Below, piece after piece: positions 1-64,000 of a stretch of 64,000 bases of DNA. The notes beneath the pieces were generated by a model. The model was not told the DNA's origin. It saw nothing but the letters and a program-made list of their open reading frames with translations, and ran no database searches. The position numbers were made by a program, and so were the translations under genes. This DNA comes from a virus. The stretch is from IMG/VR virus record IMGVR_UViG_3300037882_003336, positions 1 to 64,000 of that record; one strand, 5' to 3'. The stretch's first letter is position 1. The number at the start of each line of letters is the position of its first letter.

Positions 1-99
1 CACGGGTGGCTCTTCCACGGGTGGCTCTTCCACGGGTGGCTCTTCCACGGGTGGCTCTTCCACGGGTGGCTCTTCCACGGGTGGCTCTTCCACGGGTGG
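1..99. repeat. 15-bp tandem repeat CACGGGTGGCTCTTC, at least 6.5 copies, coding EEPPV on the minus strand
   Basis: Perfect repeat directly visible and in frame with the minus-strand ORF. Confidence 0.95.
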
Positions 100-597
100 A
101 TTGACGCGGTCGAGGGACGCACGCAGGGTAGCGGCGGCACCTTCAAGCGAATCACCTTCGGCGACGAGGCGGTCCTTGATGGCGGCGAGGTTGGCGACTT
201 CAGCGGCCAGAGCGGCGTTCTGTTCAGTCGTGAGGTTCAGTTGCGAAGTCAGACCGGAAATGCTGGTATTGGCAGCTTCCAGATCGGCTTGCAGTTGACG
301 GAGGTTGGCGAGGGCTCCGGGGAGACCGTCGAGGAACGTGGTGGTGGCGGCGATGGTGGCGAGCGCTTGCGCGGTTTCGCTGGGATTGTCGGGCATACTG
401 GTTGTGTGGTTTGGGTTGACCCTGTCAAGAGCCACGCGGAGTGCTTGGACCCTGTCAAGGAAAATGTTTACTTGGCCTTTCAGAACAATGAGTTCAGCGC
501 GTTCAGCGAGAAGCTTCGTGTAATCATTGTTTTCGACAGCTTTGGCGCGTCCCAGAAGGACGGCTAGGGAACCTGAGAATCTGGAGAAGACTTCCAT
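1..597 (-). CDS. Partial hypothetical coiled-coil protein with (EEPPV)n tail; runs off the window edge
   Basis: Translated by hand (absent from the ORF track because no stop is in the window): MEVFSRFSGS...ALRVALDRVNP...MPDNPS...TLRASLDRVNPPVEEPPVEEPPV. Alternative start at 396. Confidence 0.75.
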   Translation of the reverse strand, partial: MEVFSRFSGSLAVLLGRAKAVENNDYTKLLAERAELIVLKGQVNIFLDRVQALRVALDRVNPNHTTSMPDNPSETAQALATIAATTTFLDGLPGALANLRQLQADLEAANTSISGLTSQLNLTTEQNAALAAEVANLAAIKDRLVAEGDSLEGAAATLRASLDRVNPPVEEPPVEEPPVEEPPVEEPPVEEPPVEEPPV

Positions 598-642
598 GGG
601 CGGATAGAACACTGGCTAATTAGCCTATTGGTGAGGTTACCA

Positions 643-1032
643 CTATGAAATTCGTAGTGGGGTGATGTCTAAAACTGGAATACTGCTGGTGATGCCAGCA
701 CGCTTGGCCTTGGCGATGAAGTGGTGACCGTCCACCACGTGGTCATTGATCAGTAGCACATACTTCTCGCCGTTTTTGATGGACGACCTAACCGCGTCAC
801 CGCACTTCTTCTCGCATTCGTCCTTGACTGCCTTCACGGCGGTCTTGAGGTTCTCAGGATCGGCCTTGCTGATGAGTTCCGGCAACACGATACCATACTG
901 GATAACAGTGCCAGTCTCATCAGAAAACTGAGCAACATCCTGCCGAACCGACTTCGGCAGATCCTTTACCCGAACGTCGCCGATATAGGCGGACTCATCG
1001 AGCCTTGAGAGAATTCTACGGGAAAGACGCAC
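643..1032 (-). CDS. ParB/Srx-like small protein with putative capsid-targeting leader
   Basis: VVDGHH motif followed by A..AG...IPV; N-terminus MRLSRRILSRLDES. Confidence 0.55.
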   Translation of the reverse strand: MRLSRRILSRLDESAYIGDVRVKDLPKSVRQDVAQFSDETGTVIQYGIVLPELISKADPENLKTAVKAVKDECEKKCGDAVRSSIKNGEKYVLLINDHVVDGHHFIAKAKRAGITSSIPVLDITPLRIS

Positions 1033-1052
1033 CCTAAAGATAGTGGATACAG

Positions 1053-1081
1053 AGACGCCGCACCTTGTGAGTGCGGCGTCT
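1053..1081 (-). terminator. Hairpin, probable terminator
   Basis: 11-bp stem AGACGCCGCAC/GTGCGGCGTCT downstream of 1102..1674; weak U-tract. Confidence 0.6.
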
Positions 1082-1101
1082 AAGGAAGGTCAGGCGACGT
1101 G

Positions 1102-1674
1102 TTACGCGCCGATCACGAAGTAGAGGAACGCGGTCGCCTTACCACCGGTCAGAGCGGCAGTTGCGGTCGTGAATGTGATCTGACGGGCGGCAGTCAAGAC
1201 GATCGAAGTCGACTCGGGCGTGTTGGCCTTTGGCGTGATCGCTTTCCGGCCAGTGGTCGACCAGGGCGCACCACCAAACGCAGCAGCCGCGATAATGTCG
1301 TCGGCGGCGTTGATGCTGACCGCGACAGTGGCAGATCCGCCGCTGGCCAAAGCGGTGTTGACTTGAACGAAACCACCCACGATGATCGCATTGATTGGGA
1401 TGACCGGGCCGACGACGTGGGCGGCGATGGTGCGCTGGGCGGTATTGGCGGTCGGGTCGAAGGTACCACGAGCGACTTGCAGTCCGGCAGCACCATCGGC
1501 AGCACCATCGGTACCTTCAGCCAGAAGACCGTAGGCTTCAAGGGCGGCACGAACACTGGCGGTGGCGGCTGGGCGAACGACCGGAGTGGTGCCGAAGAAC
1601 CCGAGCTTCGCAGCCGTGGTTTGGCCAATCTTGATGCCGTTGACGTTGTGGGAGGAAATGATGTTGGTCTTCAT
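1102..1674 (-). CDS. Putative virion (head decoration-like) protein
   Basis: Ala/Gly/Thr-rich beta protein with KLGFFGTTPV motif and its own terminator; start moved to MKTNII. Confidence 0.5.
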   Translation of the reverse strand: MKTNIISSHNVNGIKIGQTTAAKLGFFGTTPVVRPAATASVRAALEAYGLLAEGTDGAADGAAGLQVARGTFDPTANTAQRTIAAHVVGPVIPINAIIVGGFVQVNTALASGGSATVAVSINAADDIIAAAAFGGAPWSTTGRKAITPKANTPESTSIVLTAARQITFTTATAALTGGKATAFLYFVIGA

Positions 1675-1735
1675 GGAGTGTGGTAATGAGTGATGAACCC
1701 TGCCAAGACATTCAGCAGTTACCAATAGCTAGTCG

Positions 1736-2539
1736 CTACGGAGTGCGAATGCGGAATAATTGTGGTGGGGAGGGTACGGGAACCGTTGGGAGTGAGGTGA
1801 TGTTGATTTCAGCCTTTTCGCCTTCTCCGATGTTATTGACCGATGCCACCCCGTAGTACCCAGTTTCCGTGAGTGGCCATGACAACTTTGGCGCTAGCAC
1901 TTCACCCACCTGATTCCACACTTCACCGGTCTTTTTGTAGATGATGAACTTGAAAGTCTTGCGACGCTCGCTTGGTGCGTGCCACGTGAGAGACAGAGGC
2001 GGTGGAAGGTCGGAGGGCGGCAAATAGTCTTCAAGTTCGTAATCCAGTACCAACTCAGGGCGGTCCGGATAGACGTACCGGTAGTACCGCTGACCCGTGA
2101 TCACGCCAATGGTGGACGGCTTGCCAGGAACGCTCTCTTCCGTTGCGCTTGCTCTGGTGGTCAGATAATCGTCCTCCACCGCCCAATCGATGAGGTTGCC
2201 AGAATGCTCCAGCACCACCCGATAAACGTCGAGTGACAACTCGTCGCTATGCTCGCTTTCAAGGCTTCCTGATTCTGGCGTTCCGTACGCGGTCACCGAC
2301 GAATACCACATTCCGGGTGTCAATACGAGATGGTTTTTGAGCGGTGTTTCCACCACGTTTCCCACGTCGAATGTCTGAGTATATCCACGCGGAGTTCTCC
2401 CAAGGTGAGCACGGTATCCACCTAAATGGGGCTCCACGTTGGCATCCCATGACACCGTGATATCAGCGGGTTTGGTGGCGAGTTGGGAGAACGACGTGAC
2501 CGATAGGGCGAAGAAGGCGAGGATGGAGAGCAGTTTCAT
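1736..2539 (-). CDS. Secreted fibronectin type III domain protein
   Basis: Signal peptide MKLLSILAFFALSV; FN3 pattern VSWDAN...GYR...DVGNV...W Y..VTAY...ES..S. Confidence 0.7.
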   Translation of the reverse strand: MKLLSILAFFALSVTSFSQLATKPADITVSWDANVEPHLGGYRAHLGRTPRGYTQTFDVGNVVETPLKNHLVLTPGMWYSSVTAYGTPESGSLESEHSDELSLDVYRVVLEHSGNLIDWAVEDDYLTTRASATEESVPGKPSTIGVITGQRYYRYVYPDRPELVLDYELEDYLPPSDLPPPLSLTWHAPSERRKTFKFIIYKKTGEVWNQVGEVLAPKLSWPLTETGYYGVASVNNIGEGEKAEINITSLPTVPVPSPPQLFRIRTP

Positions 2540-2554
2540 AGGTTCAAGAGAAAG

Positions 2555-3400
2555 TCATCGCTTGTCCTTCCGCTGCTCTTGGCGCTGCTTGTGTTGCTCG
2601 ACGAACTTCTTCGCAAATTCGGTGATAGTCTTGGCACCGTATTGCTTGAGCAGTTTCTCCCACCTTTCCCAATACCCACGCACTGCGATACCCTTGTGAG
2701 ACCGCATGTTGTGCACGTCTGCACCCATTTGGGTGATGAAGTCGCTGTGGTAGTATAGCAGGCGGCGGTACCATGGTTCCGTACGGATCTTAGCACCGCT
2801 CTCCAGGAACTTCAATAGGTCGTCCATACGGACCAACTCCCTCTCACCCCGCTCGAAGTGATGCGGGGGGTTGGCCTGTTCGGGAACCCCCTTCATGAAC
2901 TCTTCCGGTGTCTTAGCACGCCGGGTGTCCAGTAGCTCGTAAGCCTTCTGATTGTCGTACATGTAGACGGGGAACTCCGAGATAAGCGTGAGGTTTTCGA
3001 AGTCGTCCCGTCTTCCCTGTTCGAAGTATTTGACGTGGACCGCCTTAATGTACTGGCGGAATCCACGAATAGCGGGCTTGGCGGAGAACAGGCGTTCCTC
3101 TGATTCAGTCTCACCACCCCATCCCCAGTAGTCAACGGGGCGAAGCTTGTAGCGTTGACGGAGTTTGTCCCAGTCCACCACGATCGTCACCGAACTCCCC
3201 TTCCGGTATCGGTTGTTGGGGACGCGGCTGAACGAGATGAAGAACCCCTCGTCGCCGTGCCTGATTTCCGAATCCCCGCGACCGTAGCTCAGTTCGAACA
3301 GGTCGTCCGCCACGATCTTCCACAACGCCCGGAGCGAGGTGACATGGTAAAGCTCACCATGGGACTCAAGGAGCGTTTGAAGGGTGGCGGAAAGACTCAC
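2555..3400 (-). CDS. Putative internal head protein with possible ADP-ribosyltransferase fold
   Basis: Leader MSLSATLQTLLES; motifs LYHVT, ISFSR and ESEE in ART-like order. Confidence 0.45.
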   Translation of the reverse strand: MSLSATLQTLLESHGELYHVTSLRALWKIVADDLFELSYGRGDSEIRHGDEGFFISFSRVPNNRYRKGSSVTIVVDWDKLRQRYKLRPVDYWGWGGETESEERLFSAKPAIRGFRQYIKAVHVKYFEQGRRDDFENLTLISEFPVYMYDNQKAYELLDTRRAKTPEEFMKGVPEQANPPHHFERGERELVRMDDLLKFLESGAKIRTEPWYRRLLYYHSDFITQMGADVHNMRSHKGIAVRGYWERWEKLLKQYGAKTITEFAKKFVEQHKQRQEQRKDKR

Positions 3401-3402
3401 CC

Positions 3403-3840
3403 CTAAACGTACTTCTCAGCGGTCCTGCCGTAGAACGTAAACCCGCCCTCCTTCTCCACCATCGCTTTCGAGACATCCGAAACCACTTCCAGCGAAATCT
3501 TCTCAGCCCCACAGCTGGTCGCCTCTGCGATACCCGCGTCGAACAGCATCCGACCGATACCTTTCCCCTGATAGGCTGGATCGACGACAATGTCGAACGA
3601 GAAGGTTGACCCACCGTCCCGGACACCACCAAACCAAGCCCCCACCACATCGTTTGCGGAAAACTCCGTGTGATCATCGTGGTTTACCCGGACAACCGCC
3701 CCCATGAGTTCCTTGTCGCTCAGGATGTTGATGGACGACTCTTCCGCAATCGCCCATGCCCCGTCCATGATTTCCTGGTCCTCAGTGTCAGCCCACTGAC
3801 ACGAAGCGAGTGCTTCCAGTAAGGACCGTGTCAGGCTCAT
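3403..3840 (-). CDS. GNAT acetyltransferase with putative capsid-targeting leader
   Basis: Motif A VVDPAYQGKGIGRML; leader MSLTRSLLEA. Confidence 0.85.
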   Translation of the reverse strand: MSLTRSLLEALASCQWADTEDQEIMDGAWAIAEESSINILSDKELMGAVVRVNHDDHTEFSANDVVGAWFGGVRDGGSTFSFDIVVDPAYQGKGIGRMLFDAGIAEATSCGAEKISLEVVSDVSKAMVEKEGGFTFYGRTAEKYV

Positions 3841-3842
3841 AC

Positions 3843-4145
3843 TCAGTCTTTGAAACCACCAAAGTCAGCCCCGATCTGTTCATAAGGCTTGCCGAATTTG
3901 CGATTGTAAAGGTCAATCAGCTGCTCGCGTGAGAAATCGCTCAGCAAGAACCTGATCATTCTGACTTCCGCTGGCGCGAGGGGGTGGGAACCCGGCATGG
4001 TGGTAAGGGCACCAATGATCGCGTGGACGACTTTCTTGGGGTCACGGAAATTCGAATCTTCCGGCGATATGTGGAAATCAATGGAGTAGTCCCGTGGCGG
4101 TTCGGACTCAAGCAGAGTCTCCGCGAGTTCTTGGGCTTTGCTCAT
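3843..4145 (-). CDS. Hypothetical protein (putative internal head protein)
   Basis: Leader MSKAQELAETLLES. Confidence 0.6.
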   Translation of the reverse strand: MSKAQELAETLLESEPPRDYSIDFHISPEDSNFRDPKKVVHAIIGALTTMPGSHPLAPAEVRMIRFLLSDFSREQLIDLYNRKFGKPYEQIGADFGGFKD

Positions 4146-4164
4146 GGGTAAGTGGTGAGAGTGC

Positions 4165-4500
4165 TTATGGGACTTTGCAAATAGCTGCGTACGCCATCAG
4201 GTCCCCCTTCCTGTTGAGCGCGTTCAAGTGTCCGGTTTTTTCGTCCCATTCAAACTTCGCACCATGTTTCTGCAGTTCGGCCATTGCCGCGTTTGGGTCG
4301 GTGTATCCACGACTGATTTTCAACCTCCCGCCGAAGGTGGTGTTACCGGTGATCCGGCTGAACTTCCCAAGAATCACCGTAACAATGCACTCCCCAGCCC
4401 CAGGCGTTGGACCAACCCACTTCGCCTGCTGAAACGCAGGCTGTGTTGGAGTTTGTGGCAACTCGGGTGACTCAAGCAGTTTTTCGGCTAGTGTGCTCAT
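4165..4500 (-). CDS. Hypothetical protein (putative internal head protein)
   Basis: Leader MSTLAEKLLES. Confidence 0.6.
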   Translation of the reverse strand: MSTLAEKLLESPELPQTPTQPAFQQAKWVGPTPGAGECIVTVILGKFSRITGNTTFGGRLKISRGYTDPNAAMAELQKHGAKFEWDEKTGHLNALNRKGDLMAYAAICKVP

Positions 4501-4508
4501 CGTGATAG

Positions 4509-5000
4509 TTAGTGCTGTTCACCGCTTTTTCGCGCCAGTTTGGCGACACGATCATTCATGCGGTTCAGTGAGTGCCGTGGATCGTCGAAGTTGGTGTGGC
4601 CCTTGACGTGTTTGAGCCAGATGACACCGCGCTGGACTTCCTTGATACCAAGGGAGGTCTGGCGGAGTTCGACCGGTACTTTGCCAGCCCGTCTGCCCGT
4701 GGTGCGGAAGGAGGTCTTGGCGAAGCGAGCGTCGGCAAAGGTGAGCAGGAGCCCAAGTGCCTCCAGCGAGTCGCATTGTACCACCCAAGCAATCTTGGCC
4801 TGAGTGTGGTGCGCCTGCAGGGCGGCGTTGATGCCAGCCTGGATGCCAAGGAGTTCCCCGTGGCTGCACGAAATGGCGCTTGAACTCCCGTGACCCTTAC
4901 CTCGTGCGACGTGGGATTTGAACCAGTAGCTCCACCCCGCCACCCCACCCTTGAACGAAGCATCCGAAAAGACGGTGATGAGGACGGAGTCTTGGGTCAT
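4509..5000 (-). CDS. Ribonuclease HI-like protein
   Basis: FSDASF, ELLGI, CDS, HVKGH and N..ND..A match the RNase HI D-E-D-D pattern. Confidence 0.85.
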   Translation of the reverse strand: MTQDSVLITVFSDASFKGGVAGWSYWFKSHVARGKGHGSSSAISCSHGELLGIQAGINAALQAHHTQAKIAWVVQCDSLEALGLLLTFADARFAKTSFRTTGRRAGKVPVELRQTSLGIKEVQRGVIWLKHVKGHTNFDDPRHSLNRMNDRVAKLARKSGEQH

Positions 5001-5024
5001 GTGGCAAGTTGGTTCGATACCGAC

Positions 5025-5591
5025 CTAGCACAGGCGGCGGATGATGGACAGACCCCACATGCTGGCCATGAAGCCCACGATACCAATGCCACCCTCCGGA
5101 ACGTTCACGTTGCTGGTCGTGGTCGATGACCAGCTGAGCACCCGGACATCCGGGATGTCGGCACGGAGACCCTGTTGAGTGCTGAACGCGAAGTTGGCGT
5201 CGGATGGGTTCTCGCCGTTGGTGGTAATGAACCCGTCGCCCGATAGGAACAACAGATAGCCACGCGGAAATGAGTGTCTCCGGATTTCCGTGGACTCCAG
5301 CGTGAATTCGTAGAGGTTGCCACCGTTCATCACGGACCACAGGACGTATGGCATGAAGGGTTCATCCGTCAGGTTCAGCGGGTTCATGACGAAGTCCGAT
5401 CCGACGGTGATTCCGTCGAAAACGCCATCGGTCGTGTGAGTACGACGTTGGCTCATGCTGCCCAAGGTCGTGGCGGAGCCAAGGTTGGCGTCGGGCAGGC
5501 CAATTCCGGACATGCCGAGTTCGCTGAAAATGGCGACGGCGTGAAGTGGCTGGGCGAGAAGGAGCAACGCTCCGAGTAGTAGTATTTTCAT
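5025..5591 (-). CDS. Exported protein with VPDSG/PEP-CTERM-type sorting signal
   Basis: Signal peptide MKILLLGALLLLAQPLHA; C-terminus VPEGG + hydrophobic helix + RR. Confidence 0.75.
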   Translation of the reverse strand: MKILLLGALLLLAQPLHAVAIFSELGMSGIGLPDANLGSATTLGSMSQRRTHTTDGVFDGITVGSDFVMNPLNLTDEPFMPYVLWSVMNGGNLYEFTLESTEIRRHSFPRGYLLFLSGDGFITTNGENPSDANFAFSTQQGLRADIPDVRVLSWSSTTTSNVNVPEGGIGIVGFMASMWGLSIIRRLC

Positions 5592-5626
5592 GGTTGGTGG
5601 GGAATTGGTACTTGACAAGAAAGGTG

Positions 5627-5878
5627 TTACAGCAGACCCTTCTCGCGGAGGTAAGAAATTTGGGCTTGCTGGGTTGGGAAGAGCTTGGCGACGTTGTACC
5701 CACCGATCCACAGCGTCTTGATGCCAGCTTGGAACTCCGACTCAATCCGGGAATCGGCAACCGAACCACCCCGATCCGTGAAAAAGCTCTCAGGGGCGGC
5801 TTCGTTGGTCCACTTACCGGTGATGCCGACCGTGTAGTAGGTGGCTTCAGTAGCTTCGATGGTTGGTTGCGTCGTCAT
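5627..5878 (-). CDS. Hypothetical early protein
   Basis: ATG lies 5 nt after the -10 box of a consensus promoter. Confidence 0.65.
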   Translation of the reverse strand: MTTQPTIEATEATYYTVGITGKWTNEAAPESFFTDRGGSVADSRIESEFQAGIKTLWIGGYNVAKLFPTQQAQISYLREKGLL

Positions 5879-5883
5879 TCCGT

Positions 5884-5912
5884 ACTATAACACTGCTTGG
5901 AACCTTTGTCAA
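5884..5912 (-). promoter_or_regulatory. Sigma70-type early promoter (leaderless)
   Basis: TTGACA-17 nt-TATAGT with extended TGn; ATG 5 nt downstream. Confidence 0.85.
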
Positions 5913-5913
5913 G

Positions 5914-6061
5914 TGGGTGAGCGGGCCGGACGCTACCCCGGCTAGATAGTGGTTCTGATGGTGGCACGACCCCTTAACCTGTTCTCATCTGTGACTTATT
6001 GTGGTCGTAGGAGGCATCTGGTTCTTCAGATGCGCGTGTCTGCTTTCCACGCCGCCGCTCA
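5914..6061 (-). ncRNA. tRNA-like structured RNA with encoded CCA and non-canonical loops
   Basis: Acceptor stem TGAGCGG/CCGCTCA + C-CCA; D-like arm GCGTG/CACGC; arm GCATCTG/CAGATGC; about 70-nt insert; T-like arm GCCGG/CCGGC. Confidence 0.65.
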
Positions 6062-6448
6062 AAAGGTTACTTGGAAGTTCTGAATGAAGACGAGGGTTGG
6101 TTCGACGATAGTCCGCTGAGCCACCCACGCCTTTGCTTCTGCAAGCGCTAAAGCTTCGTCGTCGTATCTCTCGAACGGCTTAACCAGTTCAAATTCGTTT
6201 TCAAACACAGCCCAGCCTTTGGAATTGCGGTCGATCGAGATAAGGTAGCGTTTGTCGATCGTGTCAGGTTTATCCAGTTCAACCGGGAATCTGCTCTTGA
6301 GCCAAATCTTGTTCGCCGAGTCGAGTAGTGCAGCCAAGTCTTCATGACCGCCACCAACCAGCCAAGAACGGGTGTCCTTGTAGTCATTGAAGAAATCGAA
6401 GCGACCGATTCCGGTGAGTGGGTCTTTGAGAATTTCGCGGACAATCAT
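6059..6448 (-). CDS. Hypothetical protein
   Basis: ATGA overlap with the upstream gene in an early operon. Confidence 0.65.
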   Translation of the reverse strand: MIVREILKDPLTGIGRFDFFNDYKDTRSWLVGGGHEDLAALLDSANKIWLKSRFPVELDKPDTIDKRYLISIDRNSKGWAVFENEFELVKPFERYDDEALALAEAKAWVAQRTIVEPTLVFIQNFQVTF

Positions 6449-6705
6449 GGGGTAGGTACGAGTTTGGCTTTTTGGTGACGAATGCCCTGTAGAACACGCC
6501 TCCGGGCGTGCATGAGAGCACGGATTGGGTCAGCGACTGGCATCGTGTAAACGTTGCCGACTCCAGCACCGCTCACGTCCAGCCAGTACCGGATGTGTTG
6601 GAAGATCATTGCACGTGGCTCCGGGCGGATATCCGGAGTGAACCTGATGACGGCACCCTTGTAGCGATACTCGGGCTTTGGCGTTGGGACGGCTTGGGTG
6701 GACAT
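6445..6705 (-). CDS. Hypothetical protein
   Basis: Operon packing; start moved to MSTQAV. Confidence 0.55.
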   Translation of the reverse strand: MSTQAVPTPKPEYRYKGAVIRFTPDIRPEPRAMIFQHIRYWLDVSGAGVGNVYTMPVADPIRALMHARRRVLQGIRHQKAKLVPTP

Positions 6706-6709
6706 GGTG

Positions 6710-7336
6710 TTATGCGGTGCGGTTCTTTTCAGCGATCTTGATGGCTTGTTCACGGCTGACTTCCGTCACCACGGTTCCGTCGCCGAACGTGGGGTCATGG
6801 AAGTGACCGTCCCAAAGCCGGGTGTGGGTGGACTCGTCGCCCGACTGCTTTTTGAACGCGATTTCGCCGAGCGTGGAGGACCACACCAGAAAGTACCCAC
6901 CGGGCTTGACCTTTTCGATCACCGTAAGCTTGCGCTTGGGGTTCGCGGCCTTCGTGGCTTTCGCGTCCTTCTCATCCACCAAGCGCTGGTGATTCGACAT
7001 TTCGACCTCCGGACCGCGCTGGAAGAACGGGTTGACGAACGGTTCTTCATTCTTACCCTTGAGCGTCACCGAGTGAAGCGTGATTCCGTTGTGCAGCTTT
7101 TCGAGTTCAATCTTGGTCACCACATAGGGTCCACCCTTGAGTCGGGCGATGTCACCAACCAAGAGTTCACGAACTGGGATGCGAGCGAAGTTGTCCATGG
7201 TTTTGGTGTGGGTGGTGGGTTGGGTTGGCTCTGGACTTTCCCAAACAACAGCCCCGTCTTGGCAATCCGGATGGTCTTGGTGGTACCAGTACGGGCCAAC
7301 TGGGCTTTCGTGGCGGATGAGCGTGGGTGAATCCAT
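6710..7336 (-). CDS. Hypothetical early protein
   Basis: ATG (MDSPTL) lies 6 nt after TATAAT. Confidence 0.7.
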   Translation of the reverse strand: MDSPTLIRHESPVGPYWYHQDHPDCQDGAVVWESPEPTQPTTHTKTMDNFARIPVRELLVGDIARLKGGPYVVTKIELEKLHNGITLHSVTLKGKNEEPFVNPFFQRGPEVEMSNHQRLVDEKDAKATKAANPKRKLTVIEKVKPGGYFLVWSSTLGEIAFKKQSGDESTHTRLWDGHFHDPTFGDGTVVTEVSREQAIKIAEKNRTA

Positions 7337-7342
7337 ATGCTT

Positions 7343-7371
7343 ATTATAACACATCCGAGTTACTTTGTCAA
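7343..7371 (-). promoter_or_regulatory. Sigma70-type early promoter (leaderless)
   Basis: TTGACA-17 nt-TATAAT with extended TGn. Confidence 0.9.
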
Positions 7372-7728
7372 GTTGGCCACTGCTTTTGAGTTGAGGTTGG
7401 CGTTCACATTAGCCTCCCAGCAACCCTTGTTGAGTGCCATCGCCAGATCGTGGACCCGCACACCCCACTTGGTTTTGTCGAGGTTGAGCGCTTTCAGGTC
7501 CCCGAAGAGGTGCTCCAACTCTTCCCGATGCCCATTCTCGCGGAACTTCACCCCGGCTAGGCTGATCCGTCCGCCGATTTCAGTCGTCACCACGATGACG
7601 TCTTCCTGAAACCCGGTGGTCTTGGTGCCACGATGCTTCCGGATGGACGGGTGGAACACGGACACTTCAACCGACATACCGTTGTCGACGTAGGTGGCGG
7701 TCAAGACAATCTGGGTGAGTTCCTTCAT
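7360..7728 (-). CDS. Hypothetical early protein
   Basis: ATG lies 5 nt after TATAAT. Confidence 0.7.
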   Translation of the reverse strand: MKELTQIVLTATYVDNGMSVEVSVFHPSIRKHRGTKTTGFQEDVIVVTTEIGGRISLAGVKFRENGHREELEHLFGDLKALNLDKTKWGVRVHDLAMALNKGCWEANVNANLNSKAVANLTK

Positions 7729-7733
7729 CCCAC

Positions 7734-7762
7734 ATTATAACACACCCGAGTTCTCCTGTCAA
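7734..7762 (-). promoter_or_regulatory. Sigma70-type early promoter (leaderless)
   Basis: TTGACA-17 nt-TATAAT with extended TGn. Confidence 0.9.
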
Positions 7763-8379
7763 GTAGTACCACTACCAGACATCTTCTCTCCCTTCGGCGT
7801 AATGACGAAGCCGGATGGATCAACGTAAATTTGGCCAGCTTTACAAAATTCCCCATTCACGGTGACTGTGCGCGGGCCTGAGACGTGGACACCGTGTGCG
7901 ACGAGCCATGCGTCAATCGCGGTTGCAACTTCGTCTCCATCAATTTCGATGTTGACTCCCGGACCATATTTGGTTTGGCCGTTTCCATATTGGATGTTAA
8001 TACCTGATGAAATGACTGGCAAGGAGATTGGGTCGTTGGGCAGCAAAAACTCCTGCTCGACGGCTTGCAGAAGCTGAATTCGCTGGACCGATGGATCAAC
8101 ATGGGAAACGACCAATTCTTTGAGTTTGGTGGCGGTTTTAGCGAACCTCACGCGAAGTTCGGTAGTTTCGCCGGATGCTTGCTGTTTCGCCCGGACCCGT
8201 GCTCCCGACACTGCGGCTTGCGAGATCGCGCCAATGTTCCGCTCCAAAGCGTCGAACACTTCGATTTCTTCTCCAATCCAACCGGAAGCGCCAAGGCGTC
8301 GTCCTAGTTCCTCAACGATCTGGACGGTGGAAACGGAATCGAGGAAGTTGAGTTGTTCCTGAACTGGTACTGTTTTCAT
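7759..8379 (-). CDS. Hypothetical phage protein
   Basis: Start moved to MKTVPV to avoid overlap with the HNH gene. Confidence 0.6.
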   Translation of the reverse strand: MKTVPVQEQLNFLDSVSTVQIVEELGRRLGASGWIGEEIEVFDALERNIGAISQAAVSGARVRAKQQASGETTELRVRFAKTATKLKELVVSHVDPSVQRIQLLQAVEQEFLLPNDPISLPVISSGINIQYGNGQTKYGPGVNIEIDGDEVATAIDAWLVAHGVHVSGPRTVTVNGEFCKAGQIYVDPSGFVITPKGEKMSGSGTT

Positions 8380-8429
8380 GGTACCCTTTGAGAACCCAAC
8401 CCACTGTTGTACATTGAGTTCTGAGTTAG

Positions 8430-9074
8430 GTGGCGTCCAAGGAACTAGATGCGATTCACGCGGCTCGGAAACACTTCGCGTTGAAAACGAAGGTGTTGGA
8501 GGCATATGGCGGGAAATGCGAATGCGGCGTGGACGACTTGATTTTGCTGACCGTCGATCACGTGCTGGATGACGGACACGAGCACCGGAGGCAGCTGGGG
8601 AAGGGTGCAACTGGGTATGGACTGTACCGTGATCTTGTTAGGAACGGGTTTCCAGACATCGTGCAGTGCATGTGCTGGAACTGCCAAATCAGGAAGCTCC
8701 GGAAGATGCTGAGGCGTGAAGACGAGTCAACACTAACAAGGGCTGGGAGGTCGTTTCGGAAGTTGAAACGTGAAGTGATGGCGGCTTACGGAAATGTGTG
8801 TTCGATATGCGAAACAAACGACCTTAACGTAATGACCTTGGACCATACAAATGGCGGTGGAAAAGCTCATCGTCGAATTTCCACGCCAATTGCCTACATC
8901 CACGCCAGAAGAGACGGATTCCCTCCTGAATACAGGTTACTTTGTGCCAACTGCAACGCACGTGAGGGGTTCAAAAGACTGGTCCGGAAGTATGGCGACC
9001 TTTGGCCCAAACACAGAACCGCCGCACCCGTTCCCGAGTGCGGCGGCGAAACTGCGGCTGACTCGCTGGATTAG
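8430..9074 (+). CDS. Free-standing HNH-family endonuclease with two tandem domains
   Basis: Two copies of AYG..C..C...LT.DH...G..H...C.NC. Confidence 0.8.
   Translation: MASKELDAIHAARKHFALKTKVLEAYGGKCECGVDDLILLTVDHVLDDGHEHRRQLGKGATGYGLYRDLVRNGFPDIVQCMCWNCQIRKLRKMLRREDESTLTRAGRSFRKLKREVMAAYGNVCSICETNDLNVMTLDHTNGGGKAHRRISTPIAYIHARRDGFPPEYRLLCANCNAREGFKRLVRKYGDLWPKHRTAAPVPECGGETAADSLD
9019..9046 (-). terminator. Terminator after the major capsid gene
   Basis: Stem CCGCCGCAC/GTGCGGCGG followed by TTCTGTGTTT on the minus strand. Confidence 0.7.
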
Positions 9075-10519
9075 ACCTGCGAGAACTGGTTGCCGTAATT
9101 GGTGATCTTGGTCAGGGCGTACATGCCCGAATTGATCATCTTTTTCCCGTAGGAGCTTGCGAAGCCCTTGCGGCTGAAGAAGTCGTCGAGCGTGACGACA
9201 GGGGTCGAGAAGCTCAGGAGCCACGGGGCGAAGATCAGGCCAGCGCGCACCAGATCGTTGCCTTTGTAGCCCAGGAGACCTTCGTCAACCGGGAAGTGAG
9301 GATCGCTGTACACCTTGAGGTGACCGAGCTTGCCGAGGTAGGCAACCCCTTCGATTTCCGCGCTGTCGCCAGCGGGTTCGAAGTTCGGGAGCGATTCCAC
9401 GATGTTTTGAGCCGCCATGCCGCACATGTACCAGTTGGCACGGGCGCGGTTCGTCGCACGTTGGATGTAAGACGAGCCCTGGATGAGCGCGTCAACGTAC
9501 GAGTATTTGTGCTCGACGTATCCGACGTATTGACCGGCTGGCACGTCGTTATCCCACGTCACCATACCAGCGGTGGCTCCGGTACGGGCGGTCTCGATGA
9601 GTTCCCGATCGATGCTCCACTGCAGTTCGTTGGTGACGGCGGTGCTCAGCAGGTTCTCGGCGTTGACCGAGTGCAGGGCTTCCATGATCCGGGCCGATTC
9701 CATCGACCAACGGATGCGGTGTTTCCGCTCTTGGCAGATGATCTGCGAAGATTGGATTTCCACGTCCATCAGCTGGGCTTCGGTGTTGGTTTCCGGATTG
9801 TAGTTGTAGCTGGCCACCACAGGAACGGAGTTGCTGGTGGTGTTGAGCGCCACCGCACCGTTGTTGTAGTTGATCGATCCAACGGGGTTGTTGGAGCCGT
9901 CAACGATGACGCCGTTGCCGTTGTCGGTCACGAGGACCGGGGTGCCGGATGGGTCGAGGGTGATCGAAACCGAACCGGGGATGACGGGGAACCACGCCAG
10001 CGATGTCGAGGCGATGTCACCGGATACGTCGGTCGTACCGATCGACTCTTCGTGGACGGTGTTGGCACCGTCGTTCATGCGGTCAGCGTGACCGGTCCGG
10101 GCGTCCCACACCTTGGCACCAGCGGGGGTCGATCCCTTCGCCATGCCGGTGATGAAGTTCATGTAGAACACGAGACCCTGAGGACCGTCGAGCGGCTGGG
10201 TGGTGAACAAGTCTGCGGCGACGAGGTTTTCCGAGACGATCGACAGGACCGGGAAGGCCCATTTGTCGAAGGTGCCGACGTTCATCGACGTGGTCGCTTC
10301 GTTGAACTTGCTGAGGTCGGAAACGCGTTTCCGGTAGTTCTCCAGCATGGTGGCCATGAAGGCACGGCGATTTGGGTCAGTGACGCCATCGCAGTATTCC
10401 TTCCAGCCTTTGGCTTCCGACAGGCGACCGCCCTTGGCGAGTCCCATCGGGGTTTCCGAGAGAAGCAGGCCACGACGAATCGTTTCGGCGAGCTTGGTGG
10501 TGTCAATCGAGGAGTGCAT
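9071..10519 (-). CDS. Major capsid protein, T4 gp23-like
   Basis: A.MLEN, QPL.GPQGLVFYM, RWSME...ALH..NAE..L.....EL...IDRE, GYKG....AGLIFAP and KGF.S.YG; adjacent to the prohead protease gene. Confidence 0.95.
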   Translation of the reverse strand: MHSSIDTTKLAETIRRGLLLSETPMGLAKGGRLSEAKGWKEYCDGVTDPNRRAFMATMLENYRKRVSDLSKFNEATTSMNVGTFDKWAFPVLSIVSENLVAADLFTTQPLDGPQGLVFYMNFITGMAKGSTPAGAKVWDARTGHADRMNDGANTVHEESIGTTDVSGDIASTSLAWFPVIPGSVSITLDPSGTPVLVTDNGNGVIVDGSNNPVGSINYNNGAVALNTTSNSVPVVASYNYNPETNTEAQLMDVEIQSSQIICQERKHRIRWSMESARIMEALHSVNAENLLSTAVTNELQWSIDRELIETARTGATAGMVTWDNDVPAGQYVGYVEHKYSYVDALIQGSSYIQRATNRARANWYMCGMAAQNIVESLPNFEPAGDSAEIEGVAYLGKLGHLKVYSDPHFPVDEGLLGYKGNDLVRAGLIFAPWLLSFSTPVVTLDDFFSRKGFASSYGKKMINSGMYALTKITNYGNQFSQV

Positions 10520-10564
10520 TTGTAGAGATCTGGGTGTTGAACGTTGGTGTATTGGTGATCTCCG

Positions 10565-12703
10565 TTACAGCCTGCGGGCGCGACGCACCATCGACAGGGA
10601 TTCGTGGAGTGCCCCTTCTTCCGCCGTTGGCGGGGTACTGACGGGCGCTTTCGGTTGATCAGCCGCCTTGGGGGGCGTCTGGTTGCTGGATTCCTCCAGC
10701 TTACGCTTGTTGGTGGCTTCGACGTCCTCTTGAACGAGGGTCTTGACCTTGGCCTGGAACGCCTTGAACGACTTACACTCGGTGAGCGTGGCGGCGTGGG
10801 CTTTGTGGAAGGCTGGGTTGGTGGCTTCGAGCAGTTGCAGGCTCAAATCCTTCATGTCCTTGTTGTACATCTCGGCGAGATGCTTCGCGGCCTTTTCGTA
10901 TTCGGCGGTCTGTTCGGTCGCCTCGTTGATTTTGGCCTTGCGGGATTCGGTGACGTTCGTGCGAAGCTTCTCGTACCGACCGAGCAGGCGGGTCGCGGCG
11001 ACGTTGAGCTTTTTGTGCTCCAAGCGCAGGTTGCGGAGAGCCCGCTTGGCCTGAGCTTCGGTCATCGGAGGAAGCGGAGGCGCTTCGGCAGCGGCGGCGT
11101 CATCACCTTCGGCTGCACCACCACCAGCGGCGATGGCTTCATCGTCCAGGGTAGCAGCGAGTTCGGCGATTTCCGGGTCATCACCGCCCAGTTCGCGCAG
11201 CTTATCGGCGGCGGAAGTAAGGGTATCGGCGAGGGCGCTTGGCTCTTCTGGAGCAACGTCATCAACCGGAGGTGCAACGTCGGCTGGAGGTGCACCAGCG
11301 TCATCGGCGGCGGGTGGGAAGTCGGATTCGTTCAGCGCCTTGCGGAAGTCCTTGATAATCACTTGGACTTCTTCGTTGATAGCGCTCAGCGAAGGGTCTT
11401 CACCGAGAAGCCCTTGGGCTTCAACGGACAGCGTGTCGGATTCGCTCAGGGCTCCGGCACGAATGGCGAGGCTGGAACCCTTCACGGGGGTGGCAGCGAG
11501 ACGGAGTGCGCGGGTGCGGACCGCCGTCATTTCAGCGAGTTTGCTCATCTTCTTAGTAGGTGTTGGTGGTGGCGTTGATGGTGGGGTGGCGGGTTGATCA
11601 GGAGACTTTGCAGCCTCCGTGATCTGGCGGGGTTTGAACCCCTTCCCGCCAGACTTTTTCAGAGCAAGCTGGATGAGTTCGTGCTCAGCCAAGGCGCTAT
11701 TGCTCGCGAGGACTTCGGTCGTGGTGTCTCCTTCCACGAGTTTTCCGACAGTCCCAAAATCGTTGGATTCAACGGTCATGACGAGACCGGATTCAGTTTC
11801 AACGCGGTCGCCCTTGTCAAACGCTTCCATGAACGCTTGGACTGGGTGCGAAATCCGGAACCCGCCGAGTTCGACGGCAGCGCGGACGAACGTACAGTCT
11901 TTTTTGGACTCCGTAAATACCATGTGGGCGCGCTCCAAGGCGGCACGTTCGGTGAGGTCACCAGACACCAAGACTGGGACGGTATATTCGGCGTTGTCCT
12001 TGCGGTAGTGGACGATGACGCGGGCGGTTCCTTCGGGAAGCGGATGAGCCTCCTGAACCAGTTCCTTGCCATCCACGAGATCACGGATGGACTCCTGAAT
12101 GGAGCGACCGTCGACGACGTTTTCAACGAGCCGGGGAATGGCACGGGAGACGGACGGATTGTAAACCGCGTCCCAAGTGTCGAGTTCAAAGTCGTGCGAT
12201 TCAACGACCAAACCCTGTGGGGTCTTCATGACGGAGCCCGAACCGCGACTGGAAACGCCCCAGCGCAGCGAAGGGGTGAGCGCCTTCAGCACCTGACCGT
12301 GCGGAGTGTCGAAGATTTCCAATTTCCCCAAGATGTCACCTTCAATCAGATGGGCGGTGGGGTTGGGGTTGCGCTTGGATTCGTAAATCTCGCGCTCCGA
12401 TGCCTGACGGGCTTCAATGATCCGGTGGCTGACCAGGGATAGGCGGGTAATGCCGTCGTCCGGGTGTTCCAAATGTCCGCCGACCCGTGAGTCGCGAACT
12501 CGCTTGGTCCAGTCGGAGCTTTCTGAAAGGACACGGTCCCAAAGGGCTTTGGGATAGATCCGGCCATTTTGGTTGCGCTGGATGGAGTTTTGAAACACCC
12601 CTTCCATCACCATGTTTCCGTTCACCGTCTCTCTCGTGTCCTGCATAGGACGCGTCGGAGACTTCAGAGCGGCTTCTTTTTCAGTCAGGAGTTCGCGTGG
12701 CAT
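10565..12703 (-). CDS. Prohead protease (T4 gp21-like) fused to a scaffold/core region
   Basis: GVFQ....NQNGRIYP, GHLEHP, VSH, TPHG, GVSSRGSGS and WDAV.NPS; helical C-terminal region with many xxE(S/A) sites. Confidence 0.9.
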   Translation of the reverse strand: MPRELLTEKEAALKSPTRPMQDTRETVNGNMVMEGVFQNSIQRNQNGRIYPKALWDRVLSESSDWTKRVRDSRVGGHLEHPDDGITRLSLVSHRIIEARQASEREIYESKRNPNPTAHLIEGDILGKLEIFDTPHGQVLKALTPSLRWGVSSRGSGSVMKTPQGLVVESHDFELDTWDAVYNPSVSRAIPRLVENVVDGRSIQESIRDLVDGKELVQEAHPLPEGTARVIVHYRKDNAEYTVPVLVSGDLTERAALERAHMVFTESKKDCTFVRAAVELGGFRISHPVQAFMEAFDKGDRVETESGLVMTVESNDFGTVGKLVEGDTTTEVLASNSALAEHELIQLALKKSGGKGFKPRQITEAAKSPDQPATPPSTPPPTPTKKMSKLAEMTAVRTRALRLAATPVKGSSLAIRAGALSESDTLSVEAQGLLGEDPSLSAINEEVQVIIKDFRKALNESDFPPAADDAGAPPADVAPPVDDVAPEEPSALADTLTSAADKLRELGGDDPEIAELAATLDDEAIAAGGGAAEGDDAAAAEAPPLPPMTEAQAKRALRNLRLEHKKLNVAATRLLGRYEKLRTNVTESRKAKINEATEQTAEYEKAAKHLAEMYNKDMKDLSLQLLEATNPAFHKAHAATLTECKSFKAFQAKVKTLVQEDVEATNKRKLEESSNQTPPKAADQPKAPVSTPPTAEEGALHESLSMVRRARRL

Positions 12704-12874
12704 GCTATATGTCTTGTATGCGCAACAAGGCTGTCGTGGTATATAGCTAAGAGATTCGTCTTATGACCTTGTCAATCGCGTCTCCGGCTTAACCGTGTGG
12801 TTTTGAAAGGCACTTAGCGGTTAACCCCCAAGACCTGTCAACTAACACAACCACCACTACTGTCCATTTTACTT

Positions 12875-13213
12875 ATGAAACCAGACAAAAAGGCGATTCA
12901 AGACACGTGTGCAGTGTGCGACGGAGTATCGGATGGACTATGGCATCATTCCAACACTGATGAATACTTCCCATGTTGCACCAAGTGCGCCAAAGGTAGG
13001 GTTAGGCGCTGGATCGATGAGTGCTACGATTTGGTGAAGAAGTTCCCCATTGAGACCACGGGCAGCATCATCAAGGATCGTGTGATGGCGCTCACCCGGT
13101 CGATCTGGGAAAGTCGCATTGAAGACGGGGTGTGTCCGAATGGGTGCGCCAGACTAGAGACCGCCAGTGGTCATCAGGAATGCCCCAAATGCAAGTTCAA
13201 TACCGGAGACTAG
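12875..13213 (+). CDS. Hypothetical zinc-finger protein
   Basis: Several CxxC pairs. Confidence 0.6.
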   Translation: MKPDKKAIQDTCAVCDGVSDGLWHHSNTDEYFPCCTKCAKGRVRRWIDECYDLVKKFPIETTGSIIKDRVMALTRSIWESRIEDGVCPNGCARLETASGHQECPKCKFNTGD

Positions 13214-13539
13214 GCGGGCTCGTTCGGTGGCATCCGGTCTTTGACGATCGGAGCCTTCCAGCCTTCCTTGGGCGCTTGCTTGAGCACTGGTGGTGACATC
13301 ATCACAACGTCGTTCTCACCAAGCGTCACATAGCAGTGGTAAAAGTTGTAGACGTAATCCACGACTCTCTCCACCTTCAGTTTGGGGATTCCAAGCCGGA
13401 TGAGGTCGATGTGCAACCCCCTCCATACCACTTTAGCAGATTGCCCATCCGGATATGTGACGGTCAGGAAATCGGTCCTGGGAATCCGCGATAAAAGCAG
13501 CTGCCCCGGTTGAGGATTGGCTGGCTTAGTGAGCGCCAT
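13210..13539 (-). CDS. Hypothetical protein
   Basis: Operon packing. Confidence 0.6.
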   Translation of the reverse strand: MALTKPANPQPGQLLLSRIPRTDFLTVTYPDGQSAKVVWRGLHIDLIRLGIPKLKVERVVDYVYNFYHCYVTLGENDVVMMSPPVLKQAPKEGWKAPIVKDRMPPNEPA

Positions 13540-13540
13540 A

Positions 13541-14263
13541 CTAGGCAGTGACAAGCTCAAACAACCCGGTCAGCGCACGCGTCACCGCGATGTTGGTCGT
13601 CGGGATCGTGGCGTCAAAACGGCAGTAGTCAACGAATGCCATCGGGAATGGCAGCGGACCGTAGTAAACAGAAGTGAGCGGGCGAAGTGAAATTCCGGTC
13701 TTGCCGGAAAGTAGACTGGAGGTTGCCGGGATTTCGTTCATCGGCAACATCGCAGCCCGAGTCTCGTTAATCGAGTTGGCGATGAGCGCATTGACCAGAT
13801 GAACCACGGTCAACTTGGAGATCGGGTCGCTGAAGCGCTCCAGGGCGTCGCGATACGAGTTTCCGGTCTTCAGGTAGGATTGGAAACGGGAAGCTGCCGA
13901 ATGGTCAGCCTGCACGAGTTGCTGGTGCCAACGAATCGTGTTGGCACCCTTCATGTGGGTCTCTTGAAACCGCTTACCAAACGCATGATAAACAACCAAG
14001 TCGGCCCGCGTGATACCTTCCGGGTTTGATGCCCAGTTGAACGGGTAAATGGTAAGTTCCTTGTGGTCGCTGCGCCACAGATACGGGCGACGTCCAGCTT
14101 CGGGGGTCGAGCAAATCCGGACCTTGGAGACACCTTCGAGTGCCTTGTCCAGGTTGCGGAGCCTGATTCTATCGATGACGGCGGGAAGACAATCAGCGAC
14201 AGCGCGGAGCTTCGCTTGGTCCTTGTCGTCGCCGACCAGCTGGATTTTGAAAGGAAGAGCCAT
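13541..14263 (-). CDS. Hypothetical protein
   Basis: TAATG overlap with the upstream gene; start MALPFK. Confidence 0.65.
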   Translation of the reverse strand: MALPFKIQLVGDDKDQAKLRAVADCLPAVIDRIRLRNLDKALEGVSKVRICSTPEAGRRPYLWRSDHKELTIYPFNWASNPEGITRADLVVYHAFGKRFQETHMKGANTIRWHQQLVQADHSAASRFQSYLKTGNSYRDALERFSDPISKLTVVHLVNALIANSINETRAAMLPMNEIPATSSLLSGKTGISLRPLTSVYYGPLPFPMAFVDYCRFDATIPTTNIAVTRALTGLFELVTA

Positions 14264-15048
14264 TAAAAGAGGAAGCGGACGAATTGACCGGGAGCCGATG
14301 GCACCTCGCGCATCACCCCACGTTCGCACAGAACCCGTACCGCTATTTCAGTGATTTCGCGGGTGTTGTGGAACGATGGTTCGACGTACGCGTGGATTTC
14401 GTCGACGGTGGCACTGCAGAGGCGTTTGTCAGCCCCCACGAAGAAGTTCTCGACGAGGTGGACGATACTGGCTGGAACCGACTCACCCATTTGCCGAGCC
14501 ACGTTGGCATCACGGAGCTTCTCCACCTCTTCTGGGGTCAGAAGTGAATCATCGGGAGCGTCGATGATCTCAGGGTCCTGATCATCCTGATCGTTGACTA
14601 CTGAAGTCACCTTACCATCGCCATCACGGACCGCCACAATGGGAGTGGCTTCCCCGTCTTGCACCAGTACACCCTGGTCGCCCTTGTCGAGCGCACGGTT
14701 GATGTCCTCGGAAATCGGACGGAGTTCATTGAAGAACCTCCACTCGTTCAAGTCGAGATCGTCTTTGATTTCCGGCTCGACTTCCGTCACCGATCCATCG
14801 TCTTCGGTTTTCAGGATGCCCTGATGACTGGTGGGCTTGGTGCGGGCGGTGCTCGTCGGGATGCTCATGGAGGTCATCTCGGAAAGCCTGCCGGTGCGCA
14901 CAGGGCCAAGCGGCAGAACTTCCAGACCAACTGGAGCGGAGCGTTTGATGATACGGGCGCGGATACCTTCGGAAAGGGCTTCACGACCAAGCATGGCAAC
15001 GAGGCGCTTCTCAGAATACTTGCCACCGGGGATGTCTTTAAGCGTCAT
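14263..15048 (-). CDS. Hypothetical, possibly head-associated protein
   Basis: Acidic, with several LxE/xxES sites; near the head genes. Confidence 0.6.
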   Translation of the reverse strand: MTLKDIPGGKYSEKRLVAMLGREALSEGIRARIIKRSAPVGLEVLPLGPVRTGRLSEMTSMSIPTSTARTKPTSHQGILKTEDDGSVTEVEPEIKDDLDLNEWRFFNELRPISEDINRALDKGDQGVLVQDGEATPIVAVRDGDGKVTSVVNDQDDQDPEIIDAPDDSLLTPEEVEKLRDANVARQMGESVPASIVHLVENFFVGADKRLCSATVDEIHAYVEPSFHNTREITEIAVRVLCERGVMREVPSAPGQFVRFLF

Positions 15049-15683
15049 AGGTTGTTCAGTAGATCCTTGAAGGTCTTGTTGTCGGTTTTGGAGTTCATGG
15101 GCGCTGGCCCATCAGCTGGTGCGGGTTCGCCACCCCCTTCGGGTGCGGGTTCGCCTTCTGGTGCGGGTTCGCCTTCTGGTGCAGGAGATTCCTCGCCTTC
15201 CGGTGGTGCTTCCCCATCAACAACTGGCTCTTCCTTGGTTTCATCTGAAATGTTGCTGGATACTTGGGTCAGGCCATCACGGAGGGTATCCGCATAATCT
15301 TTGAGTTCCGTGCCGTCGGGGTGCGTGCTGAACAGGCCGTCGAGTGCGTCCACCAAGTTGGTGATGGCGACCTTCAACTGCCCTTCGTCCTTTTGTGCCT
15401 TGAGATCTGCCTCAGCACCCTCAAGACGACCAATGACACCCGACAAGAAAAGACGTTCTGGAGAGTCAGGTGGGAGACCTGCGACGGCGTTGTTTTGTGT
15501 CCGGAAGTATTCCAGAGCTGGGGACAGCACGTCAAGCGCTGGTTTGGTGTCCGCCGATTCGGAAAGCCCACGAACACGCTTTTCTTCCTCTTCTTGCTCC
15601 TTTTGGCGACGGCGGCGGGTCGCAATCAGGTATTGCTGAGCGCGGAACGGGTCCCGAAAAGGAATAGGTGGGCTTTTGATCAT
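15045..15683 (-). CDS. Hypothetical acidic protein with PEGEPA repeats (possible prohead core protein)
   Basis: LSES site; low-complexity Pro/Glu tail. Confidence 0.6.
   Translation of the reverse strand: MIKSPPIPFRDPFRAQQYLIATRRRRQKEQEEEEKRVRGLSESADTKPALDVLSPALEYFRTQNNAVAGLPPDSPERLFLSGVIGRLEGAEADLKAQKDEGQLKVAITNLVDALDGLFSTHPDGTELKDYADTLRDGLTQVSSNISDETKEEPVVDGEAPPEGEESPAPEGEPAPEGEPAPEGGGEPAPADGPAPMNSKTDNKTFKDLLNNL
15119..15200. repeat. Imperfect 18-bp coding repeat (PEGEPA)
   Basis: GGTGCGGGTTCGCC occurs three times. Confidence 0.75.
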
Positions 15684-16093
15684 GAACGCGAGGTGGCGGA
15701 TGGGAGAGCGGCGAAATTCTGATCCGACACGTGCCCCTTGAGGATGAAGCGTCCGGCGTTGGACACCGCAGACCGGGCAATGCGAATCGTGTTGTGAGTA
15801 GCTGGCAGACGGAATTCCAGCATGTAAAACCCACCTGGGGCAATGGTCACGTTTAGTTCGTGATTGACGCTGTTGGTTGGGGTCGAGAAGAACCCCGGAA
15901 TCCGCTGTGCGTAGGTGAAATCGAGCTTTACCGTGGTGTCCTGCGGATTGTAGACGCGGAGAGCGATTTGCACGGACCGGTTGGCCAAACCGTCCGCCCG
16001 ACCACGAGCTTGGGTGGGGATGAAGTAAATGTAGAGTCCGTCACCCACTTCGCGAGCTTCAGCTTGGTCTTCAAGTCGGATCATTGGAACCAT
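15680..16093 (-). CDS. Hypothetical beta-rich protein
   Basis: ORF with ATGA overlap to the next gene. Confidence 0.6.
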   Translation of the reverse strand: MVPMIRLEDQAEAREVGDGLYIYFIPTQARGRADGLANRSVQIALRVYNPQDTTVKLDFTYAQRIPGFFSTPTNSVNHELNVTIAPGGFYMLEFRLPATHNTIRIARSAVSNAGRFILKGHVSDQNFAALPSATSRS

Positions 16094-16108
16094 GTCGATA
16101 GCTAGTAA

Positions 16109-18016
16109 CTAGATTCCCCACTTAGCGGCGGCGCGAGCAAAGAGATCTTCCAAGGTAGCCGCTGATAGCGCCACTCCCCAAATTGCCACCTCTCCCATGT
16201 GGCCTTCGAAACCACTCCCGATCGAAAAAGTGCCAGATCCGGACGCCATGTTGTCGGAAAATGTCCCAGTAGCCACCGAAACCCCGTCCTGATAAACCAC
16301 CAAGTCGTTCCCGTTCCTCACCAAAAACCACACGGTCCACGTGGTGACATCGGCGATTGTATCGGTGACCCTACCACCACTCGCCACGTCACCACAATCC
16401 ACGTTCAGATCACCGGCAACGTACGGATAAAAGTTGAATTCTTCCACCCCGTTGTCAAACGAGTAGATTACACCAGCGCCCGCGTCCCGTTTTGCCACCA
16501 CCATGGCAGTAAAGTTGGTGGTAACTGCCCAAGTGCCGACGTTTTGGGATGCCAAATTCAGAATATCGGTTCCACCGAAGTATAAAGCACTAAGGCCATT
16601 CCGTTCGGCAACCTGCAGGGTGGGGCGGTCACCAACGGTGGGTTGGGTTGGAGATCTGGAGTTGCCGGAAAGATCGGTCCACGTTTCCACGGTGCTACCA
16701 TCGGAGCCGGTCAGCACAGATGCGTCCAACCACAATTCCAGCCCAACTGTGGCGGTCAACGCCAGAGGACCAACGTTGCAGAACAGCCCCATTTGGATGT
16801 CACCAGACGCGATAGACGCCGACGGGATTTTGGCCGACCCCTTTCCCGTATAGGCTCCACTGAACACGAACAGGTTGTTAGTCTCCGGGTGGGTCACCAC
16901 CTCACCAATTGGCAAATAAGAACCAGCGTTCCCGATGTTCGGAATCAGCGGGGAGCCATCTTGTATCACCACCGGATTCAGGGTGAGCGGTTTAGTAGTG
17001 CTTCTGGTCGCCGCTCGCTTACCGTACAGGTTGAACCCCACCATGTCGGTTTCCAGGTTCACATCCTCAAAGACCGGAATATCGAACCTTGCTAGTCCAC
17101 CGAGAGGACCACGAGCCGCTTTCACATCGAGCGGGGATGAAAGAGCGTCTACGAGAGTTGAAGCCCCAGATCCAACAGCTGTCCACCCGTCTGCTGTTTC
17201 GTTGGAAATCGCCACCCTTTCCCCATATGGTCTCCCAGCTGGAAATGCGGCATCATCGAACAGCACGTTGTCAATTTGATTAGCCGCATAAGCGTTGGTG
17301 GCGTTGTCGAATATGGGCGGACCGAAGTAGATGTACGGAGCGGACGCTAGTACGGTGGTAGCAACCGTGTTCTGCCCGGTGTAAGAAGCGGACTGCGCGA
17401 TGCCGTCCACCGATGCCTCTATGAGCCCGGTAGCCGCATCGAGTTTCACGTGCACCTTCAGGAAGTGCCACGTAAACGTGGTAACGTTAGTGATTGTGAT
17501 GGTGGCAACCTCTGTCGCCACGTTTCTGATCGACAGCACCACTGTCCAAAGCGGAGCCGCATAGGTGGTAGACTGAGCACGGATCGATACATCACCCCAT
17601 TTGAAGATTTGTGCGTAATCGGCGGTAGGCTCGTACGAAGAGGCCAGGTCGGAAGTAGGGAGACCAAACCTCATGTCCATCGTCATCCATACTTCCCCGC
17701 CTATTCCGAATACGCTTCTCACCATTGCCAGCTGTTGAGCCTTGGCGGTTACCCAGGATGCCCTGGTCGGGCTGGAGCCAGAGGTGTATGGGGACGCCCC
17801 CGCTGCCCCATAGCAACTGCTTTTAGGGCTCCTCCCACCCCTGAATACAGTGCTTGTAGAATTTGGGTGGCTGGGCGGGCCGGTAGATGCAGTGGCCGTT
17901 GCTACACCGTTGTTGTGATATACACCGATCGGTTTCAACCACGAAGCCCACGTGGTCGGAGCAGTAGTGTTGGCGTCCGTAGAGACGTCAAAGTCGATGA
18001 ACAGTTTTACAGCCAT
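16109..18016 (-). CDS. Putative tail fibre/appendage protein, paralog 3, with C-terminal LamG/ConA-like module
   Basis: N-terminal region shared with the two upstream genes; WLDAS...KWG module. Confidence 0.7.
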   Translation of the reverse strand: MAVKLFIDFDVSTDANTTAPTTWASWLKPIGVYHNNGVATATASTGPPSHPNSTSTVFRGGRSPKSSCYGAAGASPYTSGSSPTRASWVTAKAQQLAMVRSVFGIGGEVWMTMDMRFGLPTSDLASSYEPTADYAQIFKWGDVSIRAQSTTYAAPLWTVVLSIRNVATEVATITITNVTTFTWHFLKVHVKLDAATGLIEASVDGIAQSASYTGQNTVATTVLASAPYIYFGPPIFDNATNAYAANQIDNVLFDDAAFPAGRPYGERVAISNETADGWTAVGSGASTLVDALSSPLDVKAARGPLGGLARFDIPVFEDVNLETDMVGFNLYGKRAATRSTTKPLTLNPVVIQDGSPLIPNIGNAGSYLPIGEVVTHPETNNLFVFSGAYTGKGSAKIPSASIASGDIQMGLFCNVGPLALTATVGLELWLDASVLTGSDGSTVETWTDLSGNSRSPTQPTVGDRPTLQVAERNGLSALYFGGTDILNLASQNVGTWAVTTNFTAMVVAKRDAGAGVIYSFDNGVEEFNFYPYVAGDLNVDCGDVASGGRVTDTIADVTTWTVWFLVRNGNDLVVYQDGVSVATGTFSDNMASGSGTFSIGSGFEGHMGEVAIWGVALSAATLEDLFARAAAKWGI

Positions 18017-18020
18017 CCCC

Positions 18021-19298
18021 TTAAAAGTTTTGCGCCTCCACGTAGAGTTTCCAAGTGAGCATCTCGGTGTGTGTAAAACGAGTGTTCCCGGTTTTGTTGA
18101 ACATACCGCCCTGCATGATTACAGCGGTGGAGTTGGGTGGCACGTGTGTCGGGACACCAAGCGGAAGTATGACGCTTCGAAGTGCCTCTGATGGGTAAAA
18201 CACAGATGCCATTTCCATGCCGACCGCCAATTTTTTGGCCTGCACCGCATCTCGGTTACAAACTCTTACATGGAATGTTGCACCGATCACTTCGCTTTCC
18301 AGACTGACATTCGCCGGAACGGTAATGGTAAAGTTGGCGAGCGAACCACCGCCAAGGCTCCTGATCGCTTTGGCATCAGTGCCGCTGGATACTGCGTCGG
18401 TCAGCGTGGTGGCACCGGTACCGTAGGCACCCCATCCGGTATTGGTGCTATCTGCCGAGATAGTTCCCCGTTGAGCGCTGATGCGACCCGTTGGAAATGA
18501 ATCGTTGTCGATGTATACGTTGTCTATGAGCCCCACGTAAGCGTTGGTGCCATTGTCGTAAACTGGTGGGCTGAACGAAATGTAAACAGCACTACCCAAC
18601 GCGATTGTTCCGACCGTGTTTTGGTTGGTGTAACTGGCGTGTCCGTACCCGTCAACCGTCACATTGAAAGCCCCCGTGGTAACATCCAGTTTAGCGTGAA
18701 TGCGGACGTGATGCCAACTCCCCTGAACGACTTCTGGGAAAGAGACAGTGGCGACCTCGGCAGCACCATTATAAAGCGAAACGACGTGCGTGATGACTGC
18801 AGACGCGTAGTCAAGCTGTTTGCACCTTAGCGAAAGGTCACCCCATATGAACAATTGCTCCCAGTCGGCAGATGGGCTGTATGAACTGGAGAGCGACGAA
18901 TTATGGGTGACGAACGCATGACGGAAATCGAACGTCATGAAGATTTCATTGGTGATCTGTGGATAAACAGACCTGACGAGACTCAGCTGAAAACCCTTAG
19001 CGGCGGCAAACGCAGTCCTGGTGGTGCTGGTTGCTGCGCCGTACCCAGATTGGTGTTGACTTGGAATACCCCCGAAATACGGGCCGTAGGCGGCGGAGTT
19101 GGTGGCAACTCCAGGTGCTAGGACTTGTACGCTGTTCCCTTGCGGTACGTTTGGGGGACTTATCGCGGGGTCCAGTGTGGCAGCCCCATTATTGTGGTAC
19201 ATGCCAAGAGGCATAGACACTTCAGCCCAGTTATTGGAGAAGGTCGGAGCCACCCCGGATTTCATCCAGTCAAAATCAACGAATAATACTCCAGCCAT
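18021..19298 (-). CDS. Putative tail fibre/appendage protein, paralog 2
   Basis: Shared motifs DFD, YHNNG, WGD, HAKLD..TG, QNTV and IDN. Confidence 0.7.
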   Translation of the reverse strand: MAGVLFVDFDWMKSGVAPTFSNNWAEVSMPLGMYHNNGAATLDPAISPPNVPQGNSVQVLAPGVATNSAAYGPYFGGIPSQHQSGYGAATSTTRTAFAAAKGFQLSLVRSVYPQITNEIFMTFDFRHAFVTHNSSLSSSYSPSADWEQLFIWGDLSLRCKQLDYASAVITHVVSLYNGAAEVATVSFPEVVQGSWHHVRIHAKLDVTTGAFNVTVDGYGHASYTNQNTVGTIALGSAVYISFSPPVYDNGTNAYVGLIDNVYIDNDSFPTGRISAQRGTISADSTNTGWGAYGTGATTLTDAVSSGTDAKAIRSLGGGSLANFTITVPANVSLESEVIGATFHVRVCNRDAVQAKKLAVGMEMASVFYPSEALRSVILPLGVPTHVPPNSTAVIMQGGMFNKTGNTRFTHTEMLTWKLYVEAQNF

Positions 19299-21460
19299 TA
19301 GGTTGAGGTCAGTTTGAGTTTAAGATTTGCAATCTCGGAGTATAGATAAGGATTACTAGACCCGTCTAGGTAAACGCTATCAAAAATATCGGCACCAGCC
19401 AGAGCAATGGTTGGTGTATCGTCCAGTGGGAGATTGGTGGCTCCCATGATTGCACCCTGGGTTTCCACACCAGCCTTATCAATGCCAACGGCCAACTTCC
19501 TCGACGTGATTGGGTCACGGTTCGCTGCCTTGATCGCGTAAAGGTTAAACCCGAGCAGGTCAGCATGAATGTTTCCAATACCTGTCGGAACGTTACCAAC
19601 GGGGGTTTGAAAAGGCATCGAACAGGTAGAACCAGCAGGACCGAACAGTGTCTTATTGTTTGCTCCAGTTTGTGGAATGTTGGTGTAGTTGGCACCGTTC
19701 GCACCGATCTGCCATTTCCTCATTAGATAGGACATCACTCGCCCCCGGTCTGTCTCCGTGGTCGTGCTGTAGATGATTACTTCATGGACCCTTGCGTACA
19801 TGAAGGACGTATGGATGGCACCACTAACCCACCTCCCACCGAATAGGATGCCAGGGGTGGAGGTAGTGACCGAACCCTCACTATATTGTCCACCACCCTG
19901 GGAACTTAGCGTGGAGTGGTTACGGGAAACGTAGGACTGAGTGGCACTATTCCTACGGTCCATGAAGATGTAAGGACCACCCATCAAGACGCTACCATTT
20001 GATGGGGAGGCAGTCGCGCTGTTGACTTGGGTTTGTGTGATCTGCGATGCAAAGTTATTATAGTAAGCAACACGTGTCAGGGTGTCGTAGTCGTTCCCGG
20101 TACTACCAGGACCAACACCCAATGCAATGCCACCGTATCGACCACCCGTCAGGACACTCCCAAGGTCCTCCCAAACAATGAAGACGGTGCGAAGTGAAAG
20201 GTTGACAGTGAACAACGAGTTTGCCATCCAGTCATTACTGCCGTCAAACAGCATTGCACGCTTTCCGTTGAGCACGTTGGTCTTCAGGAATGGTTGTGCT
20301 CCACCGGTTGCCTGGGTGAGATGGTACCCGTTTCCGGATTTATCCTCCCATCTCGCCACTGGAGACCCATCAGTGGTGACGTTGGACCCACCTGAGGTGG
20401 CATCGAAAAGTGTGGTGGTATCGTTGGCATCCCACCACCCAACCATCCCGGAAATAGACGTGGGTGTGAAGCTTGATGCCACATACGGTATGCCTGACAC
20501 GGAGGTTGAGTGCAAGCCCCATTCACCACCTGACACCACTGACGGCATGTTGGGGTCCAGCCTAGCTCGGTAGGCGATTGGGCGACCGACCGGGAAGGAC
20601 CCCGTTGAGAATGTCACGTTGTCAAGTGTTCCAGAACAATGCAGTGTAGTTCCGTTGTCGATGGCGGGCGGGGAGAAGTAAATGAAAGTAGCGGTGGCGA
20701 GACTGATCGACGAGACTGTGTTTTGATTGGTGTAGGTGATGCCCATGTCCACCCCGTTGATGGAAACAGCAATGGAGCCAGTGGTCGCATCGAGCTTGGC
20801 ATGTACCCGGATAAAGTTCCACGCGAGGCTTTTGACACCAGCAGTTGATATGGTGGCGACTTCCGTTCCAGCGTTCCTTACCGAGTACACAACGGTGCTG
20901 GAATCGGAGTTTGCGTCATAGGTGGTGCTCTTAACCCGAATCGCTACATCACCCCACCTGAACATTTGAAGCGAATCGTCACTAGACTCGTAGGAAGAAT
21001 TGAATGACGCGCCAGTAGCAAAACCGCCTAAGTTACGGTCGGCGAAAAACTGAAAGTCGGCAGTGTAGAACACCTCGTCTGTGATGCTGTATACAGACCG
21101 TTTCAGGGCTAGCTGCATCGCCTTAGCGGCCAGGAATGTGGCTCTGGTTTGAGAGGTTCCAGAGGTATACGCTGCCGTGCTGGTGGTGTTGCTGGTTCTA
21201 GCGGTCTGGCACCGTCCATACGCGCCGCTTCCAATCAGAGCTTCTGATGAAGTGCCACGACCGACCGACTCCCAAAGTGCCGAGATGCTGTTGGAACCAT
21301 TTGGTGGGCTGACAACTTGAGACTCAGTCGCCACCCCGTTGGCGTGGAATACACCGGGGGGTTTAAGCCAGTTAGCCCAGGGGTTGTTGAACTGTATGCC
21401 GCCGTTGGTCGAAGCCGACCCAGTCGGAATGTCAAAGTCTAAAAGAATCTTCAGTGGCAT
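19298..21460 (-). CDS. Putative tail fibre/appendage protein, paralog 1, with internal LamG-like module
   Basis: Shared scaffold plus WWDAND...W.DKSGNG...FDGSND...KW insert. Confidence 0.7.
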   Translation of the reverse strand: MPLKILLDFDIPTGSASTNGGIQFNNPWANWLKPPGVFHANGVATESQVVSPPNGSNSISALWESVGRGTSSEALIGSGAYGRCQTARTSNTTSTAAYTSGTSQTRATFLAAKAMQLALKRSVYSITDEVFYTADFQFFADRNLGGFATGASFNSSYESSDDSLQMFRWGDVAIRVKSTTYDANSDSSTVVYSVRNAGTEVATISTAGVKSLAWNFIRVHAKLDATTGSIAVSINGVDMGITYTNQNTVSSISLATATFIYFSPPAIDNGTTLHCSGTLDNVTFSTGSFPVGRPIAYRARLDPNMPSVVSGGEWGLHSTSVSGIPYVASSFTPTSISGMVGWWDANDTTTLFDATSGGSNVTTDGSPVARWEDKSGNGYHLTQATGGAQPFLKTNVLNGKRAMLFDGSNDWMANSLFTVNLSLRTVFIVWEDLGSVLTGGRYGGIALGVGPGSTGNDYDTLTRVAYYNNFASQITQTQVNSATASPSNGSVLMGGPYIFMDRRNSATQSYVSRNHSTLSSQGGGQYSEGSVTTSTPGILFGGRWVSGAIHTSFMYARVHEVIIYSTTTETDRGRVMSYLMRKWQIGANGANYTNIPQTGANNKTLFGPAGSTCSMPFQTPVGNVPTGIGNIHADLLGFNLYAIKAANRDPITSRKLAVGIDKAGVETQGAIMGATNLPLDDTPTIALAGADIFDSVYLDGSSNPYLYSEIANLKLKLTST

Positions 21461-21467
21461 ATTAAAC

Positions 21468-24400
21468 CTATGTGATAGCCCATCTGTTCATGAGCGCGGA
21501 AATCATCCGGGTGCGAGTGGTGTGGCTGTGCGCGGTGTTGAAGATGATGATATCCCCGATGTAGCCTGAGAAGTTGCCAGAAACACCCGCAGACGACGCG
21601 TCGGTGCCAACCCAGAAGGTGCTGGTTCCCGCTGCCATGGCGGTGCTATTGGCAGCGGAGTTGTTGAGGACATGATTCCTGAAGAGCGACAGCATCTCCC
21701 CGTCGCTGCACACCGTAAACACCTGCCATCCTGACTGAAGTGGGGTAGTGGTGGTGAGTCGTCCACCACTACCGGTATTTCCGAAGTCGGCGTAGGTGAC
21801 TGATCCAGTGTAGTATGGGTAGAGTGAAACTTGTCTCGAAGCCGCATTGAAGACAGCCGCTGGGCCATTATGCAAGGCGGTCTTGCTGAAGACAAAATAA
21901 GCGGTATATCGGTCGGTGACTCCCCACGTGGTGAACAAATCCTGAGACGAGATAGCAAGGAAGCACTTAGACACTCCCTTCCACTGCACCGCGTTGAGCC
22001 CATTCTGTACCGAAGTGCGAAGGCTTGGTGCGATTTCGCTGTACAAGTTCAGGTGGGTAGCGTGTCTGGCATTCCCGGAAACATCCGTCCAGGTGGTGAG
22101 CGCGGTATCATCAGATCCAGACAGTGCTGGTCCGTCAAGGTTCAGGACTGGCGCAGTGATACTGGCTATCACGGTAGCAAGAGATTCAGTGGACGGTACC
22201 GGATAAGTCTCGTCGAGAATGATAACGGGCTGGAAACCCTCCAGGGAAAGCGTGTCGTCGACGGCATTCTGAGCGCCAATAACCGTCCCGAGTGCCTGAA
22301 CAGCTATTGATTCCTCAGAGTCTTCGGATGCTGCGATCACCGTTCCCAGCGCCTGCACCGCGATGCTGGACTCACGTAGGGTCTCTACGATCGGCACAAA
22401 GGACATCGCGTCGACCTGGAGGCCGTATTGGATATCTTCGACAATTGGAACGAACGCCAGCGCGTCAACTTGGAGACCACGCATTGCCCACTTGGACTTA
22501 GCATACAAAGAAAGGAGATTTATCTCGGTATCCGTCAGAACCCGATTCCAAGTAGCCACTTCGCCTATCCTCCCTCTCCAGGTATTACCAGAATAGTCAC
22601 CGAACAAGGCCAGCGCGTTCCCTGAGGCATCTGGCACCCACGCGTTGGAACCAGACCCCGCGTAGGTCATGGTCGACAACACCCCATCAACGTAAACCTT
22701 GGCTCCTGTAGTACCATCATCCCAGTTGCCGCCACCGTATATCAGGACCACGTGATACCATCTTCCAGCGGTTAGGATGGTGGTGGACTCCGCTCTCAAG
22801 TCGTTCAGAGAGGCAATCAACTTACCAGTGCTCAGGTGGCCAATCCTAATATTCTTGGTGTTTCCGGCAACTCCGAATCCAAATCCGTAGTAAAAATTGG
22901 CTGGACCGTCAGTCGACATTAGTATCGAAATTGTGAATCCAGTGGACGGCAGTATTGTGTTGCTGAGACCGGTGGCGGCAATTCGGGTGTCGTCCGGAGC
23001 ATATCCGGCAAGCGTGTAGTCAAAAACACCGTAGCTAGCTGCTGGTTGTAGGCTACCAGTGCCTTGTGCCAAGTTTACCCCGTTCCCGGATCGGTCCGCC
23101 AGGGTTGCATACGCCGCTTGGATCGGCTCTTGCCTGAAGTCATACCACGTGGTGAGGCCACTAGTCACTGGGATGGCATCAGGAACCGCCTCACGCAGTT
23201 CGATGCCCCATTTGTTGGCCAGGAACACCTCAAGCGCTTCGGATTCCTCGTCTGGAACCGCACGAGAGATCAACATGACCTCCGCCAAGTCACCCGCGAA
23301 GAATGAGGACGACCCTCCGATGTAGAAGGTGCCGGTGGTGGCGGCGTTGCCATGTCCAGAGATCGTGGACACCTGGACCACGCCGTTAACGCGTACCGTT
23401 GAGACCCCCGCCTCGCGAGTTATCGTGACGATGTTCCAACCACCGTGATGTGGGGTCGAGAAACCAGTCATCCCGTTCCCGACGGTATTCGCACCACGGG
23501 TCGAACTCATGTAGTGAACCGAACCCGCCTGCGTAGAATCGTAGATGCTGCCGTATATTCCGACATACCACCCGTTGGTGCCGTCATAAGTGCCGAGAAT
23601 CCGTCCGTTTTGGTTGACGGTGAACCTGAACACCAGCACGATTGTCTGATCGCTCGTCAGGTCGAAGTCGTTGGTGGCAAGCGACAACACGTCATTGGAG
23701 CCATCGAACCTCACCACCGTCCGCCCATTGTAGGTGGCGTTGGAGACGACGATTGGCTGATTGAGGCCAGTTCCCTGAGTGAGAGTGGCCGATGCCACGG
23801 TGTCAACCCAGCTGGAAATGGCGGTGCCGTTGGCGGTCGCGCTGAAGGATGCGTGGGCGTCCCAGTGACCCTCAAGGTCCAGGATGTCGGCGATACGGAA
23901 TTCGTAATCGCCAGGACCAGCCAGTTCCCAGTCCGCCTGAGACCGATCTGGAGCACCCATGGTCAGCGGCTGAGCCAGATCATAGACGGCGTCGACGACT
24001 CTCCAATCCGCCTGAGAGCGCTCTGCGTATTCGAGTTCTGGTTCGTATTCGGCACCAAGCACCCCCCAGTCTGCCAGCACCCGCTCAGTCTTGGTGTCGA
24101 CGGTCGAGAAGAAGGCCAGATACTCACCGACCTGTGACCTCCACCCCGCCATTGCATGCTCCAAGACGGCTTTTTCAAGGTACTGTTCACCGAACGCCCC
24201 ACCCCGCAGTGCCCACTTGATGCGAAGTTCCTCAATGGTCGCGATCGTCTCGGCAGTGTTGGTGCCACGGTCGTAGAATCTGACTTCACCGATGTGACCA
24301 CCAATCCCGTACCCGATTGATATGTTGGTGAGATAAGACCCGGTGATGGGGGCGCTGAGCGTTCCGGAGTCAACAATTTCCCCGTTGATCCAGAATTCGT

Positions 24401-27400
24401 ACTCAAGGTCTTCGTTGACCGTGATGTACCAAAGGCTCCAATGACCGGTCGGCTGTTCGCTGAACAAGACGGTGCTCGGTGGCAACGTCAGGTAGGCTTG
24501 TGGGTCTTCGGGGTCGACGGCGGTCGTACGACCAACGGTCAGCACGGAACCACCAGTGCCAAAGAAGATCTTGAGGATCGAGGAATAACCGAACGGCGGG
24601 TTCTCCACTTCCGGGTTGACGACCAACGCGATTGCGAACCCTGCAGCTGACTGCTCGGCGCTCCACGGTACCATCCCGTTCCATCGGAGAAGCTCCGTGT
24701 GGACGGTGGCGGATGGCGCGGAATCAAAAAACAGCCCGTTCAGCCCATTCCTGACCGCTACCTTGAGGCGGGGGCGTGTCGCCACGTCGGACTGGGAAAG
24801 GTCCATATCACCATCCCGCGCCAAGTTTGGCAGGGTCGCGATACGGTCGTTATTGGAGCCGGTGAGGGTGGACGCATCATACCACAGCAGCATTCCCAGG
24901 TCGCCATACTCGCCGGTCCGGTTGCGCCACCCCGCAAAGGTTCTTTCGGTGGCTCCCCGTGGGGTGTCTTGGTAGAAACCGGTACCACGGTTAGACCAGT
25001 TGGCGCTAGAATGCTCGCCAGCCGTCAAATCCTGAATCACCAAAGCCGCGTACTCGCCGGTCCTGGAAGCCCATGCAGCCCGTGCGCGTTCCAACCGCAT
25101 CCCAGCACTGGAAACACTCTCCGTGTACTCTCCCGTGCCAAGGCCAGCCCACCGGGCAACCGCACGCGACTCCTTGACGATGGCGTCCGGTTGGTCATCG
25201 AACAGACCACGGCGAATTCCCCATTTGTTGGCAAGCTCGGTTTCAATTGCCACCATGTCGTTGAACCGCTTGTACACATGGACTTCTCCCAATAAGCCCC
25301 GGAAGTTCGGACAAAGCAGGAAATCGGCGGTGATGTCATCAGGAAAGACTGCAGAGGTGGTGGATGCAGCGATCTCCAGCCCGTTCTCGCGGACCGTCAC
25401 GCTAGTACCGTTTCTGACGAAGCTCAGCACCATCCACTCATCGTCGTTCTCGGATGGATCGTTGGTGTCTTCAAGGAATTCCCCAGGAGCCGTCTGCCAT
25501 AAGATCGCGTTGGCGGCACTCCGGAAATAAGCTTTAAGGTAGCTGTCGCCAGTCTCTTCACCCCACCGGATCAGAGCCTGCTCTCCAGCGTCCGTCTTCT
25601 TGAGCACCATCACGATGGCGAACGAGGTATCGGCAATGTCCCAGCTGCCCTCCACGAACAGATTCTGAGCAGGTCGTAGTAGCATGCTGCCAGGACCGTC
25701 GAATTCGATCGCATTGAGACCGTTCCGGATGTTCAGACGGAGCACCGGGGAGCCAAGTGACTCCAAGTCGTTGCCATTGCCAGAGCTATCCGGAACGTCT
25801 TCCACCGGATCACCATCACCACCGCCAAGCCCACTCATATCCCAGATCGCCGCGATGTCTGCGTCATAATCACCGGGAAGGGCGTTCCAGGTCGCCGTGA
25901 CATGCTCGGATCGTTCCGCACTGCCCGTGATTGTCACGAAATACTCGCCAGTGAGACCCGTCCACCCACCCATCGCCTGTTCGGGGCGGGTCAGGGTGAC
26001 AAACTGATCCGAATACAAACCAGTCCTAGACGACCAACCAGCCAAGGCGTTGTCGGGAGCCCTGCTTATCAAGACCCGTGTTGGTTCGTAGACGCTTGAA
26101 TTGTCGGGCCAGAGACCACCGCGCCATTCGCCATCTGGAGTGAACTCACCCGCGATCCCAGAATCTTCGGCATCAGTCCAGTGGAGACCCGGCTCCAAGA
26201 TTGTGAGTTCGATCGCGTCCCGATCCCCGCCCGTCATCGTCAGGATGCCACTAAACCCGTCCCATCTTGGCAAGACGGTATCAAGCTCAACCTCCACGAA
26301 GGATTCGGCACTCCAGTCAAGCGCACTGACCCACACGTCAAGCTCGGACGAGTAGTACCCGAGAGTGATTTCGTAAACGCTGTTAACTTGCCAGTCCGAT
26401 GTTGAAGAATACTGCAGGACGGAGCTTGAGCCATCCTCGGGTACCCGGTACACCCGGAACTCAATCTCAGCAGCACGCGGGTGAGTGGTGCGCAGTTCGC
26501 CGGTCTGGTCGGCTTCTGGCGTCACAAACTCCAGCGTCTTCCACCAGAGGCGACCCGTGAGGTCGGCAGAGGGTGGCGCAACATCAACTTCAATGAACGG
26601 TCTTCCGTTTCCGTCAAATCCGCTACCCAGCACCGTCACCAACACTTCTGACTCCCCGGTCGGAGCAACCAGGATTTGCTGACCAACCGGGCAGAAGATG
26701 AGTTCCCCGGTGTCCTCGTCCACCCCAATGTTTGGCGCACCATCTCCAGAGTCGTTGCGAGGCGTAATGAAGTGGGACGTCGAGACAGTGGTCCAGCTTT
26801 CGAATCTTCCACCCCACGGCAGGCTGGCCATTTGCCAACGCCGATATGGGAGCAGCCAGTCGTAGTCCGGGGAGACTTGGTCGGATGAGAAGAACCCTTC
26901 GTTTTCGATCTCCACATCCCCGTCCACCGTGGCGGCGGGCTCCAGCGTGCCATCTCCGGATTGGGCGGCAAATCCGTCGGGAAGCTCATCGAGTAGGAGA
27001 CCTTCCGAAACGAGTTCCGCCCCTTCGGTCAGGTCCACGGAATTGCGCAGATAGTGAGCTTTGAGCGGGTCTCGACCGTGTCGTGCGCGATAGATGAACG
27101 TTCCATGCCGCTGCATGAAGTAGACCGGATATCCAGCGGTCCAGTATCCGGTCGGCACGGGCTCAATGATACCGGGTTCAACACCAGCGGTGCGAAGTCG
27201 TGGATCACGTCCCCTGAATGCCCCGTCCCAGAATCCCCAGTCTTCTTCACGTGCCACCCAGTCAACCCCAAGGGCGTCGTTGGAATGGAACGGGAACGCG
27301 ACGTGTGTCAGGGAGTGGTCGTCGTGGGTCGGGATGACCTGGATTTCGTCCTCCGGTCCGGTCTGGAAGGAAAGGCGAGGGTCGGGCTGATCCGTTGACA

Positions 27401-29546
27401 CCGCGTCTTCACTCACATACGGGATGATGGCGGCGATCGGATTCTCCACGACCAACGCCAGTTCCGGCGTGAGGATCGACTCGTCTTCCGTGCCGTCCGG
27501 GTGCAGCGACTCCAGGACCTGCTCCGGGGCTTGGAACGACGCAGTGAGGAACCCGTTGCGCAGGAACACGAACCCGTTGAAATCACCGGCTGGGCGCACC
27601 AGCGTGTCACGCGGGGAGTCGAGCGGGCTCGTGGTGACCGGGATGGGCGTGAAGATGCCGGTCGTCAGGATGCCCCACGTGTAGAAGTCGCCATCATCTG
27701 CGTCCTGCTGGATGACGGTGGTAACATCGTCCGTTCCCACTTCCTCCCAGACGTTCGATGGTGGACCGTCCGGATCGTTGATGAGAGCCGTGTAGACGTA
27801 CCCGAGATAGTAAGCGAGATCGCCCTCCGCATAGGTGGTGTCGGCGTCCCATGTCGCCGGTACCGCGTTCCCATAGTCCTGATATGGCACCGCGCTCCAA
27901 GTGCCTGTGATAGGCGGAGTAGCGGGTGCGATGAACGGCTGGCGCACCAAGAACATGCTACCAGCGCTGGAGACGAACTGCCCCTCCGTGTAAGATTCCC
28001 CTTCCGTGTAGGCTAGTACCAAGACCCATGACAGGCTTCCGGTCTCGGTGATTTTCAAGCGCCAGAGACCGCCGAACCCATCGTCAAGGTTGACTTCGGA
28101 GAGCGCCAGCACGGGCGCGTACTTGACCTGATCTTGATGGCTCCACCCGGCTTCCACATCGCGGAGGGTGCGGGTAAGCGGGGTGAGGGTCTTGGCAAGC
28201 GCTTGCTGCTGGGCGTTTTCCTGATCGTGTCTGATCCAATCAACCTCAAAGTGCTGGTCGGGATCGGCGATGACTGGCGTGCCGTCAAGGGAACCGGTGA
28301 CCGGGTAGTCGGGGGCAGTACGACTCACGTCTCCATCCATCTCGGAATCCTCGTCCGAAATCTGAACGGGAATCGGGTGATAGCGAGTGTGGAACTGCTG
28401 AAGGTCAAACGCAACCTTCAGATCGAAGAGAGAGCTTTTGAACTTGATCTCCGACATCGGGCCGGAGATCGAAACCAACTGAATGTCCAACGTGGCTCCC
28501 AAGGTGATCTCCATGATCACCAAGTTGCCGTGGGTGCCGGGGGTGTTGGCTTCGAACCTGTAGGCGACGCTGGAATCTTCCAGCGCCAAAATCGTGACAC
28601 CCGCTCGCTCACCCGGCAAACCGCCAGTCAGTGGGTAAAGGCCAGGACGCAGCAGGTGGTTGACACGCTCTGTGAACCCGCCGAATGGCTGGCGACCGTT
28701 GATACGGTGGAACGCTTGATTGTGGGCGGCGTCCGGATGGCAAGAGAAGGTGACGCTGTAGCTTGGGCCATCATCCAGCACGAACGGTGTGTAGTTGGCG
28801 CTTGGAACCGGTTGCTGGAAAAGCTCCGATACGGTCGTGATGACGGAACCAGCGGAAAGGCGCGGCACCTCGCTCAACACCTCGCCGTCGTACCGACCGA
28901 CCAGAGGCCAGTACGGGTAGTCAACAGGCTCGTATGCGAAATCCTCGGCGTTGACATCAGACCCTGGATATTCTGGGTCACGCGGGCTGTACCGGCTCCA
29001 AAGTTCCAAAACCTTGAAATCGACGTAGCCAAGAATCTTCGCGATGGCGGTCAGGGAACTCGCTGATCCACGGATTGCGTTTCTTGGTACCGCCGTTGCG
29101 ATCAGACGCCTCAGGACAGGTATCGGGTGCTTCGCCGTGATCACTTCACCGGAAGACCCAGCGAGAGCGTTGAGAGCGGCACGTTCAAACGCCGCCTTGG
29201 TCAGGTCACCCACGATCCTCGGTAGGACTTGCTGTTGGAGGATAGCCTCTTCGGCATCGGTCCGCTCGCGCAGTTCCATTAGCGCTTCATACTGCGCCCA
29301 CAGTTCCTCGTCCTCTGGCGTAAACGCCCCCGCCTTCATGGGGTCGCGCAAACGCCCAAGCTCTCTCAGCTTCGTCACCACCCAATTGTGCTGGGAAGTG
29401 AGCCCGATCATCAGCGATCGGAGGATCCCCTGGTCACGGCTACGGATTACATAAGGCAACCATTCGAACAACTGATCTGGTGCCAGATCCGCGAGTCCAT
29501 AGTCGATGCGTGTAGCGAGTGTCTGAGTTCGCGGGTTGGAAGCCAT
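21468..29546 (-). CDS. Giant (2692 aa) baseplate-wedge/tail-fibre protein with CBM5/12-like and multiple LamG-like modules
   Basis: N-terminal wedge-like region; W...TY..GD.AYY.G motif; about five W.DAS...KW modules. Confidence 0.75.
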   Translation of the reverse strand: MASNPRTQTLATRIDYGLADLAPDQLFEWLPYVIRSRDQGILRSLMIGLTSQHNWVVTKLRELGRLRDPMKAGAFTPEDEELWAQYEALMELRERTDAEEAILQQQVLPRIVGDLTKAAFERAALNALAGSSGEVITAKHPIPVLRRLIATAVPRNAIRGSASSLTAIAKILGYVDFKVLELWSRYSPRDPEYPGSDVNAEDFAYEPVDYPYWPLVGRYDGEVLSEVPRLSAGSVITTVSELFQQPVPSANYTPFVLDDGPSYSVTFSCHPDAAHNQAFHRINGRQPFGGFTERVNHLLRPGLYPLTGGLPGERAGVTILALEDSSVAYRFEANTPGTHGNLVIMEITLGATLDIQLVSISGPMSEIKFKSSLFDLKVAFDLQQFHTRYHPIPVQISDEDSEMDGDVSRTAPDYPVTGSLDGTPVIADPDQHFEVDWIRHDQENAQQQALAKTLTPLTRTLRDVEAGWSHQDQVKYAPVLALSEVNLDDGFGGLWRLKITETGSLSWVLVLAYTEGESYTEGQFVSSAGSMFLVRQPFIAPATPPITGTWSAVPYQDYGNAVPATWDADTTYAEGDLAYYLGYVYTALINDPDGPPSNVWEEVGTDDVTTVIQQDADDGDFYTWGILTTGIFTPIPVTTSPLDSPRDTLVRPAGDFNGFVFLRNGFLTASFQAPEQVLESLHPDGTEDESILTPELALVVENPIAAIIPYVSEDAVSTDQPDPRLSFQTGPEDEIQVIPTHDDHSLTHVAFPFHSNDALGVDWVAREEDWGFWDGAFRGRDPRLRTAGVEPGIIEPVPTGYWTAGYPVYFMQRHGTFIYRARHGRDPLKAHYLRNSVDLTEGAELVSEGLLLDELPDGFAAQSGDGTLEPAATVDGDVEIENEGFFSSDQVSPDYDWLLPYRRWQMASLPWGGRFESWTTVSTSHFITPRNDSGDGAPNIGVDEDTGELIFCPVGQQILVAPTGESEVLVTVLGSGFDGNGRPFIEVDVAPPSADLTGRLWWKTLEFVTPEADQTGELRTTHPRAAEIEFRVYRVPEDGSSSVLQYSSTSDWQVNSVYEITLGYYSSELDVWVSALDWSAESFVEVELDTVLPRWDGFSGILTMTGGDRDAIELTILEPGLHWTDAEDSGIAGEFTPDGEWRGGLWPDNSSVYEPTRVLISRAPDNALAGWSSRTGLYSDQFVTLTRPEQAMGGWTGLTGEYFVTITGSAERSEHVTATWNALPGDYDADIAAIWDMSGLGGGDGDPVEDVPDSSGNGNDLESLGSPVLRLNIRNGLNAIEFDGPGSMLLRPAQNLFVEGSWDIADTSFAIVMVLKKTDAGEQALIRWGEETGDSYLKAYFRSAANAILWQTAPGEFLEDTNDPSENDDEWMVLSFVRNGTSVTVRENGLEIAASTTSAVFPDDITADFLLCPNFRGLLGEVHVYKRFNDMVAIETELANKWGIRRGLFDDQPDAIVKESRAVARWAGLGTGEYTESVSSAGMRLERARAAWASRTGEYAALVIQDLTAGEHSSANWSNRGTGFYQDTPRGATERTFAGWRNRTGEYGDLGMLLWYDASTLTGSNNDRIATLPNLARDGDMDLSQSDVATRPRLKVAVRNGLNGLFFDSAPSATVHTELLRWNGMVPWSAEQSAAGFAIALVVNPEVENPPFGYSSILKIFFGTGGSVLTVGRTTAVDPEDPQAYLTLPPSTVLFSEQPTGHWSLWYITVNEDLEYEFWINGEIVDSGTLSAPITGSYLTNISIGYGIGGHIGEVRFYDRGTNTAETIATIEELRIKWALRGGAFGEQYLEKAVLEHAMAGWRSQVGEYLAFFSTVDTKTERVLADWGVLGAEYEPELEYAERSQADWRVVDAVYDLAQPLTMGAPDRSQADWELAGPGDYEFRIADILDLEGHWDAHASFSATANGTAISSWVDTVASATLTQGTGLNQPIVVSNATYNGRTVVRFDGSNDVLSLATNDFDLTSDQTIVLVFRFTVNQNGRILGTYDGTNGWYVGIYGSIYDSTQAGSVHYMSSTRGANTVGNGMTGFSTPHHGGWNIVTITREAGVSTVRVNGVVQVSTISGHGNAATTGTFYIGGSSSFFAGDLAEVMLISRAVPDEESEALEVFLANKWGIELREAVPDAIPVTSGLTTWYDFRQEPIQAAYATLADRSGNGVNLAQGTGSLQPAASYGVFDYTLAGYAPDDTRIAATGLSNTILPSTGFTISILMSTDGPANFYYGFGFGVAGNTKNIRIGHLSTGKLIASLNDLRAESTTILTAGRWYHVVLIYGGGNWDDGTTGAKVYVDGVLSTMTYAGSGSNAWVPDASGNALALFGDYSGNTWRGRIGEVATWNRVLTDTEINLLSLYAKSKWAMRGLQVDALAFVPIVEDIQYGLQVDAMSFVPIVETLRESSIAVQALGTVIAASEDSEESIAVQALGTVIGAQNAVDDTLSLEGFQPVIILDETYPVPSTESLATVIASITAPVLNLDGPALSGSDDTALTTWTDVSGNARHATHLNLYSEIAPSLRTSVQNGLNAVQWKGVSKCFLAISSQDLFTTWGVTDRYTAYFVFSKTALHNGPAAVFNAASRQVSLYPYYTGSVTYADFGNTGSGGRLTTTTPLQSGWQVFTVCSDGEMLSLFRNHVLNNSAANSTAMAAGTSTFWVGTDASSAGVSGNFSGYIGDIIIFNTAHSHTTRTRMISALMNRWAIT

Positions 29547-29585
29547 CCGGGCATACCTAGAACACGACCGATTCCTTGTTTACCG

Positions 29586-30236
29586 TCAAGCGAAACCGAA
29601 CTCAAGGAGCGGATCGTTAACGTCATCGTCCAAGTTTTCGTACACCTTCACTTCCACCCGGTGCATGATGTCGGCGTCGAGCACCGGGGGTGCGGAGATG
29701 AGACCCTCGCGGAAACCAAAGACGTCCACGAAATTGATGACACGCCAGACAGCACGTTCGAACGAGTTCATTTCGAGCCAAGGGATCGTGCAGACGACTT
29801 TGCTGCCTTTGATGTCGAATTCGTGCATGACCGCCCGAACCCGCTTGACGATGCTCAGGCTGGTGTGCTCGTCGGCTGGCATGCCAGTGAACTCCTTGGC
29901 GATCAAGCCAATCTTTCGCTCAATGTCGATCACCTTGGTTTCCATGGGCTCGGTGCTCAGCACCCGGTAGTAAGCGCTTGAGCCAGAACCGATCACCGCC
30001 ACTTCCCCGCTGACCATTTCGAGCGACTCTCCGGGGTTGATGACGACGGACTCCTTGAATCTCACTGGGATGGCGGTTCCAGAGGGCGTGCGGGCGTGGA
30101 TGAACGACGGGTCTTCTTCCTTCTCATCGGAACACACGGGGCACCCTAGCATAATGGGGGCACTCCACGGGGTATAGCCACCGGAGTCTATGAATCCGGA
30201 GCCTTCGCATAGGTGGCAGGTTTGGTTTGGTTTCAT
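29586..30236 (-). CDS. Hypothetical protein with N-terminal zinc finger
   Basis: CHLCEG...CPVC; ATGA overlap. Confidence 0.6.
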   Translation of the reverse strand: MKPNQTCHLCEGSGFIDSGGYTPWSAPIMLGCPVCSDEKEEDPSFIHARTPSGTAIPVRFKESVVINPGESLEMVSGEVAVIGSGSSAYYRVLSTEPMETKVIDIERKIGLIAKEFTGMPADEHTSLSIVKRVRAVMHEFDIKGSKVVCTIPWLEMNSFERAVWRVINFVDVFGFREGLISAPPVLDADIMHRVEVKVYENLDDDVNDPLLEFGFA

Positions 30237-30646
30237 GAGTTTTTGGGTTGAAGGATGTTGACGAAAGACTGGAACACACCGACCACGATAGCGCTGGCAA
30301 ATGCCATCGCAAGGGTTCCGAAGACGAACAGGAACCCGAACCCGACCAGTGAGATTGGCGATACAACGAGAAGAACCATCTGACTGCGGAATGTGTCGCC
30401 ACCACGGTTGAAACTCGCCACGATCCACGGGATTGTGCAGGCCAGTGACACCGTCACCACCACCGACCACATCAGGACCGTGGAGGTTAGCTCGCTGAAC
30501 CAAGGCAGGAACGCCACACCAAGTGACCGGACACCCTCCCTGTGGTGCATGAGCCACCACTCCACGTGATCCCACGCGAAGTACCCGATAGAGCCAAGCA
30601 GCAAGACTGCAAGGAACTGGGTGATGGTGTAGCGATCTTCACTCAT
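30233..30646 (-). CDS. Membrane protein
   Basis: Three or four hydrophobic segments. Confidence 0.65.
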   Translation of the reverse strand: MSEDRYTITQFLAVLLLGSIGYFAWDHVEWWLMHHREGVRSLGVAFLPWFSELTSTVLMWSVVVTVSLACTIPWIVASFNRGGDTFRSQMVLLVVSPISLVGFGFLFVFGTLAMAFASAIVVGVFQSFVNILQPKNS

Positions 30647-31335
30647 GGGACTGGGTTGAGTTCAGGGATTGTGTCGATCAGGTCTTCAACACGGTCGATT
30701 GCGCGTTGCACACCCCGTGATTCGGCGGCTTCCGGAGTCAACACGCCGACCGCGTCTTCCGCATCTTCATCGAGGTTGTCAGGGTGGTGGTTGATGTGCG
30801 GGGCGCTCTCCAGCTTCGCGATGAGCGTGGTCAGGGCAACCGGCTTGAAATCCCAGCAGTCCACCCCCACGTCGGTGCTCCGACCGTAATCCGGCAGGTT
30901 CCCATGGGAGTGCCCGAAGAAATGGTAGGCTCCGTGGACGGAGTTGCGCCACGTGCGGTGGGCATAGTGGCTCAGGTAGGCGCGGATCGTGCCATCTCCC
31001 TTCGGGTCGGGGAACCGGTAGTACAGGGACTCGTGGGCGGCGTTGAAGCGCTCCCGTGCTTTCCAAGCGATCTTGTCGTCGTGGTTGCCACGGATCAGGC
31101 GCACGTGGATACCGGCTTGTCGCATCCGGTGGAGGAACCAGTCCAGACCGTCCTTGCGGAATGCCACGTCACCAAGATGCCACAGGATGTCACCGGGCTT
31201 CATCGTGTCCACGATGTTGGTGACGATCGCGATGTCGTGGTCTTCGATGGTGTCGAACGGGCGACGGCTGGACTTCAGGATGTTCTTGTGGCCGAAGTGG
31301 GTATCGGCGGTCAGGTAGTGAGATGAGGTATTCAT
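30643..31335 (-). CDS. Calcineurin-like metallophosphoesterase
   Basis: DTHFGH, LGD, GNHD, HY, GHSH and DVGVD motifs. Confidence 0.9.
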   Translation of the reverse strand: MNTSSHYLTADTHFGHKNILKSSRRPFDTIEDHDIAIVTNIVDTMKPGDILWHLGDVAFRKDGLDWFLHRMRQAGIHVRLIRGNHDDKIAWKARERFNAAHESLYYRFPDPKGDGTIRAYLSHYAHRTWRNSVHGAYHFFGHSHGNLPDYGRSTDVGVDCWDFKPVALTTLIAKLESAPHINHHPDNLDEDAEDAVGVLTPEAAESRGVQRAIDRVEDLIDTIPELNPVP

Positions 31336-31781
31336 GACAGTGTTCCTTGGTTTCCGCATTTTTCGACGAGTTCGGCTAGCTCACGTTCCATGGTTTCGGC
31401 AAGTTGTCCCATTCTCAGGGCGGTCTCCATCCAGTCAAGGTCTTTGGTGACGATGTTGATAAACGCGGTTCGTGGCGTCTGGCAGTTGATGACGCTGGGC
31501 TCGGATTCGGGATGAACAATGGCCAACCGGTCCAAATCTGCAAACAGGTCTTCAGACTGCCTATCTTCGTTGTGCGCCCTTTCAAGTGCCTCGGTGTCGT
31601 CATCCTCTGTGAGGCTGGCTTCGTGGGCGGCGGCTTGCTCGGTTAGACCTCTGTCCCAGCGCTGCAGGAGGTCCCTGAGGGCTTCTCGCTTGTCTTTGTC
31701 GAAGAATGTGTCGCTGGAAAAAACCGCAGCGTCGATCGAGTGGGCTGGCTCTTGGAGCCATTCTGGTAAGTCGCTAATCAT
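31332..31781 (-). CDS. Hypothetical protein
   Basis: ATGA overlaps; start MISDLP. Confidence 0.6.
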   Translation of the reverse strand: MISDLPEWLQEPAHSIDAAVFSSDTFFDKDKREALRDLLQRWDRGLTEQAAAHEASLTEDDDTEALERAHNEDRQSEDLFADLDRLAIVHPESEPSVINCQTPRTAFINIVTKDLDWMETALRMGQLAETMERELAELVEKCGNQGTLS

Positions 31782-32098
31782 GGGATTCGGGAATGGAGAA
31801 CAACGAGCGTGGCTTCGATTTCCTCGTTCATGGCGGACTTGAGCCCGTCGAAAACCCCACACACGATCGTTTTGACTTCCTCGGGGGTGGCGTCGGGTTC
31901 CTCTTGCGTGAACTTCATCGCCGATGCCGAAAGGGAGTAGCGAATCTTGCGGATCGCCTCAACTGCGTCTTTCCCGGCTTGGATGGCGGCATCAAGTTCT
32001 GGTGTGGTGCCGATCCAGTGGTCACCCATGTTGCGCAGGAGTCCCTTGGGGTCGAGTTGTTCGGCTTGGGCGGAAATGGCGTGGAATGCTTGGGTCAT
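31778..32098 (-). CDS. Hypothetical protein
   Basis: Start MTQAFH. Confidence 0.6.
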   Translation of the reverse strand: MTQAFHAISAQAEQLDPKGLLRNMGDHWIGTTPELDAAIQAGKDAVEAIRKIRYSLSASAMKFTQEEPDATPEEVKTIVCGVFDGLKSAMNEEIEATLVVLHSRIP

Positions 32099-32120
32099 AG
32101 TGTGATTGGGTGGACTGGGA

Positions 32121-32525
32121 TTAAAGGTGACGGGTGGCGCACTCAGGGCCGATGCCACGGGCGACGCTTTCCGGGGTGGTGAGTTCGCGACCGCACACAC
32201 AGCACTTGGTGCTCGGAATGAACTGGGCACACTCGGGGAGGCTGTCGATGTTGCGCCAGAGCCACTCAAAACCGCGAGCAGCCTTGTGGTTCGGGCTGAT
32301 GGCGGACCGGTGCCCGTGACGGTAGCCGTCTGGGAAGACCGTGCCAAGGAACGTGTAACCACTATCCCCGAGCAGGCTCACGAAGTGTGGGGCGTTGTCG
32401 GCCTTGCCCTTCCGGACGCGGTAGGTGACGTGGTCGCCGCTCAAATTGCTCTTGAGCGTGAAGGTAGCATTGCCACCAGTCACGTACTTGCGAAGAGCGA
32501 TGAGGTTCATGAGTTCCGTTGCCAT
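32121..32525 (-). CDS. DUF6011-like zinc-binding protein
   Basis: C..CGR.LT.PES..RGIGP.C motif. Confidence 0.75.
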   Translation of the reverse strand: MATELMNLIALRKYVTGGNATFTLKSNLSGDHVTYRVRKGKADNAPHFVSLLGDSGYTFLGTVFPDGYRHGHRSAISPNHKAARGFEWLWRNIDSLPECAQFIPSTKCCVCGRELTTPESVARGIGPECATRHL

Positions 32526-32530
32526 TGGAC

Positions 32531-32559
32531 ATTATAACACAGCAATTGACTTTTGTCAA
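32531..32559 (-). promoter_or_regulatory. Sigma70-type early promoter (leaderless)
   Basis: TTGACA-17 nt-TATAAT; ATG 5 nt downstream. Confidence 0.9.
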
Positions 32560-32588
32560 GTATGCTACTTTTGGTGTTCTCGGGCAGT

Positions 32589-32768
32589 ATGAGTCAAGTC
32601 ATCGAAGCACCGGACCCGGAAGCTATCAAGGCCAACAATAACCGCGAGGAAGCGGCATTTTGGACGGTGGTGGCATTCTTCTCGTTCAATCCGCTCCCCG
32701 CCAACTACCGGGAATACTCGACACCCGATCAGGATAAGATCATACGGGGGTGGCTCCAAGTGTTATGA
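32589..32768 (+). CDS. Hypothetical protein
   Basis: Short ORF with ATGA overlap to the next gene. Confidence 0.5.
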   Translation: MSQVIEAPDPEAIKANNNREEAAFWTVVAFFSFNPLPANYREYSTPDQDKIIRGWLQVL

Positions 32769-33190
32769 GCGACTTCGACCCCGAAAACAGGTTCCAGCAG
32801 GTCTTTTCGTTTCTCCAAAACATCTGGAAAAAACTGGAGAAGATCGAGAAACTCGTGGAGAAGGTGGCGCGTGAGATACCGGAGCCGGTTCCACACTACA
32901 AACCGGGCGTGCCGGACCACCTGAAGTCGATGTTTCGGTCACCCGCTGACGCGTCCAACGAGACGTCCAAAGCGTTTGAGGAACTGGAGGCGACAATTAA
33001 AGATTGGAAGCCAGCTTCGATACCGGGATGGGCGATAGAGCACAAAAAGATCCGGATTGGCACGAACCACCTTGGGACGTACGTCGTGGAGTGCCCACCG
33101 CGTTTCACGGATCGCCAGAGGACCGGCGTCGCGATTGCTCTTTACAACGCGCTCCTGCAGTACGAGGAAAAGCTCAAAAGCGAGTTTTAG
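32765..33190 (+). CDS. Hypothetical protein
   Basis: ORF starting MSDFDP. Confidence 0.6.
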   Translation: MSDFDPENRFQQVFSFLQNIWKKLEKIEKLVEKVAREIPEPVPHYKPGVPDHLKSMFRSPADASNETSKAFEELEATIKDWKPASIPGWAIEHKKIRIGTNHLGTYVVECPPRFTDRQRTGVAIALYNALLQYEEKLKSEF

Positions 33191-33555
33191 AGCTTGGTGG
33201 AAAGCACGTTCTCGGGAAGCCCCCACTGGGCAATGGCATGCTGCAGGAACTCAACGCGGATGCGTTGCCGAACCGCTGCCGTGTGGACCGCGTAGTCGCT
33301 GTCGTCGTCTTCCATCCACGCTTCGACTGCCGCATCGTACTCTCGGGTACCTTCCGCGTACCCGCCATGGTTGGGAAACTCTGGCTCACTTGTCGAGACA
33401 TCCAGGTTATCGACTGCCGCAAGGAGGTTGGACCGTTTGATGGCGTCCTTGATCACCATGACATCGCGACCACCAAGATGGCGCTGGAGAAGCCGGATGC
33501 CGGAATCACTGGTCTGGTATTCAGCTTCAAGGAGTTTCTGTGCGAGCGTGCTCAT
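33187..33555 (-). CDS. Hypothetical protein (putative internal head protein)
   Basis: Leader MSTLAQKLLEA. Confidence 0.6.
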   Translation of the reverse strand: MSTLAQKLLEAEYQTSDSGIRLLQRHLGGRDVMVIKDAIKRSNLLAAVDNLDVSTSEPEFPNHGGYAEGTREYDAAVEAWMEDDDSDYAVHTAAVRQRIRVEFLQHAIAQWGLPENVLSTKL

Positions 33556-33560
33556 AAAGG

Positions 33561-33923
33561 TTAGGCGGCTGTGAATAGGTCCGTGGAGTCAGCCCACGTT
33601 TCTTTGTTGCTTTTGACGTGGCTGGCGTACTCTGAGCGCCACCGTTTCATCGTGTCTTCACGTGATAAAAAGCGCTTCTCGGGACTCAAGAACCCTTCCT
33701 CGTAGTCAATTTCGCCGTCGTATTCCCGATTCATGCAGGCGTCAAACGCTTCGTCATAGGTGAAGCCAAGATACTGATAAAACTCCATCCACGCATCCGC
33801 GTGGGTTTGGTGGGTGAACAACCTCTGCCCATCTGGCGTCGGGACTTTGATGGCGGCTTCCCACCCATAGTCCATGAGCGTGCTTTCCACCACTACCTGG
33901 GTGATGCGCTCGTGCAGCTTCAT
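33561..33923 (-). CDS. Hypothetical protein (putative internal head protein)
   Basis: Leader MKLHERITQVVVES. Confidence 0.6.
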   Translation of the reverse strand: MKLHERITQVVVESTLMDYGWEAAIKVPTPDGQRLFTHQTHADAWMEFYQYLGFTYDEAFDACMNREYDGEIDYEEGFLSPEKRFLSREDTMKRWRSEYASHVKSNKETWADSTDLFTAA

Positions 33924-35989
33924 AGCTTGGTGGTACGGCGGCGGCTCCGCTCGCGAGCGCTATCGGGTGGGTCGGGGGTGTCGGTCTTTTTGAAGAGCCG
34001 ATCTCCAAAGTTGGCCTTCTGGAATGCGGTGTCGCTGCACATGTCGGCAATTGCAGCCAAGTGCTTGCAAAGGCTGAGTTGTTGCAGTGGATTGGTGCGG
34101 ACGGGTGGCGCGTTGCCAGCGCCGATCGGCTGTGGTGCTACCCCCTTCTGAGCCAGTGCGTAGTGCCAACGGTACCGGAAGTCTGGGCAGGTGCACTGGC
34201 ACTCCACATCCGAAGCGTCAAAGGCGGTCCGCCATGGTTCACCAGCGGTTGCCACCATCGCCATGATACCGCGCTTTTTGCGCTTGAACTGAATGAAACC
34301 GGATTGCCACTCTCCGGTGGTGCATCGAGTCGTGCGGGTTTTGACGCTGAATCGCAAGGTGGCGACACCATCTGGAGCCCACCGGATACGGGGGCGACCT
34401 GTGAAGACGAACCGAGAGTTCTCGCGGCGACCACGCACCGACGGGTCGTACAGCCATACTCCACCCACTCGCACCAGACCACCGTGGAGGTACCGACCGT
34501 TTGCGCTGGTCAGATCCAGCATACGCTTGAGCGTGACCTCATTGAGTTCCTGTGACTCCCGGAGTTGGCTCAGCAGGTCCACTTCCGCTCCCGCCTTGAG
34601 TTCGGCAGTGAGGTCCACCTTGGTTCCGTCGGGCAGCAGGAGGTCTTTTGGTCCACGTGCCAGCAGGTGGTAAAACCCGTTCGCCCCGGCACGCTTCAGA
34701 GTAGCCGAACCACCATTTTGGAGGTGACGCACCACTCGACCAACCAGGAGTTCGCGGTTGCCCGTGAGATTGTTCTTGGTGATCGTGGCGACCGTTTGCT
34801 GTCTCGGTTGCCAGATTTGGTCGCGCTGTTTCCACGCGTCGATCCGATCGAGCTTGAGCCACGGGATGTCGCGGCGTTGGTCATACTGGTTGACAAGGTG
34901 GAGGAATCTCACGAGGTTTTCCTCGTCCTTCGGACCCATCTGGGCGAACGCCTGATTGACTTGGATCGGGTTGTACAGCATCCCCCTCAGCTGTCCCAAC
35001 ATCTGACCAATCTGGGCAGGCGAATGGAGACTGCCGTTGTCGATGAGCTTCAGCACGTCGTCCAGCACGTTGGCACTACTCGGCTGATCGTTGTCCGACA
35101 GAAAGTCGCTAGGGTTGAACCACGACAACCCGTTGGTGTCGGCAAACACCGAGAACCACTTGAGGACGCGTTGGATGACCTCCTGGGTCTTGGGGTCGCT
35201 TTTGCTGGAGATCAGCGCGGCGTTGTAGGAACTGGTGTTGAAAAGCGACTGGAGGATGCCTTGGTCGATCCCACGGAAGTCGTTGGGGTCGTTCAGGATA
35301 CCCTGCTGGTACGCCTGCAGGAGGTTGTCCCACTCGGGTCCGTCTTCGAACCGGTCCAAAAAGACCTTGAGGCCGAAAGTCTGGCTGGAAACAAGGTTCT
35401 TGAGACTGTGGAACTGGTAGCAGTCACCCGTGGAGTCCACAAACCCCACCTTCTCCACGTCGTCGGTCTGCAGCTTGATGTGCTGCGGCTCTTGCACTTT
35501 GTTGCCCTCAAGCTCCGACACGAACTCATCCCAGTAGTGCGGGAGTTGACCCTTGCCACCCTTGGTGCCAAATAGCCCGGTGGACGGGCTGGCCAACACG
35601 AAGAAACTCCACTTCTGACCAAACAGGGACGTCTGGAGGCTCTGACACGCCTTCAAGCACTCGTCGGTGCCGGGTTTGAAGAGCCCTTCCCGAAGCTGGT
35701 AGATCATGTCGGGGAGCCACGGCAAGTGACCACCCAGGGCTTTCCAATGCACCACCAGAGGCCACACGGGGAGCAGGAGTCCGCGTTGCTGGATCTTCAC
35801 CTCTTCATTCCCACGCCCCATCCATAGTGTCCGGATGCCGGGTTGATATCGCTCAACCTGATAAGATTGGTGAATTGGGAGCTTCACATACGTGTCGCCA
35901 TCTGGAATCATCCAGTACCCAATCATGGGTCCACTGGCGGATTCTACCAGCCGATGCCTGATCTTAACGTTGTCTTCAAGAAGCAGCAT
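33920..35989 (-). CDS. Large protein with C-terminal SWIM zinc finger
   Basis: CQCTCPDF...CKHL; LLED, LVES, LRES and LNEV sites. Confidence 0.75.
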   Translation of the reverse strand: MLLLEDNVKIRHRLVESASGPMIGYWMIPDGDTYVKLPIHQSYQVERYQPGIRTLWMGRGNEEVKIQQRGLLLPVWPLVVHWKALGGHLPWLPDMIYQLREGLFKPGTDECLKACQSLQTSLFGQKWSFFVLASPSTGLFGTKGGKGQLPHYWDEFVSELEGNKVQEPQHIKLQTDDVEKVGFVDSTGDCYQFHSLKNLVSSQTFGLKVFLDRFEDGPEWDNLLQAYQQGILNDPNDFRGIDQGILQSLFNTSSYNAALISSKSDPKTQEVIQRVLKWFSVFADTNGLSWFNPSDFLSDNDQPSSANVLDDVLKLIDNGSLHSPAQIGQMLGQLRGMLYNPIQVNQAFAQMGPKDEENLVRFLHLVNQYDQRRDIPWLKLDRIDAWKQRDQIWQPRQQTVATITKNNLTGNRELLVGRVVRHLQNGGSATLKRAGANGFYHLLARGPKDLLLPDGTKVDLTAELKAGAEVDLLSQLRESQELNEVTLKRMLDLTSANGRYLHGGLVRVGGVWLYDPSVRGRRENSRFVFTGRPRIRWAPDGVATLRFSVKTRTTRCTTGEWQSGFIQFKRKKRGIMAMVATAGEPWRTAFDASDVECQCTCPDFRYRWHYALAQKGVAPQPIGAGNAPPVRTNPLQQLSLCKHLAAIADMCSDTAFQKANFGDRLFKKTDTPDPPDSARERSRRRTTKL

Positions 35990-36989
35990 TGTATCCCTCG
36001 GAAAGCAAGCGGGATACAACCAGTTCGGCGGACTCTACCCGCAAAGTGCGCCGACACCAACGCAGAACGTGCCGTTCGACGGCTTCATTCGAAAAGTGGT
36101 TGACGGCAGCTTCGCCAATCGCGGCAGCTGGATCGGAATGCCCATCCAGATTGGCGGCTTCCTGATGAAGCGCGTGGGCGTCTTGCCGACCGTAGGTGCT
36201 GTTCAGATAGTTGACGATAGTCTGCTCGTCCAAGCCCTGAGAGCCGTCGTTGCAGAACACGTTCACCACCTTTTTCATGACGTACCGGGCGTCACTGTCG
36301 TTCAGCTTGAACAGGGTCTTGATGGAGCCACCGAATCCGAGCCCCGGCTTGAGCAAATACTCACCGTGGTTGAGCCCCGGATGCGGCTCGACCGATTCTC
36401 CGAGCCCTCTGATGTCGGTCTTCACGATAGTCAAGTTGGGGTTGCGACGGCGGAACTGGCGGACCGCCTCTTTGATGGCCTGTCTCCGGGAACCAGAAAA
36501 GCCGTCCAAGGACACCTTGGAGACACCTTTCTGCCCCTTGGCGGTTACCCAACCGATTTTGGCGCAGGCGCTCTCCTTGATACCGGACACAAAGTCGGGG
36601 CTATCGGAACTGAAATAGCGCGGCGAACCGGGTTCGACCTCACCGTCTCCGGCCTGCTGGGGTTGTTGTGAACCACCGTCGGCATCGAGAAGCTGGTAGA
36701 ACAGGTACGGCATCTGGTCGAGGAACCGGTTGAGTTCCTTGACGACAGTTTCAAGCGGACCTTGGAAGTGCGCGTCAGACTCTCCCTCAATCTCCGCGTA
36801 AACGTCACCCGGCGAATCAGCGGGTGGCTGAATCTTCACCATGATGTCGCGGAACCCCTGACCTTCCTTGGAAAAGCACCGGACTTGGTGGTTCAGCTGG
36901 CTGGTGCTTTCGAGATCACGCGGCGAGAACACCGACTTGCGAGCGGTGGCGCAGGCATCTCGGCATTGCTGCACGGTGAAAAGTGACAT
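35976..36989 (-). CDS. Hypothetical protein (possibly virion)
   Basis: Long ORF with many xxE(S/A) sites. Confidence 0.65.
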   Translation of the reverse strand: MSLFTVQQCRDACATARKSVFSPRDLESTSQLNHQVRCFSKEGQGFRDIMVKIQPPADSPGDVYAEIEGESDAHFQGPLETVVKELNRFLDQMPYLFYQLLDADGGSQQPQQAGDGEVEPGSPRYFSSDSPDFVSGIKESACAKIGWVTAKGQKGVSKVSLDGFSGSRRQAIKEAVRQFRRRNPNLTIVKTDIRGLGESVEPHPGLNHGEYLLKPGLGFGGSIKTLFKLNDSDARYVMKKVVNVFCNDGSQGLDEQTIVNYLNSTYGRQDAHALHQEAANLDGHSDPAAAIGEAAVNHFSNEAVERHVLRWCRRTLRVESAELVVSRLLSEGYNAAS

Positions 36990-37909
36990 CAGATAGGGCG
37001 CGAGAGGGCTTCGTTGATGTTGGCAACGGTGCGATTGCGGAGCTTGGACCCGGTGTCATCCGTGGTCGTCTTCTCGTGGTCGTCCTGTTCCTTCTTGTTG
37101 AAGTCGTCGTTCTTGAGGAACAGCCACTCGTTGGACCCCAACACGCCGTCTGGCGATGGCTTGAGGCCGCGCTTGACCAGCACATATCCGAGCTTGTCGG
37201 TGATACGGGTCACCCAGTCGGTGACACCCTGGAATTCGCGGGCCATCTTGTCGCAATCGGCAGCGCCAAGCGTCAGATAGACGCCGTTGCTGAGGCCGCG
37301 CCATTCGAGCGGCTTGACACCACACTCCCGGCTGAAAGCCTTGATGAAGGCGGCGTGGTCCCATGGGTCCTCGTCCCGCTCACCGGCTTTGGCGACCGAA
37401 CTTGCCTTGCTGAAAGCCTTTGGCTTCTCCTGTTTCAGCTTGTGCTGGTTGGTCTCTTCCCAGAGTGTTTGCAGGGTGACTCGGACCACCGATTCGTCGA
37501 GGTTCCCTTGCTGGGTGGCCTTGAGAATGCGCTTGGCGGCGGCAGCTTGGCGCACCACGATGGTCTCCAAGAGGTTCGTGGGATTCTTGCGGAAGAAGCG
37601 GAGCAGGTGTCCGGACTCTTGGCAATATTGGCGGGTGAGTGACCGGCTGGAACGCACCAGATGGCGACGGAGGGATTCAATCGACCCAACGGCTTCGTTG
37701 ATCGCGGCCAAGTGGGTTTTAGCGGCTTCCTCATTGACCACGTTGCCCCACGCTTCCAGAGCTTCCGGGTTTTCCTGTTCCATGAGTTGCGCAAGCACGC
37801 GCTCCTGGTTGTCGGACTCGCTCAGATAGTCGAGGCGACCGGGGGCCGACAAGATAGCCCAGGCTAGTGCTGAGATTGGAGTCTCAGAGATGGAGAAGTT
37901 GGGCGGCAT
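36989..37909 (-). CDS. Hypothetical protein (possibly virion)
   Basis: Long ORF with LSES, INEA, LDES and LLET sites; one-base stop/start overlaps. Confidence 0.65.
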   Translation of the reverse strand: MPPNFSISETPISALAWAILSAPGRLDYLSESDNQERVLAQLMEQENPEALEAWGNVVNEEAAKTHLAAINEAVGSIESLRRHLVRSSRSLTRQYCQESGHLLRFFRKNPTNLLETIVVRQAAAAKRILKATQQGNLDESVVRVTLQTLWEETNQHKLKQEKPKAFSKASSVAKAGERDEDPWDHAAFIKAFSRECGVKPLEWRGLSNGVYLTLGAADCDKMAREFQGVTDWVTRITDKLGYVLVKRGLKPSPDGVLGSNEWLFLKNDDFNKKEQDDHEKTTTDDTGSKLRNRTVANINEALSRPI

Positions 37910-38280
37910 TACGCGGTTGGGTAGGGGTAGATGGTGAAGGCTTCCGCTGGATCGTCGGCGAACGAAGAGTGGAGGGACACTTCAATGGAGCCATCCACGC
38001 CCAGTATGACGAGGCGAAGCTGCACAGAACTCGTGATTTTGGCGTTGTGAATCGCGTTAGCAGCGAGTTCAAAGTTGGTGACGGTGTCTTCCCCGACCGT
38101 GAACGTCTTGTCGGTCCAAGTGGCTCCACCGTTGGACGACTCTTGGTACTTGTAGGTGATCGCACTACCCGACTGGGAGCGCAACGAGATCAGCACCCCG
38201 GATGGATCGGGAGCAATCCAGACGACGACGGGCGTGAGCGTTGTCGGCACGTCCTTGATGAAGCTGCGCGTTGTGACCAT
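37909..38280 (-). CDS. Hypothetical beta-rich structural protein
   Basis: ORF in a structural block. Confidence 0.55.
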   Translation of the reverse strand: MVTTRSFIKDVPTTLTPVVVWIAPDPSGVLISLRSQSGSAITYKYQESSNGGATWTDKTFTVGEDTVTNFELAANAIHNAKITSSVQLRLVILGVDGSIEVSLHSSFADDPAEAFTIYPYPTA

Positions 38281-38301
38281 GACAATAAGTAGGAGACGGA
38301 A

Positions 38302-38853
38302 CTACCCGCCCACTTGATAGAACTTGCTGGCGATTGCCTCACTTGTAATCCAGTTGGAGTCCGCGACCACGTCAACCAGTTTGCCGTCGTAGGATGGCAG
38401 CATCCGGAACACCCCCGAGAAGGTGGCAACGATTGGCACCATTACCCCACCCTCCAGAGTGAACGGCTTTTGTCCGATCGCTGACCCAGTGAGCAAAATA
38501 CCCTTGGTGTTGACGGAGTTAGACAGGATGAGACGCCCAGGTTTGGGTGGCCCCAGCACACCCTGTTCCGTGCCTTGGGTCGGCGCTACCAGCTGGTGAA
38601 GCGTGATCATGTGCTGACGGAGCGTCGCCGTATCCTTGACGGTCACGCCAGCAGCCAGCGTGAAGCGGAACGGAAACTCCATCATGCGAGTGCCCCGGTA
38701 GTACAGGGCACTCTGCGTTGCGATGCTGGAGACGTTTTCGCTCCAATCGGCTTCGCGGGACAGTTCGATCTGGTCCATCCCGAAAATCGGGATCATGCGA
38801 TCGGACGACGAACCGTCAAGTCCTATGTAGCCTTGTGGGATAACACTGGTCAC
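38302..38853 (-). CDS. Putative tail-tube-fold baseplate hub protein
   Basis: I...R.A.W...LYY.GT....F.F.F.L...PP...LIL pattern resembles contractile-tail tube initiator proteins. Confidence 0.45.
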   Translation of the reverse strand: MTSVIPQGYIGLDGSSSDRMIPIFGMDQIELSREADWSENVSSIATQSALYYRGTRMMEFPFRFTLAAGVTVKDTATLRQHMITLHQLVAPTQGTEQGVLGPPKPGRLILSNSVNTKGILLTGSAIGQKPFTLEGGVMVPIVATFSGVFRMLPSYDGKLVDVVADSNWITSEAIASKFYQVGG

Positions 38854-38879
38854 CCCAATAAAAAGCGCCTACGGCGGCT

Positions 38880-39317
38880 CTACTCGTCGATCCTCTCGAA
38901 ATAATCCCGCGACACCGATTGATCACCGGTCTGGATCGCGGCAATCACTGCCTTCACTCGGTCCATCGGTAGGTTGTGTTCGGTACCCCAGTTTGATGGG
39001 TCCATGTCCTGTACGGAGCACAACCGATAGCTGTCGCAGGTCACCGAGTCGTCACCTTCACCGCTTTCCTCGTCGTACGCGCTGTCTTCCCCTCCCCTCC
39101 AGTATACCCCGAGAAGATAGCCACCAAGGTCTTCAATGTCAAACCGCCACAGTTCGTCCCCCTCTTCCACTGACGTGTTTGGAGGCAACAAGGCGAACGC
39201 ACCCCAATAAGAGTCGGCCCTCTCGTATCCAAGGTCCCACAGCGCCCAGTCTTTCAGGTCAGTCGCTTCAGTGAGTGGGAAGAGAGTTTCTTCGATCCGT
39301 TTGGTGAGGTTGCTCAT
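38880..39317 (-). CDS. Acidic hypothetical protein (putative internal head protein)
   Basis: Leader MSNLTKRIEETLFPLTEA. Confidence 0.6.
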   Translation of the reverse strand: MSNLTKRIEETLFPLTEATDLKDWALWDLGYERADSYWGAFALLPPNTSVEEGDELWRFDIEDLGGYLLGVYWRGGEDSAYDEESGEGDDSVTCDSYRLCSVQDMDPSNWGTEHNLPMDRVKAVIAAIQTGDQSVSRDYFERIDE

Positions 39318-39323
39318 GGCGAT

Positions 39324-39665
39324 TTACGACAGATACCGCTTCAGTTCGTCCAGCGCCTCTTGGAAAGAGGCCGTATCGGTGAGGTCGATGAACGCCTCAG
39401 CCTCACCTTCAAGTTCTTCGGCCCGCAGTTGCGTGGCTTGGTCAATGCTGTTGTTGGCAGCGATCGAGTCACCCAAGGCAGGAATAACGTCGTTGAACTT
39501 CTCACCTGCGATGAGCTTTTCAAGCACCGATGTCACGACGGACGGCTTGGCCTGCCAGATGACTGTCTTGGAAACCCCAAACGCAACGGCGAGCAGGATG
39601 TCTTCCTCAGGTGCAACGGCTTCGGGTGATCCAAGGGTTTCGGTGATTTTGGAGATAAGGCTCAT
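39324..39665 (-). CDS. Hypothetical protein (putative internal head protein)
   Basis: Leader MSLISKITET. Confidence 0.6.
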   Translation of the reverse strand: MSLISKITETLGSPEAVAPEEDILLAVAFGVSKTVIWQAKPSVVTSVLEKLIAGEKFNDVIPALGDSIAANNSIDQATQLRAEELEGEAEAFIDLTDTASFQEALDELKRYLS

Positions 39666-39667
39666 GG

Positions 39668-40057
39668 TCAGATGTGTTTGAGTGCGGCTTCCCACTCGCT
39701 CACAAGCAGAGAAATCGAGTAGGCTTGGACATTCCCGTAGTTGGTCTGCTCGTTGTTTGGGTCTCCTTTCAGCATCCCGATGACGAGACGGCGGAAGTTG
39801 GTGGGGAACTCAAACTGGTACGACAGCGGGGCGAGGTGGTTTGGTCCGCGTTCCGGGGTGATCCATGCCTGAATGTACCCATTGGCCCGCTGAGTGGTCA
39901 CACCGCGCACCCGGAGCTTGGCTGATGGAATGCGGAATGCGTGGGACAGCCTCCGCTTCAGTTCGACCGTAGAGATCTGGGCGGGGGCGGCTGGCACAGC
40001 CTCTGGTGCTGGCACGTCCGCCTCAAGCTCTTCGGTGATTCTGGTGGTGAGGCTCAT
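39668..40057 (-). CDS. Hypothetical protein (putative internal head protein)
   Basis: Leader MSLTTRITEELEA. Confidence 0.6.
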   Translation of the reverse strand: MSLTTRITEELEADVPAPEAVPAAPAQISTVELKRRLSHAFRIPSAKLRVRGVTTQRANGYIQAWITPERGPNHLAPLSYQFEFPTNFRRLVIGMLKGDPNNEQTNYGNVQAYSISLLVSEWEAALKHI

Positions 40058-40062
40058 GGCGA

Positions 40063-40091
40063 ACTATAACACGAGACTTGAAGCTTGTCAA
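40063..40091 (-). promoter_or_regulatory. Sigma70-type promoter (leaderless)
   Basis: TTGACA-17 nt-TATAGT; ATG 5 nt downstream. Confidence 0.85.
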
Positions 40092-40102
40092 GTCAACCGC
40101 TG

Positions 40103-40669
40103 TTAGCGGTACATCCGGCGCGGAACCGCAATGTCAACGCTCATTTCCAAGCGGATCATGCTGTTATCGTCGGAGTCGTGGTCGAGGTCGTCGTAGTCGA
40201 GCACCGTTGGCCACACGCCCTGCAGATCCCATACCCGGTCGTTGTATGGCTCAAGGCCAACCGCACCGGGGAACCCGTTCACCACTGGAGCGCCCGGAGG
40301 GAGCAACATGAGTTCGGCGGTCTTCTTGTAGTTGCCGACGAAGTTGATGCCGCCAGTGGCCGGATTGAAGACGGTCCGCTTCCAGTCCGACAGGACACCC
40401 AGGATGTCGTTGTCAAGGTAGTCGTGGAAGGAGAGGGCGACGTTGCTTTGCGGCTCCAAGGAACCCGCGAAAAACACCGTTTGGTTGAAATATTTGATGC
40501 CCTTCTTCGACAGTTGGACTGGCGGAATCTTGGCGGATTTGAGCGAAAGGACCAAACGTTCCGTTTGTCCAAGGCCCGCGATGACCAAAGCGAAGTTGGC
40601 TTTGACTTGCGGGGTGTAAGATCCCGCTTGAGCCATCAAGCTGTGACCAGCAAAGTTGGAGATGATCAT
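40103..40669 (-). CDS. Tail tube protein, T4 gp19-like
   Basis: IP.V......IKYFN....FAG, W...V.NP.TG, YKK...L, W.L.GVWP and L.VD.A motifs. Confidence 0.8.
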   Translation of the reverse strand: MIISNFAGHSLMAQAGSYTPQVKANFALVIAGLGQTERLVLSLKSAKIPPVQLSKKGIKYFNQTVFFAGSLEPQSNVALSFHDYLDNDILGVLSDWKRTVFNPATGGINFVGNYKKTAELMLLPPGAPVVNGFPGAVGLEPYNDRVWDLQGVWPTVLDYDDLDHDSDDNSMIRLEMSVDIAVPRRMYR

Positions 40670-40727
40670 TGGTGTAAGAGGCGACGAGCCTTGCACCAAT
40701 AGATAGGGGTCTCGATGTGCGCACGTC

Positions 40728-41027
40728 TTAGAAGACGATGGACGTGTGTCTGAGTCCCTTCCACGCTTCCAGTTTGGCAACGATCCCAGAGCAGGTCTTC
40801 GGCTTCACATGCCCAGCCTCACCACCCTCCAACACGGAATACGCTGACCAGACAAAGTCTCTGGCGAAGTCCAACAAGTCTTCTGGTGGTTCAGAGTCCA
40901 CGAAGGTCACCATCTGAATAGCATGCAGGATGTTGAGATACGCCAGTGGTCTGGGCACTATGCCGACCAAAACCGCCTTTGCCAGAGTCCTAAAAGCCTG
41001 GATCTTTAGAGCGTCTTCGTGCTTCAT
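40728..41027 (-). CDS. Hypothetical protein
   Basis: ORF only. Confidence 0.5.
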   Translation of the reverse strand: MKHEDALKIQAFRTLAKAVLVGIVPRPLAYLNILHAIQMVTFVDSEPPEDLLDFARDFVWSAYSVLEGGEAGHVKPKTCSGIVAKLEAWKGLRHTSIVF

Positions 41028-41060
41028 ACAAACCGACAGAAATCCTAGGGTTCTTACCGA

Positions 41061-41828
41061 ATGATGACTGAGCTACTCCCGTCCATTCAAACCACCGCTT
41101 TCAAGTTCCGCGAATCTTTGCTTGAACTGGCGGAGGAAAATAAAGAGGCGGACGTGCTTTGGTGTAGTTATGGAGCCTCCCGAGTCTGGACTACCAATCT
41201 TCTGCGAGAACTTCACAAGACGGTGCCAAAGATGAGGCTTCGGTTACTGATTGGCATGGGGGTCTTTAAAGATTGCGGACACGGCGGAAACTGGTACCGA
41301 ATTGACTACAGTGAGAAAGATCACTGGAAGAGCGTCGCCACCCAATATGGTCGCAGGATGATCTTCAATGGCGTCAACAAACTGTGGAGCATCAGTGACC
41401 CGGAACCAAATCTGGAGAAGATACTGAAAAGCAAACTGGTTGTCCTTTCGTCGTGCCCAAGCTGTTTGGAGATCTGGAAAGACAAGGTGAAGGTACCACG
41501 GGATTTGGCGGTGGAGTTCCCATGGGTGGCCATCAGGACATCACAAAAGACCCACCTGAAAGCCTACCTGTGGAATCAAAACCACGTGATCACGGGGCTA
41601 TTCGGGTCTAGGAACCTTGGCGACTCAGAGTGGTCCGATATTACCACCAAGGTGGGTGGCCATCTCGCCGGAGACCTGTGGGTGGAAATGGAAAAGACTT
41701 GGAAAGGCGGGGTCAGCGCCGGGAAGATGTTTGAAGACCTTACCCGACCCCGTCAGGCTAGCCGCTCCGCTGAGTGGCTGGATGACCACTTGGATTACGG
41801 GTGGGGTCCGGGAGAAGATCCGCACTGA
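41061..41828 (+). CDS. Phospholipase D superfamily (HKD-type) nuclease-like protein
   Basis: THLKAY...FGSRNL motif and LRLLIG strand. Confidence 0.65.
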   Translation: MMTELLPSIQTTAFKFRESLLELAEENKEADVLWCSYGASRVWTTNLLRELHKTVPKMRLRLLIGMGVFKDCGHGGNWYRIDYSEKDHWKSVATQYGRRMIFNGVNKLWSISDPEPNLEKILKSKLVVLSSCPSCLEIWKDKVKVPRDLAVEFPWVAIRTSQKTHLKAYLWNQNHVITGLFGSRNLGDSEWSDITTKVGGHLAGDLWVEMEKTWKGGVSAGKMFEDLTRPRQASRSAEWLDDHLDYGWGPGEDPH

Positions 41829-41829
41829 T

Positions 41830-42069
41830 ATGGACCGAGAACCAACCCCAGGAGACGTGTGGATGATCCGTGGTCAGCCCGGATATATCGACAGCATTGA
41901 CGGCTCCACGCTGTTGATATGCCACGCCAGCCAAGATGGTGACAAGTGGCGACCAGCCAACATTCACGAAGTCGGTGCCCACGTACTGTGGCTCGCTGAG
42001 ATCAGCAAAACCGACTTTGCCAAACTCTCCCAAGAAGGAGAGTTCCTAGGGAACTGGCCAAGGACTTAG
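41830..42069 (+). CDS. Hypothetical protein
   Basis: Start MDREPT directly after the upstream stop. Confidence 0.5.
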   Translation: MDREPTPGDVWMIRGQPGYIDSIDGSTLLICHASQDGDKWRPANIHEVGAHVLWLAEISKTDFAKLSQEGEFLGNWPRT

Positions 42070-43673
42070 TCCTGCTCAACCGTCAGGTCGCGACCCCAAG
42101 AGAACCGGATCGGGACGGTCAGGCGGTGGAGTTCATCCTTCACCTGGGGCTGTTCGAAATCCCAGAACCCTTGGATTCTGGAGGTGCCAGTGATGTGATT
42201 CGAAGTCGTCGCGTCTTCCCAGACCGAGATGCCGATTCCTTGGATGTCGTCCGCATTCCCGACGGAACTCGTGAAAACGGCTTCGTAGTCCAGGTAGTGG
42301 TTGCCAGCGGTGTAGGACGCTGGGGCGAGGGCGGCGTTGGAGGTGGAGGTACGACCGGCGTGGTTCTCGCCACCAGCCACCGGGAATGACCCCGGTGTAA
42401 CGTCGGCGTACAAACAGAGGTTGAAGAAACGAGCGGTTCCAGCGGTGCCTTTCCGGCTCGGCTCCATAATGGTCGCGTAGTCTTGAGCGCCAGTCACCGA
42501 CAGGTTGTTGTAAGTGGCGTTATAGCCAGCAGTTCCGGTGCTGAAATTGGCGATGTTCCACCAGAGCAGCTTGAACGTTGCAACGGTGTTGTTGTACACC
42601 GTGCCAACTGCACCAGCGTCAGTCAGGTTGGTGGCATCGGAAATCGTGATGGTATCGGCGGTCACCGAGTCGATCACATAGTCACCGTCATAGTCAACGG
42701 TGCCGTTGATCGTGATGCTGCCTCCCGCCAAATAATGGTGGTTGCCATCGGTCGTCACCACCCACTCGGTACCATCGCTCGTGACCGACAGGATGCCGTA
42801 CTCAACAGGCCAACCGGTGATATCGAATGGCTCGGTGACATGGTCGGCACCCAATGCCGAACCGCACTTCACGTAGAGTTCGTAACGGACGCGCAATTGT
42901 TGCCCGGTCAGGACTTCTTGGTCTGGAACCAGGAAAATCCGGCTCCACAGGTTGTTGCCAGCACCCGCTTGGCTGGAGAATCCGATTTCCGTGTAGGTCA
43001 CATCACCCACTTCTTCCGGGAAGTCGAAGGTGCGGCGGAACAGGACGGTGGCGGTGCCGGAGTCAGCAATATTATCGCAGGAAAGCGTGACAAGATCCGG
43101 GTCCGTGTAAACTGCGTAAGTGTTGCTCCGCTGAGTCTCCGTGCCCATCCCGATCTGGTCAACCCGGTAGATGATTACATCGTCAGCCACCACCGTTTGG
43201 GATCGATCCACGGTGACCGTGGTAGCGCTGGTGAATGTGACAACCTTCGCCTCTTCACCGGAATCCCAGCGAATCAGGCGTCCTTCATCGTTGATCGTGA
43301 AGTCCCGCGCACCGGAGGCTCTGGTTACTGTGGTTCCAGCCTGACTGTAAGTGCCGGTCACATCTTCTTTGGTCACCTCGGTGCCGGTACCACACACCGC
43401 ATAGGTGAGTTGGTCGCGCCAGCGTTCGGTCGCCAGACGGTCGAGTCCGCTGTCAAGAATGAGGTTGTTGATCCAGGGACTTTCCTTGACCACGTTCCCG
43501 TTTTCCACCACGTAGACCTTGGCACGACCACGCGCCAGAACCGGTGGCGCTTCGAGAAACCTGTGTCGGGCAGCAGCCGTCGGTTGTTTAAGCGCAGACC
43601 GACGACGCACCCTCTTGGGACGTGGAAGAATCGCGGACGGAATTAGCGGCGGAGTCATCCCGAAAAGTAGCAT
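42066..43673 (-). CDS. Tail collar/fibre-attachment-like structural protein
   Basis: NLILDSG, CGTGT and TEIG...LWSR motifs; Thr/Gly-rich beta inserts. Confidence 0.6.
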   Translation of the reverse strand: MLLFGMTPPLIPSAILPRPKRVRRRSALKQPTAAARHRFLEAPPVLARGRAKVYVVENGNVVKESPWINNLILDSGLDRLATERWRDQLTYAVCGTGTEVTKEDVTGTYSQAGTTVTRASGARDFTINDEGRLIRWDSGEEAKVVTFTSATTVTVDRSQTVVADDVIIYRVDQIGMGTETQRSNTYAVYTDPDLVTLSCDNIADSGTATVLFRRTFDFPEEVGDVTYTEIGFSSQAGAGNNLWSRIFLVPDQEVLTGQQLRVRYELYVKCGSALGADHVTEPFDITGWPVEYGILSVTSDGTEWVVTTDGNHHYLAGGSITINGTVDYDGDYVIDSVTADTITISDATNLTDAGAVGTVYNNTVATFKLLWWNIANFSTGTAGYNATYNNLSVTGAQDYATIMEPSRKGTAGTARFFNLCLYADVTPGSFPVAGGENHAGRTSTSNAALAPASYTAGNHYLDYEAVFTSSVGNADDIQGIGISVWEDATTSNHITGTSRIQGFWDFEQPQVKDELHRLTVPIRFSWGRDLTVEQD

Positions 43674-44235
43674 TTTTCTGGCGTAGCCTCTCCATAAGAG
43701 CTTTGGTCGCTTTACCGTGGCACGGGTGACAAAGGGTCCGGAGGTCTTTCAAACCACATTGTCCACCACCCTCCACCACCGGTATCACGTGGTCGCAGTC
43801 CCATCCGGTTGATCTGTGTGGCATCCACCCATTCCACTTCGGCCCAATCATCTCTCGCGCCTTACTCTTCACCTCTTTCCGCCATTTAGCGAACCAGCCT
43901 GGGGCTGGTATTCGTTCTATCATGGTCTCGGCAACCTTGAGGGCAGCGCGGTAAACTGCCATGAACTCGGTAAACATCTTGGACGCGTCGCACCCACAGC
44001 CAGCGCAGATTCCGCGATCCCTCTTCCACACCGCATGACGAGCCACTGAAGGGTTGTTGCGCAACATCCACGCATCCACGCACTCCTTGGAGTGCCATGT
44101 TCTCCTACCCTTTCCGGGCGGTCTCCCGCACCCGCAACTGCAGAGTGGGGAACCGTCTTCCGCGAACTTTTTGGTGGCGTACTGTCCCCTGCTCGTGCTC
44201 ACCATAAGACTTATGGCTTCCCGAAGATCTTCCAT
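43588..44235 (-). CDS. HNH endonuclease
   Basis: RD.G.C..C...WDCDHVIPVVEGGG...LRTLC..CH. Confidence 0.85.
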   Translation of the reverse strand: MEDLREAISLMVSTSRGQYATKKFAEDGSPLCSCGCGRPPGKGRRTWHSKECVDAWMLRNNPSVARHAVWKRDRGICAGCGCDASKMFTEFMAVYRAALKVAETMIERIPAPGWFAKWRKEVKSKAREMIGPKWNGWMPHRSTGWDCDHVIPVVEGGGQCGLKDLRTLCHPCHGKATKALMERLRQKNATFRDDSAANSVRDSSTSQEGASSVCA

Positions 44236-44456
44236 AACGGTGTGCCCAGATTGTTCGACTCATCTTCGTCTTTCGCCAAGGCGATAGCGGAACTCACCTG
44301 TTCCTGAAGATCCGCTTCCCCGTCGTCCATTTGCACCCGCGTTCCATCGGGTCTGACCGCCTCAACGGACGCTGAGTCCTTTTCCACCGATATCACGATG
44401 GACCATCCATCCACGAGCACCTCGGCAGCTTTGTTGACGGTCTCTTCCAGTGTCAT
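44211..44456 (-). CDS. Hypothetical protein
   Basis: ATGA overlap with purB. Confidence 0.55.
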   Translation of the reverse strand: MTLEETVNKAAEVLVDGWSIVISVEKDSASVEAVRPDGTRVQMDDGEADLQEQVSSAIALAKDEDESNNLGTPLWKIFGKP

Positions 44457-45688
44457 ATGGAGGGATTGGCGTTAGAGTGTGAAGCCAGTTTGATGAGGCG
44501 AATGAGGTCCGGTGACACCGTGTGCTTTGCGTCGCCCATCTTCTTCAGTGCAATGGCCTTGGCCTTTGCACGACTCAATGTCGGGTCTTTGACGCGCTCC
44601 CCCACCATGAATGCCTGAGCCATCACGGATGCCGGAACCACTGGTGGATGCTGTGTGACGTGAACCCTTTCCAGGGTGCTGGTGAGAAGGGTGGTCTGGT
44701 GGCAAAGCACGTGGAAAAGATCTGGCCACACGACGTTTTCGACGGCACTGTGCGAGATGTCGCGTTCATTCCACAATTCCACGTTTTCCAAGAGCGAGTT
44801 CGTATACCCGCGCACCAAGCGAGCCATCCCGCAAACACGCTCCAGCCCCACTGGGTTTGGGCGAGATTCCTTACCGGGCATCGAGCTACTCGTGGAGGTA
44901 CCGGCGTTGCGGTGCCCAGCCGAATATACCAATTCCTCGACACCATCTTGAAGCAAGAGGCGAATATCGAGTGCGATCCGCGCCAAAACTCCAGAATACA
45001 CGGCGAGCATCTGTGCAAATGCTGCGTAAAAGTGGCGGGGGACGCACTGAGTGGATGGGTTGACGATGAACAGACTTTCCTCAATGTTCGGGCAGGATGT
45101 GGTAGAGAGCGGAGACAGACTGAGGCTGTACAGGTCCGGGCGGTAGTAGTAACACCCTACTGAACCACCGAACTTCACAGGCATTTGGGTGAGAGTAAAC
45201 CTTCTCAAGGAGTCTTCGATCTCCCAAAACCAACACTCCAACTTGTGCTTCCATGGGATTGGCTCCGCGAACCTCCCGTGAGTTCTCGCCATGAGTACGC
45301 GACGACTATCCGCGGGGGTGTCCTCTTCCATCACAAGCATGCGACGAATTTGGCCAGTGAGCTTCCCCGCCAAACCCGACAGTCGGTTCCGGTATTCAAC
45401 CAGCTGGATTGACAGGGCGGTGTCGGTGACATCGCTGGTCGTGAGGCCAAGGTGGAGGTTCTGAATCCCGATGTACGGTTCGATGCACCGCAAGACCGCG
45501 TCGAGTTCGTGGCCAGATTCAGCGACAAAGCTATTGAAGTCCGTCCAGCAACAGTGGTTGCGTAGCAGTTCCTTAGCTTCTCCGTCCGGGTCTTTGGAGC
45601 CCGCAAGGAAAAGACTGATCTTAACCCACAAGAAGCGGGTTGATTCCGATACCCACTTGATGTCCTTATCTTCGTACTTTGGTAGCAT
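44453..45688 (-). CDS. purB: Adenylosuccinate lyase (divergent)
   Basis: GHE, HLGLTTSDV.DTA, RTHG, GGSVG, TQ..PR, SSSMPGK...NP...ER..G.AR and ERDISHS.VE motifs. Confidence 0.9.
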   Translation of the reverse strand: MLPKYEDKDIKWVSESTRFLWVKISLFLAGSKDPDGEAKELLRNHCCWTDFNSFVAESGHELDAVLRCIEPYIGIQNLHLGLTTSDVTDTALSIQLVEYRNRLSGLAGKLTGQIRRMLVMEEDTPADSRRVLMARTHGRFAEPIPWKHKLECWFWEIEDSLRRFTLTQMPVKFGGSVGCYYYRPDLYSLSLSPLSTTSCPNIEESLFIVNPSTQCVPRHFYAAFAQMLAVYSGVLARIALDIRLLLQDGVEELVYSAGHRNAGTSTSSSMPGKESRPNPVGLERVCGMARLVRGYTNSLLENVELWNERDISHSAVENVVWPDLFHVLCHQTTLLTSTLERVHVTQHPPVVPASVMAQAFMVGERVKDPTLSRAKAKAIALKKMGDAKHTVSPDLIRLIKLASHSNANPSI

Positions 45689-45709
45689 CCAAAGTAAGAA
45701 CGCCGCCCA

Positions 45710-46144
45710 CTACTCGCGTGGCGTAATACCCCAGAGATTCCACTGACCATCATGGAACCTGAGTTCAATGATGGATTCATCGGCAGCGGTACCGTCAAAG
45801 GTTCGCTGGAAAGCGTCTACGGAAGGCAGGTCTTCACCGTTCGAGTTGTAAACAATGAAGTCGATGCCGGTCCAGACGCCGGACGCAATGTAAGGCCGGA
45901 TCGACACCACGTCCCCGGTATTGCGCCCGACTATATCCACCACCAGGGTCCGGTTTCCTGGAGTACCGCTGAGTTCCGCCCAGATCGCTGCATTGCCACC
46001 TGTTGGGGTCACCTCCACATCAGTGGTGTTCGGCATGGAGACTTCCTGGTATGAGCTACCAGGAGACGAACCGGAGGATGGGGTGAACGTCCACGACTGC
46101 GGGTTGCGGATGTCGGAGTCGTACGGGAAAGATGGTAAAGACAT
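45710..46144 (-). CDS. Hypothetical structural protein
   Basis: Beta-rich, acidic. Confidence 0.55.
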   Translation of the reverse strand: MSLPSFPYDSDIRNPQSWTFTPSSGSSPGSSYQEVSMPNTTDVEVTPTGGNAAIWAELSGTPGNRTLVVDIVGRNTGDVVSIRPYIASGVWTGIDFIVYNSNGEDLPSVDAFQRTFDGTAADESIIELRFHDGQWNLWGITPRE

Positions 46145-46153
46145 CGGTGATAA

Positions 46154-47488
46154 TTAGGGTAGTTTCCCGGTGAAGTCGCCGGGGGCCAGCGAGTTACAGA
46201 GTGTGTAAAGGGCTCGCTCAAACGTCTCTGGATCAGATGGAACACGACCGAAGAAGGCGGCTCGGAAATACTGACGCGTATAGGCACCAACCGCCCCGTT
46301 ATCATTGGTCGTGCAGATGTAAAGGTCGAGTTCCGGAAGTGCTCCGGTTGCAACGCCAGCAGTAGCTAGGACGGTCCTGGAGGCGGTCTGCATGCGCGCC
46401 ATCTCAATGCCGTCTGTGTTGCTGACAATCGACAGCAAGCCCGTCCGGTCCACCGAGTCCGTGTTGGAGATAGTGGTGGCACCGACCTGTGCCGAAATAG
46501 TCGAGGCACTCGGAAGCGTAAACGCGATGCCATCGGAGTTCAAACGACAGCCCATCACTCGACGGTTGGCGGTTTCGGTACCAGCCGTCACATACCCGAA
46601 GTAGCAATTGTTGAGCAACATGCCAACCTCGGACGGGGTGACATCAATGTCGAAATACCCGGTGGTGCCTGGGGACCTGAAGGACCGCTCGTTCGACCCG
46701 GCGATCCCGAACCCAACCGATCCGAAAAATTCACCTCTGGTGGCGGGTTTGTTGATGTTGAACCCGCAGTAGATTTTGCTGGCAACCGTGTCGATGGTTC
46801 CGGGGCTGGTTTCCATAACCCACGCGGGCAGCATCACGAACGCGTGTGGACCCATCTCGGTGAGGGACTGGTCGGCAGCTGTGAAGAACGTGTTCACCAT
46901 GGCGGTGAAGCCCTCGTCCAGTGTGAGCCCAGCTTCCTCCAATACCGCCCGGTAGGCAAGCGTCCGGATGTGGAGCGCCGATCCATCTGGCGGAGGGTCA
47001 CTTGGGTTTGGCGCAACTGCCATCACGTCCAGCCCGAACCATGGGCGCGGGAACATGAACGGAGAGCGCCTCAAGATCGCTGCCTGCCCCATGTCGCGGA
47101 TGCGCTCATAAAAGTCTGACACCCAAGCCCTTGTGTATTCCAAATCCGAACCGGAGGTCCAAGTGGGCGCGGGAACCCGAATCTCCCCGCCCATCGTCAT
47201 CTTGAAGTACAGCACAGGACCGTTGGAGAACCCGTCCTTTTCCTTGAACTGCATTACCCACCCGTCTGTGTTCATCCACCCGGCCAACATGCACCGATTG
47301 GTCTCACGAGCCCTCGGCATTTTGGTGAGAGCTTCGTTGAACCACCACACAATCGTGCCGTAGTCGATGTGGCGGAACCCGCCCGAGTAAGAACCGTTCG
47401 AGTCGAACGGCGGCATCCCGTTGCCGGAATGAGCAAGAAACTCGGTTACCCTACCCCAACCGGTGGACGCGTCGTATTCAACAGGCAC
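46154..47488 (-). CDS. Hypothetical tail/fibre-associated protein
   Basis: Thr/Gly-rich, lectin-like C-terminal half. Confidence 0.55.
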   Translation of the reverse strand: MPVEYDASTGWGRVTEFLAHSGNGMPPFDSNGSYSGGFRHIDYGTIVWWFNEALTKMPRARETNRCMLAGWMNTDGWVMQFKEKDGFSNGPVLYFKMTMGGEIRVPAPTWTSGSDLEYTRAWVSDFYERIRDMGQAAILRRSPFMFPRPWFGLDVMAVAPNPSDPPPDGSALHIRTLAYRAVLEEAGLTLDEGFTAMVNTFFTAADQSLTEMGPHAFVMLPAWVMETSPGTIDTVASKIYCGFNINKPATRGEFFGSVGFGIAGSNERSFRSPGTTGYFDIDVTPSEVGMLLNNCYFGYVTAGTETANRRVMGCRLNSDGIAFTLPSASTISAQVGATTISNTDSVDRTGLLSIVSNTDGIEMARMQTASRTVLATAGVATGALPELDLYICTTNDNGAVGAYTRQYFRAAFFGRVPSDPETFERALYTLCNSLAPGDFTGKLP

Positions 47489-47496
47489 CCCAAGAC

Positions 47497-48729
47497 CTAC
47501 TCGTGACTGGCGTTAATGAACATCTTTTTGATCCAGATGGTCTTGATCTGCAGTCGCCCCTGCCCATACCGCTGCCTGCGCAGATGCCCGCGCCTCCAGT
47601 GCATCCTGACACTTCCACCACTTCCTTCACTATCACTGCCGGAGGACCGATAGTTGCGTCCGATAAAGTTCGGGCTCCACAGTTCGTCGACACGCTTTTT
47701 ATGACGCTTAATGCCACCTGCCCTTGAAATGAACGACGGTTCGATGAGTTCCGGGCAGGCGTGCATGATAAGGATCAACTGCATCGCAAGGTAGCAAAAC
47801 CCGGTCTGGTCGGTGATGTTGTTGTGTTTCCTGACCTCCATGCTGCCGAATTGGGTCTTGGGCATGAAGTGAGAAGCAACGTGGAGGTTGCTGCCCTCGA
47901 ATGAAATGAACACCATGAACCCGTCGGCTGGAACGTCGTCGAGCACCATTGGGGCCAGCTTTAGTTCAGTCTCGACATCCAGTCGCTTGATTGCCTCTTC
48001 GGTGGCATGCGGGAGTGGGTAGACGTCAGGAGAGACGTGGCGACCCGGCTCGACCCGAATAACGGTGAGCGCGGTCACGCGAGTCTCCCTACCTCCGCTC
48101 ATCGCCACGCACTCCGGAGGCATTACGAACATCATCGCTTCGTGTGGCCATGGGGTCTCGGCAATGTCCTCACCCTTTGGCAGATCGGTAGCGATGGCAT
48201 CCTTGTAGAACTCACTCGACACGTAAAACACAGGGGTGTCAGTGCGTGCCGCGATCCCGGTAGCGGCCAGCGTGATCATGCGCATTGCGTGATCCTCGTC
48301 ATTCTTTGGCAGGTGGTATGCACGCTGCAGGAACATGTGCGCCACCCCACGGATCGAGACAGCAGGGTTGATGTATCCCCACACGTTCCGGTAATTCCGC
48401 GTCAACATCTTCCTAGACACGTGATCGACGATGTCGAGCAACATCCGGTTGGACATCCGGTCCACATCCTCATCCTCATGAGTGGTCTCAAGCCCAAGCA
48501 GCTTTTTTAGCAGCGTGATAGTGTATTCCTTGCCTTTGAGTTCCGAGACCGCCTTGGTCTGGGCCAACTTGAAGATACTGTGGAACAGATGCTTTGGGAC
48601 CATGGACTTGGCCTTCTCCATGAACTCATCGGGTGTCATCACCTGCCCAGCAGACTCCATGAGCAGGGAGGATACAGCGTCCACGTACTTGGCGGTGGAC
48701 ATCTGTTGACGGAGAGCGGACTTGGCCAT
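47497..48729 (-). CDS. Hypothetical protein with C-terminal HWRRGHxR motif
   Basis: SVRMHWRRGHLRRQ..G.GR....IWIK; N-terminal LLMES. Confidence 0.7.
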   Translation of the reverse strand: MAKSALRQQMSTAKYVDAVSSLLMESAGQVMTPDEFMEKAKSMVPKHLFHSIFKLAQTKAVSELKGKEYTITLLKKLLGLETTHEDEDVDRMSNRMLLDIVDHVSRKMLTRNYRNVWGYINPAVSIRGVAHMFLQRAYHLPKNDEDHAMRMITLAATGIAARTDTPVFYVSSEFYKDAIATDLPKGEDIAETPWPHEAMMFVMPPECVAMSGGRETRVTALTVIRVEPGRHVSPDVYPLPHATEEAIKRLDVETELKLAPMVLDDVPADGFMVFISFEGSNLHVASHFMPKTQFGSMEVRKHNNITDQTGFCYLAMQLILIMHACPELIEPSFISRAGGIKRHKKRVDELWSPNFIGRNYRSSGSDSEGSGGSVRMHWRRGHLRRQRYGQGRLQIKTIWIKKMFINASHE

Positions 48730-48733
48730 GGGA

Positions 48734-49420
48734 TCAGTTCTTGGCGACCAGCTTAGTGGACTTTTTGGCGGGGATCTTTTTGGCAACCGTCTTTGGCTTG
48801 GTCTTAGCCTTGGCGACCGTCTTTGGCTTGGAGGTGGTCTTGACAAGGACGCGGGGGCTGGACGCCTTGGCGGTAGTCTTTTTCTTCGTCGCCACCGGAG
48901 TCTTTTTGGTCACCTTCACCATATCTCCATCGTTGGTCAGTGGCACCGGGTCAGCGGGTTGTGGAATCAGACCACCATCTTCAGCACCAAATGGGGATTC
49001 GCTGGGGAGCGGCAACTCCAGGGTGTCTTTGGATATCCCATACAGCGGCAAACCGGGCGGCTTGTCGGGGGTGATGGTGGGGGTAGCGGCGGAAGTGTCG
49101 TCCCCACCGTCCTCTTCGGCGTCGCCTTCACCCTTTCCCTCGCTGATGTTTGGCAGCAGCTGCTGTTCCTCTTCCGTGCTGTTGGCCAGCGGGTTGGCGG
49201 GAACCGGTGGGTAGGTGGGCGGCGTGGGTGCAGCGGGGGTACCTGGGGTACCGGGCTTCTGGTCGCCGAACTTGGCTTCGAATTCGAACAAGCTGCTTTC
49301 CCCCTTGCTGCGCATGAAGACGGTCGGGGACCTGCCTTGGATGGTACTTTCGAGGTGGATGATCCAGACGAACTGGGCAGTGACGATGACGCTCAGGATG
49401 GCGATAGTGATGGTTCTCAT
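48734..49420 (-). CDS. Membrane-anchored Pro-rich protein with histone-like Lys-rich tail
   Basis: N-terminal TM segment; KPKTVAK occurs twice in a K/T/A-rich C-terminus. Confidence 0.7.
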   Translation of the reverse strand: MRTITIAILSVIVTAQFVWIIHLESTIQGRSPTVFMRSKGESSLFEFEAKFGDQKPGTPGTPAAPTPPTYPPVPANPLANSTEEEQQLLPNISEGKGEGDAEEDGGDDTSAATPTITPDKPPGLPLYGISKDTLELPLPSESPFGAEDGGLIPQPADPVPLTNDGDMVKVTKKTPVATKKKTTAKASSPRVLVKTTSKPKTVAKAKTKPKTVAKKIPAKKSTKLVAKN

Positions 49421-49457
49421 GGTGTTGGCGATGTTGATTGTGGTTAGACTGGGAATG

Positions 49458-49826
49458 TTAAAACGGCACGTAATCGGTGGCTTCGGTATCCTCGACGATT
49501 GAAGCCGCCACCAAAGTAGCACGGCTCGGGAAAATCTCGACGTAGGTGTCGGAATCGTGACCATGCGTCGCGTAAAACTCTGCCACCCAAACATCAGCGG
49601 CGGCGTGATCCTCGACGCGGTGAATCTGAGTCGTGACCTGACCAGCGTAAGCGTCGGTCGAACGGCAGTAGTAGGAATGCGAAACCGTGATCCGGATCGG
49701 ACCGCTGCCGGTAGCCTCGACATCGCAGGAAAGCTCGCGAGCCACTTGCTCAGCTTCTGCAAGACAATTGCGGAGTTCGACTGAAGATCCATCGTGTGGG
49801 AAGCGGAGGATGTTGTTGTTGCGCAT
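49458..49826 (-). CDS. Hypothetical early protein
   Basis: ATG lies 5 nt after TATAAT. Confidence 0.7.
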   Translation of the reverse strand: MRNNNILRFPHDGSSVELRNCLAEAEQVARELSCDVEATGSGPIRITVSHSYYCRSTDAYAGQVTTQIHRVEDHAAADVWVAEFYATHGHDSDTYVEIFPSRATLVAASIVEDTEATDYVPF

Positions 49827-49831
49827 CCCCC

Positions 49832-49860
49832 ATTATACCACACAAGAAAACTCTTGTCAA
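49832..49860 (-). promoter_or_regulatory. Sigma70-type early promoter (leaderless)
   Basis: TTGACA-17 nt-TATAAT with extended TGn. Confidence 0.9.
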
Positions 49861-50120
49861 GTAGTATGGTCCGCGTACCGCCTAAGCAACACAAAAATGG
49901 GGTCGTTGCAGGGGGCATCATCCAGACTTCTCAGGTCGTCTAACTGGATGTGACGGCCAAGGCGCTTTTCAGTGCAGAGCGTGCAGATGATAAGCCTGCG
50001 GTTCCCGCCATTGATAGCACTCCACAGGTCCGGCCTGAGAATCGGCCCGAGCCCACAATGGCCACAGTCCTCGCACTTGTAGTAGCGATCCAGATTCTTC
50101 GGTCTCGGTTTTTCGTTCAT
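49857..50120 (-). CDS. Small zinc-finger protein
   Basis: C..C...LW.....C..C.E.RLGR....DL...PCN. Confidence 0.6.
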   Translation of the reverse strand: MNEKPRPKNLDRYYKCEDCGHCGLGPILRPDLWSAINGGNRRLIICTLCTEKRLGRHIQLDDLRSLDDAPCNDPIFVLLRRYADHTT

Positions 50121-50327
50121 CACTTTGATACGGGTCGGGGGTGGCCGACCCCTCCCAGGCTCGACCACCCCCGATTCATGAGTCCAACGGCAAGCCCTCC
50201 CAGTCCGACCGTTGGAAATTTGAGCGAAGATGGCCAGCCCTCCCAGTCCGACCACCCTCGCGCCACCAATTGCGGTGACATCAAACAAGAAAAACGTGCT
50301 TAGCGTGTATTTGGCGACAGCGTAAGC

Positions 50328-50912
50328 TCACATAGCCGCTGCCTCTGGCATTGACGGGAACCCCGGATACGCCTTGTCGCGGAACGTCTCTTTCACCATG
50401 TCCAACCGACCTTTGAACTCCCGGTCAATGCGGGCGTTTTCGCGGTCAAACGCATCCAGATACAACAGTTCCTCTTCCGCCCAAGCAGTGCGAACCGACT
50501 TTTCATCCTGTTCCGGGTGTCGTAGGATAAGCGCACGCCCAATCCCAGTGAACTTCCAATCAACCATCACACCCCGCCTACGAAGCTTATCCACCACTTG
50601 GTTGGTACCGCTCTTCCCAAGCAGGCTCGCCAACACCGGAACACCGTGCTTGAAAATAAACGGATCACACTTACCGAACTCTTCGCCCAGTGTGCATTCG
50701 CCACGAGCGTCGTAGGAATCACCTACTGACTTTGGCACCACCGTGAGAACCGGTGGTGCCACTATCACGGGTCCAAGTTCGTCATCCTCCAATACCAGTT
50801 CCTCAGTATCGTCAACCAATTCTTCCTCCACCTCTTCTGGTTCAATCTCACGAAGCCCAGCGTACTGATCTTCGTGAGCCTCGTCTGCAAATGGGTCGTA
50901 GTCGATCCGCAT
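50328..50912 (-). CDS. Hypothetical protein with acidic N-terminus
   Basis: Start MRIDYD. Confidence 0.6.
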   Translation of the reverse strand: MRIDYDPFADEAHEDQYAGLREIEPEEVEEELVDDTEELVLEDDELGPVIVAPPVLTVVPKSVGDSYDARGECTLGEEFGKCDPFIFKHGVPVLASLLGKSGTNQVVDKLRRRGVMVDWKFTGIGRALILRHPEQDEKSVRTAWAEEELLYLDAFDRENARIDREFKGRLDMVKETFRDKAYPGFPSMPEAAAM

Positions 50913-50913
50913 A

Positions 50914-51141
50914 TCAGGTCTGGATGGTGGTAATAAAGTCGAACGCATCTTCCATGGTCTCAAACGGCTCTTCCCTCACTGCAGCCTGTTCGTGTTCTGC
51001 TCCCCGGTACACCATCCAACCTCTGGGTTCCAGGACAGCGGCGGCAATGAAGTTGCTGGCTGCTGACAAGCCGTAGTAGGTGAGGTAGCGTGCGGGCACG
51101 CGGCGAAAGTACATAGCGTCTTCTGGAATGTTCTCAACCAT
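50914..51141 (-). CDS. Hypothetical protein
   Basis: Operon packing downstream of purZ. Confidence 0.5.
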   Translation of the reverse strand: MVENIPEDAMYFRRVPARYLTYYGLSAASNFIAAAVLEPRGWMVYRGAEHEQAAVREEPFETMEDAFDFITTIQT

Positions 51142-51145
51142 TTCG

Positions 51146-52414
51146 TTATAGGGTGGAAGCGTGGTCTGTCTCGGGAGACCAGTTGAAGAGCACGTGCTCT
51201 TCACCACAGTAAACGTCCGAATCGGCCATGAACTTAGTAAGGCTTTTTCCGTGCTCGTGTGCTGCTTTTGGGTCTCCGTTCAGGTAGTTGAGGAACGTTA
51301 GGAACATAAATACACCACCCGGTGCGTTGTTCAGTCTCACGAAATCCCGCCATGCGATTTCGCTCATGGTCGCGATGCGGCGTGGGAGCTTGGTGAGAGT
51401 TGTGATTTCGCTCGGCACGTCCCAGCCAGCGTAAGACCGGATTTCGTCCCATGTGAGTTCGGTCTGGTCAGTTTCCCAACCCCCGCTAGACCCTTCGACC
51501 ACTTGGATTTCGTCGCCTCTACCGTCGGCGCGGAGTGCGTCGATTTCGACTTGGGTCAGAAACGCCCCGTTGTGGAGGTATCGGTTGCTGGCAATGCGAA
51601 TTGGGAAGGTCCGGTTGACGCCAACGACCGAATTGAGCAACGCGGGGGCCACACAGGTCTCGCTGAGGAATGAAGCCACCGAAGTGGACCGGCTCGTGCA
51701 GTACGGGTAGTGCGGGCCGTAATTGGAAAGCTGAAAGCCCTGTGACCCGTCGAGCAGCGCCCCGTTGTAACAATTGGCGATGGTTTCGTTGATGTCACCG
51801 CGTGGCTGCGCGTACTCCCACACCGCATTCACATCACGAGCCATGGTGGCCCTCCGAAGCGCACGTTTGGCGCGGGCGGCTCCGGAGCCGGACCCGGTGG
51901 TGCCAGTGCGAGACAATGCCAAGTCCCGGTCAGCGATGGGCTTTCCGTTGAAGTCGTGGGTTCCGTTCTCCAATCCTTCGTCCTCTGGCGTGACGATCGC
52001 GGCCAGAGGGTGAATGAAAAGGTGGGTGCGGGGAACTTCCAGCATTTCCACTTCTTTCTTCAGGTCTTCCGGCTTGAACGCCGCGCCCGGTCCAATGAAG
52101 ATGTAGGGGCGATAGTCCTGATAGCCCCAATAAAACGCACCGGCTGGAAGCACCTTCACCACCCCGCTTCGGCTCACCGAAGAATCGGTAACGGTGTGGC
52201 TAGAATTCCGCGAGTTGGCGGTCAATAGCACCCCCGGTCGCCCAATCTTGGCGAGCAAGGCGCTTGCACACCCCTTGGCCTCAGAACCGGTCTGAGCACC
52301 CATGACCACTGAAACCCGGTTCGGCTTGAAGATGTTCTTGACGAGCCCATCTCGCTCAAAGAGCCTCTGGTTGTCATTGAAGTGTCTGGACCAAGCTTTG
52401 GGATCGTACGTCAT
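51146..52414 (-). CDS. purZ: Adenylosuccinate synthetase paralog, PurZ-type (N6-succino-2-amino-2'-deoxyadenylate synthase)
   Basis: GAQTGSEAKG (Ser at the PurA Asp13 position), NSSHT, GTTGSG.G, GSQGF.L, YPYCTSR, RTFPIR, TTLTKLPRR and TFLNYL. Confidence 0.8.
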   Translation of the reverse strand: MTYDPKAWSRHFNDNQRLFERDGLVKNIFKPNRVSVVMGAQTGSEAKGCASALLAKIGRPGVLLTANSRNSSHTVTDSSVSRSGVVKVLPAGAFYWGYQDYRPYIFIGPGAAFKPEDLKKEVEMLEVPRTHLFIHPLAAIVTPEDEGLENGTHDFNGKPIADRDLALSRTGTTGSGSGAARAKRALRRATMARDVNAVWEYAQPRGDINETIANCYNGALLDGSQGFQLSNYGPHYPYCTSRSTSVASFLSETCVAPALLNSVVGVNRTFPIRIASNRYLHNGAFLTQVEIDALRADGRGDEIQVVEGSSGGWETDQTELTWDEIRSYAGWDVPSEITTLTKLPRRIATMSEIAWRDFVRLNNAPGGVFMFLTFLNYLNGDPKAAHEHGKSLTKFMADSDVYCGEEHVLFNWSPETDHASTL

Positions 52415-52436
52415 AAAGTGTAGCAGAAAACGGTGT

Positions 52437-52628
52437 TTACTCGCGGGTCTTCCGATTGAAGAACTGGTAGATGCGCTCACGCAGTGAACCCAGCAGAGAC
52501 AGGGTCGCGGTAGGTGCCCATGTTGGGCATTTTGGATGAGCCGACAAGCCCATGTCGCACTGGTATGCGCCATAGGCGAAGTTGGCAGAGTAACGGCAGG
52601 TGTTGCAGGACCGTGGAAGATGTTTCAC
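52437..52628 (-). CDS. Small Cys-rich protein
   Basis: C..C...C...C..W pattern. Confidence 0.5.
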   Translation of the reverse strand: MKHLPRSCNTCRYSANFAYGAYQCDMGLSAHPKCPTWAPTATLSLLGSLRERIYQFFNRKTRE

Positions 52629-52644
52629 GCCAGCCTAGAAAACC

Positions 52645-52836
52645 CTAATATGGCATCTCGTTCCAAGTACCGGGCTCTGGCAGTCCCAAACGGGAGGAAG
52701 TCTTCACCCAGGTCTGATCCCTGGGGTTGTAAGTCTGATCCTCGCGGAAGAGTGGCTCACCGTTTTCGAATCCAGCGGCTTTGGAACCACGGTGGATGCG
52801 GCGACCGAGTGCTGACCATTGGGCGAAGGTTTTCAT
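52645..52836 (-). CDS. Hypothetical protein
   Basis: ATGA overlap; start MKTFAQW. Confidence 0.55.
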   Translation of the reverse strand: MKTFAQWSALGRRIHRGSKAAGFENGEPLFREDQTYNPRDQTWVKTSSRLGLPEPGTWNEMPY

Positions 52837-53546
52837 AATGGAACTTGTACGCGTTTTTCGACGATCGTGGCAGTTGGGTTGATGGCACGGCATTTGTCGA
52901 GTGCTGACTCCATAGTGTTGTACTTCTGTGTGTTAAGTTCCCTAACCGAAGAATTCACATAGTAGTGTTGACCCTCAGACCACTTGGAAATCGTAAACAC
53001 CTCCTGTTTGTAAAGCCCAACCATATCACCATTCCACTCCATGGAGTCTGTCACCTTTTCAATGGGGTCGGTGCGCATCCCACCTTGGAAGTTCACAAAG
53101 ACGTTGTCCTCCTTGTCGAGCAGCGCCTTGGCAGTCGCAGCCCACATAGTGCCAAACTCAGCCCACGACGGATGCTTTCCTTCTTTTACTGCCATATCCA
53201 TGTGAATATTGCGTTCCTGCAGCACTTTGAACTGCTTAGTGAACCAGTCTCGGTACAGATGTAGGCGCGGTAAGTCGAGCTTGGTGAGGTGAATAAACCA
53301 CGCTTTGTAGTCATTCGGTTCCAGAGAGGTGTCAAGCAACGCCAGAGTTATGGGCGAAGGCCGATCGGGTGGCTCCACGCCAACGATTTCGGCCATTGCT
53401 CGGACTTTCCGGGCTTGCTGTTGAGCCTTTTTCACAATCCTCGGGCTCATACCGGATTCATCGACGATCTTGGCGTCGCGTTCGGCCATGTCGGCTAGAG
53501 TTGAGGCAAACTCGCGGAGTTCCTCGATGGTGAATTCAGGGCTCAT
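52833..53546 (-). CDS. Hypothetical protein
   Basis: ATGA overlaps within an early operon. Confidence 0.65.
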   Translation of the reverse strand: MSPEFTIEELREFASTLADMAERDAKIVDESGMSPRIVKKAQQQARKVRAMAEIVGVEPPDRPSPITLALLDTSLEPNDYKAWFIHLTKLDLPRLHLYRDWFTKQFKVLQERNIHMDMAVKEGKHPSWAEFGTMWAATAKALLDKEDNVFVNFQGGMRTDPIEKVTDSMEWNGDMVGLYKQEVFTISKWSEGQHYYVNSSVRELNTQKYNTMESALDKCRAINPTATIVEKRVQVPL

Positions 53547-54427
53547 TGTGGTTTCAGGGTTTCAGCTAGTGCGTCGAGTTTGATGCGGAGTTCCTCTTCC
53601 TTGTAACAAGAGTCGTTCCATTTATCTTCATCGCGGAGGCTAAGAACTCCGTTCCGGCAGATGGTGGCGAGCAGTTCCACATCCAGTGCGTCAAGCTCCC
53701 ACGACTCGTTGCCGTACTTGGCGACGTACTCGGGGGCGCGACTGTCGCTCATCTTGGTGGGGTTGGGGATGAGATTGTGCCGTTCGATCTGGCGCATGGT
53801 GAGCGCTGCCCGGTGCACCGTGATGTCGGACTGGGAGAACAAAGCGAGGCGGTCCGCCACGTCCGTGCTCATGTGAACTCCGCTCGGATCGAAGTCCCCG
53901 AAGTAGATCACGTGGCATTTCTTCCTGCCCGCCACGGTGCGCTCCTGCAGTTCCTTGCCAAGGTCGTACATCGCGGTGGCACTGCTGTACCCCTTGTTGG
54001 AGTGGAATGGCACTTCCAGCTTTCGGCACACTGGAGCCAATACGCCCTCAAGCGCCTGCTTCTCGCATGCCACCACCACGTAATTTGTCTGGTCCTGCCA
54101 TTTGTCGATCTTGAAGCCCTCGACGGTGCTGCGCATGATGTGGTATGGGGAATCCCAAGTCTGGACGATATGAGGTACCCGTCCCCGATCCACGATCGCG
54201 TCCCAGTCGATCAGCCCCGCCATCCGTCCGTCGGCGACCGCGCCCTTCAGCCGGTCGTATGACTCCTGCGAGTTCGGGTAGACGTTGTCCTTGACGCCTT
54301 GGTAGAAAAGCTGGCGCAAGGAGAGTGAATACCCGCGAGCCAAATAATCCGAACAGACCCCGTCAGCCCACGTGATCAGGCGCATGGTCTCGCTGCGGAA
54401 CGCTTTGTCGATGAACTTTTCGTACAT
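53543..54427 (-). CDS. Topoisomerase VI-A/Spo11-like wHTH-Toprim protein
   Basis: LRQLFYQ, CEK, KGYSS, YFGDFDPSG and WELDAL motifs. Confidence 0.8.
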   Translation of the reverse strand: MYEKFIDKAFRSETMRLITWADGVCSDYLARGYSLSLRQLFYQGVKDNVYPNSQESYDRLKGAVADGRMAGLIDWDAIVDRGRVPHIVQTWDSPYHIMRSTVEGFKIDKWQDQTNYVVVACEKQALEGVLAPVCRKLEVPFHSNKGYSSATAMYDLGKELQERTVAGRKKCHVIYFGDFDPSGVHMSTDVADRLALFSQSDITVHRAALTMRQIERHNLIPNPTKMSDSRAPEYVAKYGNESWELDALDVELLATICRNGVLSLRDEDKWNDSCYKEEELRIKLDALAETLKPQ

Positions 54428-54432
54428 CCGAC

Positions 54433-54461
54433 ACTATAACACAGCCCGTGACTTTTGTCAA
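54433..54461 (-). promoter_or_regulatory. Sigma70-type early promoter (leaderless)
   Basis: TTGACA-17 nt-TATAGT; ATG 5 nt downstream. Confidence 0.85.
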
Positions 54462-54462
54462 G

Positions 54463-57400
54463 TCATACCACCGTGAGCTTTTCCAAGTCGACTTGCGCAG
54501 CCTCTCCCCTCATCGTCGTGATGTGGGCTTTCCCGTCTTTGTAGTGGTAGATGAAGCCCTTGGTGGACTTTTTATCCCCCCACTTCACAAGCTCACTTCC
54601 ATCAATCGCTGGTTTCATGGCCGACTTGGCTGGAAGGGTGTTGCCGTTGCTGAGCGTGATGTACGGACCCATCACGGTGACGACGAGCGCCAGTTTCTTG
54701 TCCGCTATCGCGTAAGCAACGTCGCCGATTTCGAACGGGTTATCCTTGCTTGGATTAGTTGGGTTGCCGTGACCGTAGGCGGCAAACATCTTGGTGACCT
54801 TATTGACTTGGGCAAGCTCGTCATCGCCCATGAGGTTGGAGACATCCGGAGTTGGCGACGCTTTTTCCAGCGCATATGCCGGTACCATGAACACCGCTGG
54901 GGTACCAGCGTCGGAAGACTTCGGAATGTGTACAACGCATTGAGCCACATTGAAGTCGTCGTCGACCAGTGTCAACAAGACCTTTCCGGTGGCTGTTGGT
55001 GCCAGCCCGAACTTGAATGAACCATCAGGATAGTCCGACACCTTGGTACCCTCGGGAATGACAACGGAGTCCCCAATCACCCAGTCACCTTCGGTACCCC
55101 AAGCCGAACGGGCTGGCGCGAACTTCACCGCACTATCCAGGTTGAAGATCATCGACTCACCCTTGTTGATAGTGTCATTACCAACTTTCCCACTGAGCAT
55201 TTTGACAATCACATGATCGCTCTCCACAGTCTCTATCGCGCCCCTCGCATCCACCTTCCCACCGTATTCGGTCCCGTCCTCGTCGCCGTCTGTGTACTCA
55301 CCCTTGATGGTGACGGGTGACCCAGGCACCATGTAATAAACGGGTGCTTTGATACTGGCAATGTCTTTGAGCTTGCTGATGCTGTTGTCGGTCTTCGGGT
55401 TGTCACCGGGCTTTTTGATCTGGGCAACACTCACCAAGTGATAGGTGCTGTCCTTGGTGAGTGATGGGATGTAAACGACGCACGAAGCCACGTCGAACGT
55501 GTGAGGGTCAACCAACGTCAGTGCGACAGTGGCTTTGAGGTCCTTCTCGATCTCCACGTGAGCGTTCGTGCCGTATCCGAAAATCGTGCTACCGCTCTTC
55601 ACGATGACCTTATCACCAATCTTTAGGTCATCTGGCTTGATCTGCCATGACTCCATGGCGATCTTCTTGAACGCCACGACCTTTCCGGGATCAAAGTTGT
55701 CAAACCCCGTAGTGTTCGAGAAGATCTTGACGTCGGCGGCGTCTGCCGTCATGGTCGTGATCATACCGAGCACCTCCCCGGTTGGAACCTTTATGCGGAC
55801 CGGGCTGGCAGTGCGGAGGAATGACACGTCGTTCTTGAGTTGGTACTCCAGTTTCTCGTGGTACCCATCATTGAAGTCAACGTCCGTGTAGGAGGACACC
55901 GCCATCATGTTCTGGATTGTCTCTCCGACCGCTTTTTCGATCGCGTCTTCATGCTCGTCGAAGAGCTTTTTAGCCAGCTGCCTGACCTTTACCGCCAAGT
56001 TGTTCGGGGAACTCGCGAACCCAAATGCAGCCAGTTCGTCGTCCCACGCTTGTTGCGACATGCTCGCCTTCGAGTATGGGTAAGCTTTGTACAACTCCCT
56101 CATGTAGTCGACTGCTGCCTCTGTGGCTTTGGTAAGCTCCGACTTATTGTCCTGTGCCCCCGTGGAGAGGTCTATTGAGTTTACATCAACTTCACTCAGG
56201 TCAATTTTCCCATCGGCGTGCTCCGTTGTAATGAACACCTTTCCTTCATGGGCAACATCAGAGTCGTCCATGATTGTTACCTCGGTCCCGTCATGAAGTT
56301 TCGCCTTCACGGGTAGCTTCACTGTTGTCAGAATGACATCGGGCTTCACGATTCCAGAGGTAACTCCAGAGATGGGAAGGTGAACCACGATCTGCACAGA
56401 ACCGTTGTTAAGTTTGGAGTTCACCCACGCCAGGGTCTTTTCCTCTTCTCCATCGTGTTTCCACCACGGGTCCTTGCCATCTTCTGCGTTTCCGACAACT
56501 ACAAGTGACTTGGCAGCGAGTGCAGGCGCTGCTGTGAATGCTGGTGCTGTGGCACCCTTGGTGCCAGTGACTGCACCAAGGTTCTTATCGGGGACTGGCT
56601 CCGGAATTGGCTTGCCGGATGCATAAGCGGCGGCACGCACGATCTTCTTGGCTTGGCTGGAACACTTGGGGAGCAGCGTTCCAACGTTTTCCACACTCGC
56701 TTTCATGTCGAGTGCCTTTTTGAGCCACCCGTATCCACCACCGATCGCATATCGCTTGACCTTGTTGAATACGGTTCCGGTGTTGTGCTGAAGGTCGTAA
56801 ACATGGTCAATGGCAACCGCCCGTTCCCGGCTGTTTTTGGCGGAGTTCAGCCGCAACCACCCATCCGTGATGCCCTTCCACGCCCTGCCACCGTAGGAAC
56901 TGCTCCAACTTCCCTTGTCGTAACAGATACCCGCGTACTGGACAAAAGCGGCATCCGTCCAGTTCATCTCCTTCATGGTGCGCCTGACCGCATCAACTGC
57001 AGCGCTGTAGTCAGGTGATGAACCACCCTTTTCCTCGGGTGGGCGTTCAAACCGTGGCATGTTACCGGGCGAGGAAACACGGCGCACCAACTTGCGCGTG
57101 AAGCTGACCTGTTCCTTGGTCAGTTCGTTCACCAACGCCGACTGTGGTCTGTCCGACAGGTGGCGCATTTCAGCACAGATCGAAATGAACGTGGCGTCCA
57201 GCAATTCCCGCTGAAGGTTGGGTAAGAGGGTCTCAAATGCAGCCCGTATGTCGTCCTTGATGTTGGAGCGGCCAAAGAAGCTCGCCGTTTGTCTCCCCAT
57301 CATATCGGTACCGGGCGCTTGCCCCTCGTCCGGAAGACCGGAGGAGAAGGCCCAGGAGAGTGCATAGAAGTCAAACAAGGAGACTTCGGGGTTTGATGGG

Positions 57401-57471
57401 GAGGTGTAGTTCAAAGCTTCTCCCAACAGAGAACCCCTCATTGCCTTGTTAATTGACTCCAGTAGCGGCAT
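54463..57471 (-). CDS. Large (about 1000 aa) putative internal head protein
   Basis: Leader MPLLES...LLGEA; YGG.AW...IDH..DLQHNTG domain followed by repeated IGD.V small beta domains. Confidence 0.65.
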   Translation of the reverse strand: MPLLESINKAMRGSLLGEALNYTSPSNPEVSLFDFYALSWAFSSGLPDEGQAPGTDMMGRQTASFFGRSNIKDDIRAAFETLLPNLQRELLDATFISICAEMRHLSDRPQSALVNELTKEQVSFTRKLVRRVSSPGNMPRFERPPEEKGGSSPDYSAAVDAVRRTMKEMNWTDAAFVQYAGICYDKGSWSSSYGGRAWKGITDGWLRLNSAKNSRERAVAIDHVYDLQHNTGTVFNKVKRYAIGGGYGWLKKALDMKASVENVGTLLPKCSSQAKKIVRAAAYASGKPIPEPVPDKNLGAVTGTKGATAPAFTAAPALAAKSLVVVGNAEDGKDPWWKHDGEEEKTLAWVNSKLNNGSVQIVVHLPISGVTSGIVKPDVILTTVKLPVKAKLHDGTEVTIMDDSDVAHEGKVFITTEHADGKIDLSEVDVNSIDLSTGAQDNKSELTKATEAAVDYMRELYKAYPYSKASMSQQAWDDELAAFGFASSPNNLAVKVRQLAKKLFDEHEDAIEKAVGETIQNMMAVSSYTDVDFNDGYHEKLEYQLKNDVSFLRTASPVRIKVPTGEVLGMITTMTADAADVKIFSNTTGFDNFDPGKVVAFKKIAMESWQIKPDDLKIGDKVIVKSGSTIFGYGTNAHVEIEKDLKATVALTLVDPHTFDVASCVVYIPSLTKDSTYHLVSVAQIKKPGDNPKTDNSISKLKDIASIKAPVYYMVPGSPVTIKGEYTDGDEDGTEYGGKVDARGAIETVESDHVIVKMLSGKVGNDTINKGESMIFNLDSAVKFAPARSAWGTEGDWVIGDSVVIPEGTKVSDYPDGSFKFGLAPTATGKVLLTLVDDDFNVAQCVVHIPKSSDAGTPAVFMVPAYALEKASPTPDVSNLMGDDELAQVNKVTKMFAAYGHGNPTNPSKDNPFEIGDVAYAIADKKLALVVTVMGPYITLSNGNTLPAKSAMKPAIDGSELVKWGDKKSTKGFIYHYKDGKAHITTMRGEAAQVDLEKLTVV

Positions 57472-57491
57472 CACGAAACTTAGGTTTTATT

Positions 57492-57887
57492 ATGAAACTT
57501 CTCACTTTACTTGCACTTCTGTTCACCGCGCCACTTTTAGTAGCGAATGTCCCAGTGAAAGTTGCGTGGAACCCACCAGCCAATGAACTCGGCGTTGCCG
57601 GGTATATCGTGAGGTGGTACAGCAAGAATGGCAAAGAACTCGGCAAGGCCGATGTAGGCAACGTCCAGCGTTTCGAAAGCCCCGCGTTGTCAGCCGGTGA
57701 CTACACTTTTTCCGTGACCGCCTATGGTCCAAGCCGTGTGGAGTCCAAAGCAGCCCTATTGAATGTCGCGATCAAAAAGATCAAACTGAAACGCTCAAAA
57801 GACCTGCGGACTTGGGAAGATGATAAGTGGTTCTATCGCATTACCACTGAGGACCAGGAGTTTTATCGGCTCGATCTGCTGCCATGA
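57492..57887 (+). CDS. Secreted FN3 protein, paralog of 1736..2539
   Basis: Signal peptide; VAWN...GY...DVGNV...FSVTAY...ES; SKDLRTW...FYRL tail. Confidence 0.7.
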   Translation: MKLLTLLALLFTAPLLVANVPVKVAWNPPANELGVAGYIVRWYSKNGKELGKADVGNVQRFESPALSAGDYTFSVTAYGPSRVESKAALLNVAIKKIKLKRSKDLRTWEDDKWFYRITTEDQEFYRLDLLP

Positions 57888-58557
57888 TTGCCACTTTGAG
57901 CACTTCTGGAGAGACCAGCCCAGCCAAACAGCCACCCGTTTGGAAACCGTAGTCGTCGAACAAAAGAGACCCTGGATGCCAAGCCATGTTCGGTAGAGCC
58001 GCATAGGTTGGCACTATCTTGGCCAACTTGGACAGCACATTTCCCATTGAGAGGCTTTTCCTCGAAACAACTGGTACCGTTTTACCATTAAAGGAAAGGT
58101 CAGGGCCAACGAAAGTCTTTGGTTCTCTGATGTACTTCAAAGCGAGATCATAGCACTCTCGCGACATGGTGTACCCAGCGATGCTTGAGACTTCAGTCGT
58201 TTTCAATAACCGACTTCCAACCACCCCCGGTCGGCGGTGATGGAAGCACCCAAACAAAAACAGCATGCAATCAGCGGGGAGTTCGATGTCTTCGATCGTT
58301 CCATACTCAAGGAGGTCGTCAAGCACGGTGATGCTATCAGCCTTCCACCTCTTAGCATGCCCAATCAGCACCCGGTGTGGCAGTATTCTGGCATACCCAT
58401 CCTGTCCGTAACTGGACACCCCTTTCAGCTGCATGGCGTCTAACGCGGGGAATCGGGAAAACCCAAGGCTTGAAAGAGCTTCGGCGCTTCGGAGTCTGCT
58501 GGTGTAATTGGCACCAAGGTTGACGAAGAACCTGTCGGTGGTTGATAGGGACGTCAT
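57841..58557 (-). CDS. Glycosyltransferase, GT25-like
   Basis: VNL.....RL, RFPA.D, H, VLDD and AGY.MSR motifs. Confidence 0.6.
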   Translation of the reverse strand: MTSLSTTDRFFVNLGANYTSRLRSAEALSSLGFSRFPALDAMQLKGVSSYGQDGYARILPHRVLIGHAKRWKADSITVLDDLLEYGTIEDIELPADCMLFLFGCFHHRRPGVVGSRLLKTTEVSSIAGYTMSRECYDLALKYIREPKTFVGPDLSFNGKTVPVVSRKSLSMGNVLSKLAKIVPTYAALPNMAWHPGSLLFDDYGFQTGGCLAGLVSPEVLKVAIMAADRADKTPGPQW

Positions 58558-59357
58558 ACTTCAAGGATATTGAAAAGGGACATGCTATTGTCGTAAAAGA
58601 AGGTGCTGGTATAAAGGCCAAGCGAAAACTGTAGTTTCCTGTCAGACCCCACTCCCATCGTGTGGACTAGCGCCCCCTTGGTGTATTCCGACCAAGCTGG
58701 GTCACAGTGCAGTGGGAAGCGCACCTCACCCCTTTCGAAGTGTTTCGCGTTCCAGGGTAGCTTACCATAATCGCAGTCCAGGATGAGTCTATTCCACGAT
58801 GCTTGGTCGAAGCACCCTGGCATTTGGGTCACCTCTGCCGTGTCCCGCTCTTCCCAAGCCGTCATCACATCCTGAAAAACGGAACCCCTTACGGCCAGCT
58901 GCCCACTGTTGATGCCCTTCCTTCGCATCTTCATCTCGTCATCCGTCAGGAACGCCGAGAACTGACCCTTCCAGATGGGGAGGTTCTCGGTCTGGTATAA
59001 AACGTCCACTTCTCTTCTGACATCCAACAAGTGGTCGAGGTTCCTGAGCGCCATGCAGTCATCGTCCAAGAACATGATCATGTCGTACTGGGAGGCGTCG
59101 ATGTACTCCCGGACGCGATACTTCCAGCACCAAGCGTCCTCAATGTGCTCCGATTCGGTCAGTCCTTTCCTTGGAACGAGCACCTCATTGATCCCAAGCT
59201 TATTCGGAAAAATCGGTTGTTCGTGGTTTCGGAACACCATGATGTCTCCACTCCATCTGGTCCTTAACAAAGTTGCAATCAAGAATCGCACCAACTGTCG
59301 GTGGTACGGGTGGCCTTCCTGATCGAAAGCCACGGTGTATATGAGGTTCTTCCGCAT
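58554..59357 (-). CDS. GT-A fold glycosyltransferase
   Basis: MFLDDDC (DxD), INSG and DQ..WN motifs; start MRKNLI. Confidence 0.75.
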   Translation of the reverse strand: MRKNLIYTVAFDQEGHPYHRQLVRFLIATLLRTRWSGDIMVFRNHEQPIFPNKLGINEVLVPRKGLTESEHIEDAWCWKYRVREYIDASQYDMIMFLDDDCMALRNLDHLLDVRREVDVLYQTENLPIWKGQFSAFLTDDEMKMRRKGINSGQLAVRGSVFQDVMTAWEERDTAEVTQMPGCFDQASWNRLILDCDYGKLPWNAKHFERGEVRFPLHCDPAWSEYTKGALVHTMGVGSDRKLQFSLGLYTSTFFYDNSMSLFNILEV

Positions 59358-59409
59358 GTGGGTTCTAGTTATAATGGCAAGGTTACACCACCAAGAACAC
59401 CAAGAAACC

Positions 59410-59916
59410 ATGAAAAACACCATTATCGCTAACACGGGACTCGTTATCCCACGCCGCCGATTCCTCCAGGGTGCTGGTATGGCAATGGCATCGGTCGCAT
59501 TGGGCGGGATCGCATCCGCCACAGGCGGTTCCTCCGCTGGTTATGCTGGACACCCGCTCTGGTACAAACGGAACTCGTGGATCGAATGGAACAGCGACAT
59601 CGTAGACCTCGACGATGCTGTCGCCAATGGAGAAGCGGCACTCGCCTTCTTCCAAGCCAACCCACCCGTGATGTCGTGGAAAGAAGAGGGGTGCCAACGG
59701 GTGTTTCACCCATTCGCCACTGGAGCTAGTTCCAGCCGCGTCATCTCCCAACCCGGCAGCATTTCGTACAGAGAGGTGGGCGGGTGCTACCAGTACGGCA
59801 TTATGTTCAACGCCATCAAGTTCTTCAAGAAACCTGATGGCAGCTCTGGTAGTGAGCTGCCCCCAGGAGCGGACTTCGACACCCTGTTCAACAACTGGTC
59901 TACTTGGAACCAGTAA
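59410..59916 (+). CDS. Twin-arginine (TAT) exported protein
   Basis: PRRRFLQG followed by a hydrophobic segment and ASA. Confidence 0.65.
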   Translation: MKNTIIANTGLVIPRRRFLQGAGMAMASVALGGIASATGGSSAGYAGHPLWYKRNSWIEWNSDIVDLDDAVANGEAALAFFQANPPVMSWKEEGCQRVFHPFATGASSSRVISQPGSISYREVGGCYQYGIMFNAIKFFKKPDGSSGSELPPGADFDTLFNNWSTWNQ

Positions 59917-60712
59917 ACAGGTGGTCGTATCTTCCTCCCGGTTTGTAGTTTAGATGCCAGTCTTGACGGGTGATTGGGGGAGCGCTGGACTGGCTAGAGA
60001 AACGGTAAGCTTTGGCGGTTATTTCGTCGATCAGCCTCTGCCGTTTCTCGGGGTCTTTTTCCTTGGCCACTCTGTCGTTTGCATCAGCCTGTGGCGGTTC
60101 TTGAAGGATAGACAGAGAGTGCGACTTGGCTCCGTTTGGGTCATCGGGGTTGTCAACCTCGCTCAGGAACAGGCTGGTACGGTAATAGCCAAAGGTGCCA
60201 ATCTCAACGGGATTCCTGCCGACCATCATCGCCATAATGTCGCCGCGTTCATTACCTAGGACGCCCGAGAACTCTTCCTTCATTTGGTCGAACCTCTCTT
60301 TCCCGCCGCTCTCCCAGTATGACGACACCACAATTGTCTCCCCGCGATCGTCCTGCACGGTGAACCGGTTTTTGAGTTCCAATTCCTTCATATCCGAGAT
60401 CACCTTGGAGATTTCTGCCTCGCATCGTTCCTCTTCATCTGGTGAAAGCTTCAGGAAGTCCTTCAAGCTTTCGCTAAGTCCCCCATTCTTGTAACCGCCA
60501 ATCAAGATTCGGAGCAGAGACGCCCGGTCCAGCTTCACGGAGGTGAGGTTCTCGGCGACCAGCTTTGGTTGAACCACTGGGGCGGGAGTCGGTACTGCCA
60601 CTGACCGCACCACCTCTTTGAACACCACTTTTTCCTCTGGCTTCCGAAACAACAGGACCACCACCAATACAGCCATCAACGTGCTGACTGCGATAAGGAG
60701 TTTCTTCATCAA
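59900..60712 (-). CDS. Membrane-anchored hypothetical protein
   Basis: N-terminal TM helix. Confidence 0.65.
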   Translation of the reverse strand: MMKKLLIAVSTLMAVLVVVLLFRKPEEKVVFKEVVRSVAVPTPAPVVQPKLVAENLTSVKLDRASLLRILIGGYKNGGLSESLKDFLKLSPDEEERCEAEISKVISDMKELELKNRFTVQDDRGETIVVSSYWESGGKERFDQMKEEFSGVLGNERGDIMAMMVGRNPVEIGTFGYYRTSLFLSEVDNPDDPNGAKSHSLSILQEPPQADANDRVAKEKDPEKRQRLIDEITAKAYRFSSQSSAPPITRQDWHLNYKPGGRYDHLFTGSK

Positions 60713-60727
60713 GTGCCAGAAAACGCA

Positions 60728-61099
60728 CTAACGAGTAGGAGTCACCCACGCCGGACGCCCAGTAAACCACCCGTGCCAAATCGCATGAGGCGGCTTGAGT
60801 TTGAAGCTCACCTCTTCGAAGATTTCGTCCAGCTGCTCACTGGATAATTTCTCGTCCACCGTCACGATGTTCCAGTCGTGTAGGTAAGCGCCACCAAAAT
60901 CGCGATGGTCGTTATCGCGTCCGAAGACGACTGCGTGACTCTCCCCATTTCCTTTGCGGAACTTGAACCGGTTGTCGATCTTGATGAACAAAGTCTCAGG
61001 TCCAGTTTCTTCACCATTCCGAGTCGCCGTCTCAAACTTGCGTTTGAATTCTTCCCCGAACTCCCGCAACGATTCGGTGATTTTGGTGGCAACACTCAT
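60728..61099 (-). CDS. Hypothetical protein (putative internal head protein)
   Basis: Leader MSVATKITES. Confidence 0.6.
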   Translation of the reverse strand: MSVATKITESLREFGEEFKRKFETATRNGEETGPETLFIKIDNRFKFRKGNGESHAVVFGRDNDHRDFGGAYLHDWNIVTVDEKLSSEQLDEIFEEVSFKLKPPHAIWHGWFTGRPAWVTPTR

Positions 61100-61227
61100 C
61101 TAAGAGACGTTTTCTTTTGAAGTTGACGCCCGGTCTGTAAGGATCATCACGAGGTCAATAACCACACCTAACACAATTGGTGGAGTTATCGGATACCACC
61201 CTCGGGAACCCTTCACCGGGCGTCTGC

Positions 61228-61704
61228 TTATCTCGGTGACTGGGCGTTGACGCGATCGCGATACCGCTGAGCCCGTGTTGGTGCCCATCGGTAGGTTGAG
61301 TCGTCAACGAGATAACGGAGGGTAGACAACTCGTGGTTGGCGATGAGGGACAGCGCTGCCCCAGCGTGCTTGAAGTCCCCCGCCCGAATCAACTCCCCAA
61401 TCTTGTTCAGGCTCGCCGTAATGTACTCGATGCCAAGTTCTACCAGTGCCGGTATTTCCTCGGGTTTGGCGCTCATGGCTTCCATGGCGCTTGGCCAGCC
61501 AGCCGGACGCACCACCGCGTTAAACACGGTATCCTGGTTGGTGGGCTCGCGGCGTCGCGTTTTTTGGGCAAGAATGGCCCCCTTCAGCTTGAACAGAGAC
61601 GAAGCTGTCTCCTTCCACCTTTTTGCCTGCAAGTTGGAAATAGCCTCGTCAACCAAGCTAATGGCTTCGGAAGACTCAAGCATGATCCTTTCGTAAAGCT
61701 TCAT
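61228..61704 (-). CDS. Hypothetical protein (putative internal head protein)
   Basis: Leader MKLYERIMLES. Confidence 0.6.
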   Translation of the reverse strand: MKLYERIMLESSEAISLVDEAISNLQAKRWKETASSLFKLKGAILAQKTRRREPTNQDTVFNAVVRPAGWPSAMEAMSAKPEEIPALVELGIEYITASLNKIGELIRAGDFKHAGAALSLIANHELSTLRYLVDDSTYRWAPTRAQRYRDRVNAQSPR

Positions 61705-61712
61705 GGGGATAG

Positions 61713-61964
61713 CTATGATTTGATGAGGACCGCGAGTTCGTTGAAATACTGCTCAACCTCGTTCAACCCGGCGCTGTGGCCGTACTGCCAAGCCAACGTC
61801 CAGGTTTGATCGAACTTTTTGTCACGTGGAATCCCGTGTTCATCACTGAGGCGTTCCTTGAGCAGTTCGATGGTTGCTGCCTCTTGAGTAGCACGTTGGT
61901 GGCGGAGCCGTTCACGTTCCACCCGTTCTTCCTCAAGGCGTTTGGCGGAACCCCTGACTTTCAT
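61713..61964 (-). CDS. Hypothetical phage protein
   Basis: AW..GHS.G..EV...F..L pattern. Confidence 0.6.
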   Translation of the reverse strand: MKVRGSAKRLEEERVERERLRHQRATQEAATIELLKERLSDEHGIPRDKKFDQTWTLAWQYGHSAGLNEVEQYFNELAVLIKS

Positions 61965-62016
61965 GGCTCCACAGTTGCACCCCTCAGGGTACGGGCAAGA
62001 GTAAGCGTGTATAGTG

Positions 62017-62169
62017 CTATTCGTTGTTGATTACGTCACCATCCGCCAGTTCCACCGAGCAGTCAAGGTGGAGACGAGCCCCGGCTTCTCCAAACTCGTC
62101 GGGTACGCTGGGTTGACCGTACTCGATGGGCTTGTCGCAATAGGCGCAGTGGTTAGATGGGTTTGTCAT
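62017..62169 (-). CDS. Small zinc-finger protein (50 aa, below the ORF-track cutoff)
   Basis: MTNPSNHCAYCDKPI...HLDC; ATGA overlap with the ATPase gene. Confidence 0.5.
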   Translation of the reverse strand: MTNPSNHCAYCDKPIEYGQPSVPDEFGEAGARLHLDCSVELADGDVINNE

Positions 62170-63830
62170 CCGGGCAAGAATTGAAGGGCGTAAGAGAGGT
62201 TCTCGGTGGTGGCGGTATCGTTACCGAGACGTTTGGTGAGGCGCAGGAGATTCTTGATGGTACGTGGCGAAATCGGGTTCTTGTCGTTCCGCTTGTCGGC
62301 GTCCTTCTCGCTCTGTGGTCTGCTCTGGAATTCTTCGAACAGGATCTCCAGAAACTGGGTGGTTTCCTTGGCGGTGACCTTGAGGTCGAACAGGCCAGCG
62401 AACTGCTTGAGAATTTGGGCAGCGGCTTCCCGGTCCGGGTTGGAGTAGGTGAGTACCGCACTGCACCGGCTCAGCACCGCGTCGTCGATCAGCAAATCCC
62501 GGTTGGTGGTCATGAAGATCACGCCATTGAAATACTCAAGGGTGCGGAGCAACGTTCCCACGATCGCGTTTTGTTCGATGTTGGTGCCGCGCTCATACAC
62601 GTAGATGTCAACCTCATCGATCAGCAGGATGGCACCCCATCGCTGGGCGCGGGCGAACACTTCCTTAAGGTTCCCCTCCAGCGCTTTCGCGGTCACTCCG
62701 AGTTGGTCGGACTGCACCCGGTACAGTGGCACCCCGGCTCGCTCTGAAAACGCCTCAGCGGTCATAGTCTTTCCAGTACCTGGAGAACCCTTCGCCATGA
62801 TGATCGTGCCACCACTCTTTCCCTTCACGAAGTCAGCCTTGAGGGTGTCAGGGTTGCTAACCAACAGGTTGACGAGGTCCTTGTGGTATTGTGGAATGAT
62901 GAGGCGATTGATGAGAACCTCATCGTACTGATATGGCGAAACCCAAGTGCACGGCACCCACATGTGGTCGTGAGTTTCGAGGTTGAACACATACAGGTAT
63001 GGATGGATCGGGATTTCGAACACGTCCACCTCGTCACCACCACGGAGGTTCGGTAGCTTCATCTTGCGCGACGACTCCCCTTTAGACCTGAACGCCGAGA
63101 TGTCGTTGATGACTTTGAAGTTGCTGACTCCCGTCAGGTACTCGCGACTGGTGCTGGTATAACGCCAGTCCTCGTTACTTGGCAACCAACTGGTGGTGAG
63201 CAAAAACTGGGTGTTAACTTGAGCCATGTAGTCCTCCCACTGTTTCAGGGTCTGATGGTACTGCTGTACGATGTCTTCCCCCACAAACCCGTACCCGTGT
63301 TGGGCGAGAAGCGAAGAAACCGTCATACCACGGCGCTGCTTTTCCTGATTGAACAAGTCGTTGTCGTGGAATGTGATTCCGGTCGAGCGTTGTTCCCCCT
63401 TGGTCCAATAAACCAAGTTAACGCGCACGGAAGCCGGAACATCCTTTTGGGATGGCGTATAGACGGCTCCCGTCGTCAGATAAGGCAGCGGGATGCCGAT
63501 GTCGTTGTTGTGCTGAAAGAGCCAACGGGTGGCGCTCTGGACCATGCAGGCTTGCGTGATCGCTTCAGCGAGTGCGTCCAGACGGGTCACGGGGGCATGC
63601 GGATCATCGACCGCCTTCCGGACCAAGGAGAGCTTCTGGAGCACTCCGTTGAACACCTGACTGTTCTTGGAGGCGAATGTGTGGACCGCACGGATGAACT
63701 CTCCGTCCACATGATAAGTCTCGAAGGTTGCTTCCTTCTCCCGGCTCCAGCCGGTTTCGGTCATCGCGGGGTGGTTGATGCCAGCGGCTTTGAGAGCTTC
63801 GTATTGTTCAGAAGAAAACGAGATAGTCAT
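62166..63830 (-). CDS. AAA+ ATPase
   Basis: Walker A GSPGTGKT, Walker B LLIDE, sensor TTNR and Arg finger SR. Confidence 0.9.
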   Translation of the reverse strand: MTISFSSEQYEALKAAGINHPAMTETGWSREKEATFETYHVDGEFIRAVHTFASKNSQVFNGVLQKLSLVRKAVDDPHAPVTRLDALAEAITQACMVQSATRWLFQHNNDIGIPLPYLTTGAVYTPSQKDVPASVRVNLVYWTKGEQRSTGITFHDNDLFNQEKQRRGMTVSSLLAQHGYGFVGEDIVQQYHQTLKQWEDYMAQVNTQFLLTTSWLPSNEDWRYTSTSREYLTGVSNFKVINDISAFRSKGESSRKMKLPNLRGGDEVDVFEIPIHPYLYVFNLETHDHMWVPCTWVSPYQYDEVLINRLIIPQYHKDLVNLLVSNPDTLKADFVKGKSGGTIIMAKGSPGTGKTMTAEAFSERAGVPLYRVQSDQLGVTAKALEGNLKEVFARAQRWGAILLIDEVDIYVYERGTNIEQNAIVGTLLRTLEYFNGVIFMTTNRDLLIDDAVLSRCSAVLTYSNPDREAAAQILKQFAGLFDLKVTAKETTQFLEILFEEFQSRPQSEKDADKRNDKNPISPRTIKNLLRLTKRLGNDTATTENLSYALQFLPG

Positions 63831-64000
63831 GATGGAAGTTGATAGCCGCCAGTCTTTTTGGACAGGTCGAAGTTGGATTCAATGAAGTCGATCACGATGG
63901 CGGGATCGACGTGTTTGAAGAACACGATGTTCGGACCATGCTTGTCCAGCATGACCGCCTTGATTTTGCCGTCTGCGAATGAGGCAAGCCCACGGCTGGT
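63827..64000 (-). CDS. 3' end of a hypothetical protein (start lies outside the window)
   Basis: Open frame ...KAVMLDKHGPNIVFF...QLPS* with ATGA overlap. Confidence 0.6.
   Translation of the reverse strand, partial: TSRGLASFADGKIKAVMLDKHGPNIVFFKHVDPAIVIDFIESNFDLSKKTGGYQLPS

Follow-up and report, generated by a model that had tools for sequence, protein, structure and literature searches.

Why would some fifteen proteins of a single phage, unrelated over the rest of their length, begin with the same kind of short peptide? The question is raised by an uncultured large phage for which no close cultured relative was found, represented by a contig (IMG/VR IMGVR_UViG_3300037882_003336) that covers ~39% of a roughly 200-kb genome. 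The window analyzed here is a stretch of 64,000 nt, positions 1-64,000 of this contig, which extends past it. In phage T4, gp21 cuts after (L/I)xE, and the internal proteins have a cleaved ~10-residue targeting leader. The original prediction held that 15 N-termini share a leader of this type, and all 15 are present in the predicted reading frames, each on the minus strand (Table 1). Four more were found beyond the window on the same contig, bringing the total to ~19 tagged proteins.

The leaders of these 19 proteins span 5-25 residues and follow a common layout: P7 is hydrophobic, P4 is often Lys or Arg, P3 is Leu or Ile, P2 is Leu or Thr, P1 is Glu, and P1' is Ser or Ala. All 19 have Glu at P1. 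At P3, 16 have Leu or Ile, 18 have Leu, Ile, Val or Met, and one has Lys. The peptides are probably helical. In leave-one-out position-matrix scoring, 15/19 leaders outscore 99% of internal windows and three to five are weak, the weakest members being 33920-35989, 38880-39317 and 47497-48729; in the last of these, the Glu is residue 25 counted from the first ATG and residue 16 counted from the second in-frame Met. One possible further member, 5627-5878, was missing from the original list.

Table 1. Leader proteins and head genes in the window. A slash marks the candidate cut site; scores are leave-one-out matrix scores.
Coordinates	Strand	Length (aa)	N-terminus	Matrix score	Product and remarks
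643..1032	-	129	MRLSRRILSRLDE/S	11.0	GTG start; no Pfam match
2555..3400	-	281	MSLSATLQTLLE/S		GTG start; mature part starts with conserved G-x-LYH-x-T
3403..3840	-	145	MSLTRSLLE/A	12.9	GNAT acetyltransferase, Pfam PF00583 E=1.5e-10
3843..4145	-	100	MSKAQELAETLLE/S	16.6	
4165..4500	-	111	MSTLAEKLLE/S	14.4	
5627..5878	-	83	MTTQPTIE/A	6.0 (>99th percentile of internal windows)	Possible further member
9071..10519	-				Major capsid protein, T4 gp23 type, Pfam PF07068 E=1.5e-37
10565..12703	-	712			Prohead protease, Peptidase S77, T4 gp21-like (residues about 30-200), with scaffold-like C-terminal part
33187..33555	-	122	MSTLAQKLLE/A	17.8	
33561..33923	-	120	MKLHERITQVVVE/S	5.8 (borderline)	
33920..35989	-	689	MLLLEDNVKIRHRLVE/S	1.9 (weak)	Only phrog_18980 (function unknown)
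38880..39317	-	145	MSNLTKRIEE/T ... PLTE/A	3.2 (weak)	
39324..39665	-	113	MSLISKITE/T	9.2	
39668..40057	-	129	MSLTTRITE/E	11.5	
47497..48729	-	410	...VSSLLME/S	3.6 (weak)	
54463..57471	-	1002	MPLLE/S ... SLLGE18/A		Leader followed by uncharacterised all-alpha domain, about 20-300
60728..61099	-	123	MSVATKITE/S	16.2	
61228..61704	-	158	MKLYERIMLE/S	6.1	

The motif is enriched over background. [LIVM]xE[SA] occurs within the first 21 residues of 14/104 genes versus 4.8% of internal windows (p about 1e-3), a figure that holds under three different start rules. When genes were called from the first ATG only, [LIVMF][LIVMFT]E[SATG] was found at 15/95 N-termini versus 3.5% of internal windows (p=1e-6), and an unguided scan of reduced-alphabet 4-mers ranked hydrophobic-hydrophobic-Glu-small ('hhEs') first among 102 N-terminal 4-mers (12 observed, 5.1x, p=7.4e-6). 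The pipeline that gave the 15/95 result detected no enrichment in the relative G003 (11/286, p=0.24), which shows that it is not biased towards finding a match. Leader genes also lie in tandem (8 adjacent pairs versus 3.3 expected, p=0.005); 38880-39317 is the last of three such genes downstream of the tail tube gene (40103-40669).

Behind the leaders, the mature parts are indeed unrelated: the sole pair similar at E<0.01 is 33187-33555 and 78264-78617, the latter outside the window (E=1e-6). The codons for the shared Leu, Glu and Ser vary from leader to leader, which, together with the unrelated mature parts, indicates that selection acts on the peptide rather than on RNA, and that paralogy is not its source. 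The leader is absent from the known non-head proteins (tail tube, fibres, PurZ-like enzyme and AAA protein); a VSES in the PurB-like metabolic enzyme of 44453-45688 was judged a chance occurrence.

In three cargo families, metagenomic homologues diverge along the leader but keep the Leu and/or Glu of its junction. In the 2555-3400 family, four homologues of 50-68% identity have leaders of 12-26 residues, in which only the P3 Leu and the P1 Glu are invariant despite the changes in length; the family of the ADP-ribosyltransferase (ART) retains M1 and E8. The protein of 54463-57471 has 768 homologues. Its E18 is at least 90% conserved, and in 74 of 77 homologues that have the all-alpha domain at the N-terminus, [LIVMF]xE is found upstream of the domain, mostly 13-16 residues before its core, versus 31/77 control windows.

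Complete relatives of the phage have leader dialects of their own, LFE in G001 and LLE in G002. LFE[SATG] occurs at 10 N-termini versus 5 internal positions in G001 (14.6x), and LLE[SATG] is enriched 11.5x in G002. The dialects exceed P3-P1, with Phe at P6-P7 in G001 and Val or Ile at P7-P8 in G002, and no cross-enrichment of dialects was detected between the genomes, suggesting co-evolution with a phage-specific partner. The cargo set turns over very fast: for only 2/19 leader proteins did the three complete relatives yield any homologue, in each case without a clear leader. The homologues of 47497-48729 in G001 and G002, for example, align only from residue 155.

A candidate for the processing enzyme is encoded at 10565-12703, directly upstream of the gp23-type capsid gene. 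The protein matches PF03420 (E=1.4e-9, above the cut-off) and phrog_207 (E=4e-24), and is 29% identical to T4 gp21 by BLASTP (E=6e-10). The catalytic register is preserved, with H80 (E-H-P) corresponding to T4 H85 (N-H85-P) and S151 (GVSSRG) to T4 S140 (GVS140SRG), and the catalytic triad (H80, S151, D178) is kept in 37-38 of 38 homologues. L/I-x-E is the cutting rule of the S77 protease family, and the leaders end in the same rule. The protease itself begins MPRELLTE/K and contains 15 [LIVM]xE[SA] sites versus 2.4 expected (p=4e-8), nine of them in its scaffold-like tail of about 470 aa. All seven motifs originally listed for a scaffold do occur in this protein, but the "scaffold" proves to be the C-terminal part of the protease polypeptide. 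Both the fusion and its site density are kept in 34 relatives, across which sites in the scaffold-like part are 3.6x as dense as background. LSEA and FNEA were located in the capsid N-terminus, where they had been placed, and the candidate propeptide sites there are LAE12, LSE22, LSE35/A and FNE74/A. E74 does not vary among 29 capsid homologues, its usual context being L-D-E with A, T or S after it, and A36 is at least 90% conserved, preceded mostly by [LI]-x-E. Portal_T4 was also found in relatives.

Given these data, we propose that the leaders are probably N-terminal propeptides of the same type as the capsid targeting sequence of T4. During head assembly, each leader would hold its protein to a scaffolding core built from the protease-scaffold fusion; after closure of the gp23-type shell, the gp21-type serine protease would cut after the Glu and free the mature protein inside the head, and the same protease would cut up the scaffold tail, in which the identical site recurs many times, and remove the capsid propeptide. 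The freed proteins, some of them enzymes, would probably exit with the DNA at infection. Cleavage stands closest to the data in this scheme, targeting one step further away, and injection and effector roles further still. Those predictions of a capsid-targeting and cleavage leader that can be read from sequence agree, without exception, with what was found.

The parallels to T4 are consistent with this model. In both phages, an L/I-x-Glu leader of ~10 residues (cut by gp21 from IPI, IPII, IPIII and Alt in T4) stands on unrelated proteins. Both have an S77-family protease with an N-terminal L-x-E of its own, a gp23-family capsid, and a highly variable cargo set in which one protein has an ART fold, as does Alt. 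The N-termini MELITE (Alt), MAKINELLRE (gp24), MEGLIE (gp67) and MNEPQLLIE (gp21) of the T4 record share their form with MLANLITE, MSLISKITE and the protease's MPRELLTE in the present phage. The first 10 residues of IPIII are enough for packaging, T4 propeptides measure 7-65 residues (PMC9026906), and the T4 internal proteins have the targeting sequence alone in common (PMC3012670). Several observations count against targeting propeptides: the motif is short, some members score weakly, relatives sharing the protease have far fewer leaders, most of the cargo is without recognisable function, the mature parts are not basic (their median pI, 5.9, equals that of other proteins), and one leader gene is preceded by a host-type promoter box. 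This box, TATAGT, lies 6 nt before the ATG of 39668-40057 and suggests early, not late, expression.

The leaders could serve cleavage only, as propeptides that keep enzymes latent or aid folding until the head matures, with packaging through the mature domains or by other means. We consider this unlikely. Conservation does peak at the cleavage positions P3, P1 and P1', and in the 2555-3400 family everything upstream of P3 varies in both sequence and length; in T4, the residues that matter for targeting (4 and 7) are distinct from those that matter for processing (8 and 10) (PMC9026906). Yet P7 and P4 are conserved in addition, the dialects of G001 and G002 likewise reach past the cleavage positions, and a protease in a closed prohead meets solely substrates that are already inside.

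If the proteins are loaded and trimmed, they might still remain in the head, or be degraded there, as minor core, scaffold or head-internal components. Most are 100-160 aa long with at most one domain, T4 core proteins gp67 and gp68 have similar N-termini, and the gene for 33920-35989 lies within the head module in relatives. The latter protein had been counted among the effectors and is more accurately described as a head-module neighbour of unknown function; its orthologue in L004 and L005 starts MQVHH(R/Q)L(S/K)E, keeping H-x-L-x-E. A portal identity for it was ruled out, the T4-type portal being encoded elsewhere in relatives and absent from this contig. Retention is nevertheless improbable in our estimation, as the cargo includes enzymes, and its very fast turnover better suits accessory, host-directed proteins than structural ones. 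The GNAT label assigned in the original prediction is upheld by Pfam, but SWIM and ParB-like have no Pfam support, and ART-like for 2555-3400 has a weak language-model lead, with no significant similarity when the protein was compared to the ART family. One leader cargo just outside the window does have an ART fold. Among the leader proteins, 75493-76596, beyond the window, is the only one in which such a fold could be joined to a ParB-like end, a weak one. Leader cargo in the relatives includes InPase (PF18823) and PcfJ in G001 and a 2H phosphoesterase in G002. GNAT, ART, InPase, PcfJ and 2H-type domains all appear among proteins predicted to be injected (Iyer et al. 2017, PMC5512222), and the cargo types would fit such proteins.

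It is very improbable that the leader is a tag for other machinery, such as a degradation signal, a mark for a modifying enzyme, or a secretion signal. The contig does encode an AAA+ "ATP-dependent protease"-like protein (62166-63830, matching phrog_29662), but the contig, which is incomplete, has no radical-SAM gene, Sec or Tat signals would be longer and less polar than these leaders, and the recurrence of the motif, the S77 cutting rule, in the capsid propeptide and scaffold would be left unexplained. Chance combined with choice of start codons, whereby inspection of many ORFs happened on a short degenerate motif, is scarcely credible: about 5% of 21-residue windows contain the loose motif as background, two members depend on GTG starts and several score weakly, but enrichment under three start rules and in an unguided scan, junctions kept in independent homologues, parallel dialects in relatives, and tandem clustering all speak against it.

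As a probable targeting-propeptide system, the present one differs from that of T4 in several respects. The leader reads S-L-x-x-[KR]-[IL]-[LT]-E, whereas T4 has its own sequence; protease and scaffold are one polypeptide, whereas T4 has separate genes 21 and 22; and the cargo, unlike the T4 internal proteins, is not uniformly basic. The claim of far more tagged proteins than in T4 is correct as a count (at least 19 versus a handful), but since these come from only about 39% of the genome, the fair comparator is large phages with many processed head proteins, not T4 alone. The giant phages phiKZ, 201phi2-1 and SPN3US (proteases gp175, gp245), with their processed head and inner-body proteins, are such a case: a gp21-related protease cleaves a large number of their head proteins after Glu, and many of these are ejected into the host (PMC9026906, PMC5694885). 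The phiKZ-type proteases prefer a small P3 (S/A/G-x-E or A-x-E), and most of their propeptides exceed 100 residues; in contrast, none of the 19 leaders has S, A or G at P3, and their lengths are T4-like. The cargo also resembles polyvalent proteins, known from phages and conjugative elements, in its ART, InPase, GNAT and, weakly here, ParB-like domains (Iyer, Burroughs, Anand, de Souza, Aravind 2017, PMC5512222). Polyvalent proteins, predicted to be delivered with the DNA, combine two to fifteen disparate domains per polypeptide (PMC5512222), while most domains here stand alone in small proteins that have individual leaders.

A broader scheme, which we offer tentatively, is possible. In uncultured ~200-kb phages of the T4 superfamily, each lineage may use an "address dialect", co-evolving with its protease-scaffold, to load into the head dozens of fast-exchanged enzymes and counter-defence proteins, each tagged separately; what polyvalent proteins hold as one domain repertoire would then be split into a modular, re-addressable cargo set, with the very widespread, unannotated all-alpha domain of 54463-57471 as a common head-cargo module. 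The dialects would provide a natural data set on a packaging signal co-evolving with protease and scaffold. Should the leaders act as proposed, a simple sequence rule would mark the proteins that this phage delivers with its DNA and with which host takeover and counter-defence begin. Since most leader proteins have no known function, the rule yields a short list worth testing. In T4, short portable tags of this sort already serve to package foreign proteins. A testable role would also be assigned to a large unannotated family from hundreds of metagenomic phages. For the 1002-aa protein, the AF2 model (pLDDT 84) places the leader in a separate helix and the cut site in a low-confidence linker. 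No PDB neighbour was found, and homologues of its N-terminal all-alpha domain also occur inside giant proteins of 1,900-3,500 aa.

Nineteen proteins of the contig, the whole IMG/VR record that extends beyond the window, begin with a leader, a short N-terminal tag ending in Leu/Ile-x-Glu. All 15 N-termini listed in the original prediction were found as written in the window, two of them requiring GTG starts, and four further genes of the same form lie beyond it. From sequence, it is fairly probable that the leaders are T4-style capsid-targeting propeptides, which would be cut after the Glu by the phage's own S77 protease and are carried by an unusually large and variable set of cargo proteins.

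Enrichment of the motif over background, which the original prediction supposed, was borne out at N-termini. Under each of three start rules, 14 of 104 genes carry the pattern [LIVM]xE[SA] within their first 21 residues, against 4.8% of internal windows (p about 1e-3 for the N-terminal excess), while with first-ATG starts only [LIVMF][LIVMFT]E[SATG] is found at 15 of 95 N-termini versus 3.5% of internal windows (p=1e-6). In an unguided scan, where every reduced-alphabet 4-mer was compared between N-termini and protein interiors with no prior knowledge of the motif, hydrophobic-hydrophobic-Glu-small ranked first of 102 4-mers (5.1x, p=7.4e-6). The identical pipeline gave no enrichment in the related genome G003 (p=0.24), indicating that it does not itself produce the signal. 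When aligned on the Glu, the leaders have a hydrophobic P7 in common, and P4 is frequently Lys or Arg; in leave-one-out scoring 15 of the 19 rank above the 99th percentile for internal windows. Leader genes also stand in tandem, with 8 adjacent pairs observed against 3.3 expected (p=0.005).

The likeness of the leaders could stem from paralogy, and one pair among the 19 (33187-33555 and 78264-78617, E=1e-6) is indeed similar after removal of the first 25 residues; paralogy is out as the general source, since the other mature parts are unrelated. A signal at the RNA level is also out, since different genes encode the Leu, Glu and Ser residues of the common motif with different codons. Because the codons differ and the mature parts are unrelated, the constraint is, as judged from these comparisons, on the peptide. 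A 554-aa AAA+ protein was weighed from its sequence as another candidate for recognising the leaders. No gene for a radical-SAM enzyme, a possible alternative leader partner, was found on the contig, which CheckV estimates to be 39% complete.

The protease proposed to cut the leaders is 29% identical to T4 gp21 across its S77 domain (E=6e-10). Its His80 and Ser151 align with T4 His85 and Ser140, and His80, Ser151 and Asp178 are kept in 37-38 of 38 homologues. The polypeptide contains 15 [LIVM]xE[SA] sites where 2.4 are expected (p=4e-8), nine of them in an Ala/Glu/Leu/Lys-rich C-terminal part, whose median density in 34 relatives is 1.57 sites per 100 residues versus a background of 0.43. The motif-dense scaffold of the original prediction is thus dense in sites as described, but it is the C-terminal tail of the protease protein rather than a separate protein. 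The T4 scaffold gp22 is chopped up during maturation, and by analogy such density would be expected of a scaffold chopped up by the protease. Across the phage family, protease and scaffold-like domain are joined in a single chain of 547-712 aa, whereas in T4 they are the products of separate genes, 21 and 22. Similar sites occur elsewhere in the head proteins: all 29 capsid homologues retain Glu74, in most cases within L-D-E and with Ala, Thr or Ser as the next residue, and a second capsid site, mostly [LI]-x-E, lies just ahead of a conserved A-K-G-W. The protease itself begins MPRELLTE, and in its relatives between one and three sites of this kind precede the conserved domain start G-V-F-Q-N.

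Several leaders (MLANLITE, MSLISKITE, MSVATKITE, MPLLE) match in form the N-termini of Alt (MELITE), gp24 (MAKINELLRE), gp67 (MEGLIE), gp68 (MLLIPE), gp21 (MNEPQLLIE) and gp22 (MLKEQLIAE) in the T4 record. The first 10 residues of T4 IPIII are enough for packaging, with residues 4 and 7 serving targeting and residues 8 and 10 processing; T4 propeptides range from 7 to 65 residues, and gp21 has an N-terminal LIE-9 (PMC9026906). T4 internal proteins are diverse and have the targeting sequence alone in common (PMC3012670). The leaders do not conform to the rule of phiKZ-type phages, whose sites are S/A-x-E and whose propeptides are mostly long (PMC9026906, PMC5694885). The proposed mechanism is of a known kind; what stands out in this phage is the scale, the lineage-specific dialects and the protease-scaffold fusion.

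The predicted junction is conserved within three cargo families. In four homologues of the 2555-3400 protein (50-68% identity), leaders of 12-26 residues vary in sequence and length, and the only invariant positions are Leu at P3 and the P1 Glu, which directly precedes the conserved mature start G-x-L-Y-H-x-T. Nearly all of the 13 homologues of 75493-76596 (33-42% identity) start M-R-Y-x-E-I-I-E-M or similarly, with Met1 and Glu8 at least 90% conserved and a linker of variable length between leader and Y-H-G-T. The 1002-aa protein has 768 metagenomic homologues at E<1e-3, one of which starts with a MIKLRDLLKE-type leader; its Glu18 (S-L-L-G-E, then Ala) is at least 90% conserved. Among its top 150 homologues, 77 have the conserved D-F-Y core near the N-terminus, preceded by [LIVMF]xE in 74 of the 77 versus 31 of 77 control windows of equal size; in 56 of these 74 the motif lies 13-16 residues before the core, and 52 have Leu at P3. 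AlphaFold models of the latter two contig proteins place the leader in a separate low-confidence helix before the folded domain, and in the 1002-aa protein the predicted cut falls within a low-confidence linker.

Three related genomes fetched whole were subjected to the same gene calling as the contig. In G001 (208 kb) the leader consensus is M-x-x-S-F-x-x-L-F-E-[STAG], with 10 N-terminal and 5 internal LFE[SATG] (14.6x, p=5e-7, descriptive only, as all dialect patterns were picked after viewing the data); one internal site is in the scaffold part and another follows an internal Met that is probably the true start. G002 (211 kb) uses [VI]-x-x-L-L-E-[AST], with 6 N-terminal and 5 internal LLE[SATG] (11.5x), and the present contig (79 kb) uses LLE and ITE forms, 9 N-terminal and 7 internal when followed by [SATG] (13x). 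N-terminal LFE is absent from the contig, as is N-terminal ITE from G001 and G002. A leader consensus that differs between genomes yet recurs on unrelated proteins suggests that it co-evolved with a partner particular to the phage. Leader genes make up 15.8% of genes on the contig, 8% in G001, 6.5% in G002 and 3.8% in G003. Near the capsid genes of 51 relatives, a crude [LIVM]xE[SA] count gave no overall enrichment (8.0% vs 7.6%); with homologues collapsed, the contig's own hydrophobic-hydrophobic-Glu-small motif (hhEs) was modestly enriched (4.7% vs 2.6%, p=0.003), and the signal is clear solely with each genome's own dialect. Homologues were found in the three complete relatives for only 2 of the 19 leader proteins, implying a fast turnover that would suit accessory, host-directed proteins.

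Among the cargo labels originally proposed, GNAT was confirmed (3403-3840), while window proteins gave no Pfam match to SWIM or ParB-like domains at E<=0.01, and the ART-like label for 2555-3400 was not confirmed, its profile-profile comparison with the ART family giving a non-significant result. An ART fold was found beyond the window in 75493-76596, whose top Foldseek matches are nearly all ADP-ribosyltransferase catalytic domains; His16, Tyr64 and Glu107 are conserved, and the C-terminal end gives a weak ParB-like lead. In function this fold parallels T4 Alt, a packaged protein that gp21 cleaves. Iyer et al. place ART, InPase, GNAT and ParB among the domains of proteins predicted to be injected along with the DNA (PMC5512222). 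In G002, a leader protein beginning MTPFGLARSLLE and continuing with Ala after the predicted cut is, by its domain content, a candidate packaged counter-defence enzyme. The 1002-aa protein (54463-57471, minus strand) contains an uncharacterised all-alpha domain at residues about 20-300 (AF2 pLDDT 84, pTM 0.81) with no Pfam match or PDB neighbour, only four unnamed viral models; most homologues have the domain at the N-terminus, whereas giants of 1,900-3,500 aa have it inside the chain, and in almost every case a leader ending h-x-E stands ahead of it. The 33920-35989 protein was rejected as the portal, having no PDB or Pfam match, and a T4-type portal is encoded elsewhere in the five related IMG/VR records of 208-230 kb.

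Against the capsid-targeting reading, the mature parts are no more basic than other proteins, several leaders score weakly, a metabolic lyase bears the motif by chance, and one leader gene lies behind a host-type promoter box.

Features of the contig and of related genomes
Feature	Coordinates	Strand	Evidence
Major capsid protein, T4 gp23-type	9071-10519	minus	PF07068, E=1.5e-37
Protease-scaffold protein, 712 aa	10565-12703, just upstream of capsid gene	minus	First ~200 residues match Peptidase S77 (T4 gp21 prohead protease)
GNAT acetyltransferase	3403-3840		Confirmed
Fibre-like region	16109-21460 and 21468-29546	minus	Laminin_G domains
Lyase	44453-45688	minus	Pfam PF00206
Adenylosuccinate-synthetase-like gene	51146-52414	minus	Pfam PF00709
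1002-aa leader protein	54463-57471		
AAA+ protein, 554 aa	62166-63830	minus	phrog_29662 'ATP-dependent protease', E=3e-85
Further leader genes, beyond window	66558-66938, 74067-74507, 75493-76596, 78264-78617		Same form
ART fold, beyond window	75493-76596		Model pLDDT 70.5; Foldseek best E=1.5e-3, probability 1.0
Extended -10 boxes	Just upstream of starts 5878, 7336, 7728, 32525, 40057, 49826, 54427 (window); 66183 (contig)		
Leader proteins of G001			InPase (PF18823, E=3e-50) and PcfJ-like domain
Leader protein of G002	L113:14163-15473	plus	2H phosphoesterase domain, faint Acb1 (anti-CBASS) match

The window covers the initial 64 kb of one viral contig of 78,666 bp. Its capsid protein has homologues, 35-74% identical, on metagenomic contigs as long as ~240 kb, and terminal repeats are present in two of the five related records. 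Given the size of these records, the gp23-type capsid and the S77 protease, the contig is, on sequence grounds, part of the genome, about 200 kb in size, of a T4-superfamily phage that is uncultured. No close relative was found in IMG/VR by exact capsid peptides, and the best capsid identity to cultured phages is only about 33%. A sequencing-run search placed 28% of sampled words in one aquatic metagenome; no RNA runs were among the listed runs with sampled words. Nearly all genes lie on the minus strand and nearly all lack Shine-Dalgarno sites. Extended -10 boxes of the form TGTGTTATAAT or TGTTATAGT are separated from the ATG by 5-7 nt, a spacing that implies putative leaderless mRNAs from host-type promoters. 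Three fibre-like paralogues, two with Laminin_G domains, share the N-terminus M-x-x-K-L-x-x-D-F-D and adjoin a protein of 2692 aa that carries Laminin_G_3 and CBM_5_12 domains; together with this neighbour, they are probably receptor-binding proteins.

Follow-up and report, generated by a model that had tools for sequence, protein, structure and literature searches.

A divergent PurB-family lyase encoded near a PurZ-type synthetase on a phage contig

The window analysed here, positions 1-64,000 of IMG/VR record IMGVR_UViG_3300037882_003336 (78,666 bp in full, ~39% complete by CheckV), is part of a freshwater phage contig and carries a gene that is, by homology and predicted fold, a PurB-family lyase with an altered signature loop and phosphate pocket. 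The ORF (44453-45688, minus strand, 411 aa, ATG start) belongs to a short-form phage clade of PurB-like adenylosuccinate lyases and lies 5.46 kb (45688 to 51146) from a PurZ-type synthetase encoded upstream of it, matching the 5.5 kb spacing of the original prediction. With moderate confidence, we consider the conversion of dSMP to dZMP, alongside this neighbouring synthetase, to be the most likely role of the lyase. Pairing of this kind is common, has already been annotated in phages Ghobes, Hiyaa and MaF61 and is not special to this contig; judged by its sequence, the window lyase appears to be a new and unusually divergent example of an annotated kind of phage lyase. The alteration of its phosphate pocket and signature loop is the feature most worth follow-up.

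Identity, fold and catalytic residues of the lyase

The ORF matched Pfam Lyase_1 (PF00206; E 1e-16), and its best NCBIfam model was purB TIGR00928 (E 3e-39, 135 bits), at a score far below the curated equivalog cut-off (326.2 bits) and over profile positions 71-342 of 436 only. The solved structures most closely related by sequence were all adenylosuccinate lyases (T. maritima 1c3u, E 4e-30, residues 12-346). An AlphaFold2 model, for which 30 homologs served as input, reached a mean pLDDT of 83, and its top Foldseek matches were likewise adenylosuccinate lyases (TM about 0.7, probability 1.00), the one exception being trans-aconitate decarboxylase, a lyase from the same superfamily. Both the Lyase_1 domain and the three-domain ADSL fold were recovered for the predicted protein, upholding the initial call of a divergent PurB, and the ORF is the only PurB homolog on the whole IMG/VR record. 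Adenylosuccinate lyase cleaves adenylosuccinate, SAICAR or dSMP to fumarate and a nucleotide; it is active as a tetramer, and its active site needs three subunits.

Fold and domain order are the same as in bacterial short-type PurB (T. maritima 1C3C/1C3U, S. aureus 2X75 and B. anthracis 2PFM), to which the window lyase is about 30% identical over residues 12-346, and equivalents of His68, His89, His141, the Ser-Ser loop, Lys268, Asn270, Glu275, Arg301 and Ser306 are common to both. Unlike the bacterial enzymes, the window lyase has a three-residue insertion between the signature Lys and Asn, Lys in place of Arg4, Asn in place of Arg310 and Gly in place of the signature His. Its C-terminal domain is also shorter than theirs and gave no ADSL_C (PF10397) match at E up to 1, leaving Lyase_1 as the sole Pfam domain detected. 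This domain had been described at the outset as short and divergent: its divergence is consistent with the missing ADSL_C match and with the low pLDDT of residues 345-411 (about 40-70), whereas its shortness is normal for the phage clade, in which lyases measure 353-400 aa.

The catalytic His and Ser-loop motifs, first read as intact, proved so in the alignments. Across alignments of 30 and 162 homologs, the B. subtilis/S. aureus residues His68, His89, His141, Gln212, Ser262/263, Lys268, Asn270, Glu275, Arg301 and Ser306 were invariant or nearly so, and every window counterpart was kept, comprising the catalytic residues H60, H79, H137, S267/S268, K273, N278 and E283 together with Q214, R309 and S314. 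H60, H137, S267, K273 and E283 fall in invariant columns.

Partner synthetase and lyase-synthetase pairing across phages

The neighbouring 475-aa ORF (51146-52573, minus strand) is a homolog of PurZ-type succino-amino-deoxyadenylate synthetases. It matched phrog_1211 (PurZ family; E 3e-35), and its best NCBIfam model was PurZ NF038379 at 137.9 bits, below the cut-off of 300, compared with 114 bits for archaeal-type PurA and 65 bits for bacterial purA. Ser97 of its P-loop (GAQTGS97EAKG) occupies the Asp13 position of PurA and shares an alignment column with Ser14 of phiVC8 PurZ and the equivalent Ser of Hiyaa and MaF61. Published counts for this position give Asp in 99% of PurA proteins, whereas each of 147 phage PurZ/PurZ0 sequences has Ser (PMC12884076). 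Both the P-loop residue and the best-scoring model therefore bear out the original designation of this neighbour as purZ. The homologous part begins near residue 87, the first 86 residues having no counterpart in the PurZ of phiVC8, Hiyaa or MaF61, so the ORF as annotated probably extends too far at its 5' end, and translation probably begins at an internal Met, for instance M54. MaF61 is the cultured phage whose synthetase is closest to that of the window, and it also has a lyase. Two insertions are common to the window and MaF61 synthetases and are lacking in the PurZ proteins of small phages.

Lyase and synthetase are annotated as a pair in the GenBank entries of Gordonia phage Ghobes (gp36 and gp50), Streptomyces phage Hiyaa (gp76 and gp67, 4.4 kb apart) and Flavobacterium phage MaF61 (ORF149 and ORF141). 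Like the window, each of these phages has its own lyase with a Ser-type synthetase a few kb away; their lyases are 24-32% identical to that of the window and, unlike it, have the canonical signature. Phages of the Ghobes and Hiyaa types also have a dUTPase-family gene beside PurZ, which the window does not. Neither discussion nor biochemical characterization of the phage lyase was found in the literature searched, the 2021 Science PurZ papers lying outside that search. The published descriptions of the Z pathway that were searched have host PurB performing the dSMP-to-dZMP step, two of the papers saying so explicitly, and the Z-cluster phages phiVC8, S-2L and SH-Ab 15497 combine PurZ, MazZ, DatZ and DpoZ/PrimPol with the host enzyme. 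The original statement that characterized Z phages rely on host PurB matches this literature, and phiVC8 has no PurB homolog. In common with the window, the Z cluster of these three phages has a PurZ-type synthetase whose Asp13 position is occupied by Ser; unlike them, the window has a lyase, whilst DatZ, a MazG-type pyrophosphatase and DpoZ were not found on the sequenced part.

A lyase profile recovered 80 loci from IMG/VR, and 79 of their records could be searched for a synthetase. Synthetase homologs were present in 52 of these 79 records bearing a PurB-like gene, and in 15 of the 16 lyase-bearing records that were at least 90% complete. Classified by the curated PurZ cut-off or, below it, by the P-loop residue, the 52 partners comprised 37 Ser-type/PurZ-type (19 of them over the PurZ cut-off), 12 Asp-type/PurA-like and 3 unclassified proteins; for scale, 481 PF00709 homologs have been reported in 53,887 NCBI viruses (PMC12884076). 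The anticipated co-occurrence of purB with purZ was thus seen for 37 of the 52 partners, but the lyase is not confined to PurZ genomes: 12 partners are PurA-type. A dUTPase-family gene was found in all 19 lyase-bearing records with a synthetase over the PurZ cut-off (among G026-G079, loci L033-L086), mostly within a few kb of the synthetase, and in 29 of the 37 Ser-type records versus 2 of the 12 Asp-type records. YfbR-like DatZ was rare in the lyase-bearing set (5 of 49 records), and dutZ has been tied to PurZ0 genomes (PMC12884076). With a dUTPase-family gene in every one of the 19 records and YfbR-like DatZ in almost none, the phage lyase looks like a regular part of a DutZ-type (PurZ0-like) gene set. 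In two records (G057 and G058, loci L198 and L199), the contigs measure 193 and 315 kb and the synthetase homologs lie inside much longer reading frames (811-821 aa), with matches that start at model position 34-64; these frames may encode fusion proteins.

In the reverse direction, a lyase was present in 3 of the 80 IMG/VR records whose synthetase is nearest to that of the window, and in 1 of the 31 near-complete records. Many of these 80 are genomes of ~40 kb, phiVC8 and VP2 included, and the low rate is in line with published reports that phages of the phiVC8 type depend on host PurB. No lyase was found on the contigs, one of them 256 kb long and 70% complete, that carry the four synthetases most similar to that of the window (34-44% identity), indicating that the lyase gene is sporadic even in this lineage. 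A single-protein lyase search of the nearest-synthetase records gave no match and, having also missed the G087 lyase recovered by the family model, was too insensitive to be informative. Single-protein scans of viral contigs with the window lyase and with its nearest relative, P0015, recovered no relative, nor did a metagenome scan with a two-sequence alignment.

A FastTree phylogeny was built from 208 sequences, comprising the window lyase, 73 viral and 80 cellular sequences and 54 unnamed representatives. The window lyase fell in a 40-leaf clade with zero cellular members (support 0.92) and, within it, in an 11-leaf subclade (support 0.96) whose three viral members all had Ser-type partners. 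Its sister was P0015 (support 0.98), and its terminal branch was long (1.20; median 0.35). Of the 19 lyases with a partner over the PurZ cut-off, 18 grouped in a second virus-only clade, which has 37 leaves. The broad virus-only clade of the window lyase includes MaF61 ORF149 and the G087 lyase, which are sisters, as well as nine cases with Asp-type partners. The PurB-like ORF of G087 (locus L285, 443 aa) has no recognizable 'MP' signature in a simple pattern search.

From the homology, fold, catalytic residues and selection observed for the lyase, the PurZ hallmark of its neighbour and the co-occurrence of the two genes, we infer dSMP as the probable substrate and a possible presence of Z in the phage DNA. 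The ORF would then encode an adenylosuccinate lyase that is active although far diverged, from a short-form clade specific to phages, and that would remove fumarate by beta-elimination to yield dZMP in the second step of the PurZ route. The Ser267/268 loop would serve as the base and His137 as the acid, while the succinyl group would be held by Lys273, Asn278 and Glu283. Such a phage copy would make flux through the lyase step independent of host PurB levels, in an accessory rather than obligatory capacity, because most PurZ phages are without it. Set against this reading are the score of the synthetase under the PurZ cut-off, the insertion, K4, N318 and G272 of the lyase, the four lyase-free relatives of the synthetase, the 12 Asp-type partners and, weakly, the lack of dATP-clearing and Z-polymerase homologs on the incomplete contig. 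Many phages carry a lyase of their own that travels with the synthetase, at a step assigned to host PurB in the publications searched. A phage lyase would remove one host dependency and so bear on host range, on reconstituting the pathway in other cells to make synthetic Z-DNA and on the choice of genes for predicting Z genomes from metagenomes.

The Asp-type partners, 12 of 52 overall and nine within the broad virus-only clade of the window lyase, would fit with an ordinary purine-supply pair: as auxiliary metabolic genes, synthetase and lyase would raise (d)AMP/AMP in the infected cell, and the phage DNA would be free of Z substitution. A supply role is also favoured by the lack of any recognized dATP-removing enzyme on the contig: searches of the 78.7-kb contig for dATP-clearing and Z-polymerase families (PF13023, PF12917, PF01966, PF03819, PF00692, PF05014 and PF00476) returned none of HD_3, YfbR-like, HD, MazG, dUTPase, NDT or PolA. 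A search for DUF550/MazZ (PF04447) gave no match on the contig and none in control genomes either, and was therefore uninformative. The autonomous Z pathway suggested in the original prediction likewise goes beyond the gene content observed, in that no homolog of DatZ, a MazG-type pyrophosphatase, DutZ, DmtZ or DpoZ was detected on the contig; at a completeness of only about 39%, these absences are weak evidence. The window synthetase itself has Ser rather than Asp at the catalytic position and a PurZ score twice its purA score (138 versus 65 bits), and we regard a simple purine-supply function as unlikely.

Signature loop, phosphate-binding residues and selection

In the window lyase, the signature SSxMPxKxNP reads SSSMPGK-ESR-PNP. 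All signature residues are present, with G272 in place of the usual His, and Lys273 and Asn278 are separated by four residues rather than the usual one. In the homolog alignments the insertion, E274-S275-R276, corresponds to nine bases at 44861-44869 (minus strand) and is absent from about 310 homologs; at most 2 of 162 database sequences have any residue at this point, and the 73 distinct viral and 80 cellular sequences all have a gap there. Two further departures concern residues that hold the nucleotide phosphate. Asn318, whose codon lies at 44735-44737 (minus strand), aligns with Arg310 of S. aureus PurB, a position at which Arg is found in 159 of 162 database, 80 of 80 cellular and 73 of 73 viral homologs. 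Lys4 likewise replaces an arginine that is present in 79 of 79 cellular and 71 of 72 viral homologs. In the AMP-bound structure of S. aureus PurB, the phosphate is held by Arg4, Tyr5, Asn276, Ser306 and Arg310, with Asp69 orienting Arg310 (PMC2917274), so that two phosphate ligands are altered in the window lyase. The ribose 2'-OH contacts a main-chain carbonyl in the same enzyme (PMC2917274), and a side-chain signature for deoxy preference is therefore not expected. Tyr5, Ser314 and every residue contacting the succinyl group or the base are conserved. The nearest relative, P0015 (378 aa, 37% identity), shares K4, has Lys at the Arg310 position and is without the insertion; among the viral and cellular sequences aligned, K4 is confined to the window lyase and P0015, and N318 to the window lyase. 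As an extreme sequence variant, the window lyase is of use mainly for probing the contributions of the signature loop and of the phosphate-binding arginines.

Logan contigs from four public runs, three of them labelled freshwater metagenomes, were placed on positions 44200-46200; no RNA run was listed among the public runs matching the region. A 260-nt contig of run X1 covers 44658-44914 with 13 substitutions and no gap, bridging the nine inserted bases with 45 bases to spare, and this roughly 95% identical variant retains both the insertion and N318 (codon AAC in the window and AAT in X1, Asn either way). Across three X1 contigs, from a single run at low depth (3-4), there are 15 differences, 13 of them synonymous and 11 in the third position of their codon (binomial P = 0.002). 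Contigs of runs X2-X4 span only short pieces of the gene and are identical to the window. Sequencing errors would not be expected to cluster at silent sites. We conclude that the lyase gene is real and its frame maintained by purifying selection. The signature insertion noted in the original prediction is likewise real, three residues long and unmatched among the aligned homologs. An assembly error as its source was ruled out by the independent X1 variant contig spanning it gap-free.

Persistence of these altered features under purifying selection, together with the long terminal branch, raises the question of changed substrate recognition: the lineage of the window lyase and P0015 may have rebuilt its 5'-phosphate pocket (R4K; R310 to N or K) and the window lyase lengthened its loop, so that the substrate would be some succinylated compound that is not a standard nucleoside 5'-monophosphate. 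The restricted occurrence of K4, N318 and the Lys of P0015, at sites whose arginines contact the AMP phosphate in the S. aureus enzyme (PMC2917274), would be in keeping with such a shift, but Lys is still able to bind phosphate, the conserved Tyr5, Ser314 and succinyl- and base-contacting residues speak against it, and the neighbouring genes, having no family matches, suggest no alternative substrate; we consider this reading improbable. A rebuilt pocket and a lengthened loop, the latter with a new Arg in the window lyase, maintained under purifying selection could also mean a novel substrate preference, and it is conceivable, if doubtful, that the window and P0015 lyases prefer a substrate unlike that of any characterized PurB, for example strictly dSMP or a differently phosphorylated form. 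In that event the window lyase would be dedicated to the Z pathway and not simply a PurB taken over from a host. A gene copy in decay or without catalytic activity, retained merely by chance or as a structural protein, would account for three changed near-invariant positions, an insertion in the catalytic loop and a score far below the curated purB cut-off, but is highly improbable given the intact frame, the full set of primary catalytic residues and the largely synonymous differences from the related strain.

Surrounding genes

Directly downstream of the lyase, an 81-aa ORF with no family match (44211-44456, minus strand) begins with an ATG overlapping the stop codon of the lyase (ATGA). The second gene on the downstream side encodes an HNH endonuclease (43588-44235, minus strand; Pfam HNH, phrog_11604); it overlaps the end of a tail-fibre-like gene (42066-43673), and its product may be a homing endonuclease beside the lyase. 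A perfect 12/12 sigma-70 promoter match with TG, identified by consensus alone, lies at 49832-49860 (minus strand) and could drive the minus-strand run of genes that includes the lyase. Most other genes of the region had no Pfam, PHROG or NCBIfam family match, and 20 kb of the window searched by megablast against a phage collection gave no match. Elsewhere in the window, all on the minus strand, are a single ORF of 2692 aa (21468-29546), a gene matching phrog_6247 'DNA topoisomerase' (53543-54427; E 6e-90) and a gene matching phrog_29662 'ATP-dependent protease', an AAA ATPase (62166-63830; E 3e-85).

Follow-up and report, generated by a model that had tools for sequence, protein, structure and literature searches.

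The contig and its purine-type genes

The window analysed here comprises 64,000 nucleotides of the IMG/VR virus record IMGVR_UViG_3300037882_003336, a 78.7-kb fragment with a CheckV completeness of 39%, and carries on its minus strand a homologue of adenylosuccinate synthetase, a gene of the adenylosuccinate lyase family and a T4-type head module. The features on which the analysis draws are as follows.

9071-10519, minus strand: gp23-family major capsid protein (PHROG match; Pfam Gp23, 131 bits)
10565-12703, minus strand: prohead protease of T4 type (PHROG match)
44453..45688, minus strand: PurB-like (adenylosuccinate lyase family) coding sequence, 411 aa (Pfam Lyase_1, 61.8 bits)
51146..52414, minus strand: coding sequence of a long-form PurZ-type synthetase, 422 aa, with its stop codon at 51146-51148
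51284..51304, minus strand: FLTFLNY, residues 371-377, the NTP-base pocket
51377..51403, minus strand: TTLTKLPRR, residues 338-346, the Asp/nucleotide-binding loop
51491..51589, minus strand: clade-specific insert of 33 aa after PIRIA, residues 276-308 (alignment and AlphaFold2), preceded by RTFPIRIA at residues 268-275
52193..52207, minus strand: NSSHT, residues 70-74, keeping the equivalents of Asn38 and His41
52271..52288, minus strand: P-loop GSEAKG, residues 43-48, with Ser44 for the catalytic Asp13 of PurA and Ala46 for Gly15
52833-53546, minus strand: 237-aa protein of unassigned function, between the promoter and the PurZ gene
53543-54427, minus strand: Toprim/topoisomerase-like protein (PHROG 6247, 302 bits)
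54461-54433, minus strand: sigma70-like promoter TTGACA-17-TGnTATAGT, a consensus match only (11/12)

The open frame that holds the synthetase gene extends over 51146..52573 of the minus strand. The start at 52414 is favoured because the alignments with homologues begin at query residue 24-29, and the farther start at 52573, which would add 53 residues to which nothing in the homologues corresponds, was rejected. The frame at 51146-52414 given by a first-pass annotation is real, encoding an intact synthetase homologue of 422 aa.

The head module (9071..12703) matches PHROG 138 and PHROG 207, the latter being the protease, which places the synthetase gene in a T4-type context. The earlier description of a gp23-type jumbo myovirus holds as regards the gp23 capsid and probably as regards a large myovirus, while "jumbo" is an estimate of about 200 kb, derived from 78.7 kb at 39% completeness. 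The site that had been described as an early promoter upstream of PurZ also exists, its early timing being presumed. It immediately precedes the gene at 53543-54427 and lies about 2 kb upstream of the PurZ gene, with two to three co-oriented genes between, so that PurZ would be third or fourth. Pfam and PHROG scans of the approximately 50 other proteins of the contig detected no nucleotide-pool enzyme, polymerase, kinase or deaminase, and six-frame searches of the contig found neither guanylate kinase nor A_deaminase.

Residue signature and predicted structure of the synthetase

The match of the synthetase to its family is far beyond chance. It scores 55.1 bits (7e-15) against Pfam PF00709, for which the cut-off is 27, and reaches 1.4e-35 against PHROG 1211. 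The NCBIfam PurZ model (NF038379) gives 138.4 bits (2.7e-40), below its curated cut-off of 300, compared with 115 bits for archaeal PurA and 66 bits for bacterial PurA. In the PDB search phiVC8 PurZ is matched at 1.4e-23 as against 1e-4 for E. coli PurA, with PurZ0 weaker at 2e-11. With characterised PurZ it shares only about 27% identity. Among seven homologues at 43-55% identity some 100 positions are invariant, those of the catalytic and binding motifs among them.

When the synthetase is aligned by MAFFT with E. coli PurA, phiVC8 PurZ, S-2L PurZ and Wayne PurZ0, all the motifs quoted in the first-pass annotation are found where it had placed them. As it had claimed, Ser44 falls in the column of the catalytic Asp13, a position conserved at 99% across PurA proteins and taken by Ser in all of 147 phage PurZ sequences (PMC12884076); Ser also stands there in 90 of 90 homologues from the long-insert clade described below. 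The catalytic histidine is kept, His73 aligning with His41. The GTP-specifying TKLD motif of PurA is indeed replaced by TFLN, with Phe374, Asn376 and Tyr377 in place of Lys331, Asp333 and Val334, and neither of the GTP contacts, Lys331 and Asp333, remains. Phe374 and Tyr377 match the phiVC8 residues that stack against the ATP adenine, F295 and Y298 (bioRxiv 10.1101/2025.10.22.683976). The leucine assigned to the Arg303 position is also in place, as Leu343 shares a column with E. coli Arg303 and with phiVC8 K267, the structural equivalent of Arg303 (PMC8342488), and from the alignment the synthetase appears to lack an Arg303-type contact to the ribose 2'-OH; this residue is not itself diagnostic, since the dGMP-specific phiVC8 enzyme has Lys.

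Among the positions reported to discriminate PurZ from PurA in phiVC8 (bioRxiv 10.1101/2025.10.22.683976) and S-2L (PMC8342488), the equivalents of phiVC8 S14, P233, W252, T262, F295 and Y298 are all PurZ-like in the synthetase, as are those of S-2L S23 and T273, and these PurZ-like residues are 87-100% conserved among the 90 long-clade homologues. Three positions belong to the 2-amino pocket: the phiVC8 S14 and T262 columns are occupied by Ser44 and Thr338, and the phiVC8 F12 position is Thr42 in the synthetase and Ala in most of the long clade.

The PurZ proteins (deoxyguanylosuccinate synthase, DgsS) of Vibrio phage phiVC8 and cyanophage S-2L have in common with the synthetase Ser at Asp13, a retained His41, Thr at T262, the Phe and Tyr of the ATP pocket, the loss of Asp333 and the lack of Arg at the Arg303 position, and the TKLPRR tail is identical in S-2L PurZ. 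The fold is also the same (PDB 6FM1/6FKO/6TNH for phiVC8 and 7ODX for S-2L; TM 0.79 to the target), although the synthetase is about 60-80 residues longer, with an N-terminal extension, the insert and a longer C-terminus, and it differs from both in having Ala instead of Gly15 and Thr instead of phiVC8 F12. Wayne PurZ0, from an Arthrobacter phage, has Ser at Asp13 and a P-loop hexapeptide GSEAKG identical to that of the synthetase, but keeps Asp in the Asp333 column (TMLD) where the synthetase has Asn376. With the archaeal short PurA of Pyrococcus horikoshii (PDB 5K7X/2D7U) and the bacterial PurA of E. coli (PDB 1ADE) the fold, His41, Gln224 and the Arg305/306 pair are common, whereas the Asp13, Arg303 and GTP-binding TKLD of PurA are all missing from the synthetase, which has Ser44, Leu343 and TFLN instead.

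The AlphaFold2 model of the synthetase is confident (pLDDT 82.9). A Foldseek search with it returned 6fm1 as the top match, the best 43 matches all being AdSS or PurZ, and this comparison has no power to separate PurZ from archaeal PurA, as 6fm1, 5k7x, 7odx and 7vf6 all lie at TM ~0.75-0.79. The N-terminal extension and the insert of about 30 residues after RTFPIRIA that had been noted are both present; the insert, 33 aa here and 33-110 aa across the long clade, is predicted to form a structured strand-helix-strand unit. It stands at the site of a short PurZ-specific insertion in S-2L PurZ, beside the deoxyribose-facing Val loop, and the loop at this site has been tied to deoxyribose recognition (PMC8342488). 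An insert at the sugar-facing loop could alter specificity.

The long-insert clade, its lyases and its helper genes

The phylogeny with PurA, PurZ and PurZ0 that had been suggested as a check makes the synthetase PurZ-type rather than PurA-type. In a careful IQ-TREE analysis, with a thin outgroup of E. coli PurA and one archaeal-type PurA, it falls in a monophyletic long-insert clade (support 99/99), which lies outside the canonical phiVC8/S-2L clade (98/92) and is nested with canonical PurZ in an ATP-type super-clade (100/99). This super-clade leaves out PurA and the PurZ0-like sequences, in which Asp333 is retained, so that PurZ0 branches outside the clade holding the synthetase; quick trees agree. 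At least 35 IMG/VR contigs, 11-320 kb long, harbour the long-clade gene, and all five of the long-clade records tested have a gp23-type capsid gene. The phages that carry the long-clade gene are gp23-type myoviruses of ~130-370 kb, in contrast to the 40-57-kb sipho- and podoviruses of canonical PurZ. When 185,579 GTDB genomes were scanned twice, no relative turned up, nor any evidence of host or prophage, which leaves the Verrucomicrobia host suggested in the first-pass annotation a conjecture.

Flavobacterium phage MaF61 (PQ858689), a 167.8-kb myovirus, is the only cultured phage with a long-clade gene among 50,697 records. Its ORF141, annotated as "putative adenosuccinate synthetase", falls in the same clade and has the same signature residues, at 28.6% identity to the synthetase and with an insert interval of 94 residues as against 65. 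MaF61 likewise has a gp23-type capsid and, at a distance of about 10 kb, a PurB-like gene of its own, together with a guanylate kinase and an HD_3-like gene.

The lyase of the window lies 5.5 kb from the PurZ gene. Its best family is TIGR00928 purB, at 135 bits and under the 326-bit cut-off, and it matches the T. maritima ASL structure 1c3u at 3.8e-30; it keeps the TSD and THG motifs and the SSxMPxK..NP signature loop, the last enlarged by an insertion of 3 aa, and its C-terminal domain is short. The pairing is recurrent: PurB-like lyases are found in 12 of 34 long-clade records and 3 of the 6 complete ones, and in the 151-kb relative G031 the genes for PurZ, PurB and MazG lie within 6 kb. Two PurB subfamilies are involved, the TIGR00928 type of the window and the E. 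coli (PRK09285) type of MaF61, which implies independent captures. In cultured phages, PurB-like genes are otherwise concentrated in PurZ0 phages; those of Gordonia and Streptomyces encode such a lyase as well, and the annotations of the PurZ0 actinophages Ghobes, Archimedes, Frizzle, Sapo and Hiyaa include one. Of the novelty that had been claimed for PurZ with its own PurB in a large myovirus, the setting is real and recurrent, while a phage PurB as such is not new. The literature searched contained no description of the large-myovirus PurZ context, and earlier large homology surveys may include the long clade.

The phages known to replace adenine in their DNA by 2-aminoadenine (Z) are small sipho- and podoviruses, whose PurZ is accompanied by DatZ (a dATP triphosphohydrolase), MazZ and, as a rule, a Z-selective polymerase (DpoZ). 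The search for datZ, mazZ and the polymerase that had been proposed for this genome found none of them on the 78.7-kb contig. Neither phmmer with phiVC8 and S-2L queries nor six-frame Pfam searches (HD_3, HD, PF04447 and MazG) detected DatZ, MazZ/DUF550, DpoZ or DutZ on this 39% complete contig, or within 10 kb of any of the 35 long-clade genes, which unlike canonical PurZ have no adjacent DpoZ-MazZ-DatZ cluster. The same searches match helpers beside nearly every canonical PurZ, with the controls S-2L, phiVC8, G033 and G034 positive. Most complete relatives also gave no DatZ-type dATPase, MazZ or DpoZ. Neither the contig nor the surroundings of any long-clade gene gave a match to DpoZ or PolA, and the contig showed no homologue of DutZ, DmtZ, gp51 or DUF5664. 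The relatives G011 and G031 have PolB, and an adenosine-deaminase-family (A_deaminase) gene is present in 8 of 34 long-clade relatives as against none of four canonical controls.

A putative route to 2-aminoadenine and its rivals

From its residues and its place in the tree, the gene probably encodes an ATP-dependent PurZ-type enzyme (N6-succino-2-amino-2'-deoxyadenylate synthase) of a distinct long-insert subfamily of large gp23-type myoviruses, a reading to which we give a probability of about 0.6. In such an enzyme His73 would act as in PurA, Phe374 and Tyr377 would hold the adenine of ATP and Leu343 would remove the Arg303 contact to the 2'-OH, and from these residue roles would follow a condensation of dGMP with aspartate. 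The phage PurB-like lyase (44453-45688) would then remove fumarate to give dZMP, host kinases would make dZTP, and the phage replicase would insert Z opposite T. A Z-type pathway in this phage is likely, and its DNA may contain Z. Of the Z genome predicted by the first-pass annotation, the PurZ-type enzyme is borne out by residues and tree; the Z genome itself stays a prediction, and the contig yielded none of the canonical helpers. As DatZ-type dATPase, MazZ and DpoZ were found neither on the fragment nor in most complete relatives, the substitution of A by Z may be partial; alternatively, dA may be depleted by other means, such as the adenosine-deaminase-family gene of several relatives. More tentatively, and at slightly less than even odds, large T4-type myoviruses (~130-370 kb) would make Z-DNA by a self-contained route without DatZ or DpoZ, in which the long-insert PurZ would act together with a PurB acquired by capture and with helpers that vary by lineage (an adenosine-deaminase-family enzyme, MazG, guanylate kinase), and a family-B replicase would incorporate the base. 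Against the PurZ-type reading of the gene count the family score under its cut-off, the low identity to characterised PurZ, the changed F12 position, the insert at the sugar-facing loop, the missing canonical helpers and the lack of PurB in half of the complete relatives.

The PurZ-like fold and pocket could instead serve a different substrate or end, for example GMP (ribo), dIMP or dXMP, another N6- or 2-substituted purine for which the insert retunes specificity, or the draining or rebalancing of the dGMP pool. Consistent with this are the separation of the long clade from every assayed PurZ, the large insert at the loop tied to deoxyribose recognition (PMC8342488), the change of phiVC8 F12 in the pocket to Thr or Ala, and accessory genes that differ from the canonical set in the lack of DatZ, MazZ and DpoZ and in the A_deaminase-family gene. 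All the residues tied to the choice of dGMP and ATP are nevertheless PurZ-like and conserved, with the exception of F12, while Leu in the Arg303 column speaks against ribonucleotides and the pairing with PurB is what a dGMP-to-dZMP route needs; we regard another substrate or end as unlikely.

Much less probable still is an ordinary auxiliary metabolic PurA, with the phage PurB boosting IMP-to-AMP synthesis in infection. PurA and PurB act one after the other in AMP synthesis and the contig carries genes of both types, it yielded no dATP-removal genes, and many phage PurA homologues lie outside the PurZ group, which accounts for 147 of 481 (PMC12884076). The canonical PurA reading was rejected on the replacement of Asp13, Lys331 and Asp333 and on tree position: Ser is invariant at Asp13 across the clade, Phe and Asn take the place of the GTP contacts, the match to E. 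coli PurA is weak (1e-4 as against 1e-23 for PurZ), and the long clade lies inside PurZ, far from PurA. A decayed remnant with no enzymatic role might be suspected from the PurZ family score under its cut-off and from the change of P-loop Gly15 to Ala; yet the frame is intact, the seven homologues keep their roughly 100 positions invariant, GSEAKG is also the P-loop of Wayne PurZ0 and the structural model is confident, and we consider decay barely credible.

The PurZ-type reading places the PurZ signature in a separate, well-supported clade that is confined to large gp23-type myoviruses, phages which appear to lack the canonical helpers and have captured PurB repeatedly instead. If these phages contain Z, the base would be present in a major, abundant phage lineage and compatible with T4-type PolB replisomes, and either adenine would be kept out in another way or mixed A/Z DNA would be tolerated. 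Should the proposed route prove true, DNA with 2-aminoadenine would be far commoner, and the mechanisms behind it more diverse, than the paradigm of small sipho- and podoviruses suggests. If the large myoviruses contain no Z, the Ser-for-Asp13 signature would be an insufficient predictor of Z genomes, which would affect the prediction of such genomes for more than 2000 viruses from PurZ homology alone (PMC13128860). The cultured member MaF61 makes the question of Z directly testable.

The synthetase and its place in the PurZ lineage

The open frame of the synthetase spans 51146 to 52573 on the minus strand, and the ATG at 52414 proposed by the first-pass annotation yields a protein of 422 amino acids. 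Alignments to homologues begin only at query residues 24-29, which supports this start and led to rejection of the farther ATG of the frame (to 52573). The protein matches Pfam PF00709 (55 bits), and its top NCBIfam model is PurZ NF038379, at 138.4 bits against a curated cut-off of 300, followed by archaeal-type PurA (115 bits) and bacterial purA (66 bits). It also matches PHROG 1211, annotated as a PurZ family (1.4e-35), and among solved structures phiVC8 PurZ 6FM1 (1.4e-23), S-2L PurZ 7ODX (6e-19) and Pyrococcus PurA (6e-18), with weaker matches to PurZ0 7VF6 (2e-11) and E. coli PurA (~1e-4). An AlphaFold2 model built with 18 homologues is confident (pLDDT 82.9); Foldseek places 6FM1 first, but by almost no margin over archaeal PurA, S-2L PurZ and PurZ0, so the fold confirms the family and not the subfamily.

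Alignment of 237 homologues with E. coli PurA, phiVC8 PurZ, S-2L PurZ, Wayne PurZ0 and ORF141 of Flavobacterium phage MaF61 located all motifs quoted in the first-pass annotation where they had been claimed.

Aligned residues of the window synthetase (51146-52414, minus strand)
Ser44, motif GSEAKG: column of PurA Asp13
His73, motif NSSHT: column of His41
Gln225: column of Gln224
Leu343, motif TTLTKLPRR: column of Arg303
Phe374, Asn376 and Tyr377, motif FLTFLNY: columns of Lys331, Asp333 and Val334 (TKLD)

Asp13 is 99% conserved in PurA and is replaced by Ser in 147/147 phage PurZ/PurZ0 (PMC12884076); of the 237 top-ranked homologues, almost all likewise have Ser in this column. Wayne PurZ0 shares the whole P-loop hexapeptide GSEAKG, in which Ala takes the place of Gly15. 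Leu343 aligns with phiVC8 K267, the Arg303 equivalent, described in the S-2L PurZ structure paper as too distant from C2' for ribonucleotide stabilization (PMC8342488). According to a metagenomic association study, the positions most discriminating between PurA and the PurZ of dZ contigs are phiVC8 S14, F12 and T262 at the 2-amino group, F295 and Y298 at the ATP adenine, and also P233 and W252 (bioRxiv 10.1101/2025.10.22.683976). The window protein is PurZ-like at each of these except F12, where it has Thr, and the discriminating positions are 87-100% conserved in the long clade (n=90 homologues). The insert comprises 33 amino acids (residues 276-308), at the exact site where S-2L PurZ carries a short PurZ-specific insertion beside the deoxyribose-facing Val loop.

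The phylogeny suggested by the first-pass annotation (IQ-TREE, 53 sequences, LG+C20+F+G4, ultrafast bootstrap and SH-aLRT, with concordant quick trees) groups the window protein with PurZ, on a thin outgroup of E. coli PurA and one archaeal-type PurA. The long-insert sequences, including those of the window and MaF61, form a single clade (99/99), which a 100/99 clade unites with canonical PurZ (98/92) and other Ser13/Asn333 sequences; PurA and PurZ0-like sequences, which keep Asp333, branch outside. Short Ser13/Asn333 clades (among P0125-P0235) adjoin canonical PurZ and keep Arg at the Arg303 column.

Carriers of the long-form gene

The IMG/VR search returned 80 loci in two groups, 35 with long-form genes (L007-L041) on contigs of 11-320 kb and 45 with short canonical PurZ (L042-L086) on contigs of 6-59 kb. 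The complete, terminally repeated long-form genomes are 129, 150, 151 and 320 kb long, and CheckV completeness implies full sizes of ~130-370 kb. The window's record is a linear 78.7-kb fragment, 39% complete by CheckV, from which we estimate a full genome of ~200 kb. A Pfam Gp23 capsid gene is present in 5/5 long-clade records tested (131 bits in the window's record), and the window also encodes a T4-type prohead protease; of the proposed "gp23-type jumbo myovirus" the gp23-type part is supported, while the jumbo size is an estimate. In relatives, the long-form gene neighbors genes for a gp46/gp47-like recombination nuclease, HU and ribonucleotide reductase. Across 50,697 records, MaF61 is the sole cultured phage to carry a long-clade gene. 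Its genome is 167.8 kb long, electron microscopy shows it to be a myovirus, and the paper describing the phage is silent on this gene (PMC13269007).

Other genes were observed in the window and at locus L087.

Additional genes (window coordinates unless stated)
53543-54427, minus: 294 aa, directly behind a sigma70-like promoter; PHROG 6247 "DNA topoisomerase" (302 bits), faint Pfam DUF2399/DUF7281 (Toprim-like) matches
16109-29546, minus: proteins of 635 aa (16109-18016), 720 aa (19298-21460) and 2692 aa (21468-29546) with a common PHROG 10356 virion-structural domain, C-terminal in the 635- and 2692-aa proteins; apparently paralogues forming a family of very large virion proteins
18021-19298: 425-aa gene without a match, between the 635- and 720-aa genes
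62166-63830, minus: AAA+/FtsH-like ATP-dependent protease homologue, PHROG 29662 (288 bits)
L087 13224-14105 (contig 73224-74105, plus): endolysin candidate with PG_binding_1 and CHAP domains

Partner genes and the PurB-like lyase

phmmer searches with proteins of phiVC8, S-2L and Wayne gave DpoZ, MazZ and DatZ matches beside PurZ at ~41-43 loci, all among the 45 short loci or reference loci, and none on the window's contig or at any long-clade locus. Six-frame Pfam searches of whole records agree: HD_3 gave weak, non-adjacent matches only in 5/34 long-clade records, PF04447 (MazZ/DUF550) exceeded the family cut-off in none (one sub-threshold match, G013, 15.4 bits), and HD and MazG were sporadic, while the canonical controls matched HD_3 in 4/4 and PF04447 in 3/4 (phiVC8 the exception). 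The search for datZ, mazZ and a polymerase that had been advised came back empty on the window's contig, where Pfam, PHROG and six-frame searches for guanylate kinase, A_deaminase, HD, MazG and polymerase left PurB as the only helper.

44453-45688: PurB-like lyase, TIGR00928 type (135 bits), motifs THG and SSxMPxK..NP, with a 3-aa insertion in the latter loop

Such lyases occur in 12/34 long-clade records and 3/6 complete ones (six-frame Pfam). The MaF61 lyase is instead of the E. coli PRK09285 type (227 bits); as the two types barely cross-match, these phages appear to have acquired PurB on two or more occasions. Other PurB-like genes of cultured phages lie mainly in PurZ0 actinophages infecting Gordonia (Ghobes, Archimedes, Frizzle, Sapo) or Streptomyces (Hiyaa group), giving phage PurB with a PurZ-type enzyme a precedent. 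Microcystis phage MaAM05 (274 kb) has purB and no PurZ-like match to the window protein. The recurrent pairing supports the pathway assignment.

A_deaminase-family genes (PF00962, 123-162 bits) occur in 8/34 long-clade records and 0/4 canonical controls, a comparison among PurZ carriers only, from which we claim no enrichment. The carriers are the records of L007, L013, L017, L019, L021, L027, L028 and L034, and include G001, the window's closest large relative; in G022 the gene adjoins a PurB-like gene. The 151-kb DTR genome G031 encodes long PurZ, a PurB-like lyase and a MazG pyrophosphohydrolase within 6 kb (L037 10001-16034), and elsewhere guanylate kinase, an HD gene and PolB, a candidate pathway more complete than the window's.

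Proposed function

Judged from its sequence, the window synthetase most likely performs the PurZ reaction. An ordinary metabolic PurA/PurB pair, which the presence of the lyase might bring to mind, is contradicted by the Asp13, Lys331 and Asp333 columns and by the tree, and a dead gene by sequence conservation. The rival that carries more weight is an enzyme of altered substrate or purpose, favored by the separation of the clade from canonical PurZ, the position of the insert at the sugar loop, and Thr/Ala at the phiVC8 F12 position.

With the PurZ reaction as the preferred reading, dGMP, aspartate and ATP would yield succino-2-amino-dAMP, which the phage lyase would convert to dZMP, and Z derived from it would enter DNA. 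Given that neither a DatZ-type dATPase nor a Z-selective polymerase was found, DNA containing both A and Z is no less plausible than complete replacement; dA could possibly be removed by some different enzyme, and the A_deaminase-family gene may offer an alternative route of dA depletion.

That characterized Z phages are mostly small sipho- and podoviruses, as the first-pass annotation held, agrees with the literature, which describes Siphoviridae and Podoviridae (PMC8342488, PMC8599892). In the searchable literature, no paper connects PurZ with myoviruses or jumbo phages; the large-myovirus context proposed as new may be so in this respect, but the pairing of a PurZ-type enzyme with phage PurB is not. 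PurZ homology alone has led to the prediction of Z genomes in more than 2000 viruses (PMC13128860). The long clade may already be present, unremarked, in published trees, and the window gene is one more long-form PurZ in T4-like phages, here accompanied by a TIGR00928-type PurB.
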